IMG/VR virus record: IMGVR_UViG_3300045988_173800
Coordinates: 1 to 33,955 of that record
DNA: 33,955 nucleotides
Strand: one strand, 5' to 3'
DNA from: a virus
Every line of letters starts with the position of its first letter. Within the stretch, counting starts at the first letter, position 1. The translations under genes were made by a program, and so were the position numbers. Under the pieces are notes generated by a model. That model ran no database searches and was not told the origin of the DNA. It saw nothing but the letters and a program-made list of their open reading frames with translations. This document shows, one piece after another, positions 1 through 33,955 of this stretch.

Positions 1-55
1 TGGTGCCTCGTCGGGGATTCGAACCCCGGACACCCTGCTTAAAAGGCAGGACAAA
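1..55 (-). repeat. attL: 55-bp direct repeat equal to the 3' part of tRNA-Lys(UUU); non-functional fragment
   Basis: The reverse complement reads anticodon arm CCTGC-CTTTTAA-GCAGG, variable loop GTGTC, T-arm CGGGG-TTCGAAT-CCCCG, acceptor ACGAGGC-A-CCA. The sequence at 56..76 cannot supply the complementary 5' acceptor strand GCCTCGT, so this copy is only a fragment. Confidence 0.85.
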
Positions 56-102
56 AGTCAATGTTTACAGCGCTTTTCAGATTTCTGCAATCAAATATGC
101 GC

Positions 103-1263
103 TCACGCCTTGCTTTCGGAATCTTGGACGTAGGCAATCAGTTTGTCGATAGACGCCTGCTTTTTTCGCTGGCGAAGATGCGTATAGATCGCGATGGTGG
201 TCTCAACGTGGGCGTGCCCGAGCAGGGCGCGGGCCGTGTGAACGTCGACGTCCGCCTCAAACAGCGTGGTCGCGTAGCCATGCCGCAGGACGTGCGGCGT
301 GAGCGTGTTCCGGTAGTGGTGCTTCAGGTACTTGTGCCCATTGACGCCCACCGTCTCGGTCGGCGCGTCCGTGAAAAAGCCCATATCCCGGCAGTAGTGG
401 TTCCAGTGCTTGAGATAGGTCGAGCGCGAGAGGAATTTTTTCGGGTCCTTGCCATGAAAAACATAGTCGTCCGGCTCGCCCTGCATCGGTCGGAGCAGGG
501 TCTCGGCAGGAGGCAGCAGCGGCAGCGTGCGGATGCCAGCCTCCGTTTTAGGATCGCCGACCTTGTGGACGCCGTGGTAGGAGAGATTTTTGGTGCAGGC
601 TATCTGCTTCGCCTTAAAATCAATGTCGCCCCATTGCAAGCCCAGCGCTTCACCGCGGCGCAGGCCGGTGTAAATCAGGAACAGGGCAAACTCGCCCCAG
701 TACGCCTCTCCTGCGCGGGCTTTGATCGCGTCCACGATATCGTCTTCCGGCGCTTCCCTTTTCTGCGCCGCTTTCGCGCCGGTCGGTATCGCAATGCCGA
801 GCGCCGGATTGGTCTTGACGGTCTGGCCGAAGATCGAGTCGGCCACGGCGAAAGCGAAAATACTCTTGTAGACCGTTCGCTGGGCGCGGATCGTGCGCAC
901 AGAATAGTCGGCCTCCTTCATTGCCTGCAGGTGCGCGGCGATGTTGCTGGTGAGGACCTCATCGGCGGGGACGTCGCCGAGCCGTTCGACCGCGCGCTCA
1001 TACGGTGCCTTGTAGCAGTCAATGGAGCCGTCGCGGTATTCCTTCCACTTTTTCTCCTGCCATGCCTCCGCGACGGTGCGGAAAAGCAGCTTCGTCGGCT
1101 GCTCCTTCGCCTGAATACGCCGGTACAGCTTCTCCGGGTCGCGGTCGCAGATCGTGTGCCGCGGGCCTTTCGGCAGACCGTCGGCGTCGAGCTCGTGCCA
1201 GTAGCCCTGATAACGGCCATCTGCGCGCAGCGTATAGAGCTTTTTATAATTGATTTTCGCCAT
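103..1263 (-). CDS. int: Tyrosine recombinase / phage integrase
   Basis: ORF 103..1308. Contains LRRGEALGLQWGDID (catalytic Arg region) and HVLRHGYAT...LLGHAHVETTIAIYTH (HxxR ... Y). Start trimmed to ATG 1263 (MAKINYKK) behind GGAGAGGA. Lies next to attL. Confidence 0.93.
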   Translation of the reverse strand: MAKINYKKLYTLRADGRYQGYWHELDADGLPKGPRHTICDRDPEKLYRRIQAKEQPTKLLFRTVAEAWQEKKWKEYRDGSIDCYKAPYERAVERLGDVPADEVLTSNIAAHLQAMKEADYSVRTIRAQRTVYKSIFAFAVADSIFGQTVKTNPALGIAIPTGAKAAQKREAPEDDIVDAIKARAGEAYWGEFALFLIYTGLRRGEALGLQWGDIDFKAKQIACTKNLSYHGVHKVGDPKTEAGIRTLPLLPPAETLLRPMQGEPDDYVFHGKDPKKFLSRSTYLKHWNHYCRDMGFFTDAPTETVGVNGHKYLKHHYRNTLTPHVLRHGYATTLFEADVDVHTARALLGHAHVETTIAIYTHLRQRKKQASIDKLIAYVQDSESKA

Positions 1264-1333
1264 GTGTCCTCTCCCCTGCGCTTGCGAAAATGGAACGACC
1301 GCCGCCATGCCGGGCGGCGGCCTTTTGCGTCAC

Positions 1334-1981
1334 TTAATAGCCATTCTGCTCGACGCCATAAACGGCTTGCTCATACGTAAATCCTTCGTATTCCAACTGC
1401 TCAATCAAACGCTCACGGGAAAACGACGAATGCTTTAAGTAGCTTGCCGCTTTCCCTGCAGCCTGCTCCTTCCAGTCTGCACCGCAGCTATCCGCGCCAT
1501 AGACGGCTTGTTCATGCGTAAACTCCTCATATTCAAGCTGCTCGATCAGCCCGTTGTATGAAAAGTTGGAATAGCTCAAATAACCGAGTGCTTTTCCTGC
1601 GGCCTGCTCGTTCCAGTTTGCACCGCAGTTATCCGCAGCAAAGGTAGCTTCGGACAGCGAATATCCTTCATATTCCAGCTGCCCCACTAACCCATCATGC
1701 GAAAAATTAGAGTGGCTTAAATATCGCTTTGCCGTTTTCAGGGCGTTTTTCTCTCCCATTGTCGCATCCGGAAATTCCTCAACGGGCTCTGGCTCAGATG
1801 TCGGAATGTCTTTCGGCTGCGCTGCCGTGGAGGTTGAAGTGCTTGACTGGCTCGGCAGATCTGATGACTGGCTGCGGTTTTCACGCCCATTTCTACCGAT
1901 GCTGCTGAGGATGAAAAGTGCAACTAAGACAATGAACCAAGTGCGCTTGTAAAAGGGCTTTTTCTGCTTTTCTTCGCTCAT
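1334..1981 (-). CDS. ltp: Ltp-family (TP-J34 Ltp-like) putative superinfection-exclusion protein, N-terminal TM anchor plus three Ltp repeats
   Basis: Three tandem repeats of the type YLxxSxFSxxGLxxQLEYEGFxxEQAxYGxxxxGxxW. N-terminal TWFIVLVALFILSSI helix. ATG 1981 (MSEEKQKK) behind GGAGGG. Classic position between int and the repressor. Confidence 0.85.
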   Translation of the reverse strand: MSEEKQKKPFYKRTWFIVLVALFILSSIGRNGRENRSQSSDLPSQSSTSTSTAAQPKDIPTSEPEPVEEFPDATMGEKNALKTAKRYLSHSNFSHDGLVGQLEYEGYSLSEATFAADNCGANWNEQAAGKALGYLSYSNFSYNGLIEQLEYEEFTHEQAVYGADSCGADWKEQAAGKAASYLKHSSFSRERLIEQLEYEGFTYEQAVYGVEQNGY

Positions 1982-1995
1982 GTCGTCCCTCCCTC

Positions 1996-2012
1996 GTGCC
2001 CGAATCGGGCAC
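1996..2012. repeat. 17-bp palindrome GTGCCCGAATCGGGCAC, copy 1 (intergenic, 5' of ltp-like gene)
   Basis: Exact 8+1+8 palindrome, followed on the plus strand by AATTTTTTATATTTT. It lies 15 nt upstream of the ltp-like start codon. Confidence 0.95.
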
Positions 2013-2234
2013 AATTTTTTATATTTTCCCGCAGGTTAACGGGAATTTAACGGTTTCTCTGCTTTTTTCGACAGAATCTTGTCAAAAAAGGTGCTATGGT
2101 AAAAGTACACGCAGGTGCTCCGGAGGTGTCAGCTCGCCTGCGCAGGCCCCGTCGTCAGTTGCAGGGGCGGCGGGGCCGCTTTACAATGGAATATCTGGCC
2201 GGTCTAAAATACGAGTAAAGAGAGGTACATAGAC

Positions 2235-2402
2235 ATGTCAGATCAGCACAGCGCGCCGCAGGACTTGACCGAGTTACACCAACGCCTCATCGAGAAATAC
2301 CGGCGGCTTACGCCGGAAAACCGTGGGCGTCTCATGGCCTATCTTGAGACGATAGCAGCAGGTCCAGATATTCCTCCAGTTTTTCCCGATTCCGCGCGCT
2401 GA
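2235..2402 (+). CDS. Possible 55-aa small ORF convergent with, and overlapping, the repressor 3' end
   Basis: Hand translation: MSDQHSAPQDLTELHQRLIEKYRRLTPENRGRLMAYLETIAAGPDIPPVFPDSAR. AGAGAGG lies 9 nt upstream. Below the 60-aa cut-off of the ORF track. Confidence 0.3.
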   Translation: MSDQHSAPQDLTELHQRLIEKYRRLTPENRGRLMAYLETIAAGPDIPPVFPDSAR

Positions 2403-2658
2403 GCGCGTCATACCCGGCCAGCAGCCTGTCCTCCTCCGAGGGCGGGCTGCTTTTCTGCGCCTCGCCGAGCAGGTCGGAGGTGGTGACGCCGAGATACTGC
2501 GCGAGCAGCTGCACCTTTGCGACGGACGGAACAATCCCCTGCGCGACTTGGCTCATCAAGCTCTTGCCTGCGCCACTTTCTCGGCAGGCAACCGTAGGGG
2601 CAACGCCTTTTATCGCACAGTATTTTTTTACATTTTGCACAAAGACGTTTGCGTCCAT
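2332..2658 (-). CDS. XRE-family HTH repressor (cI-like)
   Basis: ORF 2332..2697. HTH region KKYCAIKGVAPTVACRESGAGKSLMSQVAQG. Start trimmed to ATG 2658 (MDANVF) behind AGGAG. Divergent from the early operon. Confidence 0.85.
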   Translation of the reverse strand: MDANVFVQNVKKYCAIKGVAPTVACRESGAGKSLMSQVAQGIVPSVAKVQLLAQYLGVTTSDLLGEAQKSSPPSEEDRLLAGYDALSARNREKLEEYLDLLLSSQDRP

Positions 2659-2671
2659 TCGGGCAACTCCT

Positions 2672-2746
2672 AATCCAATATTTGAGATTTTGCACAAAGT
2701 TTCAAAAATGGGATATTACGGTATTGACAATCCAAAATATTGGATT
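2672..2746. promoter_or_regulatory. Putative operator half-sites AATCCAA(T/A)AT in the divergent control region
   Basis: AATCCAATATT at 2672..2682. Imperfect palindrome AATCCAAAATATTGGATT at 2729..2746 fills the spacer of the rightward promoter. A weak leftward promoter candidate is TTGAAA (2705..2700), 17 nt, AATATT (2682..2677). Confidence 0.45.
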
Positions 2747-2752
2747 TAAGAT
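2724..2752 (+). promoter_or_regulatory. Rightward early promoter (sigma-70 type)
   Basis: TTGACA (2724..2729), 17-nt spacer, TAAGAT (2747..2752), upstream of the first plus-strand gene. Confidence 0.65.
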
Positions 2753-2803
2753 AGGCATACAAGGTAAACGCAAGGTTTACACGAAACGAAAGGAGAGAAA
2801 AAC

Positions 2804-3052
2804 ATGAACGAGTTTGAGATTAGCATTAAGTCCGCGCCCCACGGCTCGGTCGTCACCGTGCAGGGGAGCACGCCGACCATCGTTGTCGAGTTTGGCATCC
2901 TTGCAAACTCCATCAGCGAGAGGTGCGGCATCCCGCGCGAGCTGCTGATGATGGCGGTCATGAAGTGTGCGGAAATGGAGAGAGAGCTCTCATCCGGCAG
3001 CGTCTGTATCGACAAGGGCGCGATCGACCGCGCGCGTGGCGGCGAAAAGTAA
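2804..3052 (+). CDS. Hypothetical early protein (82 aa)
   Basis: ORF with GAAAGGAGAG RBS. It is the first gene after the early promoter. No recognisable motif. Confidence 0.6.
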   Translation: MNEFEISIKSAPHGSVVTVQGSTPTIVVEFGILANSISERCGIPRELLMMAVMKCAEMERELSSGSVCIDKGAIDRARGGEK

Positions 3053-3114
3053 ATCCACAATTTACTGTATATCACAAATTTCATGCAAAATCAAGAGAAA
3101 GGACGTGACAAGAA

Positions 3115-3393
3115 TTGACAAGATTCCGCATCCGGGAGCTGCGCGAGGCGCGCGGAGTAAGCCAGTACGGACTGGCCCGCCGGCTCGGCGTGACCAAGAT
3201 GGCGGTCAGCCGGTGGGAGAGCGGTGCGGCCATGCCGACGGCGGACAAGCTGCCGACCATCGCCGCGCTGCTGGAGTGTGAGGTCAACGACCTCTACGAC
3301 GACGAGACGCTTCGCGCGGCGAGCGAGGCGGCGAGGGCCGCGGTGGCGGCCAAGGGCGCGGCCGACGCGAGAGCGCTGGCCGCAGGAAAGTGA
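3115..3393 (+). CDS. XRE-family HTH regulator (Cro-like)
   Basis: IRELREARGVSQYGLARRLGVTKMAVSRWESG is a canonical HTH_3 pattern. TTG start is the first possible in-frame start. Confidence 0.75.
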   Translation: MTRFRIRELREARGVSQYGLARRLGVTKMAVSRWESGAAMPTADKLPTIAALLECEVNDLYDDETLRAASEAARAAVAAKGAADARALAAGK

Positions 3394-3403
3394 GGAGGGC
3401 GTT

Positions 3404-3595
3404 ATGCCAAGGGAAAAGGAGACCTACCGCGCGGTTCTGGCGGACCTTTTGGAGTATACCGGAAACCGCCGCTTGCTGACGGCAAAGGACGTCGGGGGCT
3501 ACCTCGGCATCGACCCGCGCACCGCCGCGCAGCGCTACTGCATCGACCGCCGCGGGATCGCGGCCCCGGTGCTGGCATCCATGCTGGCCCGCTAA
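3404..3595 (+). CDS. Small DNA-binding-like protein (63 aa; excisionase/HTH-like is a guess)
   Basis: ATG 3404 behind GGAGGG, within ORF 3224..3595. LLTAKDVGGYLGIDPRTAAQRY resembles an HTH_17/Xis-type helix. Confidence 0.5.
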   Translation: MPREKETYRAVLADLLEYTGNRRLLTAKDVGGYLGIDPRTAAQRYCIDRRGIAAPVLASMLAR

Positions 3596-3627
3596 ATCGA
3601 CATTACCACAAAGGAGGAATGATAACA

Positions 3628-4194
3628 ATGGCAGCGTTATACCCAAATATCTATAAAAGGGCGCGCAAGGTGACCCTTTTGACGCAGGAGGAGGCGGCGG
3701 AGCGGCTGCACATCTCGCCCGAAACGCTCAAGCGCTACGAGGGCGGACGGCTCACACCGCCGGACGAGACCGTGGCGCGGATGTGCGAGGTCTACGGCGC
3801 GAGGTGGCTGGCGCTGGAGCACGCGCAGGCGACCGACCGGCTCGGCATCCTGCCGGAGCTGGAGCCCAAGCCCCTGCCGATGGCGACCATCTCGCTGACC
3901 AACCGACTGCGCGACGCAGCGGACCGGCTGGCCGGATTGCTCCGCATCGCCGAGGACGGCGTGATCGACGACGCGGAGCGCCCGGAGTTTGACGACATCG
4001 TGCAGGATCTGCGCGAGACCATCGCCGCGGCCTATCAGGTGATCTACGCGGACGGCGCAAAAAAAGAACGCCCCGAGGCTGGCACCTCGAAGCGTTCACG
4101 CTCTCAGAGAAAAACCTCTGAAAACCATTGCAAGGCTATTGTACCGCAGAAAAAGAGAAATGTCAAGGCTCTCCGAGAGGAGGCGCGCGCATGA
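3628..4194 (+). CDS. XRE-type HTH protein with C-terminal extension
   Basis: LLTQEEAAERLHISPETLKRYEGG HTH motif. ATG 3628 is 10 nt after AGGAGG; the ORF track start is 3619. Confidence 0.7.
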   Translation: MAALYPNIYKRARKVTLLTQEEAAERLHISPETLKRYEGGRLTPPDETVARMCEVYGARWLALEHAQATDRLGILPELEPKPLPMATISLTNRLRDAADRLAGLLRIAEDGVIDDAERPEFDDIVQDLRETIAAAYQVIYADGAKKERPEAGTSKRSRSQRKTSENHCKAIVPQKKRNVKALREEARA

Positions 4195-4319
4195 CGGGAC
4201 TGGACATCTTCCTGATCCTCGTCGGCGTCACGTCTCTCACGGAGCGGCTGATGAAGATCATCGTTTATTTGGATGGAGGAAAGTATGAGCGAGGGCGTAA
4301 TAAAGTCCGGCCATCGTGA
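4191..4319 (+). CDS. Possible 42-aa hydrophobic peptide
   Basis: ATGA overlap with the previous stop and GAGGAGG 8 nt upstream. Product MTGLDIFLILVGVTSLTERL... It overlaps the next gene start by 35 nt. Confidence 0.4.
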   Translation: MTGLDIFLILVGVTSLTERLMKIIVYLDGGKYERGRNKVRPS

Positions 4320-5073
4320 GCCGTTTACCGTCCTGTATAAGTCCGCGATCCGAGACACGCGCCTGAGCTTTGAAATGCTCGGATTTTTGACCTATATGCT
4401 GGACAAGCCTCCCGATTGGGAGTTCACCATCTCCGGCATGGCAAAGGAGCGCGGCGTTGGCAAGGACACGGTGCGCCGCCTTGTGGGACGGCTTGAGGAG
4501 GTCGGTTATCTGATGCGCGAGCAATCGCATGACGGCAGCGGGCGCTTTTCCGCGAACACCTACGTTTTGCAGGAAAAGCCACCGTTGTCGGAAAACACCG
4601 ACAACGGTGAAAGCCGTCGTCGGGAAACACCGTCAACGGAGTTTCCGACCCAAAGTAAGAACGTAGAGACTAAAGATTATATTATACCCCCCTATAGTCC
4701 CCCCAAGGGGGACGGCGCGGAGCCGAGAAAACGGCGCAGCAAAACGACGCCGACATGGAAGCCGGAGCGCTTTGAGGGCTTCTGGGCCTACTATCCCCGC
4801 GGGGAGAACCGCATGGGCGCGGTGCGCGCCTGGGACAAGCTCAAGCCGGACGACGCGCTGATCGACACCATCGGCCGAGCGCTGCAGGTACTCAAGGCCT
4901 CGCCCGCGTGGCGGGACGGCGTCGGCATCCCCTACGCCTCGACCTTCCTCAACGGCCGGCGCTGGGAGGACGCCAAGGCCAAGCGTCCGGCGCAGAGCGC
5001 CAAGGCGCAGCCGGTGCGCCGCATCGAGCAGCCGCCGGATAGTCAGGACGGAGGGTGGACATGGGCCGAGTAG
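4285..5073 (+). CDS. Putative replication initiator / replisome organiser (winged-helix N-terminus)
   Basis: N-terminal LSFEMLGFLTYMLDKPPDWEFTISGMAKERGVGKDTVRRLVGRLEEVGYL (wHTH-like). Internal iterons plus an AT-rich tract. Lies immediately upstream of DnaB. Confidence 0.65.
   Translation: MSEGVIKSGHREPFTVLYKSAIRDTRLSFEMLGFLTYMLDKPPDWEFTISGMAKERGVGKDTVRRLVGRLEEVGYLMREQSHDGSGRFSANTYVLQEKPPLSENTDNGESRRRETPSTEFPTQSKNVETKDYIIPPYSPPKGDGAEPRKRRSKTTPTWKPERFEGFWAYYPRGENRMGAVRAWDKLKPDDALIDTIGRALQVLKASPAWRDGVGIPYASTFLNGRRWEDAKAKRPAQSAKAQPVRRIEQPPDSQDGGWTWAE
4580..4690. other. Putative origin of replication inside the organiser gene
   Basis: Perfect 12-bp inverted repeat CACCGTTGTCGG (4580..4591) / CCGACAACGGTG (4598..4609). 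Direct repeats GAAAACACCGACAACGG (4591..4607) and GAAACACCGTCAACGG (4624..4639). These are followed by the AT-rich stretch TAAGAACGTAGAGACTAAAGATTATATTATA. Confidence 0.5.
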
Positions 5074-6413
5074 ACGCGCAGCCAAGCGCCGGTTTGGAAG
5101 CCGAGCGCGCTGTGCTCGGCGCGATGCTGATCGACGAGAGCATCGTCAGTCAGGTGCTCGCCGAGGTGGACGAGCGCGACTTCACCAGCACGTCCAACCG
5201 GCTGATCTTCCAGGCGGCGCGCGAGGTGTTCCGCGAGGGCGGGCACGCCGACGCCATCACGATCAACGCGAAGCTCGGCTATGCCTCCGGCTCGCCGCAG
5301 CAGCAACAGCTCATCGACCTGATGGAGGTCACGCCCACAAGCGCGAGCTGGCGCGAATATGCGCAGCTTATGCGCGAGCAGGCGGCGCTGGGCCGCATCC
5401 GCGCCCTCTCGGCGCAGATCAACGGCGCGGCTACGCTTGACGACGTCCGTCCGCTGCTCTCGGAGCTGCAAGCGCAGATGACCTCGCGGCGCGGCGTGAA
5501 GGTCGTGCCGATGCTGGAGCTTTTGCAGGATTTCTCCGCCCGCCACGCGAGCGGTGCAGCCGCGGACTATGTGGGCTTCGGGCTGGACGTGCTTGACCAC
5601 AACAGTTTCATCCGGCGCGGCGACGTGGTGGTGCTGGGCGGCTACCCGAGCGACGGAAAGACGGCCCTTGCCCTGATGATGGCCTATCACATGGCCAAGA
5701 CGCTCAAGGTCGGCTTTTTCAGCCTCGAAACGTCCGCCGGCAAGATCGGCGACCGCATCGTGACGCAGGGCATGAAGATCGACTTCGACTCGATCAAGCG
5801 CAGCCGCCTGACCGACCGCGACTGGGGCACCTTCGCGGTCTGTTCGGAGGATGCAGTCAAACGCCAGCTTGACGTGATCCAGGCGAGCGGCATGACCGCC
5901 GGCGACATCATGGCCGAGGCCATCACCTACGGCTACGAGGTGATCTTTGTGGACTACGTCCAGCTGGTCGTCCCCGAAGGCAACCCGCGCGACCTGCGCA
6001 GCGAGCAGATGGCGACCGTTTCCCGCGCGCTGCACACCTTCGCCCAGAGCCGCGGCGTGCTGGTGGTGGAGCTGGCGCAGCTTAGCCGACCCGAGCGCGG
6101 GGCATGGCGCGCGCCGGATATGCACGACCTCAAGGAGACGGGCCAATTCGAGCAGGACGCGGACCTCATCGTCATGGTCTACCGGCCCGACCCCAAGCAG
6201 AACTACTCGCAGGAGAAATGCCGCGTCATCCAGATCGCCAAGAGCAAGGAGGGCCGGCGCGGCAAGGGCGTGTTTGCTTTTGACGGCAAGCATCAGACCT
6301 TCGCGCTCTACACTCGCGATGACGAGAAGGGCCGGAAGGAGAAAACGGACGGCGAAGCGCCCGGTCAGATGGCGCTTGAGGAAGTGCCAGAGGACAAGAA
6401 CGCGCCGTTCTGA
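5061..6413 (+). CDS. dnaB: Replicative DNA helicase DnaB
   Basis: N-terminal AERAVLGAMLIDESIV, Walker A GGYPSDGKTALAL, Walker B VIFVDYVQL, and ELAQLSRPER. ATG 5061 behind GGAGGG. Confidence 0.92.
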   Translation: MGRVDAQPSAGLEAERAVLGAMLIDESIVSQVLAEVDERDFTSTSNRLIFQAAREVFREGGHADAITINAKLGYASGSPQQQQLIDLMEVTPTSASWREYAQLMREQAALGRIRALSAQINGAATLDDVRPLLSELQAQMTSRRGVKVVPMLELLQDFSARHASGAAADYVGFGLDVLDHNSFIRRGDVVVLGGYPSDGKTALALMMAYHMAKTLKVGFFSLETSAGKIGDRIVTQGMKIDFDSIKRSRLTDRDWGTFAVCSEDAVKRQLDVIQASGMTAGDIMAEAITYGYEVIFVDYVQLVVPEGNPRDLRSEQMATVSRALHTFAQSRGVLVVELAQLSRPERGAWRAPDMHDLKETGQFEQDADLIVMVYRPDPKQNYSQEKCRVIQIAKSKEGRRGKGVFAFDGKHQTFALYTRDDEKGRKEKTDGEAPGQMALEEVPEDKNAPF

Positions 6414-6438
6414 AAATCGAGAGAAAGAGAGAAACGAC

Positions 6439-6624
6439 ATGCCAAGAATCGGAGATCTCCACGCCATTTTGGCGGACATCGGCGCGGCCATCGGCCCCGG
6501 ACATCGGGAGCTCCCGCGGCTGCTGCCCGGGCGCATCGTGTACATCGACCGCGCGCACCGCTGGTATCTCGTCGAGGCCGACCTCGGCGACGGAGTCAAG
6601 GTCCGCGAGGGCTTCAAATTTTGA
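6439..6624 (+). CDS. Hypothetical protein (61 aa)
   Basis: ATG 6439 within ORF frame 5947..6624. It fills the DnaB-ParA gap. RBS is weak. Confidence 0.45.
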   Translation: MPRIGDLHAILADIGAAIGPGHRELPRLLPGRIVYIDRAHRWYLVEADLGDGVKVREGFKF

Positions 6625-6644
6625 GAGAGAAACAGGAGAACGAC

Positions 6645-7409
6645 ATGAAAACCATTGCGATCATGAACAACAAGGGCGGCGTCGGCAAGACCGTTACCGC
6701 CATCAACCTCGCCGACATCCTTGTCGCGGACTACAAGCAGCGCGTGGTGCTGGTGGACTGCGACGGGCAGGCGAACCTGACGCGCTTTTTCCTGCCGGGG
6801 GCGGACAAGCTGGAGCTCACCACCACGGCGGACGTGCTGCGGGGCGACTGCGAGCCGCTGTGGAGCGACAACCTCGTGCCGATCCGACCAGGGCTTGACC
6901 TGCTGCCGAGCAGCTCCGACCTCTACGAGCTCGACCTGCAGGCGATCAAGGACGGCGTGAGCGCGCCGGAGCGTCTGCGTCACTTCGCCGAGGCCGCGGC
7001 TGCGGACAGTGAGGTGGACTGGATGATCTTCGACTGCCCGCCGGGCTACACGCTCGCGAGCGTCGCGGCGCTGCTGAGTGTGCGCGAGGTGATGATCCCC
7101 GCGCTTGCCGACAAGTTCTCGCTCGACGGCGTGTTTGCCGTGGCCGCGCAGCTGCGCGGCCTGAGCGCGGCCTGTCCGTCTCTGCGGTCCCGCGTGCTGC
7201 TGACGCAGACGCGCAGCGCGGAGGTCGTGGGCGAGTGTGAGAAGCTGCTGCGGTCGCAGCGCGTGCCGCTGTACCGCACGAAGATCCGCCGCACGGACAA
7301 GGTGCCGGAGAGCACGGTGACGCTCTCGCCGATGCGGGAGTACAGCCCGCACAGCAGCGCGGCGGTCGATTACCGCTGCCTTGCCGGCGAGCTGATGGAG
7401 GAGGTCTAA
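6645..7409 (+). CDS. parA: ParA/Soj-family partition ATPase
   Basis: Deviant Walker A in MKTIAIMNNKGGVGKTVTAINLA, then VVLVDCDGQANL. ATG 6645 behind AGGAG. Confidence 0.9.
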   Translation: MKTIAIMNNKGGVGKTVTAINLADILVADYKQRVVLVDCDGQANLTRFFLPGADKLELTTTADVLRGDCEPLWSDNLVPIRPGLDLLPSSSDLYELDLQAIKDGVSAPERLRHFAEAAAADSEVDWMIFDCPPGYTLASVAALLSVREVMIPALADKFSLDGVFAVAAQLRGLSAACPSLRSRVLLTQTRSAEVVGECEKLLRSQRVPLYRTKIRRTDKVPESTVTLSPMREYSPHSSAAVDYRCLAGELMEEV

Positions 7410-7411
7410 CA

Positions 7412-8863
7412 ATGGCGGGCAAAAAGTTTGACATCACAAAATTCGCGGCGACGTTGCCCGAGGCCGTGCCCGAATCGGGCACGGCGATGGAGCTCGCGCT
7501 CGGCGACATCCTCGACAATCCGCGCAACTTCTACCCGCGCCCCGACAACAAGGCGCTCGGCGCGCTGATGGAGTCCATCCAGGCCAACGGCCTGCTGGAG
7601 CCGCCGACCATCGTGCCGGCGGAGGACGGCAAGTATCGCCTGATCTCCGGACACAGCCGCATGGCGGCGCTGCGGCTGCTCGCGGCGAACCGGGACGAGG
7701 CCGTCGCGAAGCAGTTCTCCACCGTGCTCTGCCGAGTGCTGCCCGCGATGACGGAGGAGCAGGAGCTGTGCGCGGTGATCGAGGCGAACCGTCAGCGCGT
7801 GAAGTCCAACGCGCTGCTTGCGGAGGAGGCCGAGAAGCTCAAAGAGACTTATATTCGGCGCAAGAAGGCCGGCGAGGAGTTCCCGGTCGGGCTGCGCGAC
7901 TGGGTGGCAAAGGAGATGCAGATCAACGCGACAAAGGTCGGCAACCTGCAGGTCATTAAAAAGGGCCTCAAGGTGCCGGGCATCATCAGGAGGTGGGAGG
8001 CGGGCGAGCTGCCCGAGGCCGCGGCGCTTGAGATCGCCCGCATGGACGACGAGACGCAGTACAGGCTGCTGGATTGGGTCATTGACCACTGTCGCACATG
8101 GTCGATCAACAACGTGCGCGAGTTTTCGACCTGCTGGACCTGCTACAAGCATAAGTGCCCGGATACCGGCGGCTTTTGCCCGAACGCCGCGCGGATGTAC
8201 GCTGACCGTTATCGCTACGGCGAGTGGCGCTGTGCCGGCTGCTGCCGCGAATGTCTTAACCGCGACACCTGCTCTACCGCCTGCCGCTTCGTGGTCGCCG
8301 AGCGGCCGCCGAAGGAGCCGGAGCCTGCCGTGCCCCGAAATCCGGCAGCCGACGATCCTCGGCTCAAGAACATGACGCCGAAATTCTGCGAGCGCGTCAA
8401 GGCACTGCGCGAAGCGACCGGCTTGACGCGCAGGGAGTTTGCCGAGAGCATCGGCGAGTACCCCGGCACCTACAGCGCGTGGGAAAACAACAGCCTTGCC
8501 GGTGCGGGCTCGTTGCCCAAGCTGGCGCTGACGCTCGGCACGACGATGGACTATCTCTGCGGGCTGACGGACGATCCTTTACCGCCGCGAGACGAGTGGA
8601 GGGTTGGCGTGGGTTTCGCCGCGCCGGAATGGCTGCCGCTCGACGCGGAGCATTGGCCGGAGGAAGGCTCGCTCGTGGCGCTCAGCTACGAGACCGGCCT
8701 TGGCGGCAGCAGCTACCTTGTGGCCCGCTGCGCCGGCGGCGCGGATGATGAGTACCCGTTTATCTCGACGGACGCGGGGACCACGGTCGACGACATCGTC
8801 GAGTGCCGCTGCGACCGCTGGATGCCGCTTGCCGAGTGCGGCCGCGGCAAGGAGGGCGCATGA
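7412..8863 (+). CDS. parB: Multi-domain ParB-like protein: ParB/Srx N-domain, Cys-rich region, XRE HTH, DUF551-like C-terminus
   Basis: ParB box in LLEPPTIVPAEDGKYRLISGHSRMAALRLL. Cys cluster CWTCYKHKCPDTGGFCP...CAGCCRECLNRDTCSTAC. HTH in VKALREATGLTRREFAESIGEYPGTYSAWEN. C-terminal EWLPLD...DRWMPLAE. Lies immediately after parA. Confidence 0.85.
   Translation: MAGKKFDITKFAATLPEAVPESGTAMELALGDILDNPRNFYPRPDNKALGALMESIQANGLLEPPTIVPAEDGKYRLISGHSRMAALRLLAANRDEAVAKQFSTVLCRVLPAMTEEQELCAVIEANRQRVKSNALLAEEAEKLKETYIRRKKAGEEFPVGLRDWVAKEMQINATKVGNLQVIKKGLKVPGIIRRWEAGELPEAAALEIARMDDETQYRLLDWVIDHCRTWSINNVREFSTCWTCYKHKCPDTGGFCPNAARMYADRYRYGEWRCAGCCRECLNRDTCSTACRFVVAERPPKEPEPAVPRNPAADDPRLKNMTPKFCERVKALREATGLTRREFAESIGEYPGTYSAWENNSLAGAGSLPKLALTLGTTMDYLCGLTDDPLPPRDEWRVGVGFAAPEWLPLDAEHWPEEGSLVALSYETGLGGSSYLVARCAGGADDEYPFISTDAGTTVDDIVECRCDRWMPLAECGRGKEGA
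7466..7482. repeat. 17-bp palindrome, copy 2 (inside parB, read as VPESGT)
   Basis: Exact GTGCCCGAATCGGGCAC. It is in frame with ParB codons 19-24. Confidence 0.95.
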
Positions 8864-9216
8864 AAAACGCTTACGCAAAGGAGCAGGCGGAGCTGCGGCG
8901 GCAGCTGCTCAACTACGGGGCGCTGGTCGGCCAGCAATTCAACGTGGATATGATGTGCCTTGCCCTCAATGAGGAGGGCTTCGGACACGACCGGATCATG
9001 CGCATTATCCACCGCGCGGAGAAGCACGGCGAATATTTCCACGAGTGCCTCGCCTACGGCGTGGAGAGCGACGCGCGGTTCGAGCAGCTCGACCAGCGGC
9101 TCCGGTACATCTGCCGTGACCACCCGGAGGACTTCGTGCCGCGTGAGGAGCGCTACCCCAACGTCAAGGTGCCCGGCATGGGCAAAAAATTCAAAGCGGA
9201 ACCGATAGGAGGATGA
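8860..9216 (+). CDS. Hypothetical protein (118 aa)
   Basis: ATGA overlap with the parB stop. AAGGAGGG RBS. Confidence 0.6.
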   Translation: MKNAYAKEQAELRRQLLNYGALVGQQFNVDMMCLALNEEGFGHDRIMRIIHRAEKHGEYFHECLAYGVESDARFEQLDQRLRYICRDHPEDFVPREERYPNVKVPGMGKKFKAEPIGG

Positions 9217-9218
9217 AT

Positions 9219-9680
9219 ATGAAAAACGATGAGATCGTCAGGGCGCTGCGGTGCATTTCCACCGCAGGCGGAGAGAATGCCTGCGAGCATTGCCCGTACT
9301 GGAAGGAAGAGGAAGTCCCGGAAGAAGAACGGCCCATATACGGAGCCGACACGATGCATTCATGCGATGTCGACCGCGTTGGACTGGACGGCGCGGATTT
9401 GATCGAGCGCCTGACCGACCGCTGCGCTCGCTACGCCGAGGAGATCGCCGTGGCGCAGGAGCGGACACGGTGGGTGCCGGTGGAAGAGCGCCTGCCGAAG
9501 GTCTCTAACTCGTGGGGGGTATCGGATGTTATCTTGTGCATCATTAGCGATCCTTCCGGATACCCACCGCCGAGTCCGGGATTGTGTGTATATTTGGAGG
9601 ACGGAAGATGGACGTGCCACGGGCAGATTGTGCGGGTCACGCACTGGATGCCGCTGCCGGAACCGCCGGAGGTGGAGTGA
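9219..9680 (+). CDS. Cys-motif protein with DUF551-like C-terminal domain
   Basis: N-terminal ALRCISTAGGENACEHCPYW. C-terminal RWVPVEERLP...THWMPLPEPP. ATG 9219 is 7 nt after AGGAGG. Confidence 0.65.
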   Translation: MKNDEIVRALRCISTAGGENACEHCPYWKEEEVPEEERPIYGADTMHSCDVDRVGLDGADLIERLTDRCARYAEEIAVAQERTRWVPVEERLPKVSNSWGVSDVILCIISDPSGYPPPSPGLCVYLEDGRWTCHGQIVRVTHWMPLPEPPEVE

Positions 9681-10195
9681 TGCAACGCCTGACAAAACAT
9701 AGCAAGCAAACATCGCACGAAAACGGTATCTGCTGCACACATTTTCGCGGCCCCGAATGCCTCGAAGTTGGCGGGAACTGCGCCATGAATTGCAAGTGGG
9801 AAGAAGCGGCGTGGAGCCGCCTCGCCGCCTACGAGGACACGGGGCTGACGCCGCAAGCGTGCGCTGAGGCACGGGAAGCCGGAAAGGTGCTTTCCAGCTG
9901 TGACATATCTTTCGGAAGACTTGCGGAACTGCTGACAGCCGACAGCGCCGGTCGGCTGGTGGTGCTGCCGTGCAAGGTGGGCCAGCGGGTATTCGCCTTA
10001 CTGGACACGGACAAGCATCTAAGCGAGTGCGAGGTTAAGCAGATCGGATTGGGTAATGAGATTGGCTTTGTTGGCATCGAGCCAATAGGCGCTCGCGGAC
10101 GGGAATACGGAGTATCGATAAAGGGCTTCGGCAAGACCGTATTCCTCACCCGCGAGGAGGCGGAGAAAGCATTGGAGGCGACGAAGGATGACTGA
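9680..10195 (+). CDS. Hypothetical Cys-rich early protein (171 aa)
   Basis: The ATG shares one base with the previous TGA stop (TGATG). GGAGGTGGAG RBS. Contains CCTHFRGPEC...CAMNC and LAAYEDTGLTP. Confidence 0.6.
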   Translation: MQRLTKHSKQTSHENGICCTHFRGPECLEVGGNCAMNCKWEEAAWSRLAAYEDTGLTPQACAEAREAGKVLSSCDISFGRLAELLTADSAGRLVVLPCKVGQRVFALLDTDKHLSECEVKQIGLGNEIGFVGIEPIGARGREYGVSIKGFGKTVFLTREEAEKALEATKDD

Positions 10196-10313
10196 AGAGT
10201 GCTATATATACTGCCCAGAGTGTGATTTTGAAAGTGGCGTATATAGCGAACCCAAATTTATCGTCGAAAAGTGGAACAGGAGGGCTGACAATGGCGACAA
10301 AGAGAGTGTGTGA
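10188..10313 (+). CDS. Possible Lar-family (restriction-alleviation-like) 41-aa zinc-ribbon peptide
   Basis: Hand translation: MTEECYIYCPECDFESGVYSEPKFIVEKWNRRADNGDKESV. A CPxC motif plus the WNRRA motif typical of the Lar family. GGAGG lies 9 nt upstream. Confidence 0.4.
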   Translation: MTEECYIYCPECDFESGVYSEPKFIVEKWNRRADNGDKESV

Positions 10314-10470
10314 CCGCTGTGGTGCGGAGATTAGCCCGTTCAACTTCGTCACCTATGCCGGTATGCGGCGGACTAAGAACGACATAAACGACAATGACTA
10401 CGAGCTGTGTGCTTCGTGTGCTCACGAACTGCAGAAGTGGTTTAATGGGGAGGAGAAAAACAATGGTTGA
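10291..10470 (+). CDS. Small zinc-ribbon protein (59 aa)
   Basis: MATKRVCDRCGAEI...CASCAHEL (CxxC...CxxC). AGGAGGG RBS. Confidence 0.55.
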   Translation: MATKRVCDRCGAEISPFNFVTYAGMRRTKNDINDNDYELCASCAHELQKWFNGEEKNNG

Positions 10471-10786
10471 ATACATTGAGCGGGAGGCGCTGCGCGAGAT
10501 TTTAGATGGTTGGCGCGATGCTCATGCTGACGTTGATGACGTACACGGTTGCGGCTTGCTGGAAGATGTGATATGCGAGGTAGACGCACAGACGGCCGCT
10601 GATGTTGCCCCGGTGGTGCATGGGCGGTGGATACATAGCCGATACGAGGACTGTTCTGAACAGTTTGAGCTTGTGAAGTGCTCCCAATGCAATCATGAGG
10701 CGTATGCGATGGCCTTCTATGTTCGCGGCGGCAATTACTGCCCCAACTGCGGGGCGAAAATGGACGGAGGTGCGGACAATGCCTGA
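10463..10786 (+). CDS. Hypothetical protein with C-terminal zinc ribbon (107 aa)
   Basis: GGAGGAG RBS. C-terminal KCSQCNHE...YCPNCGAKMDG. Confidence 0.6.
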   Translation: MVEYIEREALREILDGWRDAHADVDDVHGCGLLEDVICEVDAQTAADVAPVVHGRWIHSRYEDCSEQFELVKCSQCNHEAYAMAFYVRGGNYCPNCGAKMDGGADNA

Positions 10787-11033
10787 ATTTAGACGCTTGA
10801 CCTACAAGACGCCGGACGGGGCGTGGGGCATCAAGGGCGTGAGCCTGATCTCCTGCCCGGCGCGGCTCTACGGCGCGGCCGCGAAGCTGTGCGACATGGA
10901 GAGCCTGTGCGAGGACGTGTACCGCGCCAAGGACGCCGAGCTGACGCTCGACGCGCTGCAGGAGCTGGTGGACAAGGGCCTCGGCGGACGCTTCCTCGAT
11001 CTGCGCCGGGCGCTGAAAGGAGTGACACTATGA
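10779..11033 (+). CDS. Hypothetical protein (84 aa)
   Basis: ATG 10779 is 8 nt after GGAGG. It overlaps the previous stop. Confidence 0.55.
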   Translation: MPEFRRLTYKTPDGAWGIKGVSLISCPARLYGAAAKLCDMESLCEDVYRAKDAELTLDALQELVDKGLGGRFLDLRRALKGVTL

Positions 11034-11635
11034 CGGGGAGCAAGGTGCTGGTCGTGAAGCTGCCGGAGCTGCACGCCGATGTCAAGCAGCTCGAGGCGTT
11101 CCGCGCCTATGTGTGCGACGCGCTCGGCGCGGGCACGCTGGTGCTGCCGCTCGGCACGACCTATGCGGTCGAGGAATTTCCCCCGCTCGGCGCGGTGGAG
11201 GTGGTCGCGGGGAGTGCCGTGCCTGTCGTGATCGGCGGGTCGAGGCCGACGCCTGCGGGCGGAGGCGGCGGGCTGGTCGTTGGCGGGCGCGTCGTCCGCT
11301 CGGTGCCCGATTCGGGCACCGCACCGGAGCCGGAGCGGGCGGAGGTTCCCTCGGAAACGCCGAAGCCTCAGCCGGATGCGCCAGCCAAGCCGACGCCGAT
11401 TTTGAGAAGCCCTCCGGTGCGGAGCGCCGCGCCGCGCTCTCATGCTCTGCCGATGAGCGAGGGAGAGATCGTGGCGTCCTACCGGCAGGCGGCAAAGCCG
11501 GCGGCGCAGATCACGGTGCTTGCGGATCTCAACGCCTGCTCTAAGGAGCGCATTGAGGAGATCCTGCGCGAGGCCGGCGAGCCGCTGCCGAAGAAGCGCG
11601 GACGCCAGAAGCAACCGGAGGGCGCACATGAGTGA
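11030..11635 (+). CDS. Hypothetical protein with Pro/Gly-rich linker (201 aa)
   Basis: ATGA overlap and AAGGAG RBS. The C-terminal ITVLADLNACSKERIEEILREAG is HTH-like. Confidence 0.55.
   Translation: MTGSKVLVVKLPELHADVKQLEAFRAYVCDALGAGTLVLPLGTTYAVEEFPPLGAVEVVAGSAVPVVIGGSRPTPAGGGGGLVVGGRVVRSVPDSGTAPEPERAEVPSETPKPQPDAPAKPTPILRSPPVRSAAPRSHALPMSEGEIVASYRQAAKPAAQITVLADLNACSKERIEEILREAGEPLPKKRGRQKQPEGAHE
11303..11319. repeat. 17-bp palindrome, copy 3 (opposite orientation, central T; read as VPDSGT)
   Basis: GTGCCCGATTCGGGCAC is the exact reverse complement of the canonical copy. It is in frame in ORF 11030..11635. Confidence 0.95.
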
Positions 11636-12347
11636 GCGCTTCTACTGCGTGCGCCAGCGCGCGGGGAATCTGGTTAAGGAGTACCGCGGGACGATGCCGC
11701 CGCGCTATGCGTCCTCCGACACCGACGAAGACCGGCGCGCCAAGGCCGACCTCAAGGCGCAGCGGCGCACGGTGCTCAACCGCGACTCTACCGACCGGCT
11801 CGAGCTGATGATCGCGCTCATGGGCAAGTACGCCACGCACTACATTCTGGAGTTCGACGACGAGCATCTGCCGGAGCGCTTTGCCGACGTGCGCAAGGCG
11901 CTGCGGTCCTTCCTGCGGCGCGTGGAGCGCTATCGAGGCAATGGCGGGCTTGACTACATCCCGGCCATTGAGGGTCTGCACGGGGCACACAGGTATCACA
12001 TCCACCTCGTCGCGGACTACCGGCAGCTCTCGCCGGCGGAGGTGCGGTTCCTGTGGCAGTGCGGCGAGGTGACGGACTGGCCAGTATTTAAGCGGCACGG
12101 CAAGGCGCTCGGCTACCGCTACCTCGCGCGCTATCTCACCAAGGAGCGCAGCGACGGAATCATTATCCCGGTGGGGCGGCATCCGTGGAGCTGCTCGCGC
12201 AGTCTGCGCGCGAAGCTGCCGCCGCCAGAGGTGTGGCTCGACGAGAGCGATGCGATCACGATACCGTTCGACGCGATGCTCCCACGGGTGCGGACCGGCG
12301 GCAGTCAATTCGGCAGCTACCGGGTGGCGAGCTGGATCGAGGCGTAA
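11628..12347 (+). CDS. HUH-superfamily rolling-circle Rep-like endonuclease
   Basis: Motif order YILEFDD (motif 1-like), HRYHIHLVA (HUH), YLARYLTKE (catalytic Tyr motif). ATG 11628 behind GGAGG. Confidence 0.6.
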   Translation: MSERFYCVRQRAGNLVKEYRGTMPPRYASSDTDEDRRAKADLKAQRRTVLNRDSTDRLELMIALMGKYATHYILEFDDEHLPERFADVRKALRSFLRRVERYRGNGGLDYIPAIEGLHGAHRYHIHLVADYRQLSPAEVRFLWQCGEVTDWPVFKRHGKALGYRYLARYLTKERSDGIIIPVGRHPWSCSRSLRAKLPPPEVWLDESDAITIPFDAMLPRVRTGGSQFGSYRVASWIEA

Positions 12348-12352
12348 GGAAT

Positions 12353-12372
12353 CGCGTGCGCGCGTGCGCGCG
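12353..12372. repeat. 20-nt strictly alternating pyrimidine-purine tract (CGCGTGCGCGCGTGCGCGCG)
   Basis: Read directly. It lies 6 nt after the Rep-like stop codon. Confidence 0.8.
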
Positions 12373-12428
12373 ACATTACTTGTAACCTATTGGCTTTTTA
12401 GTGACAAACGCAGAAAAGAGGGTGAAAA

Positions 12429-12629
12429 GTGTTGCAATCAAAACGAAATGATGGTAAACTGGTCACAAAGGACGGATGGCTGATGTGCCCGAGATGCGGG
12501 CGCGGCAAAGTCCTTCGGCTCGATCCCGGAACCAGAGCAAAAGACTTGCCGGTCTACTGCAAGTGCTGCCGGATGGAGTCCATCGTGAATATCGACGAGT
12601 GCCTGTGCCTTAGCGCCTGCGCCACATGA
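12429..12629 (+). CDS. Cysteine-rich KTR-family protein
   Basis: WLMCPRCGRGKVLRLDPGTRAKDLPVYCKCCRMESIVNI matches the CPxC...LPxYCxKC...VNI pattern of the KTR family. Confidence 0.65.
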   Translation: MLQSKRNDGKLVTKDGWLMCPRCGRGKVLRLDPGTRAKDLPVYCKCCRMESIVNIDECLCLSACAT

Positions 12630-12670
12630 TCCGCTGTATGCGGTTTGTGTCGGTGCAGGCTTTTTGTTTT
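12615..12670 (+). terminator. Probable rho-independent terminator
   Basis: Imperfect long stem GCCTGCGCCACA / TGTGTCGGTGCAGGC enclosing an inner CCGC/GCGG hairpin, followed by TTTTTGTTTT. Confidence 0.45.
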
Positions 12671-12689
12671 GCCCGGAGGTGATAGCCCG

Positions 12690-13082
12690 ATGGCCTTAAA
12701 GCCGCTCCGACCCTGCCGGCATCCCGGCTGCTGCGTGCTGGTGAGCGATGGATACTGCGACGCCCATCGGCCGCGCGGCGACCGGCGCAGTGAGGAAGCG
12801 CAATCCTGGCGCTGGATGTACCAGACCGACGAGTGGAAGCTCGACCTGCGGCCGGCGCAGCTTCTGCGCGAGCCGTTCTGCCGCGAGTGCGCCCGGCACG
12901 GGCGGCGGGTCCGCGCGACGGACGTGGACCACATCGTCGACCACAAGGGCGACTGGCAGACCTTCTGCGACCGAGACAACCTCGAGAGCCTCTGCCACAG
13001 CTGCCATAGCCGCAAGACGGCGCGAGAAATGCACGAGAATCGCAGCAAATCAAAGCGCCGCGGTGCGGCGTCGAGGCGGTAG
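12690..13082 (+). CDS. Phage HNH endonuclease (packaging-associated)
   Basis: DVDHIVDHKG ... NLESLCHSCHSRKT. GGAGGTGA RBS. Typical position upstream of the terminase region. Confidence 0.88.
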   Translation: MALKPLRPCRHPGCCVLVSDGYCDAHRPRGDRRSEEAQSWRWMYQTDEWKLDLRPAQLLREPFCRECARHGRRVRATDVDHIVDHKGDWQTFCDRDNLESLCHSCHSRKTAREMHENRSKSKRRGAASRR

Positions 13083-13230
13083 GCTTGGGCGCTCGGGCGC
13101 GTCGCAAGAGCGTCGCGCGGGGCTTCCTTGCAGACCCCTCCCCGGGGTCAGAAAGTTTGGGCGCTGCCCTTGGAAACCGCCGGCCCTCCCTCGTGCGAGA
13201 TTTTTTCCCCACGGAGAATTTCGGGAGGCG

Positions 13231-13320
13231 GGCGCTGCGGAAGCGCAGCGTGGACAGAAAACTGCTGCGGAAACGCAGCGGAAACGGAAAGGCGCTGCGA
13301 AAATGCAGCGGGAGGTTCCT
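13231..13320. repeat. Three tandem 30-bp repeats, each carrying a 6-7-bp hairpin
   Basis: CGCTGCG-GAAG-CGCAGCG (13233..13250), TGCTGCG-GAAA-CGCAGCG (13263..13280), CGCTGCG-AAAA-TGCAGCG (13293..13310). Hairpin starts are exactly 30 nt apart. Confidence 0.85.
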
Positions 13321-13468
13321 GCGTGTTCCCCGCTCTTTGACCGGGGCGGTCATGAATTTCCTCCTACCCCGCGCCCTCGAATCGCGAGGGGCGGGGAATG
13401 CGCAGGATCAAAGAAAAGCAAAACGCCGCCCTGCCTGGGCCGAAGGACTGCGCTTGATGCGTGGTGTA

Positions 13469-13498
13469 TTGACGTAGGCCCGGTGGGGCGGATACTAA
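13469..13498 (+). promoter_or_regulatory. Candidate promoter ahead of the packaging/late operon
   Basis: TTGACG (13469..13474), 18 nt, TACTAA (13493..13498). Confidence 0.3.
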
Positions 13499-13616
13499 AG
13501 CGTCCGGTGTGGTCCCCGGCTCTTGAAGCCGGCCATAGCCTTCACGGTTCTGTCCCCCGCGCTCTCGCTCGTCGAGGGCCGGGGACTGCATCGGAGATAT
13601 CGACAGGAGGCAAGGC

Positions 13617-14963
13617 ATGGGAAAGAAGCAGACAGCAGGGCAGACGCCGGTGCGCGTGGCGGTTAAGGACCTGCCGACAATACGCATCGACGAGCTGATC
13701 CCTTACGAGAACAACGCGAAGATCCACGGGCCGGACCAGATCGAGCAGCTGCGGCGCAGCCTGCGCGAGTTTGGCTTCGTATCGCCGGTGCTGATCGACG
13801 AGGACAAGAACCTGATCGCCGGGCATGGGCGCGTCGAGGCGGCGCGGGCCGAAGGCATGACCGAGGTCCCGTATGTGACGGTGAGCGACCTGAGCGAGGC
13901 TCAGCGGCGCGCCTACATCATCGCCGACAACCGGCTTGCCGAGGCGGGCGAGTGGGACGCGGCGCGGCTTAAGTTTGAAATGGAAGAGCTAAACAGCCTT
14001 TCTTTCGACACCGCGCTGACCGGTTTCACGATAAACGAGATCGAGACGATCCATGTCAGCGCCCACGAGCGGACGAAACCAGCGGCAGAAGGAAACAACT
14101 TTTGGGGAGATGTCGAGAGCGAAAGCAGCGAGGATTATGCGAAATTTGTGGATAAATTTAAGCCGAAACTCACCACCGACGACTGCTACACGCCGCAGAA
14201 CATCTACGAGGTGATTCGCGACTGGGCTTTGGCGCACTACGGCTTGCAGGGCGCGCCGGTGATTCGGCCATTTTACCCCGGAGGCGACTATGAGCACGAG
14301 ACCTACCCGGACGGCTGCGTGGTGATCGACAACCCGCCATTTTCTATTCTTTCGCAGATTTGCAGATTCTTTGATGAGCATGGCATCCGCTACTTCTTGT
14401 TTGCTCCAGCGCTGACGCTGTTTTCCACAAATGCGGGAAAATCAAACTACGTGCCCGTTTCGGCCTCAGTTACGTACGAAAACGGTGCTCGCGTCAATAC
14501 GTCCTTTGTCACAAATCTGGGGGGGTGGCGTGTGGAGATCTCCGGGGAGTTGTTTTCTTTGATAGATGAAGCTGACAAGCGCAACTGGGGTGAATCCCGG
14601 ATTGAGCTTCCGGGGTACATTTATCCGCGCAACGTTTTATGCGTTCAGGATTTTGACCTTGCGAAGCATGGCCAGTCATTGTGTTTTTCCGATGAGGATC
14701 TTCAATTTACACGAGCTCTGGATGCCCAAAAGGAAAAAGGCAAGGCCATTTTTGGCGGCGGCTTCTTGCTGTCAGAGGCGGCGGCTGCTAAGAAATCCAA
14801 AGCAGAAGAAGCTGCGTTGGAAGTCATGAGCGCACGTTTGGCTGCCATTTCTGAATCTCAGCAAAACTCCCGCATGTCAGCGGATGGAAAAATCATTTGG
14901 CCATTATCTGACCGCGAAAAGGCGCTTGTAAAAAGCCTTGGGAAGCACGGCGGTGCCGTATGA
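13617..14963 (+). CDS. ParB-like nuclease domain protein fused to a putative N6-adenine DNA methyltransferase
   Basis: N-terminal IDELIPYENNAKIH...LIAGHGRVEAA...RRAYIIADNRLAE (ParB/Srx). Downstream CYTPQNIY...VVIDNPPFS (motif IV-like NPPF) and IFGGGF. AGGAGG RBS. Confidence 0.7.
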   Translation: MGKKQTAGQTPVRVAVKDLPTIRIDELIPYENNAKIHGPDQIEQLRRSLREFGFVSPVLIDEDKNLIAGHGRVEAARAEGMTEVPYVTVSDLSEAQRRAYIIADNRLAEAGEWDAARLKFEMEELNSLSFDTALTGFTINEIETIHVSAHERTKPAAEGNNFWGDVESESSEDYAKFVDKFKPKLTTDDCYTPQNIYEVIRDWALAHYGLQGAPVIRPFYPGGDYEHETYPDGCVVIDNPPFSILSQICRFFDEHGIRYFLFAPALTLFSTNAGKSNYVPVSASVTYENGARVNTSFVTNLGGWRVEISGELFSLIDEADKRNWGESRIELPGYIYPRNVLCVQDFDLAKHGQSLCFSDEDLQFTRALDAQKEKGKAIFGGGFLLSEAAAAKKSKAEEAALEVMSARLAAISESQQNSRMSADGKIIWPLSDREKALVKSLGKHGGAV

Positions 14964-15157
14964 CCGTGCAGGAGGCCGAGCGGATTATGGCCGCGACAGC
15001 AAGCCCGTATCTCAAGCGGGACATGGAACGATATATTCGGCGGCAGCGCAGAAAGGAGCGCGGAGATGGCAGGAGCAAGACAACCGACCGATCTGGTCGT
15101 GAGGAACGGGCGCAAGCACATGACGCGCGCCGAGGAGGACGCGCGTCGCGACCGTGA
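14960..15157 (+). CDS. Doubtful small ORF overlapping the terS start
   Basis: ATGA coupling to the previous gene, but its last 92 nt overlap terS and are Arg-rich. Confidence 0.25.
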   Translation: MTVQEAERIMAATASPYLKRDMERYIRRQRRKERGDGRSKTTDRSGREERAQAHDARRGGRASRP

Positions 15158-15596
15158 GGTGGTGGTGCCGGCGCCGCAGCGGGCAAAGCCGCCCAAGTGG
15201 CTGCCCAAGGAGCTGCATCGCGAGTTTCGCGCGATCGGCAAACAGCTCATCGACGTGGGGCTCTACACCGACCTCGACGCGGACAACCTCGGGCGCTATC
15301 TGGTCGCCCACCACGAGTATATCAGCGCGACGGCGGAGGTGCAGCGGGCCTTGACTCAGGCGCCGGGCCACGCGCGCGACTTAGAGGCGGCGGACGGCTG
15401 GGGCCGCGTGCAGGAGCGCTACTTCAAGCAGGCGCGCAACTGCGCGAACGACATGGGCCTGACGGTCTCGAGCCGCTGCCGGCTGGTCCTGCCGAGCAAT
15501 CTGCCCGCGGCGGCGTTCACGCCGGAGAGCGAAACGGATGAGTTCACGGAGCGGCTGCGGCAGCGGCAGGCGGACGCGCTGGCGCGGAGCCTGTAG
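15066..15596 (+). CDS. terS: Terminase small subunit, P27 family
   Basis: GRKHMTRAEEDARRD...PKWLPKELHREFRAIGKQLIDVGLYTDLDADNLGRYLVAH matches the Terminase_4 pattern. Lies directly upstream of terL. Confidence 0.8.
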   Translation: MAGARQPTDLVVRNGRKHMTRAEEDARRDREVVVPAPQRAKPPKWLPKELHREFRAIGKQLIDVGLYTDLDADNLGRYLVAHHEYISATAEVQRALTQAPGHARDLEAADGWGRVQERYFKQARNCANDMGLTVSSRCRLVLPSNLPAAAFTPESETDEFTERLRQRQADALARSL

Positions 15597-15597
15597 C

Positions 15598-17403
15598 ATG
15601 GCATACGTTTTCGACCGCGAGGCGGGGCAGTTCGTGTGTGACTTCGTCGAGCGCTTGCCGACGACCGACACGGGCAAGCTCTTCTCGCTCTACGACTGGC
15701 AGCGCGAGGCGTTGATGGAGTTCTACGGCACGATGTGCGCCGATGTGTCCGAATCGGGCACGGAGGAGAGCGCGGAGCGGCTGCGCCGCTACTGGTACCT
15801 CTACCTCGAGATCCCTAAAAAAAACGGCAAGAGCGAGCTGGCTGCGGCGCTGGCCCTCTATCACCTCTTCGCGGACGGCGAGCTGAACGCGGAGGTCTAC
15901 GTCTGCGCGGCGGACAAGGAGAACGCTTCGATCGTCTACCGCGCGGCGGTCTTCATGGCGACGAGCGCGCCGTGGACGGCGAAGATGATCGCCCGCGGCG
16001 AGTTGAACATCGTGGAAAGCCGGAAGATCATCGAATACCGGCGGCGCGTGAAGACCGGGAACGGCGGCTACAAGTGGATCACGCTCGGCATCCTGCAGGT
16101 GCTCTCAGCCGATGCGGACACCAAGCACGGCTACAAGCCGAGCTGCGTCATCTTCGACGAGCTGCACGCCCAGCCCAACCGCCGTCTGTGGGACGTGATG
16201 ACCGGCGAGGCCGGCGCAAGCCGGCGGCAGCCGGCGTGGATCGTGCTGACGACCGCGGGCGACGACCCCGACCGCAACTCGATCGGCTGGGAGATCCACG
16301 AGAGGGCGGTCGCCATCCGCGACGCGCGGCAGCTGCGGCGCATCCGCGCCGAGGGCGGCGACGCGCGCAAGGTCCTCTCTCTCCGGCATGCCAGCGACGA
16401 GGACCTTGCCGACGCCGAGCGCGAGCTGCTATCGCGCGATGAGGCCAACTGGCTGCCAATCCTCTACGGGCTGACCGCGATGTTCGGCGATGACCCTGAC
16501 GACTTGGAGGCGCTGGACATCTGGGACGAGAGCCTGTGGTTTCTCTGCAATCCCTCGCTCGGCAAGCACCTGCGGCTGCGCAACGTCCGCATGGAGGCGA
16601 TGGCGGCCAAAAAGAATGAAGCAAATGAGCGGAAGTTCCGCTGGCTGCGGCTCAACCAATGGATCACGACGAAGTCGGTCGGCTGGATCTCGCTCAACCT
16701 CTATGACAAGACGCAATGGGGGCCGAGCAAAAAGCGTGAGCGCGAGGAATGGCTGCGGCAGCTGGACGGGAAGCTCTGCTACGGCGGCGTGGACCTTTCC
16801 ACGAGCCGCGACCTGACGGCCTTTGTTCTGCTCTTTCCGCCCCAGCCGGGGCTGGACGCGGCGGTGCTGCTGCCCTATGGCATCTGGCGGCCCGAGGCGA
16901 CGGTGGACGAGGCGGAAAAGCGCGACCACGTCCCATACCGGGACTGGGCGCGTGCCGGCTTCCTCGACCTCTGCCCCGGCGAAGTCATCGACTACGGCGC
17001 GGTGGAGGAGCGCATCCGCGAGGCGCGGGAGCGCTACGACCTCAAGATGGTGGGCTTTGACCCGTATCTGAGCCGGACCATCACGCAGCGGCTCGCGCCG
17101 ATCGTGCCGATCATCGAGATCCCGCAGGACCTCAAAAACATGAGCCCGGCGATGAAGGAGACGGACGACATGATGCAGCGGCACACGCTGCTGCACGTCC
17201 ACAACACCTGCTTCCGCTGGACCTTCGGCAACGTCCGCTGCCATGCGGACGGAAACGGCAACATCAAGCCGCTCAAGAATAAATCAACGGGGCGCATCGA
17301 CCCGGCGGTCGCGAGCATCATCGTGATGGCCGTGTGGATGGTTGCCAGGAATCAGAAGCCCGATCTTGCCGCGGCGGTGGCACGGGCGGACTTCACGCTG
17401 TGA
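15598..17403 (+). CDS. terL: Terminase large subunit
   Basis: Walker A in LEIPKKNGKSELAAA, and CVIFDELHA (Walker B). Size and position are typical. Confidence 0.9.
   Translation: MAYVFDREAGQFVCDFVERLPTTDTGKLFSLYDWQREALMEFYGTMCADVSESGTEESAERLRRYWYLYLEIPKKNGKSELAAALALYHLFADGELNAEVYVCAADKENASIVYRAAVFMATSAPWTAKMIARGELNIVESRKIIEYRRRVKTGNGGYKWITLGILQVLSADADTKHGYKPSCVIFDELHAQPNRRLWDVMTGEAGASRRQPAWIVLTTAGDDPDRNSIGWEIHERAVAIRDARQLRRIRAEGGDARKVLSLRHASDEDLADAERELLSRDEANWLPILYGLTAMFGDDPDDLEALDIWDESLWFLCNPSLGKHLRLRNVRMEAMAAKKNEANERKFRWLRLNQWITTKSVGWISLNLYDKTQWGPSKKREREEWLRQLDGKLCYGGVDLSTSRDLTAFVLLFPPQPGLDAAVLLPYGIWRPEATVDEAEKRDHVPYRDWARAGFLDLCPGEVIDYGAVEERIREARERYDLKMVGFDPYLSRTITQRLAPIVPIIEIPQDLKNMSPAMKETDDMMQRHTLLHVHNTCFRWTFGNVRCHADGNGNIKPLKNKSTGRIDPAVASIIVMAVWMVARNQKPDLAAAVARADFTL
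15745..15761. repeat. 17-bp palindrome, copy 4 (one mismatch; read as VSESGT in TerL)
   Basis: GTGTCCGAATCGGGCAC, in frame. Confidence 0.85.
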
Positions 17404-17414
17404 GGAGGAAGGCT

Positions 17415-17591
17415 GTGGAAAAGCTGCGAGACGCCGCGCTGCTGCTCGGCGTGCTGCTCATTACGCTCGGCGCGGGCATGATCTACCTGCCTGCCGGCTT
17501 TATCGTGGGCGGCATTCTTTTGATCGCAATGGCCGTCATTGACGGCTTTGACGATAGTGCAAACGACGAAGGGAGTGATGGTCAAGCATGA
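17415..17591 (+). CDS. Small two-TM membrane protein (58 aa)
   Basis: GTG 17415 behind GAGGAGGAAGG. Hydrophobic stretches LLLGVLLITLGAGMIYL and GFIVGGILLIAMAV. Confidence 0.5.
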   Translation: MEKLRDAALLLGVLLITLGAGMIYLPAGFIVGGILLIAMAVIDGFDDSANDEGSDGQA

Positions 17592-18877
17592 GCATCATCA
17601 AGGGCCTGCGCGCGGCAACCGCACGCTCGCCCACCGTGAGCAAGTCCGTAACGGTCGGCAGCCTAACGGCTTCCGGCGGTCTGGCCGCTGGCGAGGACCC
17701 GCAGAGCGCGGCGCGCAAGCTCAGCGCGGTTGACCGCTGCATTGAGCTGCTGAGCGACAGCATCGCAAAGCTGCCGAATTATGTGATCGACACGAGGACG
17801 CGCGAGCGCACGGACCACGAGCTGCTGCGGCTGCTGAACATCCGGCCGAACGAGGCCATGACCCCGTTCATTCGCAAGAAGGTGCTGGAGACGAGCCGCC
17901 TGGAGGGCGGCAACGGCTACGACTGGATCGTGCGCGACGAGCGCACGGGCAAGCCGGTGGAGCTGATCCCGGTGCCGTGGTATCTGGTGCAGCCCTGGCA
18001 CGACATGGCGGGGCGCGTGTGGTACGACGTAACGCATCCCTTCTCCGGCGAGGTGATGCTGCTGCCCAACGAGGACATCTGCCACTACAAGAACGCCACG
18101 CGAAACGGCCTTTTAGGTCTCGGCACGGTGACGCGCGCCGGCGAGGTGATCGCCGCGGCGCGGGCCGCGCAGGAGTATGAGCTGAGCTACTACGCCAACG
18201 GCGGGCAGCCGGGCGGCGTGCTGGAGACTGACACCGACCTCGGCGGCTATGTGCTGGACACCAAGGGAAATCCGGTCAAGGCGGCGGACGGCTCGCTCGT
18301 GACCAAGAAGGACCGGCTGCGCGCCGAGTGGGAGCGCGTCCACATGGGGCCGAGCAAGGCGCACCGGACGGCGATCCTCGACCTCGGTCTCAAGTACACG
18401 AGCATTGCGGGGACGAACCGCGACGCGCAGTTTGTGGAAAACAAGCAGCTGTCGATCACGGACATCGCGCGCTACTTCGGCGTGCCGCTCTACAAGCTCA
18501 ATGAGGGCAAGCAGGCCTACGGCTCGAACGAGCAGAACGCGATCGAGTATGTCGTCGGCACGCTGCACCCCATCGTGACCCAGTACGAGGAGGAGCAGAG
18601 CTACAAGCTGCTGACCGACAGCGAGCTGGCCGCGGGGCTGGAGCTGCGCATCAACATGATGGCGGAGCTCAAGGGCGACACGGCGAGCCGCGCGAACTGG
18701 TACCGCACGATGAGCGAGCTGAGCGTATTTAGTCCCGACGACATCGCGGCGCTGGAGGATCTGCCGAACGTGCCGGGCGGCAACCGCAGGCGCGCGAGCC
18801 TGAACTATGTGCCGCTTGACCTGTGGCCGGAGCTGAGTTCGCAGAGAAACGGCGGCGCGGCCGCCGGAGAGGAGTAA
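17588..18877 (+). CDS. Portal protein (HK97 family)
   Basis: Size, position after terL, and typical N-terminal LSAVDRCIELLSDSIAKLP...LLRLLNIRPN. Confidence 0.85.
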   Translation: MSIIKGLRAATARSPTVSKSVTVGSLTASGGLAAGEDPQSAARKLSAVDRCIELLSDSIAKLPNYVIDTRTRERTDHELLRLLNIRPNEAMTPFIRKKVLETSRLEGGNGYDWIVRDERTGKPVELIPVPWYLVQPWHDMAGRVWYDVTHPFSGEVMLLPNEDICHYKNATRNGLLGLGTVTRAGEVIAAARAAQEYELSYYANGGQPGGVLETDTDLGGYVLDTKGNPVKAADGSLVTKKDRLRAEWERVHMGPSKAHRTAILDLGLKYTSIAGTNRDAQFVENKQLSITDIARYFGVPLYKLNEGKQAYGSNEQNAIEYVVGTLHPIVTQYEEEQSYKLLTDSELAAGLELRINMMAELKGDTASRANWYRTMSELSVFSPDDIAALEDLPNVPGGNRRRASLNYVPLDLWPELSSQRNGGAAAGEE

Positions 18878-18882
18878 ACCAC

Positions 18883-19572
18883 ATGGAAATGATCTACAAG
18901 GCCGCACGGCTGGAAAAGGAAACCGCCGGCGCACTGGAGCTTGCAATGATCAACGAGCAGACGCTGCGGGAACTGACCGAGGATGAGGTGTTTACCTTCC
19001 GCCTGACGGCCTGTGACAACCAGGTCGACCGCGAGGGCGAGCGCTTTACCGAGGCGACGCTTGAGCAGCTCGGCAAGCTCTACATCGGCAAGCCCGTGCT
19101 GCGTGACCACCGCTGGAGCGCGGAAACGCAGACCGCGCGCGTCTATGATGCGCATCTGGAAAAGCGGGGCGATGTCAAGCGTCTGGTGCTCAGCTGCTAC
19201 ATGGTCCGCACGGCGAGCACCGCAGACACCATCGCCGCTATCGAGGGCGGCATCCTGCGCGAGTGCAGCGTGGGCTGCGCGGTGGAGCACGTCAACTGCT
19301 CGATCTGCGGCGCGGACCAGCGCAAGACGCTGTGCGAGCACTGGCCGGGCCGAGAGTACGACGGGCAGCTCTGCCACTTCGAGCTCGACGGCGCGGCGGA
19401 CGCCTACGAGGTGAGCCTCGTGGCGGTGCCCGCGCAGCCGGAGGCCGGCGTGGTGAAGGCGAAGCGCTACGGCGGCGCCGAAATGAAGGAGACCCACGCG
19501 CCGGAGGGCGCGGATAACGACGAGCACTGGGCGGACGAGGCCGCACTGGAGCTTGAAAAAATGAGATTTTAA
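18883..19572 (+). CDS. Putative prohead maturation protease
   Basis: Position between portal and capsid genes. DNQVDREGERFTEATL and GKPVLRDH resemble HK97 protease motifs. ATG 18883 behind GGAGAGGAG. Confidence 0.55.
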   Translation: MEMIYKAARLEKETAGALELAMINEQTLRELTEDEVFTFRLTACDNQVDREGERFTEATLEQLGKLYIGKPVLRDHRWSAETQTARVYDAHLEKRGDVKRLVLSCYMVRTASTADTIAAIEGGILRECSVGCAVEHVNCSICGADQRKTLCEHWPGREYDGQLCHFELDGAADAYEVSLVAVPAQPEAGVVKAKRYGGAEMKETHAPEGADNDEHWADEAALELEKMRF

Positions 19573-19583
19573 GGAGGCAAAAA

Positions 19584-20801
19584 ATGCGCAGAAAGTACAA
19601 CGACCTGCTGGCGAAGCGCGCCGGCATGCTTACGGAGGCCGAGGGCCTGCTCAAGGAGGGCAAGCGCGAGGACTATCGGAGCAAGATGACCGAGATCGAT
19701 AACCTCAACAGCGAGATCACCGAGGTCAAGACCCTCATCGACGAGCAGGACCGCCAGTTCATGCAGAAGCAGGATACTCCGGGCGAGGCCAGGGACAAGG
19801 CTCTCGAGCGCGCGGAGATCCTGCGCAAGGGCGGCGAGGTCAAGTTCAGCGCGGCGGAGGTCCGCAAGGCCATCACGCTCGCGACCACCTCGCTTGCCGA
19901 GCCCACCGGCGTGGGCCGCGACATCCGCGGCGGCGACGCGCCCCTCAGCGCGATCATCGACCAGGTCAGCGTGGTCAACCTCTCCGGCCTGGGCGAGTAT
20001 CAGGAACCTTATGTGATCTCTGAGCTCGACGCCAAGGTCGGCACGGTGGCCAGCACCGCGGGCAAAGCCCGCACGGCGAGCACCGACCCCACCTTCGGTG
20101 TGGCGCAGATCAAGCCCTACGACATGAGCGTGACGAGCTTCGTCGACCGCAACATCGGCAACCTGACCCCCGCGGACTATTACGCGAAAATCTACGGCAT
20201 GGCGATGCGCGCCATGCGCCGCAAGTGCTCCGAGCTGATCGTCAACGGCGACGGTGAGAGCAGCCATGTATTCTACGGCATGAAGATCGCCAAGAACAAG
20301 GCGGGCGCGAACATCTTCGCCAGCGTTGACGTGAGCGCGGTGGACGTCAACCTGCTCGACACCCTCTATTTTGCCTACGGCGCGGACACCGAGGTCGCCG
20401 GCAGCGCCCGCCTGCTGCTCACCAAGGAAGACCTCAAGGCCATCGGCCAGCTGCGCGGCACGAACGAAAAGCGCCGCCTGTTCACCATCGAGCCGGACAT
20501 GGCCAACCCCAACGTCGGCGTGATCCGCGACGGCGGTGTGGTGATCCCCTACACCATCTGCCCGGACCTCACCAGCCTGAGCACCGCGACCGCGAGCACG
20601 AGCGCCGCGATCCAGACCATGATCTACGGCAACCCGCTCAACTATGAGCTGGGCCTGTTCTCCGACTTCACCGTGCGCGTGGACGAGAGCTACAAGGCGC
20701 AGGAGCGCCTGCTGACCATCCTCGGCGACGTGATGGTCGGCGGCAACCTTGTGGTCGACAAGGGCGTTGTCGTGGCGACGCTGCCCAAGAGCGGCTCGTA
20801 A
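19584..20801 (+). CDS. Major capsid protein, HK97 family
   Basis: N-terminal coiled-coil delta-like region, 405 aa, strong AAGGAGG RBS, position. Confidence 0.85.
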   Translation: MRRKYNDLLAKRAGMLTEAEGLLKEGKREDYRSKMTEIDNLNSEITEVKTLIDEQDRQFMQKQDTPGEARDKALERAEILRKGGEVKFSAAEVRKAITLATTSLAEPTGVGRDIRGGDAPLSAIIDQVSVVNLSGLGEYQEPYVISELDAKVGTVASTAGKARTASTDPTFGVAQIKPYDMSVTSFVDRNIGNLTPADYYAKIYGMAMRAMRRKCSELIVNGDGESSHVFYGMKIAKNKAGANIFASVDVSAVDVNLLDTLYFAYGADTEVAGSARLLLTKEDLKAIGQLRGTNEKRRLFTIEPDMANPNVGVIRDGGVVIPYTICPDLTSLSTATASTSAAIQTMIYGNPLNYELGLFSDFTVRVDESYKAQERLLTILGDVMVGGNLVVDKGVVVATLPKSGS

Positions 20802-20804
20802 GAA

Positions 20805-21125
20805 ATGCTGACGGAGCATCTGGCGGACATCGCCGCCTATTGCAAGGTCGACGCGGACGACGCGGAGCTCCCCGGCTATATTGACGCGGCGGAGGGCTAT
20901 CTTCTCTCCGGCGTGTGCAGCAAGCCGGAGGATGGGACGCCGCGCTTTGCGATGTATCTCCTCTGCGTCAAGGCTCTGACGCTTGAGCAGTACGACCGGC
21001 GCGGCATCTCCATCGACCAGGCCGCCAGCGAGAACCGCGTCGTTCGGCTCATGCTCAACCAGCTCAAGCTGACCGAACCCGTGCCCGAATCGGGCACGGG
21101 CGAGGGAGCGGAGGGAGGCGCGTGA
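20805..21125 (+). CDS. Head-tail connector (gp6-like)
   Basis: LADIAAYCKVDADDAELPGYIDAAEGYL pattern. Position after the capsid gene. Confidence 0.7.
   Translation: MLTEHLADIAAYCKVDADDAELPGYIDAAEGYLLSGVCSKPEDGTPRFAMYLLCVKALTLEQYDRRGISIDQAASENRVVRLMLNQLKLTEPVPESGTGEGAEGGA
21081..21097. repeat. 17-bp palindrome, copy 5 (read as VPESGT in the connector C-terminal tail)
   Basis: Exact copy, in frame. Confidence 0.95.
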
Positions 21126-21469
21126 TGCACGTCGACGCAGGAAAGCTCTCGAAGCGCATCCAGTTTTTGCGGAAAACGACGGCAAAGGACGCTGACGGCT
21201 ACGACGTACCCGGCGAGCCGGAGCTCGTGCGCGAGACCTGGGCACAGTTCTCGCAGACGAGCGGCACGGAGCTGATCCGGGCAAACGCCGAGTTTGGCGA
21301 GGCAAAGGTGCGCTTTCTCACGCGCGCGAACCCGGAGCTGCTTGACCGGCGGCTCCTGATCCGCTACGACGGGCGCGACTACAACATCCTCTACGTCAAC
21401 ACTTACGGCGACGAGGGAAAGTACATGGAGTTCTGGTGCGAGCGCATCACGCAGGAGGGCAAGGTATGA
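21122..21469 (+). CDS. Head closure / head-tail joining protein
   Basis: LSKRIQFLRKT...DGYDVPGEPELVRETWAQF...IRYDGRDYNILYV pattern (Phage_H_T_join-like). GTG 21122 or ATG 21125. Confidence 0.7.
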   Translation: MMHVDAGKLSKRIQFLRKTTAKDADGYDVPGEPELVRETWAQFSQTSGTELIRANAEFGEAKVRFLTRANPELLDRRLLIRYDGRDYNILYVNTYGDEGKYMEFWCERITQEGKV

Positions 21470-21831
21470 CGCTGAATGAGCGAATCATCGCGGTCGTGAC
21501 GCCAATCGTGCCGGTGTGCGTGCCGGATCTGCTGGTCACAGAGGCGGGCGAGACGCCGCCGGAGGAATACTGCACGTTCAATTTTCCGCTCGAGCCCGAG
21601 GCTCTTGCCGACGACACCGCGCAGCTGCAGCGCGCGCTCGTGCAGCTTCATTACTTTGCGCCGCTCAAGACGAACACCGTGCCAACGCGTCGCGCACTCT
21701 GGGAGGCGATCGCAGCCGCGGAGGACTTTTCTCCTGCGATGATCGAAAACGCGACCGACCACACAGGACAGCACTATGTCTTTGAGTTCGATGCGGTCGG
21801 GCGCTGGCTGGGAGATGAGCGCAGTGGCTGA
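21466..21831 (+). CDS. Putative neck / tail-completion protein
   Basis: ATGA coupling. Position between head closure and the gp10-like gene. Confidence 0.5.
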   Translation: MTLNERIIAVVTPIVPVCVPDLLVTEAGETPPEEYCTFNFPLEPEALADDTAQLQRALVQLHYFAPLKTNTVPTRRALWEAIAAAEDFSPAMIENATDHTGQHYVFEFDAVGRWLGDERSG

Positions 21832-22282
21832 GATCCGTTTTGACGGGCTGGACACCTTCGTCCTCTCGATGCGGCAGGTCGCGGAGCTGCCCGACGACGT
21901 GCATGACGCGATGCTCAACGCCGGGGCTGACGTGGTGGTCGAGGCACAGCGCGCCGAGGCGCGCAAGCTCGGCAAGCCCGGCGGCTACCGCAACAGCCGA
22001 CAGAGGCGCGACTATTCGACCGGCATCACGGCGGAGTGCATCAAAAAGGGCAAGGTCAAGGTAAAAAACGGCGAGCGCGGCATCTATGTGACGCCAACCG
22101 GCACGCGCCGGCGCGGCAATACGACCACGCGCAACGCCGAGATCGCCTACGTCAACGAGTACGGCACGGATAGCATCCAGGCGCGCGGCTTTATCCGCAA
22201 GGCCAACGAGAAGTGCGCCGACGAGACCACGACCGCAGAGTTTATGGTCTACAACCGATTCCTCGAATCCAAAAACCTGTAA
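21815..22282 (+). CDS. HK97 gp10-like tail component
   Basis: NAEIAYVNEYGTDSIQARGFIRKA motif. Start is uncertain (ATG 21815 or GTG 21824). Confidence 0.6.
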   Translation: MSAVAEIRFDGLDTFVLSMRQVAELPDDVHDAMLNAGADVVVEAQRAEARKLGKPGGYRNSRQRRDYSTGITAECIKKGKVKVKNGERGIYVTPTGTRRRGNTTTRNAEIAYVNEYGTDSIQARGFIRKANEKCADETTTAEFMVYNRFLESKNL

Positions 22283-22296
22283 AGGAGGGCACAACT

Positions 22297-22884
22297 ATGC
22301 CTCAGTACGGAGCGAAAAATCTCCAGTGGGCGCCGTTCGCGGCGTCAAATCCCGAGCCGGAGGACGCGCTGCCCAACTACGGCACGCCGATGAAGCTCGG
22401 CGACCTCATGAGCGTTGCCGAAACGCTCAACTTTTCCGAGGTCGAATCGCGCGCGGACGATGTGCGCAAGATCTACCTGCGCGAGTTTGTCGACGGCTCG
22501 CTTGCCGTCGGCGTGCTGGAGCTGCCCAACGAGACCGCCTCGGCCGTCACCGGCGCGCAGATCGACAGCACCGAGGGCGCGAAGGACATCCATTTCTCCA
22601 GCAACGACACCGCGCCCTACGGCTGCCTCGGCTTCTACACGACCAACATCAAGGCAGACGGCTCGAAATATTACAAGGGCATCTTCTACCCCAAGGTCAA
22701 GGCCAGCCTCGACGGGCGCACTTATAACACAAAGCAGAAAACCATCGTGCTCGACAGCCCCAAGCTGACGCTCTCGGTGGACGCCTGCAACACCGGCGAG
22801 TACCGCATCGAAAGCGACGAGCTCACGACCGAGGCCGCCGCGAAGACGTGGGTCAACGGCAAGGTCAAGGCCGCCGGCGGCTGA
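22297..22884 (+). CDS. Major tail protein
   Basis: AAGGAGGG RBS, 195 aa, followed by a strong terminator, then chaperone and tape-measure genes. Confidence 0.75.
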   Translation: MPQYGAKNLQWAPFAASNPEPEDALPNYGTPMKLGDLMSVAETLNFSEVESRADDVRKIYLREFVDGSLAVGVLELPNETASAVTGAQIDSTEGAKDIHFSSNDTAPYGCLGFYTTNIKADGSKYYKGIFYPKVKASLDGRTYNTKQKTIVLDSPKLTLSVDACNTGEYRIESDELTTEAAAKTWVNGKVKAAGG

Positions 22885-22895
22885 GAACACCAAGG

Positions 22896-22926
22896 AAGGC
22901 GCAGCGCCCCCGCTGCGCCTTTTTTA
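22896..22926 (+). terminator. Rho-independent terminator after the major tail gene
   Basis: AAGGCGCAGCG-CCCC-CGCTGCGCCTT followed by TTTT. Confidence 0.8.
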
Positions 22927-22942
22927 GAAATCGGAGGCAAAT

Positions 22943-23332
22943 ATGAAACTACACGAAGTTGATCTTTGCGGGCAGCACCTGTATCTCTGCCTCAACGGGC
23001 AGGCGCTGTTCGATCTCTACGATAAATTCGGCACCAAGGGCTTTATCACCGACCCCCTCAAGGGCAGCGGCAAGAAGAGCTTCGAGGCGGTGTGCTATTA
23101 CCTATTCAAGCTCTCTGAGCAGGGCGAGCTGTATCGCCGCTGGCAGGGCCAGACGCACGGCCCCGTCCTTACCGAGCAGTTTTTCCGCGTCAACCTTGCC
23201 CCGCGCGAGGTCGCCGCGGCGAAGGACGCCATCCTCGCCGCCATCGTCCTCGGCTTTCAGCGCGAAGAGAAAGAGACGGGCGACCTTGACCTCGGGCTTG
23301 TGGAGCTTCAAAAAAAAACGGGATCTCCGTAA
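22943..23332 (+). CDS. Tail assembly chaperone (G-like, zero-frame product)
   Basis: Position between the major tail and tape-measure genes. Ends shortly after an A9 slippery run. Confidence 0.75.
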   Translation: MKLHEVDLCGQHLYLCLNGQALFDLYDKFGTKGFITDPLKGSGKKSFEAVCYYLFKLSEQGELYRRWQGQTHGPVLTEQFFRVNLAPREVAAAKDAILAAIVLGFQREEKETGDLDLGLVELQKKTGSP

Positions 23333-23472
23333 CGCGCGCGCTCTGGCTCCAGCTCCTGACGCAGTTCCTGCGCCTGAGCGTCCGCGAGGGCCTGCTGCTT
23401 ACGCCGGGGCAGGTCATGGACCTGCAGGAGCTTGAGGAGCGCCGACGCGGACTGAAAAGAGAGGAGGGGTGA
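22943..23472 (+). CDS. Tail assembly chaperone G-T fusion via programmed -1 frameshift
   Basis: Slippery A AAA AAA at 23311..23317. The -1 frame stays open to TGA 23470..23472 and reads NGISVTRALWLQLLTQFLRLSVREGLLLTPGQVMDLQELEERRRGLKREEG. It ends 3 nt before the tape-measure start. Confidence 0.7.
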
Positions 23473-23475
23473 GCG

Positions 23476-25143
23476 GTGGCAGTACGCCAGATCACCACAC
23501 GGCTTGCCATCGATGGCGAGCAAGAATACAAAAAGCAGCTCGCGGCGGTCAACCGCGAGCTGGGCAACCTCGGCGCGGAAATGAAGCTCGTCGACGCGCA
23601 GTTCAAGGGGCAGGCGAATAGCTCTGAGGCGCTGCGCGCCAAGCACAACCAGCTCAAGCAGTCTATTGAGCAGCAGACCGTCAAGGTCGAATCGCTCAAA
23701 GATGCGCTCGAGGAAGCAAAGCAGGCCTACACCGAAAATGACGCCCGCACCGACAGCTACCGCAGGCAGCTGCTCAGCGCGGAGACCGCGCTCGCGAAGC
23801 TTAACAGCGAGCTGAGCGAGAACGACAAACTGCTTAAAGAGGCTGAGAACAGCGCGGACGGCTGCGCGAAGAGCATCGACGGCTACGGCAAGGCGGTCAA
23901 GGATGCCGCAGGCAAAACCGATGATCTCGACGCTGGCCTCGGCGGCATTGGTGGCGCACTCAAGGGCCTGCGCAACGAGGACGGCAGCTTTAACCTTGGC
24001 GGCGTAACTTCAGCGCTCGGCAACCTCAAGAGCCTGCTGGTCGGCGGCGCCATCGTCACAGGCGCAAAGGCGGTCAAGGACGCGATCTTTGAGATCGTAG
24101 AATCGACCGCGGAATACCGCAAGATCATGGGCACGCTTGAGGTCTCCAGCGCGGCTGCCGGCTACACTGCCGAGGAAACCGCGCAAGTCTATCAGGAGCT
24201 GCAGGCCGTACTCGGGGACACGCAGACCGCCGCGACCGCGACGGCGAACCTGCAAGCCCTCGGCCTTGCGCAGGAAGACCTCAAAGTCCTTATTGACGAG
24301 GTCATCGGCGCGTGGGCGACCTACGGCGACTCGATCCCGATCGACAGTCTCTCCGAGGCCATCAATGAGACCGTGCAGGCAGGAAAGGTCACCGGCGTCT
24401 TCGCGGACGTGCTCAACTGGGCGGGCGTCAATGAGGACGAATTTAACGAAAAGCTCGCCGCCTGCGCGGATCAGTCTGAGCGTGCGCAGCTTGTGCTTGT
24501 GCAGCTTGCCAACCAAGGCCTGCGGGAGACCGGGCAGGCGTGGAAGGACGCCAACCAGGACATTATGGAAATGAACCGCTCGCAGGAGGCGCTCAACGCG
24601 GCGATGGCGCGGTTGGGCGAGCTGCTGACACCCATTGCGGCTGGTATCATCGGATTCACGGCGGACATTGTTGAGGGCGTAACGGCTGCGATCACTGCTA
24701 TTAGTGATCTGATCTCGAAGATCCGCGAAGCGCGTGAAGAAGCAAACGAGAAAAATGTGGAGCGCTCGTCCACCTCGAAGCTCTCCCGCTACCGCGCCGA
24801 GGCGAGGCTGCGCGAGCATCTTTCCGGCTCCCACGCCGCGGGGCTCGACCGCGTGCCCTACGACGGCTATCTCGCCGAGCTCCACGCGGACGAGGCGGTG
24901 CTCAACGCGCAGGAGGCCGCGCTGTGGCGCTCTGTGGGGCGCTCAGGCGCACGCGCCCTCCCGGCGGCGTATATCCCTGCCGCGCTCCCCGCAAACGCAC
25001 AGAGCGCTGCACGGCGCGAGAGCGTGACCATTGACGTCACGCTCGAGCTGGACGGCCAGACACTCGCGCGCAAGCAGTACCCGCTCATGCAGGCGGAGAG
25101 CCGACGGCGCGGCAAGCCGCTGGCCGGAAAGGAGGGCACCTGA
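23476..25143 (+). CDS. Tape measure protein
   Basis: 555 aa, coiled-coil rich, GTG start behind GAGGAGGGG, canonical position. Confidence 0.85.
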   Translation: MAVRQITTRLAIDGEQEYKKQLAAVNRELGNLGAEMKLVDAQFKGQANSSEALRAKHNQLKQSIEQQTVKVESLKDALEEAKQAYTENDARTDSYRRQLLSAETALAKLNSELSENDKLLKEAENSADGCAKSIDGYGKAVKDAAGKTDDLDAGLGGIGGALKGLRNEDGSFNLGGVTSALGNLKSLLVGGAIVTGAKAVKDAIFEIVESTAEYRKIMGTLEVSSAAAGYTAEETAQVYQELQAVLGDTQTAATATANLQALGLAQEDLKVLIDEVIGAWATYGDSIPIDSLSEAINETVQAGKVTGVFADVLNWAGVNEDEFNEKLAACADQSERAQLVLVQLANQGLRETGQAWKDANQDIMEMNRSQEALNAAMARLGELLTPIAAGIIGFTADIVEGVTAAITAISDLISKIREAREEANEKNVERSSTSKLSRYRAEARLREHLSGSHAAGLDRVPYDGYLAELHADEAVLNAQEAALWRSVGRSGARALPAAYIPAALPANAQSAARRESVTIDVTLELDGQTLARKQYPLMQAESRRRGKPLAGKEGT

Positions 25144-25514
25144 TGGCGAAATATCCCTTTATCGTGGACGGGCAGGACTTCACCGACCTCTTCCACAAGA
25201 CCGGCTACGAGGTCAGCTACGAGTTCCGCGAGGGCGAAAACGGCGGCCTCATGTGCTCCGGCGAGGAGCAGCGCGATCTGCTCGCCATCAAGCCGACGAT
25301 CGTCGGCACCACCAACGACGCGCCGACCGAGCGCATCACCGCGCTGCTGACGGCGTGCCTCAAAAACGAAGTCCTCTTCCGCTACTTCGAGCCCCGGACC
25401 GGCGCGGAGAAAACCATCACCGCGCACCCAACGGTCGACACCGTGTCCGTCCTGCTCGACGACAGCGGCACACATTGGTGGAGGGGCTTCCGCGTTACCA
25501 TGAGGGCAAAGTGA
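25143..25514 (+). CDS. Small tail component (distal-tail-like by position)
   Basis: GGAGGG RBS. 1-nt overlap with the tape-measure stop. No motif recognised. Confidence 0.5.
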   Translation: MAKYPFIVDGQDFTDLFHKTGYEVSYEFREGENGGLMCSGEEQRDLLAIKPTIVGTTNDAPTERITALLTACLKNEVLFRYFEPRTGAEKTITAHPTVDTVSVLLDDSGTHWWRGFRVTMRAK

Positions 25515-27763
25515 TGAGTCTGAACACCGTAAAATACAAAGGCGAGCTCCTCGCCGAGGACGAGCGCATCAGCACCGACACCCCCGGCGTGCTGGGCGAG
25601 TATAAGGAGCTGCGCGCGGACGCGCTCGAGGCGGACACGCTCGACATCACCGTTTTGTCCGAATCGGGCACGATCCGGAATTTCAAGAAAAACGACAAGG
25701 TCGAGTATTTCCGCTCCGGCAGCCGCGTCGGCGTCTACTACCTGCAGAGCGTCACGCGTGTGGGGCCGAAGCTCTACACGCTCTCTGCGCTTTCCGCGGT
25801 CGGGCTGCTGATCGTCCGGCCGCACCGCGGCGGCATCTACACCGGGCAGACGGTTGCCGAGGTCGTCGCGGAGATCTGCGGCGACATCCCTGTGCTTATC
25901 GAGACCGCCTACCGCGGCATCAAGCTCTACGGCTGGCTGCCCATCGCCTCGGCGCGCGACAGCCTCGTGCAGGTGCTCTTTGCCATCGGCGCGTGGCTGC
26001 ACACGGACGAGAACGGCACGCTGCGCGTGCAGAAACTCTGGGACGGCACGGCGAGCATCATCGGCCCCGGGAGCGTCCATGCCGCAAACATCCAGGTCAA
26101 GTACCTCGACCCCGTCAGCGCGGTCGCCGTCACCGAACACCAGTACATTGCCGGCACGGAGGACGTCACGCTCTTCGAGGGCACGGCCCAGCAGGGCGAC
26201 GTGATCGAGTTTGACGAGCCGGCGCACACGCTCACGGCCGAGGGCTTCACCGTCCTTGAGAGCGGCGCGAACTACGCCGTCCTCTCTGCGGGCACCGGCA
26301 AGCTCACCGGCAAAAGCTACGTCCACAACCGGCGCGTCGTCACGCGCACCGTGACCGAGGGCGCGGCGGAGAACGTCGAGGAGATCACCGACGCGACGCT
26401 CGTCTCGCTCGTCAACGCCTCAGCGGTCGCGCAGCGCATGGCAGCCTATTACGCCTGCCGCGAGCAGCTCACCGTGGACGTCAACCCCGCGGGCGAGCAC
26501 GCCGGGCACGTCGTCTCGCTCTGGAACGAGTGGGACAAACAGCAGACGCTCGCCTGCATCGCCTCGCGCGAGACGAAGATCTCCGGGCTGCTCAAGTCCC
26601 GCACCTCGGCGCTCGTCGGCTTTCTGCCCCCGCAGCCCGAAACCATGGAATACTACGACGAGCGCGTGCTGCTTACCGGCTCCGGCGAGTGGACGGTCCC
26701 GGAGGGCGTCACGAGCTACACCCGCGTCCTTATCGGCGGCGGTCACGGCGGCAGCAGCGGCCATCAGGGTGAAAGCCCCGCCGTGCGCGCATCGAAGACA
26801 TGGACCGAGGAATATGACTCTCTCAGACGCTGCGTCGGCCTTGACAACGGCGTCTCGCTGGAGGGCGGCAAGGGCGGCATGCCCGGCGTGCCGGGCGAAG
26901 GCGGCAAGGTGCTGGTCGAGACCGTCACCGACGCCGTACCGGGCACAAAGGTCTCCTATGCCTGCGGAAGGGGCGGCTACGGCGGCGTCTTTACGCAGGG
27001 CAACGACGCGGGCGCGCCCGGCACCGCGACCACAATGGGCGGCGCAACGAGCGACACAGGCTCGTCGAGCGAGGCGGGCTACACCGACGCGACCACGGGC
27101 GAGGTCTTTGCCGCCAAAGGCAAAAGCGGCATCGCGGGCAGCCCGGGCAACGGCTACACATGGGACGGCGGAAAGTATACCTACCAGCCAAGTCCCTCGA
27201 TCACCGTCGACGGTGTGACCTACTCCGCGGGCAAAGACAAAGAGGAGGTCGAGGGAGAAGACGGGCGGGGCGACTACAAAATCGCGCCCTACGGTTATGT
27301 CGGCTACAGCTGGCGCGGCGGCTACGGCGGCGGAGCGGCGGCAGGTTCCAACGGAAACGACGGCCTTGCAAACGGCAGCGGCGATGCTTATATCGGCTCC
27401 TCAAGCGCATTCGCGACGGTCACGGCGGCGCGCGGCGGCGCGGGCGCAGACGCAACGCCGCCCGCCAAGGAGAGCCGTTACGGCTTCGGCGGCACAAGCG
27501 GCCACGGCGGCGGCGGCGCAGGCTCCAACGGCGTGGCGGACGCACACCAGACATCGTCTGAAAATATATCAGTATCGCAGGCGTCTCTGACCGCGAGGGA
27601 CACCGAACCCGCCTCGGGCGGTCGCGGATCTGACGGCGGCGATGCAGGCGACGGCTGCATCATCATCTACTACCGCAAGCTCAAGCCGCTCAGCGCGGGC
27701 TGGCTGCGCGACAACACCCAAAAGCCGCTGCTCGACCGCCTCGGGCGCAGGATCATCGTTTAA
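25514..27763 (+). CDS. Large tail tip/baseplate protein with glycine-rich C-terminal region
   Basis: ATG 25514 within ORF frame 25031..27763. The C-terminal third is full of GGxGG, GxPG and GSxG runs and ends in GDGCIIIYYRKL. Confidence 0.7.
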   Translation: MSLNTVKYKGELLAEDERISTDTPGVLGEYKELRADALEADTLDITVLSESGTIRNFKKNDKVEYFRSGSRVGVYYLQSVTRVGPKLYTLSALSAVGLLIVRPHRGGIYTGQTVAEVVAEICGDIPVLIETAYRGIKLYGWLPIASARDSLVQVLFAIGAWLHTDENGTLRVQKLWDGTASIIGPGSVHAANIQVKYLDPVSAVAVTEHQYIAGTEDVTLFEGTAQQGDVIEFDEPAHTLTAEGFTVLESGANYAVLSAGTGKLTGKSYVHNRRVVTRTVTEGAAENVEEITDATLVSLVNASAVAQRMAAYYACREQLTVDVNPAGEHAGHVVSLWNEWDKQQTLACIASRETKISGLLKSRTSALVGFLPPQPETMEYYDERVLLTGSGEWTVPEGVTSYTRVLIGGGHGGSSGHQGESPAVRASKTWTEEYDSLRRCVGLDNGVSLEGGKGGMPGVPGEGGKVLVETVTDAVPGTKVSYACGRGGYGGVFTQGNDAGAPGTATTMGGATSDTGSSSEAGYTDATTGEVFAAKGKSGIAGSPGNGYTWDGGKYTYQPSPSITVDGVTYSAGKDKEEVEGEDGRGDYKIAPYGYVGYSWRGGYGGGAAAGSNGNDGLANGSGDAYIGSSSAFATVTAARGGAGADATPPAKESRYGFGGTSGHGGGGAGSNGVADAHQTSSENISVSQASLTARDTEPASGGRGSDGGDAGDGCIIIYYRKLKPLSAGWLRDNTQKPLLDRLGRRIIV
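25655..25671. repeat. 17-bp palindrome, copy 6 (two mismatches; read as LSESGT)
   Basis: TTGTCCGAATCGGGCAC, in frame in the tail protein. Confidence 0.75.
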
Positions 27764-27775
27764 GGAGGGCTTTCT

Positions 27776-28267
27776 ATGCCAGACGATTACTATGTTTCAA
27801 AATACTCCGGCGAGGAGATCGACGCGCTGCTCGGCGGCGCGGGCACGGGCACCGTCCGCTACGACGCGGCGCAGACCCTCACCGACGAGCAGAAAGCGCA
27901 GGCCCGGACGAACATCGGGGCGGACACCGTGCAGGGCGCGGTTCTTTATACACCGCAAAATCTTAGTAACGTGCAGCAACAGCAGGCGAGGGAAAATATT
28001 TTTGCTGCGCCAGCAGATAAGTTCCCATACTTTGCTGTTCCCACTGGGACTGCTATGGAAAAAACATTTGAAGTACCAAGCGTCTGGAGGACATATCTTG
28101 TCGTGTCAACTTATGCGGGCCAACTGGGGATGTGGATGGTTTTGCCAAATGACAACGTAGTCGTGCCTATAGTAGAAAATTCCGCGGTCACGATAACTTG
28201 TGAAGTAGGCAAAATCCACACAAAAGGAGCGCAAGTTATCACAATAATTTATCTTGGGAATTCTTAA
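27776..28267 (+). CDS. Tail fibre / receptor-binding-like protein with AT-richer C-terminal module
   Basis: N-terminal YSGEEIDALL. Repeats LTDEQKAQARTNIGA and LSNVQQQQARENIFA are typical of fibre shafts. Base composition drops visibly from about 27950. Confidence 0.6.
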   Translation: MPDDYYVSKYSGEEIDALLGGAGTGTVRYDAAQTLTDEQKAQARTNIGADTVQGAVLYTPQNLSNVQQQQARENIFAAPADKFPYFAVPTGTAMEKTFEVPSVWRTYLVVSTYAGQLGMWMVLPNDNVVVPIVENSAVTITCEVGKIHTKGAQVITIIYLGNS

Positions 28268-28426
28268 ACTGATTTAATTTTAACTGCACGAAATCAAGTC
28301 GGATTCTACCCTAAAAACTGCAACTTTTAAGGAGTGTGTTACGACGGAGACGATCGTCTGCGCCCTTATTACCGGGGGGCTGACGCTGATGGGCGTGCTC
28401 AACCCTTAGTAAGAATCTAACCTCAT

Positions 28427-28513
28427 ATGGTTACTACTCGTATCGCATCCGATGGCAAGGGCGAGCACGACTATGAAGAGATCACCGGCGAAAGCTACGC
28501 TGATGATAAATAA
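28427..28513 (+). pseudogene. Truncated duplicate of the 5' end of the downstream gene (28-codon ORF, no RBS)
   Basis: 28427..28457 matches 28544..28574 at 28 of 31 positions (ATGgtTACTACTCGTATCGCATCCGAtGGCA vs ATGacTACTACTCGTATCGCATCCGAcGGCA). Confidence 0.4.
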
Positions 28514-28543
28514 ATTTTGAACGAAGAAAAGGAGAACAAAACT

Positions 28544-28801
28544 ATGACTACTACTCGTATCGCATCCGACGGCAGACCCATCGAGGTCATCGACACCCCT
28601 GCGGGCCTGAGCGAGAGCGCGGGTGTCAAGAACAGCATCGTGCAGCCCGTCATGCGCCGCGACCTTTCCCGCGCCGGCACGGAGATCTATGTCGCCCCGT
28701 ACTACAAGCTCACCTATGACGCAGACGGCTACTGCGTCAAGATGACGGCCTGCGCCATCCCCGAGGACATCGCGGAAAAGCTCGCGGAGCTGAACAAGTA
28801 A
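28544..28801 (+). CDS. Hypothetical protein (85 aa)
   Basis: ATG 28544 behind AAAGGAGAA, within ORF 28517..28801. Confidence 0.6.
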   Translation: MTTTRIASDGRPIEVIDTPAGLSESAGVKNSIVQPVMRRDLSRAGTEIYVAPYYKLTYDADGYCVKMTACAIPEDIAEKLAELNK

Positions 28802-28822
28802 AAAAACCGCCCCGGAGGGCGG
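28800..28822 (-). terminator. Rho-independent terminator that is canonical only on the minus strand
   Basis: Plus strand reads A7-CCGCCC-CGGA-GGGCGG-CAAATT. On the minus strand the hairpin is followed by TTTTTTT. Confidence 0.55.
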
Positions 28823-28826
28823 CAAA

Positions 28827-28856
28827 TTGACAAAGCGCGGCAGACTGTGCTATAAT
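28827..28856 (+). promoter_or_regulatory. Near-consensus sigma-70 promoter with extended -10
   Basis: TTGACA (28827..28832), 18 nt, TGcTATAAT (28848..28856). Confidence 0.75.
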
Positions 28857-28910
28857 TCGCCTGCCGGTAAGAACGGCAAGGTTGTCCACTTCCTGCAAAG
28901 GAGGTGCGCG

Positions 28911-29000
28911 ATGGTTACATACGCTGATATGTTTACATATTCGCTTGTGCTCATCGGTCTTGCGTCTCTGATCTTCACGGTCACAAGACATAAGAAATAA
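28911..29000 (+). CDS. 29-aa hydrophobic peptide, holin-like-toxin (Hol_Tox) type; candidate type I toxin
   Basis: Hand translation: MVTYADMFTYSLVLIGLASLIFTVTRHKK. GGAGGTG RBS (28900..28906) can pair with CACTTCC (28887..28893). Confidence 0.6.
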   Translation: MVTYADMFTYSLVLIGLASLIFTVTRHKK

Positions 29001-29094
29001 CCGCCCACCATAGCGGTAAGCGGCGTTTCCTTCGAGCTATAAACTCACTGAGGGACGACCGCCACCAGCAATGGCAGCCGTTCTTACTGGCCTA

Positions 29095-29124
29095 AATATA
29101 GCACACCTAAAGCCGCTTTGTCAA
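29095..29124 (-). promoter_or_regulatory. Near-consensus minus-strand promoter convergent with the toxin promoter
   Basis: Minus strand reads TTGACA (29124..29119), 18 nt, TGcTATATT (29103..29095). It shares TTGACAAAGCG and GTGCTATA with the plus-strand promoter. Confidence 0.6.
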
Positions 29125-29146
29125 GCAAGACAAGGCGGCTTTTTTC
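29111..29146 (+). terminator. Rho-independent terminator of the toxin transcript
   Basis: AGCCGCTTTGTC-AAGCAA-GACAAGGCGGCT (one mismatch) followed by TTTTTT. Confidence 0.75.
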
Positions 29147-29173
29147 GCGCCGCCGGAAAGAGAGACAACGCCT

Positions 29174-29479
29174 ATGGAAAGTTTATCGAAATTAGCGGCG
29201 CTGTGCTCGGAGCTGACGGTGATCCTCGCGGCGGTCGCCATGCTCGTCAAGCCGCTGCGCAATAAAATGCTCGGGCTGGACAAGCTGACCGACGCGCTCA
29301 AATGCCAGCTCCGGCACGACATGCTGCACACCTACTACCGCCACAGAGAGGACCGCACCATCCGGCAGTACGAGCTGGAGGATTTTCTCTATCTCTACCG
29401 CGGGTACAAGGCCCTCGGCGGCAACAGCTTTATCGACCGCATCAAGTCGGAGATCGACGAATGGGAGGTGATCTCATGA
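29174..29479 (+). CDS. N-terminally membrane-anchored protein (101 aa), lysis-cassette associated
   Basis: Contains the LAALCSELTVILAAVAMLV helix. It is the first gene of the lysis block. Function not recognised. Confidence 0.55.
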   Translation: MESLSKLAALCSELTVILAAVAMLVKPLRNKMLGLDKLTDALKCQLRHDMLHTYYRHREDRTIRQYELEDFLYLYRGYKALGGNSFIDRIKSEIDEWEVIS

Positions 29480-30183
29480 GAGACATCAAAGGCTCGACCT
29501 CGGAGGAGGTGCGCATGATCCGCGCCATCCAACGCTCCGTCGGTGCGCTGGACAACGGCTGGATCGGCAACCAGACCATGAGCGACATCGCCGCCAAGCT
29601 CGGCGCGGACTGCTTTCCGCTCAACGTCGAGCTGTACGGTCAGCCCTGCATCATCGCGCGGGACATTGAGCCTGTCAACATGAGCGGGCCGCTGCCGCGC
29701 AACGCCATCTCGGGGAGCTTTTCTTGGCAGGGGCAGCCCTGCTCCATCCTCGTGCGCGGCGGCAAGGTCGTGCGCGGCATGAGCTGTCACTATCCTCGCC
29801 CCGAGAGCGTGCTCTACAAGACCTTAGATGGCGCGGTGCGCATCGCCAGCGTCTCCTCGGCAGCGGCGCTGGGTGACGTCGTGTGGGCGGTCGGCGGGCT
29901 TGGTCTGCTCGACCTCTATAACCCTGCCGCGGAGGGCTTCACAGGGGCGTACAGCGACGTGCTGCGCAAGACTAACCACACCGTCCTCGGCTACAAGGGC
30001 GGGCTGCTCTACGGCGTCTACTGCCGCAGCATGACCGCGCAGCAGGTCAACGCCTTTTGTCGGGACAAGCTCAAGCTGGAATACGCCGTCATGCTCGACG
30101 GCGGGCACGTCGCCGCCATCCACGGCGCGTGTAACAAAATCAACACAAACCAGCGGCAATATTACGCCGTGCGGTTTCTGTAA
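29476..30183 (+). CDS. Putative cell-wall hydrolase, phosphodiester glycosidase (NAGPA/DUF2233)-like, with PG-binding-like N-terminus
   Basis: ATGA coupling and GGGAGGTG RBS. N-terminal IRAIQRSVGALDNGWIGNQTMSDIA. C-terminal AVGGLGLL ... YAVMLDGGHVAA resembles the NAGPA DGGGS region. Confidence 0.45.
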   Translation: MRDIKGSTSEEVRMIRAIQRSVGALDNGWIGNQTMSDIAAKLGADCFPLNVELYGQPCIIARDIEPVNMSGPLPRNAISGSFSWQGQPCSILVRGGKVVRGMSCHYPRPESVLYKTLDGAVRIASVSSAAALGDVVWAVGGLGLLDLYNPAAEGFTGAYSDVLRKTNHTVLGYKGGLLYGVYCRSMTAQQVNAFCRDKLKLEYAVMLDGGHVAAIHGACNKINTNQRQYYAVRFL

Positions 30184-30194
30184 AGGAGGCAAAA

Positions 30195-30383
30195 ATGCAA
30201 AATCGACTTGCAAACCTTCTCACGGTCAAGAGCATCGTGACCATCGTGCTCACGGCGGTTTTCTCGGTGCTCGCCCTGCGCGGCAGCATCAGCGGGACGG
30301 AGTTTCTGACGATCTTCACGACCGTCATCGCCTTCTACTTCGGCACGCAGACCGAGAAGAAGAAAAATGAAGAGGTTTCTTGA
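30195..30383 (+). CDS. Holin (two TM helices, charged C-terminus)
   Basis: IVTIVLTAVFSVLAL and FLTIFTTVIAFYFG, then TQTEKKKNEEVS. AAGGAGG RBS. Lies directly upstream of the endolysin. Confidence 0.75.
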   Translation: MQNRLANLLTVKSIVTIVLTAVFSVLALRGSISGTEFLTIFTTVIAFYFGTQTEKKKNEEVS

Positions 30384-31029
30384 GACCCTGACCGCGTGGG
30401 AGGGCGCGGTGCGCGGAGACGCGGTGCACAAGCGCATCGTGGACGCCTACAACAGCTTCCTGCCCCATCCGCGCGGCTACAGGCTCACCTATTCGGACGA
30501 CTACTGCGCGGCGATGGTGTCCGCGGCGGCGATCCTCTGCGACCTGACGGATAAGATCCCGGTCGAGTGCTCCTGCGGCGAGCAGATGAAATGGTATCAA
30601 GCGCGCGGCCAATGGATTGAGGACGACGCGCATGTCCCCAAAATCGGCGAGCAGGTTTTCTACTGCTGGAACGACCGCAAGGACTACGCCCTCACGGACT
30701 GCACGGGCGCGCCCAACCACACGGGCATCGTGACCGCCTGTGACGATCAGAAAATCACGGTGTTCGAGGGCAACAAGGGCAAGGAGCACAAGTGCGCGTA
30801 CCGCATCCTCCCCGTCAACGGGCGGTATATCCGGGGCTTCGGCATACCGAAATACCCCGTGGACAAGACCGTGCTCACGCGCGGCGACAAGGGCGCGGCG
30901 GTCGGGAAGCTGCAAGAGCTTCTCAATGCCTGCGGCTATGCGCTGGACGTGGACGGTTCATTCGGCCCCGCGACGCAGAAGGCGTGGGGAGAGTACCTCG
31001 CCGCGTACATCCTCAAGGCCCTAAAATGA
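30367..31029 (+). CDS. Endolysin: CHAP-type domain plus C-terminal PG_binding_1 domain
   Basis: DDYCAAMVS (Cys), APNHTGIV (His), and C-terminal LTRGDKGAAVGKLQELLNACGYALDVDGSFGPATQKAW. Confidence 0.8.
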   Translation: MKRFLETLTAWEGAVRGDAVHKRIVDAYNSFLPHPRGYRLTYSDDYCAAMVSAAAILCDLTDKIPVECSCGEQMKWYQARGQWIEDDAHVPKIGEQVFYCWNDRKDYALTDCTGAPNHTGIVTACDDQKITVFEGNKGKEHKCAYRILPVNGRYIRGFGIPKYPVDKTVLTRGDKGAAVGKLQELLNACGYALDVDGSFGPATQKAWGEYLAAYILKALK

Positions 31030-31032
31030 TTT

Positions 31033-31049
31033 GTGCCCGAATCGGGCAC
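31033..31049. repeat. 17-bp palindrome, copy 7 (intergenic, 3 nt after the endolysin stop)
   Basis: Exact GTGCCCGAATCGGGCAC. Confidence 0.95.
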
Positions 31050-31119
31050 GGAAAGGGAAACCGGCGGGAAGTCTGCAACACTTCCCCTCGCGTGGGCGCC
31101 TGCAAGCCGTGGTGCCTCT

Positions 31120-31365
31120 ATGGACACACAGCACAGAGAGATCCGCGCTCAGCTTTCCGCAATGGCTCCGCGCAGGGCCATTGCCTATATCCGCTCCTTC
31201 GATCTGCCGCCCGACGAGGCCGCGAGCCTCATCGAGTGCGACGTGCGCGGGCGGTCCTGCGTGCAGGCGGCGGAGCTGCTCCACCTCAGCGTGGACGGCC
31301 TCGCCAAGCTGCGCCGCCGCGCCTACCGTAAAATTGCAGACGGACAAAACGAGAGCACCGACTAA
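31120..31365 (+). CDS. Small sigma-70 region-4-like HTH regulator (81 aa)
   Basis: RSCVQAAELLHLSVDGLAKLRRRAYRKI resembles a sigma region 4.2 HTH. Start is uncertain; the ORF track starts at GTG 31033, inside the palindrome. Confidence 0.55.
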   Translation: MDTQHREIRAQLSAMAPRRAIAYIRSFDLPPDEAASLIECDVRGRSCVQAAELLHLSVDGLAKLRRRAYRKIADGQNESTD

Positions 31366-31386
31366 TCGTCGGCGCTCTCGTTTTTT
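31350..31386 (+). terminator. Rho-independent terminator
   Basis: CGAGAGCACCGAC-TAATC-GTCGGCGCTCTCG (one mismatch) followed by TTTTTT. Confidence 0.8.
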
Positions 31387-31476
31387 ATGGGCAGGGCAGA
31401 ACGCGGGCAGTTTGCGGGCAGTTTGCAAGCCGAAAACCGCGGTACGATAGAGGCAGAACAAAAGGAGGTGCAGCGC

Positions 31477-31875
31477 ATGAATTATCCCGCAGGCAATCCA
31501 TACCAGCCCTATTACCCCTATCCCGCGCCCACAGCGCCCACCCTGCGCGCTTCTGCGGCCCCGAGGTATGAAATTATCCATGTGACCGGCAGACGCGGCG
31601 CAGAGGCCCTGCAAATGGCTCCCAACAGCTCCGTGCTCGCCCTCGACGACACCGCGCCCCTCGTCTGGCTCTGCCGGACCGACGGAGCCGGCTACCTCAC
31701 CGTCACGCCCTTTGACATTGCCCAGCACGCCGAGCCCCCCGCGGTGAATGTGGACGACCTCAGCGCGAGACTGACCAGATTGGAGGAGATGTTAAATGCC
31801 CACCAACCCGATGCTGAGCCTGCTAAACCCGCAGGCAAGCGCCGCACCGACAGCAGCAGCGCCGAGCAGTCCTGA
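31477..31875 (+). CDS. Cargo protein with Pro/Tyr-rich N-terminus (132 aa)
   Basis: AAAGGAGGTG RBS. Sequence MNYPAGNPYQPYYPYPAPTAPT..., then YEIIHVTGRRGAEALQMAPNSSVLALDDTAPLVWLCRTDGAGYLTVTPFDI. Confidence 0.6.
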   Translation: MNYPAGNPYQPYYPYPAPTAPTLRASAAPRYEIIHVTGRRGAEALQMAPNSSVLALDDTAPLVWLCRTDGAGYLTVTPFDIAQHAEPPAVNVDDLSARLTRLEEMLNAHQPDAEPAKPAGKRRTDSSSAEQS

Positions 31876-32080
31876 CGTCAGCGGGGCCGTTGGTCTCTAC
31901 AAAGCCTATCAGGCCGCGCGCAATCCCATCGCCGCACTGGAGCAGATGGCACAGTCCAATCCAATACTCGCGCAGCTCCGGCAGGCGCAGCAGGGCGGCA
32001 CCGATATGCGCGGCGCGTTCTACGCGCTCTGCCAGCAGCAGGGCGTCGACCCGCAGACGATCCTCGCGCAGTTCCAGTGA
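31796..32080 (+). CDS. Cargo protein (94 aa), start overlaps the previous ORF by 80 nt
   Basis: ATG 31796 is 8 nt after GGAGGAG. Gln/Ala-rich, with a ...GVDPQTILAQFQ end. Confidence 0.5.
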   Translation: MPTNPMLSLLNPQASAAPTAAAPSSPDVSGAVGLYKAYQAARNPIAALEQMAQSNPILAQLRQAQQGGTDMRGAFYALCQQQGVDPQTILAQFQ

Positions 32081-32132
32081 TCCAGACGGGGTGCACACCG
32101 TTCGGAAATATATTTTTCGGAGGTAAACAACA

Positions 32133-32747
32133 ATGACGGAAGGTCTTTCCCCTGCCGACATCGCCGCTGTTCAGGGCGGCGGCTTCGGAGGCTTCGGCAA
32201 TGAGGGCCTGTGGCTCTTTGCCATCCTCGCCCTGATGGGCGGCGGCTTTGGCAACTGGGGCAACCGCGGTACCGGCGACCGCAACGCCACGGTCGGCGAC
32301 GTTCAGCGCGCCACCGACTTCGCGGCGCTCGAGCGCCAGAACAACGAGACCGTCGCTGCCGTGCGTCAGGCTGCCTATGACAACCAGGCCGCGGTCAAGG
32401 ACGGCAATTACAACATCCTCGGCGAGCTGCGCGATCTGCAGGCTGCCACGGCCGAGGGCTTTGCGCATCAGCAGGAGTGCTGCTGCAACATCCTCCGCGG
32501 CATCGACAGCGTCAACTATAATGGCGCGCTCAACACCGCAAGCATCAACGCCAACACCACCGCGCAGACGCAGAAGATCCTCGACGCCATCGCGGGCAAC
32601 CGCATGGCGGACATGCAGAACCAGATCAACCAGCTCCAGCTGCAGGCAGCGCTGTGCGGCATCCCCCGCACCACGCCCTACGGCTACGGCATCGTGCCGC
32701 AGTTCGCGGTCGCCGGCTGCGGCGCCTACAACAACGGCAACATCTAA
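32133..32747 (+). CDS. Cargo protein with Gly-rich membrane segment, coiled region and CCC motif (204 aa)
   Basis: GGAGGT RBS. Contains GGGFGGFGNEGLWLFAILALMGGGFGNWGNRG, HQQECCCNILRGI, and a Cys-containing C-terminus. Confidence 0.6.
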   Translation: MTEGLSPADIAAVQGGGFGGFGNEGLWLFAILALMGGGFGNWGNRGTGDRNATVGDVQRATDFAALERQNNETVAAVRQAAYDNQAAVKDGNYNILGELRDLQAATAEGFAHQQECCCNILRGIDSVNYNGALNTASINANTTAQTQKILDAIAGNRMADMQNQINQLQLQAALCGIPRTTPYGYGIVPQFAVAGCGAYNNGNI

Positions 32748-32795
32748 ACTATTTTCTCCGCAAGGGGAATATGGTAACGCCCTATTTGGCGAGGC

Positions 32796-32836
32796 AAGGC
32801 GGGGCGGCAACAGCTGCTCCGCCTTTCAAAATTTTA
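32796..32836 (+). terminator. Possible terminator or attenuator
   Basis: AAGGCGG ... CCGCCTT stem around a 16-nt loop, followed by TCAAAATTTTA. Confidence 0.35.
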
Positions 32837-32854
32837 TGAAAGGACCGAATCAAT

Positions 32855-33253
32855 ATGAGTAAGTCTGCGATCTATACCACCAACGTCAGCGCACCGACCG
32901 TCGCGGTCGGCGGCATCGTGCCGTTTGGGACCACCACGCGCCGCTACGGCTGCAACATCCGTCAGGATGGCAACGCTATCACGCTCTGCGGGCAGGGCTA
33001 CTACCTCGTCAACATCTCCGCGACGCTCGCTCCCACGGCGGCCGGCACAGTCAGCCTGACCGCGCAGAAGGACGGCGTGGCCATCATCGGCGCGACCGCG
33101 TCTCAGACCGTCGCGGCGGCCGGCATCGCCAACCTTGACATCACGGCCATCGTGCGCAACGCCTGCAGCTGCGAGAGCTCGCTCCTGTCGCTGATCCTCG
33201 GCGGCGTGGAGTCGGTCGTCAACAACCTCGCGGTCACGGTCGAGAAGCTGTGA
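32855..33253 (+). CDS. BclA C-terminal-domain-like (TNF/C1q-like jelly-roll) protein, stand-alone (132 aa)
   Basis: The pattern VPFGTT...GNAITLCGQGYYLVNISATL...VSLTAQKDGVAIIGA...LAVTVEKL parallels the BclA C-terminal-domain strand pattern as recalled. No collagen repeats. Confidence 0.45.
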   Translation: MSKSAIYTTNVSAPTVAVGGIVPFGTTTRRYGCNIRQDGNAITLCGQGYYLVNISATLAPTAAGTVSLTAQKDGVAIIGATASQTVAAAGIANLDITAIVRNACSCESSLLSLILGGVESVVNNLAVTVEKL

Positions 33254-33261
33254 GGTGCAGC

Positions 33262-33756
33262 ATGGAGATGCTGACCAGAGATCACGTTAAAGCCTATAAA
33301 GACAAGATCAAGGGCGCGCTCGTTGAGTACATGGCTATGCCCGCCAGCGAGCGCTCCTCCGGCGCGATCCGCGCCATGCTCGAGGGCTGGATGCTGCTCG
33401 ACGAGGTGGAGCCGAGCCTGTGCGGCTGCGGCGACTTTACCCAGGCGGACGCCGAGAAGTGGGCGCAGCACATGCGCAACACGGACGGCAGCACCGGCGC
33501 GCACTGGAGCATGGAGCAAACCTCCTCGCTCGCCGAGAGCCTCGGCGTGAGCCGCGACGAGGTCTCGCCCTGGTGCTGGTGGATCGCCGTGAACATGATG
33601 TACTCCGACTACTACGGCGTCGCTTCCCATTTCGGCGTCGCCACGCCGGAGTTCTTCGCGGAGCTCGCCCGCGCCTTCCTCCTCGACGAGGACGGCCCCG
33701 GCCCCAAGCCCAAGATGTCGGCTTATTACTGCGGCATCGTCAAGGGCAAGGACTAA
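33262..33756 (+). CDS. Hypothetical cargo protein (164 aa)
   Basis: ATG 33262 behind GAGGTG; the ORF track starts at GTG 33250. Contains HWSMEQTSSLAE...WCWWIAVNMMYSDYYG. Family not identified. Confidence 0.6.
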   Translation: MEMLTRDHVKAYKDKIKGALVEYMAMPASERSSGAIRAMLEGWMLLDEVEPSLCGCGDFTQADAEKWAQHMRNTDGSTGAHWSMEQTSSLAESLGVSRDEVSPWCWWIAVNMMYSDYYGVASHFGVATPEFFAELARAFLLDEDGPGPKPKMSAYYCGIVKGKD

Positions 33757-33850
33757 CGAAGAATTTTGCACTCAAATCTGCAATCATTTTTTTGTTTTTG
33801 ATTGTCATTGCTTGTAAGAATTTGTCTTGCGGTTTGTGCGGCAAAAATAA

Positions 33851-33900
33851 GAAAAGTACCGATATTGCCACGATTCCGAGCAATATCGGTACTTTTTCTT
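33851..33900. terminator. Bidirectional rho-independent terminator abutting attR
   Basis: 13-bp perfect stem GTACCGATATTGC / GCAATATCGGTAC with an 11-nt loop. It is flanked by GAAAA upstream and TTTTTCTT downstream. On the minus strand it sits right after the tRNA 3' end. Confidence 0.8.
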
Positions 33901-33955
33901 TGGTGCCTCGTCGGGGATTCGAACCCCGGACACCCTGCTTAAAAGGCAGGACAAA
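33901..33955 (-). tRNA. tRNA-Lys(UUU), 3' 55 nt only (gene runs off the window edge); attR
   Basis: Same sequence as 1..55. Canonical anticodon arm (CU-UUU-AA loop), T-arm, acceptor and CCA. The 5' half must lie beyond 33955. Confidence 0.75.

What the first reader, a model, noticed from the sequence alone, without database searches (positions are those of the whole stretch)
1996..31049. Seven copies of a 17-bp perfect palindrome spaced about one-seventh of the genome apart, five embedded in the same reading frame in unrelated genes
Copies:
- GTGCCCGAATCGGGCAC (8+1+8 palindrome) occurs exactly at 1996, 7466, 21081 and 31033.
- Its reverse orientation (central T) occurs at 11303.
- A one-mismatch copy (GTGTCC...) is at 15745 and a two-mismatch copy (TTGTCC...) at 25655.

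A specific 17-mer is not expected even once by chance in 34 kb.

Spacing: start-to-start intervals are 5470, 3837, 4442, 5336, 4574 and 5378 bp. The interval across the att junction is 4863 bp when the 33,900-bp unit is circularised. The sites are therefore close to evenly distributed around the circle, far more regularly than random placement would give.

Context:
- Two copies are intergenic: 15 nt upstream of the ltp-like start, and 3 nt after the endolysin stop.
- Five lie inside unrelated ORFs: the ParB N-terminus, ORF 11030, TerL, the connector C-terminal tail and the tail protein.
- All five are read in the same frame as (V/L)(P/S)(E/D)SGT. This looks as if the DNA site is the selected object and is tolerated as a small loop peptide.

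Interpretation (inference): the sites may be dispersed loading or operator sites for the phage ParB, or for another phage HTH protein. Precedents are the scattered SopB centromere palindromes of prophage-plasmid N15 and the 12 OB operators of KorB/IncC on RK2. Such sites could serve partition of an episomal form, genome-wide silencing or compaction. Separately, the central GA(A/T)TC fits GANTC, the target class of CcrM-type adenine methyltransferases, and the phage encodes a ParB-domain methyltransferase.
Basis: partly seen in the sequence, partly recalled or inferred. Interest (0 to 1): 0.88.

Follow-up and report, generated by a model that had tools for sequence, protein, structure and literature searches.

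The report
Phage-wide ParB-linked palindrome sites
A gut-bacterial prophage carries seven evenly spaced copies of a 17-bp palindrome that always travels with the phage's own ParA/ParB DNA-segregation genes, so they are most likely ParB docking sites spread over the whole genome, and they also mark the exact points where related phages have swapped modules.

Summary
GTGCCCGAWTCGGGCAC occurs 5 times exactly and twice with 1-2 mismatches. Shuffles give 0.21 matches at up to 3 mismatches. Spacing on the 33.9-kb circle has CV 0.115 (P about 7e-6).

The window is a temperate Oscillospiraceae phage with a DnaB-ParA-ParB early operon. In about 120 loci fetched only by ParB homology (27-100% identity), a palindrome of this family nearly always lies 21-60 nt into parB, and further copies lie several kb away. 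Each ParB clade has its own symmetric variant at all its sites, for example GTGTCCAASTTGGACAC in the Flavonifractor phage Cormatin clade.

Sites sit where they are tolerated: gene junctions, protein termini and surface loops. Inside genes they are almost always read as V-P-E/D-S-G-T. In TerL the site is a 4-8 residue insertion.

Best reading: a parS-like array for the phage ParB, resembling N15 centromeres or KorB operators. Binding is inferred, not shown.

The methylation idea is not supported. No methyltransferase domain was found, and the GANTC core is lost in variant clades.

Unexpectedly, homology breakpoints between related phages fall exactly on palindrome edges: 50 observed against 1 expected.

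Verdict: new variant of a known kind; moderately high interest.

The parts
1996..2012 (.). Palindrome copy 1 (exact, central A). Intergenic, 14 nt upstream of the Ltp start codon on the minus strand, and followed on the plus strand by a T-run.
   Evidence: Seven different left-hand gene alleles are joined to the conserved right-hand side at or within about 9 nt of this motif's left edge in relatives.
7466..7482 (.). Palindrome copy 2 (exact). Codons 19-24 (VPESGT) of parB. This is the family-wide conserved position.
   Evidence: a copy lies 21-60 nt into parB in nearly every homologue (27-100% identity). Homology with 15-16 loci ends at its last base.
11303..11319 (.). Palindrome copy 3 (exact, central T). 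Lies in a Gly/Pro-rich linker of ORF 11030-11635 and is read VPDSGT.
   Evidence: A mosaic junction falls at its right edge in 9 loci.
15745..15761 (.). Palindrome copy 4 (1 mismatch, GTGTCC...). TerL codons 70-75 (VSESGT), in a variable loop.
   Evidence: The copy is exact in 92-96% identical TerLs. Homologues lacking the site (Cormatin, L022, L227, L042) have a 4-8 residue gap at this place.
21081..21097 (.). Palindrome copy 5 (exact). C-terminal tail of the head-tail adaptor (20805-21125), after the conserved NQLKLTEP.
   Evidence: Cormatin carries its own variant GTGTCCAACTTGGACAC (read VSKLDT) at the same place. Cormatin-Castelnaud homology ends exactly at this palindrome.
25655..25671 (.). 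Palindrome copy 6 (2 mismatches, TTGTCC...). In the tail protein, read LSESGT. This is the weakest member.
   Evidence: it is conserved only among near-identical relatives. It does not fold as a hairpin.
31033..31049 (.). Palindrome copy 7 (exact). Lies 3 nt after the lysin stop and heads the conserved leader of a small sigma-70-region-4-like HTH gene.
   Evidence: Homology with 10 loci starts at it, with 4 different left-hand alleles.
6621..7409 (+). ParA-type Walker ATPase, partner of ParB.
   Evidence: Pfam AAA_31, CbiA and ParA; PHROG 164 ParA-like. NCBIfam ParA_partition matches below its cutoff. It is adjacent to parB in 77 of 81 related loci.
7412..8863 (+). ParB-family protein. Domains in order: N-terminal K-rich peptide; ParB/Srx NTP-binding-fold domain (GxxR = G80-H-S-R83); HTH DNA-binding domain; Cys-rich segment; extra Xre-type HTH; DUF551-like C-terminus.
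   Evidence: Pfam ParB_N (weak) and HTH_3. A profile of the family against PDB hits Noc, ParB and Spo0J at E = 1e-10 to 1e-11. In the AF2 model, residues 23-225 have pLDDT 70-88. Foldseek target-normalised TM-scores: ParB 6t1f 0.70, KorB 8qa9 0.70, Noc 7nfu 0.66.
5055..6413 (+). DnaB-type helicase, upstream member of the conserved dnaB-parA-parB early gene block.
   Evidence: Pfam DnaB_C and DnaB. Present in 76 of 81 ParB-selected loci.
31120..31365 (+). 81-aa sigma-70 region-4-like HTH protein. Alternative candidate binder of copy 7.
   Evidence: Pfam Sigma70_r4_2 at E = 7e-5, below the family cutoff. Homologues occur in 36 fetched loci, and the palindrome is directly upstream in about 14.
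1..55 (.). Left copy of the 55-bp terminal direct repeat. It reads as the 3' part of a tRNA-Lys(UUU)-like gene on the minus strand. Either att core or circular-assembly overlap.
   Evidence: 100% identical to 33901-33955; direct reading of the sequence. ARAGORN finds no whole tRNA.
33901..33955 (.). Right copy of the 55-bp terminal direct repeat.
103..1308 (-). Tyrosine integrase, which shows the phage is of the integrative temperate type.
   Evidence: Pfam Phage_integrase.

Best explanation
The palindromes are the cognate cis-sites (parS-like) of the phage's own ParB-family protein, which works with the adjacent ParA. They form an array over the whole 34-kb genome instead of a single centromere.

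Shown here:
- The protein has the ParB/Noc/KorB two-domain fold.
- The palindrome family co-occurs with this ParB family.
- One copy always sits in the 5' end of parB.
- Each ParB clade has its own symmetric sequence variant at all its sites.
- Sites occupy tolerated positions and one reading frame.

Inferred mechanism:
- A ParB dimer reads the two half-sites GTGYCCRA with its HTH domains.
- It then closes as an NTP-dependent clamp and slides or spreads a few kb. Sites every 4-5.5 kb would therefore load ParB over the entire genome.
- ParA, stimulated by the Lys-rich N-terminal peptide of ParB, then positions or segregates the ParB-coated phage DNA while it is extrachromosomal, that is after infection or induction and before integration or packaging.
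- A KorB- or BisD-like effect on transcription is an equally open downstream use. Copies 1 and 7 lie in 5' leader regions, and ParB carries extra Xre-HTH and Cys-rich domains.
- Because the sites are identical islands shared by otherwise diverged phages, and perhaps because bound ParB stalls forks or pairs sites, they also act as preferred crossover points.
For: 1. The protein is ParB-like.
- A family profile hits Noc, ParB and Spo0J N-domains at E about 1e-11.
- Foldseek on the confident part of the model aligns about 220 columns, covering the N-terminal and DNA-binding domains, to ParB, Noc, KorB and Spo0J with target-normalised TM-scores of 0.66-0.70.
- G80 and R83 of GxxR and an E-A-N-x-x-R box are conserved.
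- ParA is adjacent in 77 of 81 loci.

2. Association with ParB, tested independently of the motif.
- 80 loci were fetched by ParB homology only. Almost all have a family palindrome 33-60 nt into parB. Further copies lie near -5.5, +4 and +8.5 kb.
- Density is 1.5-3.3 sites per 10 kb in five ParB clades. In unrelated seeded genome loci it is about 0.05 per 10 kb, not counting the seeds.
- 40 more loci fetched with Cormatin ParB show the same architecture.

3. Concerted variants.
- GTGCCCGAWTCGGGCAC is the main form.
- GTGTCCGAWTCGGACAC occurs in L276 and L285.
- GTGCCCAAWTTGGGCAC occurs in the clades whose HTH reads SKSKL..IRKNL or IRSKL.
- GTGTCCAASTTGGACAC occurs in the Cormatin clade, whose HTH reads SAPKLARLKVIRE(R/H)L.
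- Position 7 is G in all clades with an HTH ending in xGL, and A in clades ending in NL, RL or HL.
- The same physical position, the adaptor C-tail, carries the clade's own variant.

4. The DNA is the selected object, not the peptide or an RNA.
- Flanks are dyad-symmetric: Y at -1 and R at +17; C at -2 and G at +18.
- Of 16 sites deep inside genes, 15 are in one frame.
- The TerL site is a 4-8 residue insertion in a variable loop.
- Clade E uses a conserved asymmetric 17-mer that would break the inner stem pairs of a hairpin.

5. Multiplicity tracks ParB in whole genomes.
- Window: 7 sites. Cormatin: 4.
- ParB-less L240: 1. L241: 1. Castelnaud: 2. Chenonceau: 0.

6. Precedents.
- N15 has four separate IR centromere sites, GTGCGACCNNGGTCGCAC (PMC7205306).
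- KorB-CTP slides from distal OB sites (PMC11790492).
- BisD loads at bisS sites and slides over about 50 kb of ICEclc (PMC12409273).
Against: - No binding data exist. The link is co-occurrence and co-variation, and it is partly confounded by shared ancestry of the phages.
- Two quite different recognition-helix types (NATKVGNLQ and SKSKLARLK) go with the same palindrome.
- ParB-less phages (L240, L241, Castelnaud) keep exact or near-exact copies. A ParB encoded in cis is therefore not required for a copy to persist.
- Box II reads SGH(S/R)R, not the canonical GERRxR. This resembles the GxHR motif of ParB-like nucleases and sulfiredoxins, so CTP-clamp behaviour is unproven.
- These phages have integrases, and parAB sits in the early lytic operon with no promoter of its own predicted. 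A classical plasmid-partition role in lysogens is therefore doubtful.
- Even spacing is strong in this lineage but weaker in clades D and E.
Confidence: 0.6

Rival explanations
1. The palindromes are primarily recombination joints. They would be short conserved linkers, passive homology islands or targets of a site-specific nuclease or recombinase, that let related phages exchange roughly 5-kb functional modules. The copy in parB would simply be the joint between the ParA-interacting peptide and the body of ParB.
For: - BLAST homology breakpoints between the window and relatives fall on motif edges: 50 ends within 2 nt of an edge against 1.0 expected.
- There are 19 distinct far-side alleles at four sites.
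- The homology shared by Cormatin and Castelnaud ends at the last base of the palindrome in both genomes.
- ParB residues 1-24 are identical, and the rest is 30-70% identical, in L051, L037 and L234.
- The seven sites separate these modules: lysogeny, replication, parB-plus-accessory, packaging, head, tail and lysis/moron.
Against: - A passive linker gives no individual-level selection that would keep 17 of 17 bases, nor does it explain clade-specific concerted variants.
- No candidate recombinase or nuclease is universally linked. The second ParB_N protein is found in only 16 of 81 loci and the HNH in 30.
- Three of the seven sites show no junction in this sample.
- Many other HSP-end hotspots lie at ordinary gene boundaries.
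- Being a conserved protein-binding island is enough to make a site a crossover point, so this reading is compatible with, and may be secondary to, the ParB reading.
Confidence: 0.13
2. The sites are operators of another phage regulator rather than of the ParB DNA-binding domain. Candidates are the 81-aa sigma-70-region-4-like HTH protein encoded just downstream of copy 7, and the Xre-type HTH inside ParB.
For: - The palindrome heads the conserved leader of this small HTH gene in about 14 loci.
- Two phage records found only by homology to that protein, L240 and L241, each carry a copy although they lack ParB.
- Several copies lie between an AT-rich -10-like stretch and an RBS.
Against: - Cormatin and its clade have 4-6 sites but no homologue of the small HTH protein at E < 1e-3. 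Castelnaud also lacks it.
- The Xre-HTH region of ParB is missing or replaced in L227, L037, L234, L010 and L073, which keep the exact palindrome.
- This reading gives no reason for a universal copy inside parB.
Confidence: 0.1
3. The element acts as a single-strand hairpin, in RNA or in ssDNA. Possible roles are a 5'-leader stabiliser, a processing or attenuation signal, or a priming signal at gene junctions.
For: - It folds as a 7-bp stem with a triloop (-12.8 kcal/mol), extended to 9-10 bp by the flanks at several sites; z is -3.5 to -4.5.
- Variant clades change both arms together, which also preserves pairing.
- Many copies lie just before an RBS.
- Copy 1 is followed by a T-run and is called terminator-like.
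Against: - Positions 8 and 10 (A...T) and position 7/11 keep palindromic symmetry although they would lie in or next to the loop.
- Clade E uses a conserved asymmetric 17-mer (GTGTCCAAGTCTGACAC) with two broken inner pairs.
- Copy 6 does not fold.
- Six of the seven copies lack a U-tract.
- Sites occur in either orientation and in a divergent promoter region.
- The flanks are dyad-symmetric.
- No Rfam family matches at any site.
Confidence: 0.07
4. The sites are targets of DNA methylation (GANTC, CcrM-type) or of a host-encoded factor, or they form a host-wide REP-like repeat.
For: - The core of the main variant, GAWTC, fits GANTC.
- Two prophages of one strain, Cormatin and Castelnaud, share the GTGTCC-type variant. 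This could reflect a host factor.
Against: - Neither ParB_N protein has a methyltransferase domain.
- Variant clades have cores AACTT and AATTT, which lack GANTC.
- In the genome-wide scan, multi-copy hits in Oscillospiraceae lie in prophage contexts. The remaining hits are singletons in unrelated GC-rich taxa, at about the rate I estimate from composition.
- A third prophage of the same strain, Chenonceau, has none.
Confidence: 0.04

Closest known systems
Dispersed SopB centromere sites (IR1-IR4) of the prophage-plasmid N15
   Same: - A temperate phage encodes a ParA/ParB-type pair.
- Its cognate palindromes are single sites scattered through the phage genome, not one tandem array.
- The N15 IR, GTGCGACCNNGGTCGCAC (PMC7205306, Table 4), even shares the outer GTGC...GCAC.
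   Different: - N15 is a linear plasmid prophage with no integration, so partition is obviously needed. These phages carry integrases, and Cormatin is integrated.
- N15 has four sites. Here there are seven at near-even 4-5.5 kb spacing, five of them embedded in-frame in genes.
- The proteins belong to a different ParB lineage: SopB (type Ia) against a Spo0J/Noc-like N-domain with extra Cys-rich and Xre-HTH domains.
KorB with its OB operators on plasmid RK2
   Same: - A ParB-fold protein is structurally similar to this ParB (Foldseek 8qa9, TM-score 0.70).
- Its odd-length palindromic operators are scattered around the replicon. From them the CTP clamp slides to act at a distance (PMC11790492).
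- It pairs with the ParA homologue IncC (own knowledge).
   Different: - KorB needs the clamp-locking partner KorA and acts at promoters. No KorA-like partner was identified here, and most sites are inside genes.
- The host is a plasmid of Gram-negative bacteria rather than a phage of Clostridia.
- Box II here is GH(S/R)R.
BisD with its bisS sites on ICEclc
   Same: - A ParB-like NTP clamp on an integrated mobile element carries an extra effector domain.
- It loads at parS-like sites and slides over tens of kb to control element genes on activation (PMC12409273).
- That matches an integrative element whose ParB is made on induction and has extra domains.
   Different: - BisD uses two bisS sites and then spreads about 50 kb. 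Here there are many loading sites.
- The BisC partner and the activator domain are not found here.
- Here ParB has an adjacent ParA.
Chromosomal ParABS (Spo0J/Soj-parS) of Bacillota
   Same: - A small Soj-like ParA pairs with a Spo0J-like ParB.
- Several parS copies lie inside coding sequences, including one inside the parB (spo0J) gene itself (own knowledge, Lin and Grossman 1998).
   Different: - The site sequence differs (17 bp, GTGCCCGAWTCGGGCAC, against 16 bp, TGTTNCACGTGAAACA).
- Chromosomal parS sites cluster near oriC, whereas these cover the whole replicon.
- These sites keep a fixed reading frame.
Boundary or linker sequences of the modular theory of phage evolution
   Same: Short conserved sequences at module borders where related phages recombine. 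The palindromes here coincide with exact mosaic breakpoints.
   Different: - Classical boundary sequences are conserved gene ends or intergenic stretches with no known binding protein.
- Here one 17-bp palindrome recurs at every border, changes in concert by clade, and is tied to a ParB gene.

Membership tests
ParABS system (ParA ATPase, ParB, parS) | A deviant Walker-A ParA ATPase is encoded next to ParB. | tested here: met
   6621-7409 matches Pfam AAA_31, CbiA and ParA and PHROG 164. It is adjacent to parB in 77 of 81 related loci.
ParABS system (ParA ATPase, ParB, parS) | ParB has an N-terminal ParB/Srx (NTP-binding) domain followed by an HTH DNA-binding domain. | tested here: met
   - Pfam ParB_N is weak (E = 4e-4).
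- The family profile against PDB hits Noc and ParB at E = 3e-11.
- Foldseek aligns about 220 columns to ParB, Noc, KorB and Spo0J with target-normalised TM-scores of 0.66-0.70, on a model with pLDDT 70-88 over residues 23-225.
ParABS system (ParA ATPase, ParB, parS) | A palindromic cis-site is specifically bound by the ParB. | tested here: inconclusive
   Co-occurrence, a fixed copy inside parB and clade-specific concerted variants all support it. Physical binding cannot be tested with these tools.
ParABS system (ParA ATPase, ParB, parS) | Canonical CTP-binding boxes (GERRxR and ENLQR) and CTP-dependent clamping. | tested here: inconclusive
   G80 and R83 (GxxR) and E-A-N-R-Q-R are present, but box II reads SGH(S/R)R. 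Nucleotide specificity cannot be predicted from sequence.
ParABS system (ParA ATPase, ParB, parS) | The system stabilises or segregates an extrachromosomal replicon. | not testable with these tools
   The phages have integrases and Cormatin is integrated (PMC10197239). No homologue occurs in 72,556 plasmid records.
KorB/OB-type global regulator | Multiple operators are scattered over the replicon. | tested here: met
   There are 7 sites over 34 kb and 1.5-3.3 per 10 kb in relatives.
KorB/OB-type global regulator | A clamp-locking co-repressor (KorA-like) is present, and operators are placed at or near promoters. | tested here: inconclusive
   No partner was identified. Only copies 1 and 7 lie in leader or promoter-like regions, and five are intragenic.
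Host-wide REP/BIME-like repeated palindrome | Comparable density throughout the host chromosome, outside mobile elements. | tested here: not met
   - Multi-copy hits in Oscillospiraceae genomes lie in prophage contexts.
- Other hits are single copies in unrelated GC-rich taxa, at about the chance rate I estimate from composition.
Intrinsic transcription terminator | A GC-rich hairpin immediately followed by a U-tract. | tested here: not met
   Only copy 1 has a T-run. The other six do not.
GANTC (CcrM-type) methylation target with a phage methyltransferase | An N6-adenine methyltransferase domain is encoded, and the GANTC core is conserved in the site family. | tested here: not met
   No methyltransferase domain was found in 7412-8863 or 13617-14963. 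Variant palindromes have cores AACTT and AATTT.

The most novel reading that the evidence does not exclude
The ParB-bound palindromes may be more than centromere or loading sites. They may be the physical joints of a modular phage genome.

- An evenly spaced array loads ParB over the whole chromosome.
- The same sites, shared by all phages of a ParB specificity group, would be where co-resident genomes are paired, broken and recombined. Whole 4-5 kb functional modules would then be exchanged precisely and in frame.
- ParB specificity would define a 'recombination compatibility group'.
- ParB-less phages such as Castelnaud could plug into it, or compete through centromere-type incompatibility, by carrying a few sites.
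Probability: 0.2. Interest if true: 0.85.

Novelty: new variant of a known kind. Interest (0 to 1): 0.62.

Why it matters
- The ParB family is large. More than 1200 homologues were found in gut metagenomes. It belongs to temperate phages of Oscillospiraceae, a major and poorly studied group of human and animal gut bacteria.
- If the palindromes are ParB sites, these phages coat their whole genome from a regular array of loading sites. That differs from the single centromere of plasmids and from the origin-proximal cluster of chromosomes. It raises the question of what an integrative phage uses ParABS for: positioning of replicating genomes, a pre-integration carrier state, transcription control or protection.
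- Embedding a DNA site in one reading frame, as a six-residue loop or tail in unrelated proteins, is a clear case of a cis-element constraining protein sequences.
- The exact coincidence with mosaic breakpoints offers a testable molecular handle on how phage modules are exchanged.
- Flavonifractor plautii YL31 is a culturable member of the OMM12 consortium. It carries the inducible ParB-positive Cormatin and the ParB-less, site-bearing Castelnaud, so it is a ready experimental system.

Tried and rejected
- tRNA search: no complete tRNA. The terminal repeat is only a tRNA 3' part.
- Rfam scan of the window: nothing at any palindrome. The single hit is an unrelated DUF3800-VIII RNA at 13425-13492.
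- Near-identity search of GenBank phages: only short unannotated human-faecal fragments, so no annotation to borrow.
- Plasmid collection with ParB: no homologue, so there is no evidence that these are phage-plasmids.
- Longest-ORF frame calling: unreliable at 63% GC. I replaced it with a GC3-periodicity test.
I repeated it with database homologues. The C-terminal half is low-confidence and was not interpreted.
- Counting sites per contig from the motif scan to infer 'single-site' phages: rejected. The scan was truncated; contig _080016 has six sites but only one stretch was returned.
- Methyltransferase idea: rejected.
- Terminator idea: rejected for six of seven sites.
- The 3-mismatch hit at 14451: treated as chance.
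- Full-text search for the motif strings: no paper holds them.

Full report
OBSERVATION

A pattern search finds GTGCCCGAWTCGGGCAC exactly at 1996, 7466, 11303 (central T), 21081 and 31033. A one-mismatch copy is at 15745 and a two-mismatch copy at 25655. A three-mismatch hit at 14451 I treat as chance. One hundred dinucleotide-preserving shuffles gave on average 0.21 matches at up to three mismatches.

The window ends in a perfect 55-bp direct repeat, 1-55 and 33901-33955. On the minus strand it reads as the 3' part of a tRNA-Lys-like gene, and it lies next to a tyrosine integrase. The unit is therefore 33,900 bp.

On that circle the seven gaps are 5470, 3837, 4442, 5336, 4574, 5378 and 4863 bp, giving a CV of 0.115. 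In one million random placements, P(CV as low) = 7e-6 and P(smallest gap as large) = 9e-5. With the five exact copies alone the regularity is only P about 0.04.

All five intragenic copies are read (V/L)(P/S)(E/D)SGT.

GENOME CONTEXT

Base composition is about 63% G+C, and nearly all genes are on the plus strand. Family searches give the following map:
- integrase (103-1308, minus strand)
- an Ltp lipoprotein (minus strand)
- a repressor-like gene and two Xre regulators
- a replication initiator
- DnaB (5055-6413)
- a ParA-type ATPase (6621-7409)
- a 483-aa ParB-like protein (7412-8863)
- accessory genes
- an HNH endonuclease
- a second ParB_N protein (13617-14963)
- TerS, TerL, portal, protease, capsid, adaptor, tail genes and a lysin (30367-31029)
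- a few small 'moron' genes

The second ParB_N protein has no methyltransferase domain in Pfam or NCBIfam. Its PHROG match to a 'DNA methyltransferase' family covers only the ParB-like N-terminal part.

The closest GenBank relatives are unannotated human-faecal phage fragments. The closest named phage is Flavonifractor phage Cormatin, an inducible integrated prophage of F. plautii YL31 (PMC10197239). The host is therefore an Oscillospiraceae bacterium.

THE PROTEIN

- A profile of 12 family members hits the N-terminal domains of Noc, ParB and Spo0J in the PDB at E = 3e-11 to 1e-7.
- An AlphaFold2 model is confident for residues 23-225 (pLDDT 70-88).
- Foldseek aligns about 220 columns, covering both the NTP-binding domain and the HTH DNA-binding domain. 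Target-normalised TM-scores are 0.70 for Caulobacter ParB, 0.70 for RK2 KorB and 0.66 for Noc.
- Invariant residues include F6, D7, N39-F40-Y41, S79-G80-H81 and R83. The GxxR nucleotide motif stressed for BisD (PMC12409273) is thus present, but box II reads SGH(S/R)R rather than GERRxR.
- The C-terminal half (a Cys-rich segment, an Xre-type HTH and a DUF551-like end) is mosaic among relatives and is missing in some.

THE LINK BETWEEN PALINDROME AND ParB

A scan of IMG/VR for the 17-mer returned at least 118 stretches before it was cut. Where a ParB homologue was on the stretch, a copy lay 42-57 nt into parB even at 27-30% protein identity.

I then fetched 80 loci by ParB homology alone, and 40 more with Cormatin ParB as query. 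In these motif-blind samples almost every locus has a family palindrome 21-60 nt into parB. Many have a second copy about 1.2 kb further on in parB. Others lie at about -5.5 to -6.6 kb, +4 kb and +8.5 to +9.6 kb.

Density is 1.5-3.3 sites per 10 kb in all five clades. In 886 kb of unrelated seeded genome stretches there are 4 non-seed sites. ParA is adjacent in 77 of 81 loci and DnaB in 76.

CONCERTED VARIANTS

Perfect 8+1+8 palindromes in these loci are almost exclusively of this family, and they differ by clade:
- GTGCCCGAWTCGGGCAC in most
- GTGTCCGAWTCGGACAC in L276 and L285
- GTGCCCAAWTTGGGCAC in two clades
- GTGTCCAASTTGGACAC in Cormatin and about 15 relatives
- a conserved asymmetric GTGTCCAAGTCTGACAC in a further clade

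The variants follow the type of ParB helix-turn-helix. Position 7 is G wherever the HTH ends in xGL, and A where it ends in NL, RL or HL.

At one and the same physical place, the C-terminal tail of the head-tail adaptor, the window has GTGCCCGAATCGGGCAC (read VPESGT). Cormatin has GTGTCCAACTTGGACAC (read VSKLDT). This points to a trans-acting factor whose specificity co-evolves with all sites of a genome. ParB is the only DNA-binding protein universally linked to them.

This link is co-variation, partly confounded by common descent. Two different recognition helices also share the main palindrome, so it is strong circumstantial evidence, not proof.

THE DNA IS WHAT IS SELECTED

- Flanks are dyad-symmetric (Y/not-A at -1 and R/not-T at +17; C at -2 and G at +18).
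- Of 87 dereplicated contexts, most lie within 150 nt of a gene boundary. Many follow the pattern stop codon, palindrome, RBS.
- Of the 16 contexts deep inside genes, 15 use the frame that gives V-P-E/D-S-G-T.
- In TerL the six codons sit in a variable loop, and homologues without the site have a 4-8 residue gap there.
- In the adaptor the site is appended after the conserved NQLKLTEP. In ORF 11030 it lies in a Gly/Pro-rich linker.
- In the Castelnaud amidase a site arose by point changes where Cormatin has only a half-site.

The other two frames would encode C-P-N-R-A or A-R-I-G-H, the latter with a CGA codon. That plausibly explains the frame bias (inference).

RIVAL READINGS

Hairpin.
- For: the sequence folds as a 7-bp stem with a triloop (-12.8 kcal/mol), and longer with flanks. 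Arm changes are compensatory.
- Against: the innermost palindromic positions would be in or next to the loop. The asymmetric clade-E site breaks two inner pairs in a conserved way. Copy 6 does not fold. Six of seven copies lack a U-tract. No Rfam family matches.

Another regulator.
- For: copy 7 heads the conserved leader of an 81-aa sigma-70-region-4-like HTH gene. Two ParB-less phage records found through that protein each carry one copy.
- Against: the Cormatin clade and Castelnaud lack that protein.

Host-wide repeat or host factor.
- In the genome scan, multi-copy hits in Oscillospiraceae lie in prophage contexts, and the rest are singletons in unrelated GC-rich taxa.
- A third prophage of strain YL31, Chenonceau, has none.

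Methylation.
- No methyltransferase was found, and GANTC is absent from the variant cores.

MULTIPLICITY IN COMPLETE GENOMES

- Window: 7 sites.
- Cormatin: 4.
- ParB-less L240: 1.
- L241: 1.
- Castelnaud: 2.
- Chenonceau: 0.

Arrays therefore go with ParB, but isolated copies persist without a ParB encoded in cis. They may have arrived by module exchange, or they may be served in trans. Castelnaud shares its host strain, and its GTGTCC-type half-sites, with Cormatin.

AN UNEXPECTED FEATURE: MOSAIC JOINTS

BLAST homology between the window and all fetched loci breaks off exactly at palindrome edges.
- With megablast, 37 of 456 internal HSP ends lie at the sites, against 9.2 expected.
- With blastn, 50 ends lie within 2 nt of a motif edge, against 1.0 expected.
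- These represent 19 distinct far-side alleles, grouped by site and HSP side:
  - 7 different gene cassettes left of copy 1
  - 4 at copy 2 (3 left, 1 right)
  - 3 at copy 3 (1 left, 2 right)
  - 5 at copy 7 (4 left, 1 right)
- At copy 2, parA and ParB residues 1-24 stay 96-100% identical while the rest of ParB is replaced.
- Independently, the only structural-region homology between Cormatin and Castelnaud (525 bp) ends at the last base of the palindrome in both genomes.

Other breakpoint hotspots exist at ordinary gene boundaries, and three window sites show no junction in this sample. The palindromes are therefore not the only joints, but they are strongly enriched ones. A conserved protein-binding island in diverged DNA would be a natural crossover point. 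Whether ParB actively promotes exchange is open.

SPACING

The near-even 4-5.5 kb spacing recurs in relatives. Contig _080016 has gaps of 4639, 5342, 4727, 4116 and 6311 bp, and contig _064203 has 5336, 5034 and 5261 bp. The Cormatin clade is similar. These are largely homologous positions, however, and clades D and E are less regular.

I consider the regularity real for this lineage. Its cause is unknown. It could reflect the reach of sliding ParB, or the size of exchangeable modules.

COMPARISON AND VERDICT

The closest known systems are these:
- the four dispersed SopB IR centromeres of prophage-plasmid N15 (PMC7205306)
- KorB-CTP sliding from scattered OB operators on RK2 (PMC11790492)
- the ParB-like BisD clamp of ICEclc (PMC12409273)
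- chromosomal parS sites inside genes, including spo0J (own knowledge)

The system meets the ParA and ParB-fold criteria of ParABS. Site binding, CTP dependence and a segregation role remain untested.

What is new is the combination of these features:
- a large phage-specific ParB lineage in integrative gut phages
- a 17-bp site family with clade-specific concerted variants
- an array spanning the whole genome
- strict in-frame embedding
- exact coincidence with mosaic breakpoints

No paper in the searchable library contains the motif. I rate it a new variant of a known kind, with interest 0.62 and confidence 0.6 that the sites are ParB targets.

Noticed in passing
window 1996, 7466-7482, 11303-11319, 31033; L239:15329-15345 and L324:16054-16070: Homology breakpoints between related phages fall exactly on palindrome edges: 50 HSP ends against 1 expected, with 19 distinct alleles. 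Shared homology between Cormatin and Castelnaud ends at the last base of the palindrome in both genomes. The sites behave as mosaic (module-exchange) joints.
   Followed up: yes
L324 (Flavonifractor phage Castelnaud, ON453903) 2000-2016 and 16054-16070: This ParB-less prophage lives in the same F. plautii YL31 strain as the ParB-positive Cormatin. It carries two palindromes built from Cormatin-type half-sites (GTGTCCAA and GTGTCCGA). Possible explanations are use of ParB in trans, centromere-type incompatibility, or hitch-hiking through module exchange.
   Followed up: partly
window 31050-31119 and 31340-31385: The roughly 70-nt leader between palindrome copy 7 and the ATG of the small sigma-70-region-4-like gene is conserved at nucleotide level among loci whose proteins are only 57-70% identical. 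It contains a GGGAAGT...ACTTCCC hairpin. A strong hairpin plus T-run terminator follows the gene. The leader may be a structured regulatory RNA or a promoter.
   Followed up: partly
window 13425-13492 (+): Rfam DUF3800-VIII RNA motif, 49.9 bits against a gathering score of 40.2. It lies just upstream of the second ParB_N protein gene and is unrelated to the palindromes.
   Followed up: no
window 13617-14963 (+): A second ParB_N-domain protein lies immediately upstream of terS. Its 280-aa C-terminal domain matches only PHROG 21498 (unknown function). It is not a methyltransferase by Pfam or NCBIfam, and it is present only in close relatives (16 of 81 loci).
   Followed up: partly
window 8130-8290 (ParB residues about 241-293) and 8387-8575 (residues 326-388): ParB carries a conserved segment with nine Cys residues (C249, C256, C277, C278, C281 and C291 are nearly invariant across clades). 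This suggests a metal or Fe-S site. It also has an extra Xre-type HTH and a DUF551-like C-terminus. The gene at 9213-9680 is also DUF551.
   Followed up: no
window 1-55 and 33901-33955: The 55-bp terminal repeat equals a tRNA-Lys(UUU)-like 3' part next to the integrase, which is att-like. But 55 nt is also a common assembler k-mer overlap of circular contigs. Related genomes occur as separate 34-37 kb contigs, including one of 33,902 bp, CABSFR010000013 (L234). The window could therefore be a circular assembly rather than an excised attL-attR interval.
   Followed up: no
window 1982-2060, and the homologous left flanks in L021, L243, L259, L264, L265 and L268: The slot left of palindrome copy 1 holds at least seven unrelated minus-strand cargo genes in different relatives (Ltp in the window). 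Each has its own RBS abutting the palindrome, downstream of a conserved AT-rich promoter-like stretch. This looks like a moron cassette site.
   Followed up: partly
PMC7205306 Table 4 compared with window sites: The N15 SopB centromere IRs (GTGCGACCNNGGTCGCAC) share the outer GTGC...GCAC bases with this palindrome family. This may be coincidence.
   Followed up: no

Follow-up and report, generated by a model that had tools for sequence, protein, structure and literature searches.

Between the fibre genes and the lysis genes of a temperate phage of Oscillospiraceae lies a cassette of ~360 bp that is probably a type I toxin-antitoxin module with the layout of TxpA/RatA, BsrG/SR4 and SprG/SprF, carried by the phage as a moron. 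The DNA analysed, here called the window, is the whole 33,955-bp stretch from which this reading was originally proposed, and all the computational tests that were run fit the proposal. In every cassette type, including loci that were found through the peptide alone, a convergent promoter recurs together with a terminator directly after the stop codon of a small ORF. The features of the window's cassette are collected in Table 1.

Table 1. Predicted features of the cassette, with positions in the window
Feature	Position	Strand	Basis
Whole cassette, ~360 bp	28802..29160		Filled, allelic or empty site in related phages
Distal minus-strand terminator, GC-rich hairpin and U7	28800..28823	-	7 pairs, 6 of them G-C; tail TTTTTTT
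Toxin promoter, TTGACA-18-TG-c-TATAAT	28827..28856	+	12/12 matches with TG extension; rarity
Predicted toxin mRNA, ~286 nt	28863..29148	+	Start inferred from the -10, end from the terminator
5' arms of the 5'-3' interaction, GCCGGTAAGAACGGC (28863-28877) and GGTTGTCC (28880-28887)	28863..28887	+	Repeats, folding, covariation
Anti-SD/SD hairpin, CACTTCC(T) GCAA (A)GGAGGTG	28887..28906	+	Minimum-free-energy fold, covariation
Toxin ORF, 29 aa, MVTYADMFTYSLVLIGLASLIFTVTRHKK	28911..29000	+	Translation, selection, family profiles
Proximal antisense terminator, hairpin 29024-29000 and tail UAUUUCUUAU	28990..29024	-	11 pairs
Predicted antitoxin RNA, ~97-99 nt	28990..29088	-	Start inferred from the -10; terminator
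3' arms of the 5'-3' interaction, GGACGACC (29053-29060) and GCCGTTCTTACTGGC (29077-29091)	29053..29091	+	Repeats, folding, covariation
Antitoxin promoter, TTGACA-18-TG-c-TATATT, with the -35 inside the toxin-terminator stem	29124..29095	-	11/12 matches with TG extension
Toxin mRNA terminator, 14-bp hairpin and U run	29109..29148	+	Inverted-repeat search, folding

The cassette as an insertion in related phages

On one side of the cassette an 85-aa gene ends at 28801, and on the other the lysis block begins at 29174 with a gene of 101 aa. Among 62 related phage contigs, the site was filled in 43 (32 with A-like and 11 with B/C-like cassettes) and empty in 19, so that a given relative has either the window's cassette (allele A), an allele 70% identical to it, or an empty spacer of 52-56 nt. 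Between phages with swapped alleles, the flanking genes are 97-98% identical. The originally predicted position between the fibre genes and the lysis cassette was thus confirmed, and the cassette has the make-up of a moron: a discrete insertion between otherwise adjacent genes, with its own promoter and terminators. The phage genome encodes an integrase, an Ltp lipoprotein and XRE-type regulators. The phage is temperate, and expression of the cassette in the lysogen is therefore plausible. No annotated relative of the cassette was found in the phage GenBank collection; it gave just two matches, one of 260 bp between the downstream gene and an unannotated fragment, and one of 55 bp that is spurious.

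Three terminators and two facing promoters stand within 360 bp between two late gene blocks, which would also suit a transcriptional insulator separating the tail-fibre and lysis operons by termination or transcriptional interference, with the small ORF irrelevant. We regard this as highly improbable, since relatives with the empty spacer have the same flanking genes, the same cassette is found in contexts other than such operon boundaries, and the ORF, the SD hairpin and the 5'-3' lock described below are conserved or covary.

Promoters, terminators and the two predicted RNAs

Two convergent near-consensus promoters with TG extensions had been predicted, and both were recovered, at 12/12 and 11/12 matches. 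Only three sites of at least 11/12 occur in the 33,955 bp, two of them being the cassette promoters, while composition-preserving shuffles gave a mean of 0.075 such sites, or 0.01 with the TG. The toxin -35 and extended -10 are kept in all alleles, the -10 variants being TATAAT, TAGAAT and TATGAT. Our DNA search pattern for cassettes contained the -35 and the terminator, so the conservation of these two elements among pattern-derived loci follows from the search itself; the antitoxin -10, which lay outside the pattern, is present and correctly spaced in all cassette types. Convergent 12/12 and 11/12 promoter pairs were also seen in a three-unit tandem array and at other loci found only via the peptide profile. 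Two cassettes that were mis-called by the automatic ORF parser, L176 and the frameshifted copy L169, were excluded from the conclusions. The toxin promoter scores at least as high as the antitoxin promoter, and an excess of antitoxin therefore cannot be assumed.

The hairpin that had been noted near 28807..28822, with a U-tract on the minus strand only, was recovered at 28823-28806 with its T7 run; the plus strand has no U-tract, and this distal terminator is conserved in all alleles. Antisense transcripts reading through the cassette would end there, short of the fibre genes. Folding also confirmed the proposed plus-strand terminator, a 14-bp hairpin followed by U residues, which the terminator scan had missed because the stem absorbs three of the U residues. 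One U-G pair in this stem, present in 8/8 sequences, would read as C-A on the minus strand and be mismatched there. The original prediction had overlooked another minus-strand terminator, at 29024-29000. Its hairpin abuts the stop codon of the toxin ORF, and its U-rich tail is the complement of the last codons (…HKK-stop), which encode the C-terminal Lys residues. An equivalent hairpin and U-rich tail occur in every intact cassette type, and AAGAAATAACCGCC at this terminator is invariant across alleles A, B and C.

The facing promoter and the terminator abutting the stop codon together define a candidate antisense RNA of ~97 nt, with predicted lengths of 92-103 nt across all cassette types. 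The proximal U-tract is interrupted (UAUUUCUUAU), which makes the length of this RNA uncertain. The minus-strand promoter had been thought to fire back across the cassette. The promoter itself stands, but the antitoxin is most likely a short RNA of ~97 nt ending at 29024-28990, and not only a transcript crossing the whole cassette. Judged by these sequence signals, the putative antisense gene has its own promoter and terminator and overlaps the toxin mRNA, its product being complementary to the 3' UTR and the last three codons. The predicted RNA has a minimum free energy of -42.7 kcal/mol (z = -3.7), and its 5' end lies within the 3' arm of the 5'-3' interaction, overlapping 12 of that arm's 15 nt. 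An Rfam cmscan of 28000-30000, with E values up to 10, found no type I toxin or antitoxin RNA family and gave five unrelated, chance-level matches.

The predicted toxin mRNA is strongly structured, with a minimum free energy of -120.6 kcal/mol (z = -7.8 against shuffles). In the consensus structure of eight divergent sequences, 96.8% of cells are paired, compared with 37-53% in slid controls (RNAalifold, pair counts), and seven pairs have changed on both sides, compared with 0-3 in slid controls, these changes coming from few independent lineages. Two elements of this fold had been proposed beforehand. One is the sequestration of the SD: CACTTCC (28887-28893) pairs with GGAGGTG (28900-28906) as part of an 8-bp hairpin in the minimum-free-energy fold, and the pairing covaries between alleles as CTTCC/GGAGG, CTTCC/GGGGG and CCCCC/GGGGG, again in few independent lineages. 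The other is the complementarity of the 5' leader to the 3' UTR, which was found over 15 nt (28863-28877 with 29077-29091, 93%) and which RNA folding extends to a predicted pairing of 15 + 8 bp just upstream of the toxin terminator. Compensatory changes in these arms, C-G to U-A and A-U to G-C, likewise come from few independent lineages, and a G/A polymorphism at 28866 keeps its pairing with U either way. A 5'-3' helix of 21-36 pairs is present in every cassette type, with differing sequences. Of 16 variants, 15 have the more stable helix on the sense strand, and the G-U pairs, 61 as against 23, favour the sense RNA. The predicted fold thus shows the T1TAdb mRNA descriptors: the SD is sequestered, the 5' and 3' ends interact over a long distance, and a stem-loop forms the terminator.

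The promoter and early-transcribed regions had been described as imperfect inverted copies of each other, and the repeat search agrees: arms of TTGACAAAGCG match at 11/11 positions, and TGTGCTATAATT pairs with AAATATAGCACA over 12 nt (92%). With the repeat inverted, the 5' ends of the two RNAs are alike rather than complementary to each other; they are near-identical, and both are complementary to 29077-29091. Ends of this kind, together with the presence/absence polymorphism, the several insertion contexts and the existence of tandem copies, are what a mobile or recombining MITE-like element might show, its imperfect terminal repeats of ~75 bp resembling promoters by chance and the ORF and RNA structures being by-products. 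We found no convincing target-site duplication at filled versus empty junctions, however, and the departures from a perfect repeat are biased to G-U on one strand, which a DNA-level repeat does not predict. Both -10s also hold their spacing and TG extension while the neighbouring sequence diverges, and the ORF, which is under purifying selection (see below), is replaced by other hydrophobic peptides and not lost. A MITE was therefore rejected as the main explanation, on the missing duplication, the selection on the ORF and the strand-specific G-U bias, and it seems very unlikely.

The peptide and its family

The predicted 29-codon ORF was confirmed at 28911-29000. Its product is predicted to form one hydrophobic helix with its core at residues 11-25, where the best 15-aa window scores 2.25 (GRAVY 0.81 overall), followed by a basic tail ending in RHKK. 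It thereby has the properties of small hydrophobic toxins (under 60-70 aa, a transmembrane segment, a charged C-terminus). Within allele A, variable sites number 3 in the 90 nt of the ORF (2 synonymous), 6 in the 48 nt of the leader and ~14 in the 110 nt of the 3' UTR; the ORF is the least variable part and, on this pattern, is under purifying selection. Between alleles (MVTYADMF…RHKK, MSTEATIALLMLVIAAIKLGIDLKK and MTTMEVLTLLLLLAAVIFGILGYIKK) the peptide sequence is almost wholly different, yet the SD, the start codon and the basic C-terminal tail are conserved in each. Cassettes of an MGNGRW type exist alongside alleles A, B and C. The conservation of the ORF in homologous cassettes, a check set by the original prediction, is thus seen across alleles as that of a short, hydrophobic, basic-tailed peptide. 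On the minus strand there is a 53-aa ORF (28850-29011); it has no SD and is antisense to an ORF that is replaced wholesale between alleles.

The peptide had been said to resemble the holin-like toxins of Hol_Tox, a label under which members of the TxpA family have been annotated (PMC2887945). Taken alone it had no match in Pfam (E up to 10), NCBIfam or PHROG, and on this point the claim did not hold; through subfamily profiles it did. Homologues were retrieved by a profile search with a 30-aa first row, and the subfamily profile retrieves 488 protein clusters; none of the cluster members that were looked up carries a functional name. Matches to Pfam PF16935 Hol_Tox, whose gathering score is 23.3 bits, were found in 14 of 30 profile-retrieved relatives. 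Three of these lie above the gathering score (33.4, 27.7 and 24.5 bits) and had been retrieved by the window-subfamily profile at E values of 1e-8 to 1e-6. L164, a sister cassette on a 570-kb contig of the cultured Oscillospiraceae isolate CM18GR_63, provides the subfamily member nearest to the window peptide, with 17.3 bits (E 0.0045), and a profile-profile comparison of the subfamily with Hol_Tox gave 99.4% in hhalign (E 3e-21). By this transitive evidence, and not by a curated threshold, the window peptide would be placed in a divergent branch of the Hol_Tox (TxpA/BsrG) superfamily. In HMM alignments the N-terminal motif MVTYE-x-L resembles the N-termini of TxpA and BsrG; a literature search for TxpA N-terminal motif strings gave no result. 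With the NCBIfam model NF041589 for PepG1, the SprG1 type I toxin, which has a curated cut-off of 70 bits, 11 of the 30 relatives match (best E 2.2e-6), all far below the cut-off, and neither they nor the window peptide, which has no match, reach it. The similarity to PepG1 is distant, and not that of an equivalog.

Members of the peptide family were found in 30 of 201 sampled Oscillospiraceae genomes (~15% of the sampled species genomes), with up to six matches per genome, and in bacterial genomes they occur in multiple copies, in tandem arrays and in non-lysis contexts. This distribution bears on whether the peptide is a toxin at all. It could instead be a membrane peptide, also carried as a moron, that tunes holin timing, aids lysis or excludes superinfecting phages, with the antisense RNA only setting its level. 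In several different phages the gene that directly follows the cassette is often a holin or lysis gene, and the Pfam family carries a holin-like name. A prophage hok/sok locus has been reported to aid phage release (PMC8621323), and the Ltp-type exclusion lipoprotein means that accessory membrane functions are already present in this phage. Against this, the 19 related phages without the cassette retain the same lysis block, which makes the cassette unneeded for lysis; promoters with the housekeeping-sigma consensus suggest that the cassette is expressed outside the late lytic programme; and the weak matches of relatives, though below the cut-off, are to the PepG1 model, built for a type I toxin that has been validated. 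Together with the non-lysis contexts in bacterial genomes, these points make a membrane peptide of this kind unlikely. An essential lysis component was rejected, the cassette being absent from those 19 phages.

Known systems and a proposed mechanism

Toxin mRNAs of type I systems are characterised by pairing of the SD with an anti-SD, by 5' and 3' stem-loops and by long-distance contact between the 5' and 3' ends; in Gram-positives the antisense RNA lies at the 3' side (PMC8594479). The closest parallels to the proposed toxin-antitoxin module are bsrG/SR4, bsrE/SR5, bsrH/as-bsrH and txpA/RatA of B. subtilis prophages and the skin element (PMC6562991, PMC3834814), which share with it a small hydrophobic toxin (29-59 aa), the prophage location, an SD in a hairpin and the Hol_Tox peptide family, which includes TxpA and BsrG. 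The bsrH mRNA is 285 nt long and encodes 29 aa (PMC6562991). RNase III-mediated decay is established in these systems: the antitoxins bind toxin mRNA 3' ends and recruit the enzyme (PMC6562991), and SR4 also changes the SD region, its binding at the 3' end refolding the SD surroundings (PMC3834814). The cassette differs from them in several ways. It has no nucleotide or Rfam similarity to them, its peptide is a divergent branch that alone stays below the Pfam cut-off, and its predicted antisense RNA is ~97 nt rather than 163-222 nt. In the cassette, moreover, both RNAs would bind one site in the 3' UTR with their 5' ends, the toxin terminator contains the antitoxin -35, and the host is a high-GC member of Oscillospiraceae and not Bacillus.

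The sprG1 gene encodes two peptides from alternative start codons. The sprG1/SprF1 system of Staphylococcus aureus is similar to the cassette in that its antisense RNA overlaps the 3' end and in the sub-cut-off PepG1 matches of relatives, although the window peptide itself has none; T1TAdb groups SprG with TxpA (PMC8594479). The C. difficile phiCD630-1/phiCD630-2 modules (PMC7699646, PMC6563280) resemble it in their Clostridia prophage location, convergent overlapping toxin and antitoxin genes, several modules per element, and toxins with a hydrophobic N-terminal part and a Lys-rich C-terminus. Their toxins, however, are 34-59 aa and, according to a review, lack sequence homology to known type I toxins, and the cassette has neither the c-di-GMP riboswitches nor the CRISPR arrays with which some of their antitoxins are associated. 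For these modules a prophage-stabilising role has been shown experimentally (PMC7699646, PMC6563280).

Two further systems share parts of the design. The hok/sok systems of plasmid R1 and enterobacterial prophages have a 5'-3' fold-back lock and a sequestered SD, both of which are structure predictions in the cassette. In hok, the lock makes the mRNA a stable, inert store, as it may do for the cassette mRNA. Sok, however, binds the 5' leader and acts via a coupled reading frame, whereas the cassette antisense lies at the 3' end, and hok/sok is a Gram-negative system with an unrelated peptide family. The par locus (fst RNA I/RNA II) of Enterococcus faecalis pAD1 also has convergent transcription towards terminators, repeats near the promoters and a small membrane toxin. 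Its repeats are direct, so that the RNA 5' regions are complementary and cover the fst start codon. In the cassette we found neither direct repeats nor complementary 5' regions over the start codon; its repeats are inverted, with 5' ends that are alike and both complementary to the 3' UTR.

From these comparisons and the predicted structures, the toxin-antitoxin module could work as follows. In the lysogen, the host housekeeping sigma factor would transcribe both RNAs; the SD hairpin would keep the toxin mRNA untranslated, and the 5'-3' lock would keep it compact and stable. The antisense RNA would pair with the 3' UTR over ~90 bp, leading to RNase III cleavage and decay as in txpA/RatA, and its binding may also alter the fold around the SD, as with SR4. 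Since the first 12 nt of the antisense RNA would bind the same site as the mRNA 5' end, binding would have to open the lock, and the G-U pair in the lock, compared with perfect antisense pairing, would favour this opening. Once the antisense RNA was exhausted, through prophage loss, transcription shut-off or stress, the peptide would be made and would damage the membrane. The pay-off of the module is most likely prophage retention or phage-phage competition, and a contribution to lysis is possible.

Three or more peptide groups that are unlike one another have nearly invariant ends in common. On the left these ends carry a terminator and the toxin -35; on the right they carry the toxin terminator, in which the antitoxin -35 is nested. 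The 5'-3' lock and the predicted antisense RNA are private to each peptide group and have co-evolved there. Our tentative suggestion, which we think has some but rather less than an even chance of being right, is that the cassette is an exchangeable chassis whose conserved ends serve as recombination handles for trading toxin/antisense sets that do not neutralise one another, and whose antisense RNA mimics the mRNA 5' end. If so, such trading could serve, for example, competition between phages, and the 5'-end mimicry would give the mRNA three states to switch between: locked, bound by the antisense RNA and degraded, or open and translated.

The general picture of type I systems is unchanged by the cassette, which is of a kind already known. 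Beyond a few model organisms, catalogues of such systems are poor, as the genes are too small for annotation pipelines; in gut Oscillospiraceae and the phages of these bacteria, pairs of a toxin with an RNA antidote of this kind are common yet absent from catalogues. The locus provides a well-resolved example from phages of these gut bacteria, and its peptide by itself matches no family model. Its sense-strand G-U bias, together with the one site that the 5' ends of both RNAs are predicted to bind, suggests a concrete, testable RNA mechanism. The filled, empty and allele-swapped sites among near-identical phages form a natural comparison set for whether such modules stabilise the prophage, exclude rivals or help lysis.

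Layout of the cassette and its place in the phage

All features listed in the original prediction were found in the sequence, and their positions are collected in the table. The predicted arrangement, a putative toxin open reading frame between convergent promoters, matches that seen in Gram-positive type I systems. Promoters matching at least 11 of 12 consensus positions occur three times in the whole window, including the cassette pair (shuffle mean 0.075); the remaining one lies in the lysogeny-control region. The plus-strand terminator was missing from the terminator scan because its stem takes up part of the U run, while the minus-strand terminator against the stop codon is an addition to the features originally described.

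Features of the cassette and of the phage around it
Feature	Position	Strand	Remarks
Tyrosine integrase	103-1305	minus	
Ltp-type lipoprotein	1334-2011	minus	three Ltp repeats; Pfam Lipoprotein_Ltp, E 3e-37; adjoins integrase
XRE-type HTH gene	3619-4194		lysogeny-control region
Third promoter	4137-4166	minus	TTGACA-17-TACAAT; inside 3' end of XRE-type gene
85-aa gene	end 28801		
Left cassette end	28802-28826		
Terminator	28823-28806	minus	U7
Promoter	28827-28856	plus	TTGACA-18-TATAAT; 12/12; TG extension
Predicted toxin mRNA	28863-29148	plus	-120.6 kcal/mol, z = -7.8
Inverted repeat	28863-28877 with 29077-29091		15 nt, 93%; two further inverted repeats at the promoters: -35 arms 11/11, -10 arms 12 nt, 92%
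Putative toxin ORF	28911-29000	plus	MVTYADMFTYSLVLIGLASLIFTVTRHKK
Additional terminator	29024-29000	minus	against stop codon
Predicted antisense RNA	~29088 to ~28992	minus	-42.7 kcal/mol, z = -3.7
SD-like stretch in 3' UTR	29053-29058 and 29066-29069	plus	GGGA/GGGGGAG with conserved CACC
Promoter	29124-29095	minus	TTGACA-18-TATATT; 11/12; TG extension
Terminator	29109-29148	plus	14-bp hairpin on folding
Right cassette end	29125-29160		
101-aa membrane-anchored protein	29174-29479		phrog_4105, function unknown

The 33,955-bp window is a complete viral contig and has direct terminal repeats. The phage is temperate, and its gene content includes the integrase, the lipoprotein, XRE-type regulators, DnaB and ParA/ParB. 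As a product of the prophage, the lipoprotein is a candidate for superinfection exclusion. The cassette stands 3' of the 85-aa gene and 5' of the lysis block, whose first gene, encoding the 101-aa protein, shows strong conservation across >80 related contigs and is the constant right neighbor of the cassette site. The block also encodes a 235-aa protein with a weak, sub-threshold NAGPA-like match, a 62-aa two-helix holin candidate and a CHAP/PG-binding endolysin.

Predicted toxin mRNA and antisense RNA

The 5'-3' lock and SD sequestration originally proposed both appear in the predicted mRNA fold, which combines a 15-bp 5'-3' helix with an SD hairpin of 8 bp and the terminator. In all cassette types the 5' leader is predicted to pair with the 3' UTR in a helix of 21-36 pairs, with differing sequences. 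This helix is more stable in the sense RNA than in its reverse-strand equivalent in 15 of 16 variants, and G-U pairs number 61 in the sense strand vs. 23 in the reverse strand, a bias that points to selection acting on the sense RNA rather than on a DNA repeat. In an RNAalifold consensus of eight divergent sequences from the A/B/C group, 96.8% of cells were paired, vs. 37–53% in controls with slid partners. Seven pairs were changed on both sides (0–3 in controls); the 5'-3' helix accounts for two of them and a 3' UTR hairpin for four. The SD hairpin covaries as CTTCC/GGAGG, CTTCC/GGGGG and CCCCC/GGGGG, and the G/A polymorphism at 28866 faces a U in every case.

Conservation of the antisense -35 among loci found by motif is a consequence of its inclusion in the search pattern. 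The antisense -10, outside that pattern, is present in all types as TATAAT, TATATT, TATACT or TATAAC at a spacing of 16–18 nt, and loci found by peptide profile only have the same convergent promoter pairs, among them a tandem array of three units in another species. In all intact types a GC-rich minus-strand hairpin of 10–13 bp abuts the stop codon and is followed by a U-rich tail specified by the final codons (KK, KRK or PKA), giving predicted antisense RNAs of 92–103 nt. Since these codons also write the antisense tail, AAGAAATAACCGCC is invariant in alleles A, B and C. The first 12 nt of the predicted antisense RNA overlie the 3' arm of the mRNA 5'-3' helix, so the mRNA 5' end and the antisense RNA would compete for a single site.

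The locked mRNA would be stable and untranslated; the antisense RNA would pair with it over ~90 bp, opening the lock and triggering decay, and upon loss of the antisense RNA the peptide would be made. In B. subtilis type I systems, antitoxin RNAs pair with toxin mRNAs at the 3' end and recruit RNase III (PMC6562991); with SR4, this pairing also tightens SD sequestration of bsrG (PMC3834814). The antisense complement of the SD-like stretch, UCCCUC/CUCCCCC, resembles an anti-SD, and RNAalifold pairs CACC with GGUG of the SD (four pairs, no informative covariation). A second, trans contact of the antisense RNA with the SD is conceivable.

Allele exchange and the wider cassette family

Among related viral contigs fetched via the two flanking proteins, the spacer between the flanks has three states: empty (52–56 nt), window-like allele A (~375 nt, 98–99% identical), or allele B and its variants (355–398 nt, ~70% identical). 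The 62 distinct contigs with both flanks comprise 32 A-like, 11 B/C-like and 19 empty sites. With its own promoter and terminator, inserted between genes that are adjacent in other phages, the cassette is therefore by definition a moron, as had been proposed. Allele B occurs in some phages whose downstream gene is 97–98% identical to that of the window, so that alleles must be exchanged by recombination. The outer 25–35 nt at the cassette ends are near-identical, while the interiors are ~70% identical (alleles in loci L043, L046 and L156). Together with the allele differences between phages whose flanking genes are 97–98% identical, this suggests that the conserved cassette ends are where the recombination occurs.

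Judged by its sequence variation, the cassette ORF is a gene. Among 33 distinct allele A sequences, it has three variable sites in 90 nt (two synonymous, one T9A), the leader six in 48 and the 3' UTR ~14 in 110. The allele B and C peptides are MSTEATIALLMLVIAAIKLGIDLKK and MTTMEVLTLLLLLAAVIFGILGYIKK; across alleles the start codon, SD and terminal AAGAAATAA are retained and the remainder is replaced.

A motif built on the right-hand terminator/-35 retrieved 94 stretches in viral contigs and 10 genome loci in Oscillospiraceae, Dysosmobacter and unclassified Clostridiales, one of them from a cultured isolate (570-kb contig). Their layout is the same with further peptides, including MVTYESLFAYSLVIIGLVGLIVQICKRK and relatives and a dissimilar group, MGNGRW…SPKAC. 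Contexts vary, often the interval between fibre genes and holin, also between tail genes and elsewhere. Units can be in tandem: locus L172 (1-400, minus) has a B-type unit directly followed by an MVTY-type unit, L166 and L171 have two units apiece, and an Oscillospiraceae genome (L273:690-1740, G021:C23) has three ~350 nt apart, each with convergent 12/12 and 11/12 promoters. In one MAG copy (L169:400-760) the MGNGRW-type ORF is frameshifted (MGNGRRAKALRILVWFYRGPCDHG…) with promoters and 5'-3' helix intact; either toxin inactivation or an assembly error could account for this.

Peptide family and relation to known systems

The proposed likeness to Hol_Tox did not hold for the window peptide alone, which matched no model in Pfam, NCBIfam or PHROG scans, but was recovered through subfamily profiles. 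A sister peptide (locus L164) scored 17.3 bits against Pfam Hol_Tox, below the 23.3-bit cut-off. A six-sequence subfamily profile searched against 1.84 billion proteins (E ≤ 0.001) returned 488 representative clusters of the form MVTYxxLFxYxLVxIGxxxLVxQIxKKK. Among 30 of these, 14 matched Hol_Tox, three above the gathering score (33.4, 27.7 and 24.5 bits); 11 matched the NCBIfam type I toxin PepG1, every one below cut-off, and five matched ComI. Compared profile to profile, the window subfamily and the Hol_Tox-positive set gave 99.4% (E 3e-21). TxpA family members had carried a holin-like toxin annotation (Fozo et al., PMC2887945). The family is present in 30 of 201 sampled host-family genomes, with at most six matches per genome. 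None of the cluster members looked up has a functional name, and no Rfam family matches the cassette region.

Nearest among known systems are bsrG/SR4, bsrH/as-bsrH and txpA/RatA, followed by sprG1/SprF1 and the C. difficile prophage modules (PMC6563280). T1TAdb (PMC8594479) defines the mRNAs by SD/anti-SD pairing, stem-loops at the termini and a long-distance 5'-3' interaction, and the predicted lock resembles that of hok. The repeat geometry is unlike that of par/Fst, because the two predicted RNA 5' ends of the cassette are alike, not complementary. What is distinctive here is one chassis carrying at least three peptide groups, allele swaps among near-identical phages, and a predicted single binding site common to both RNA 5' ends.
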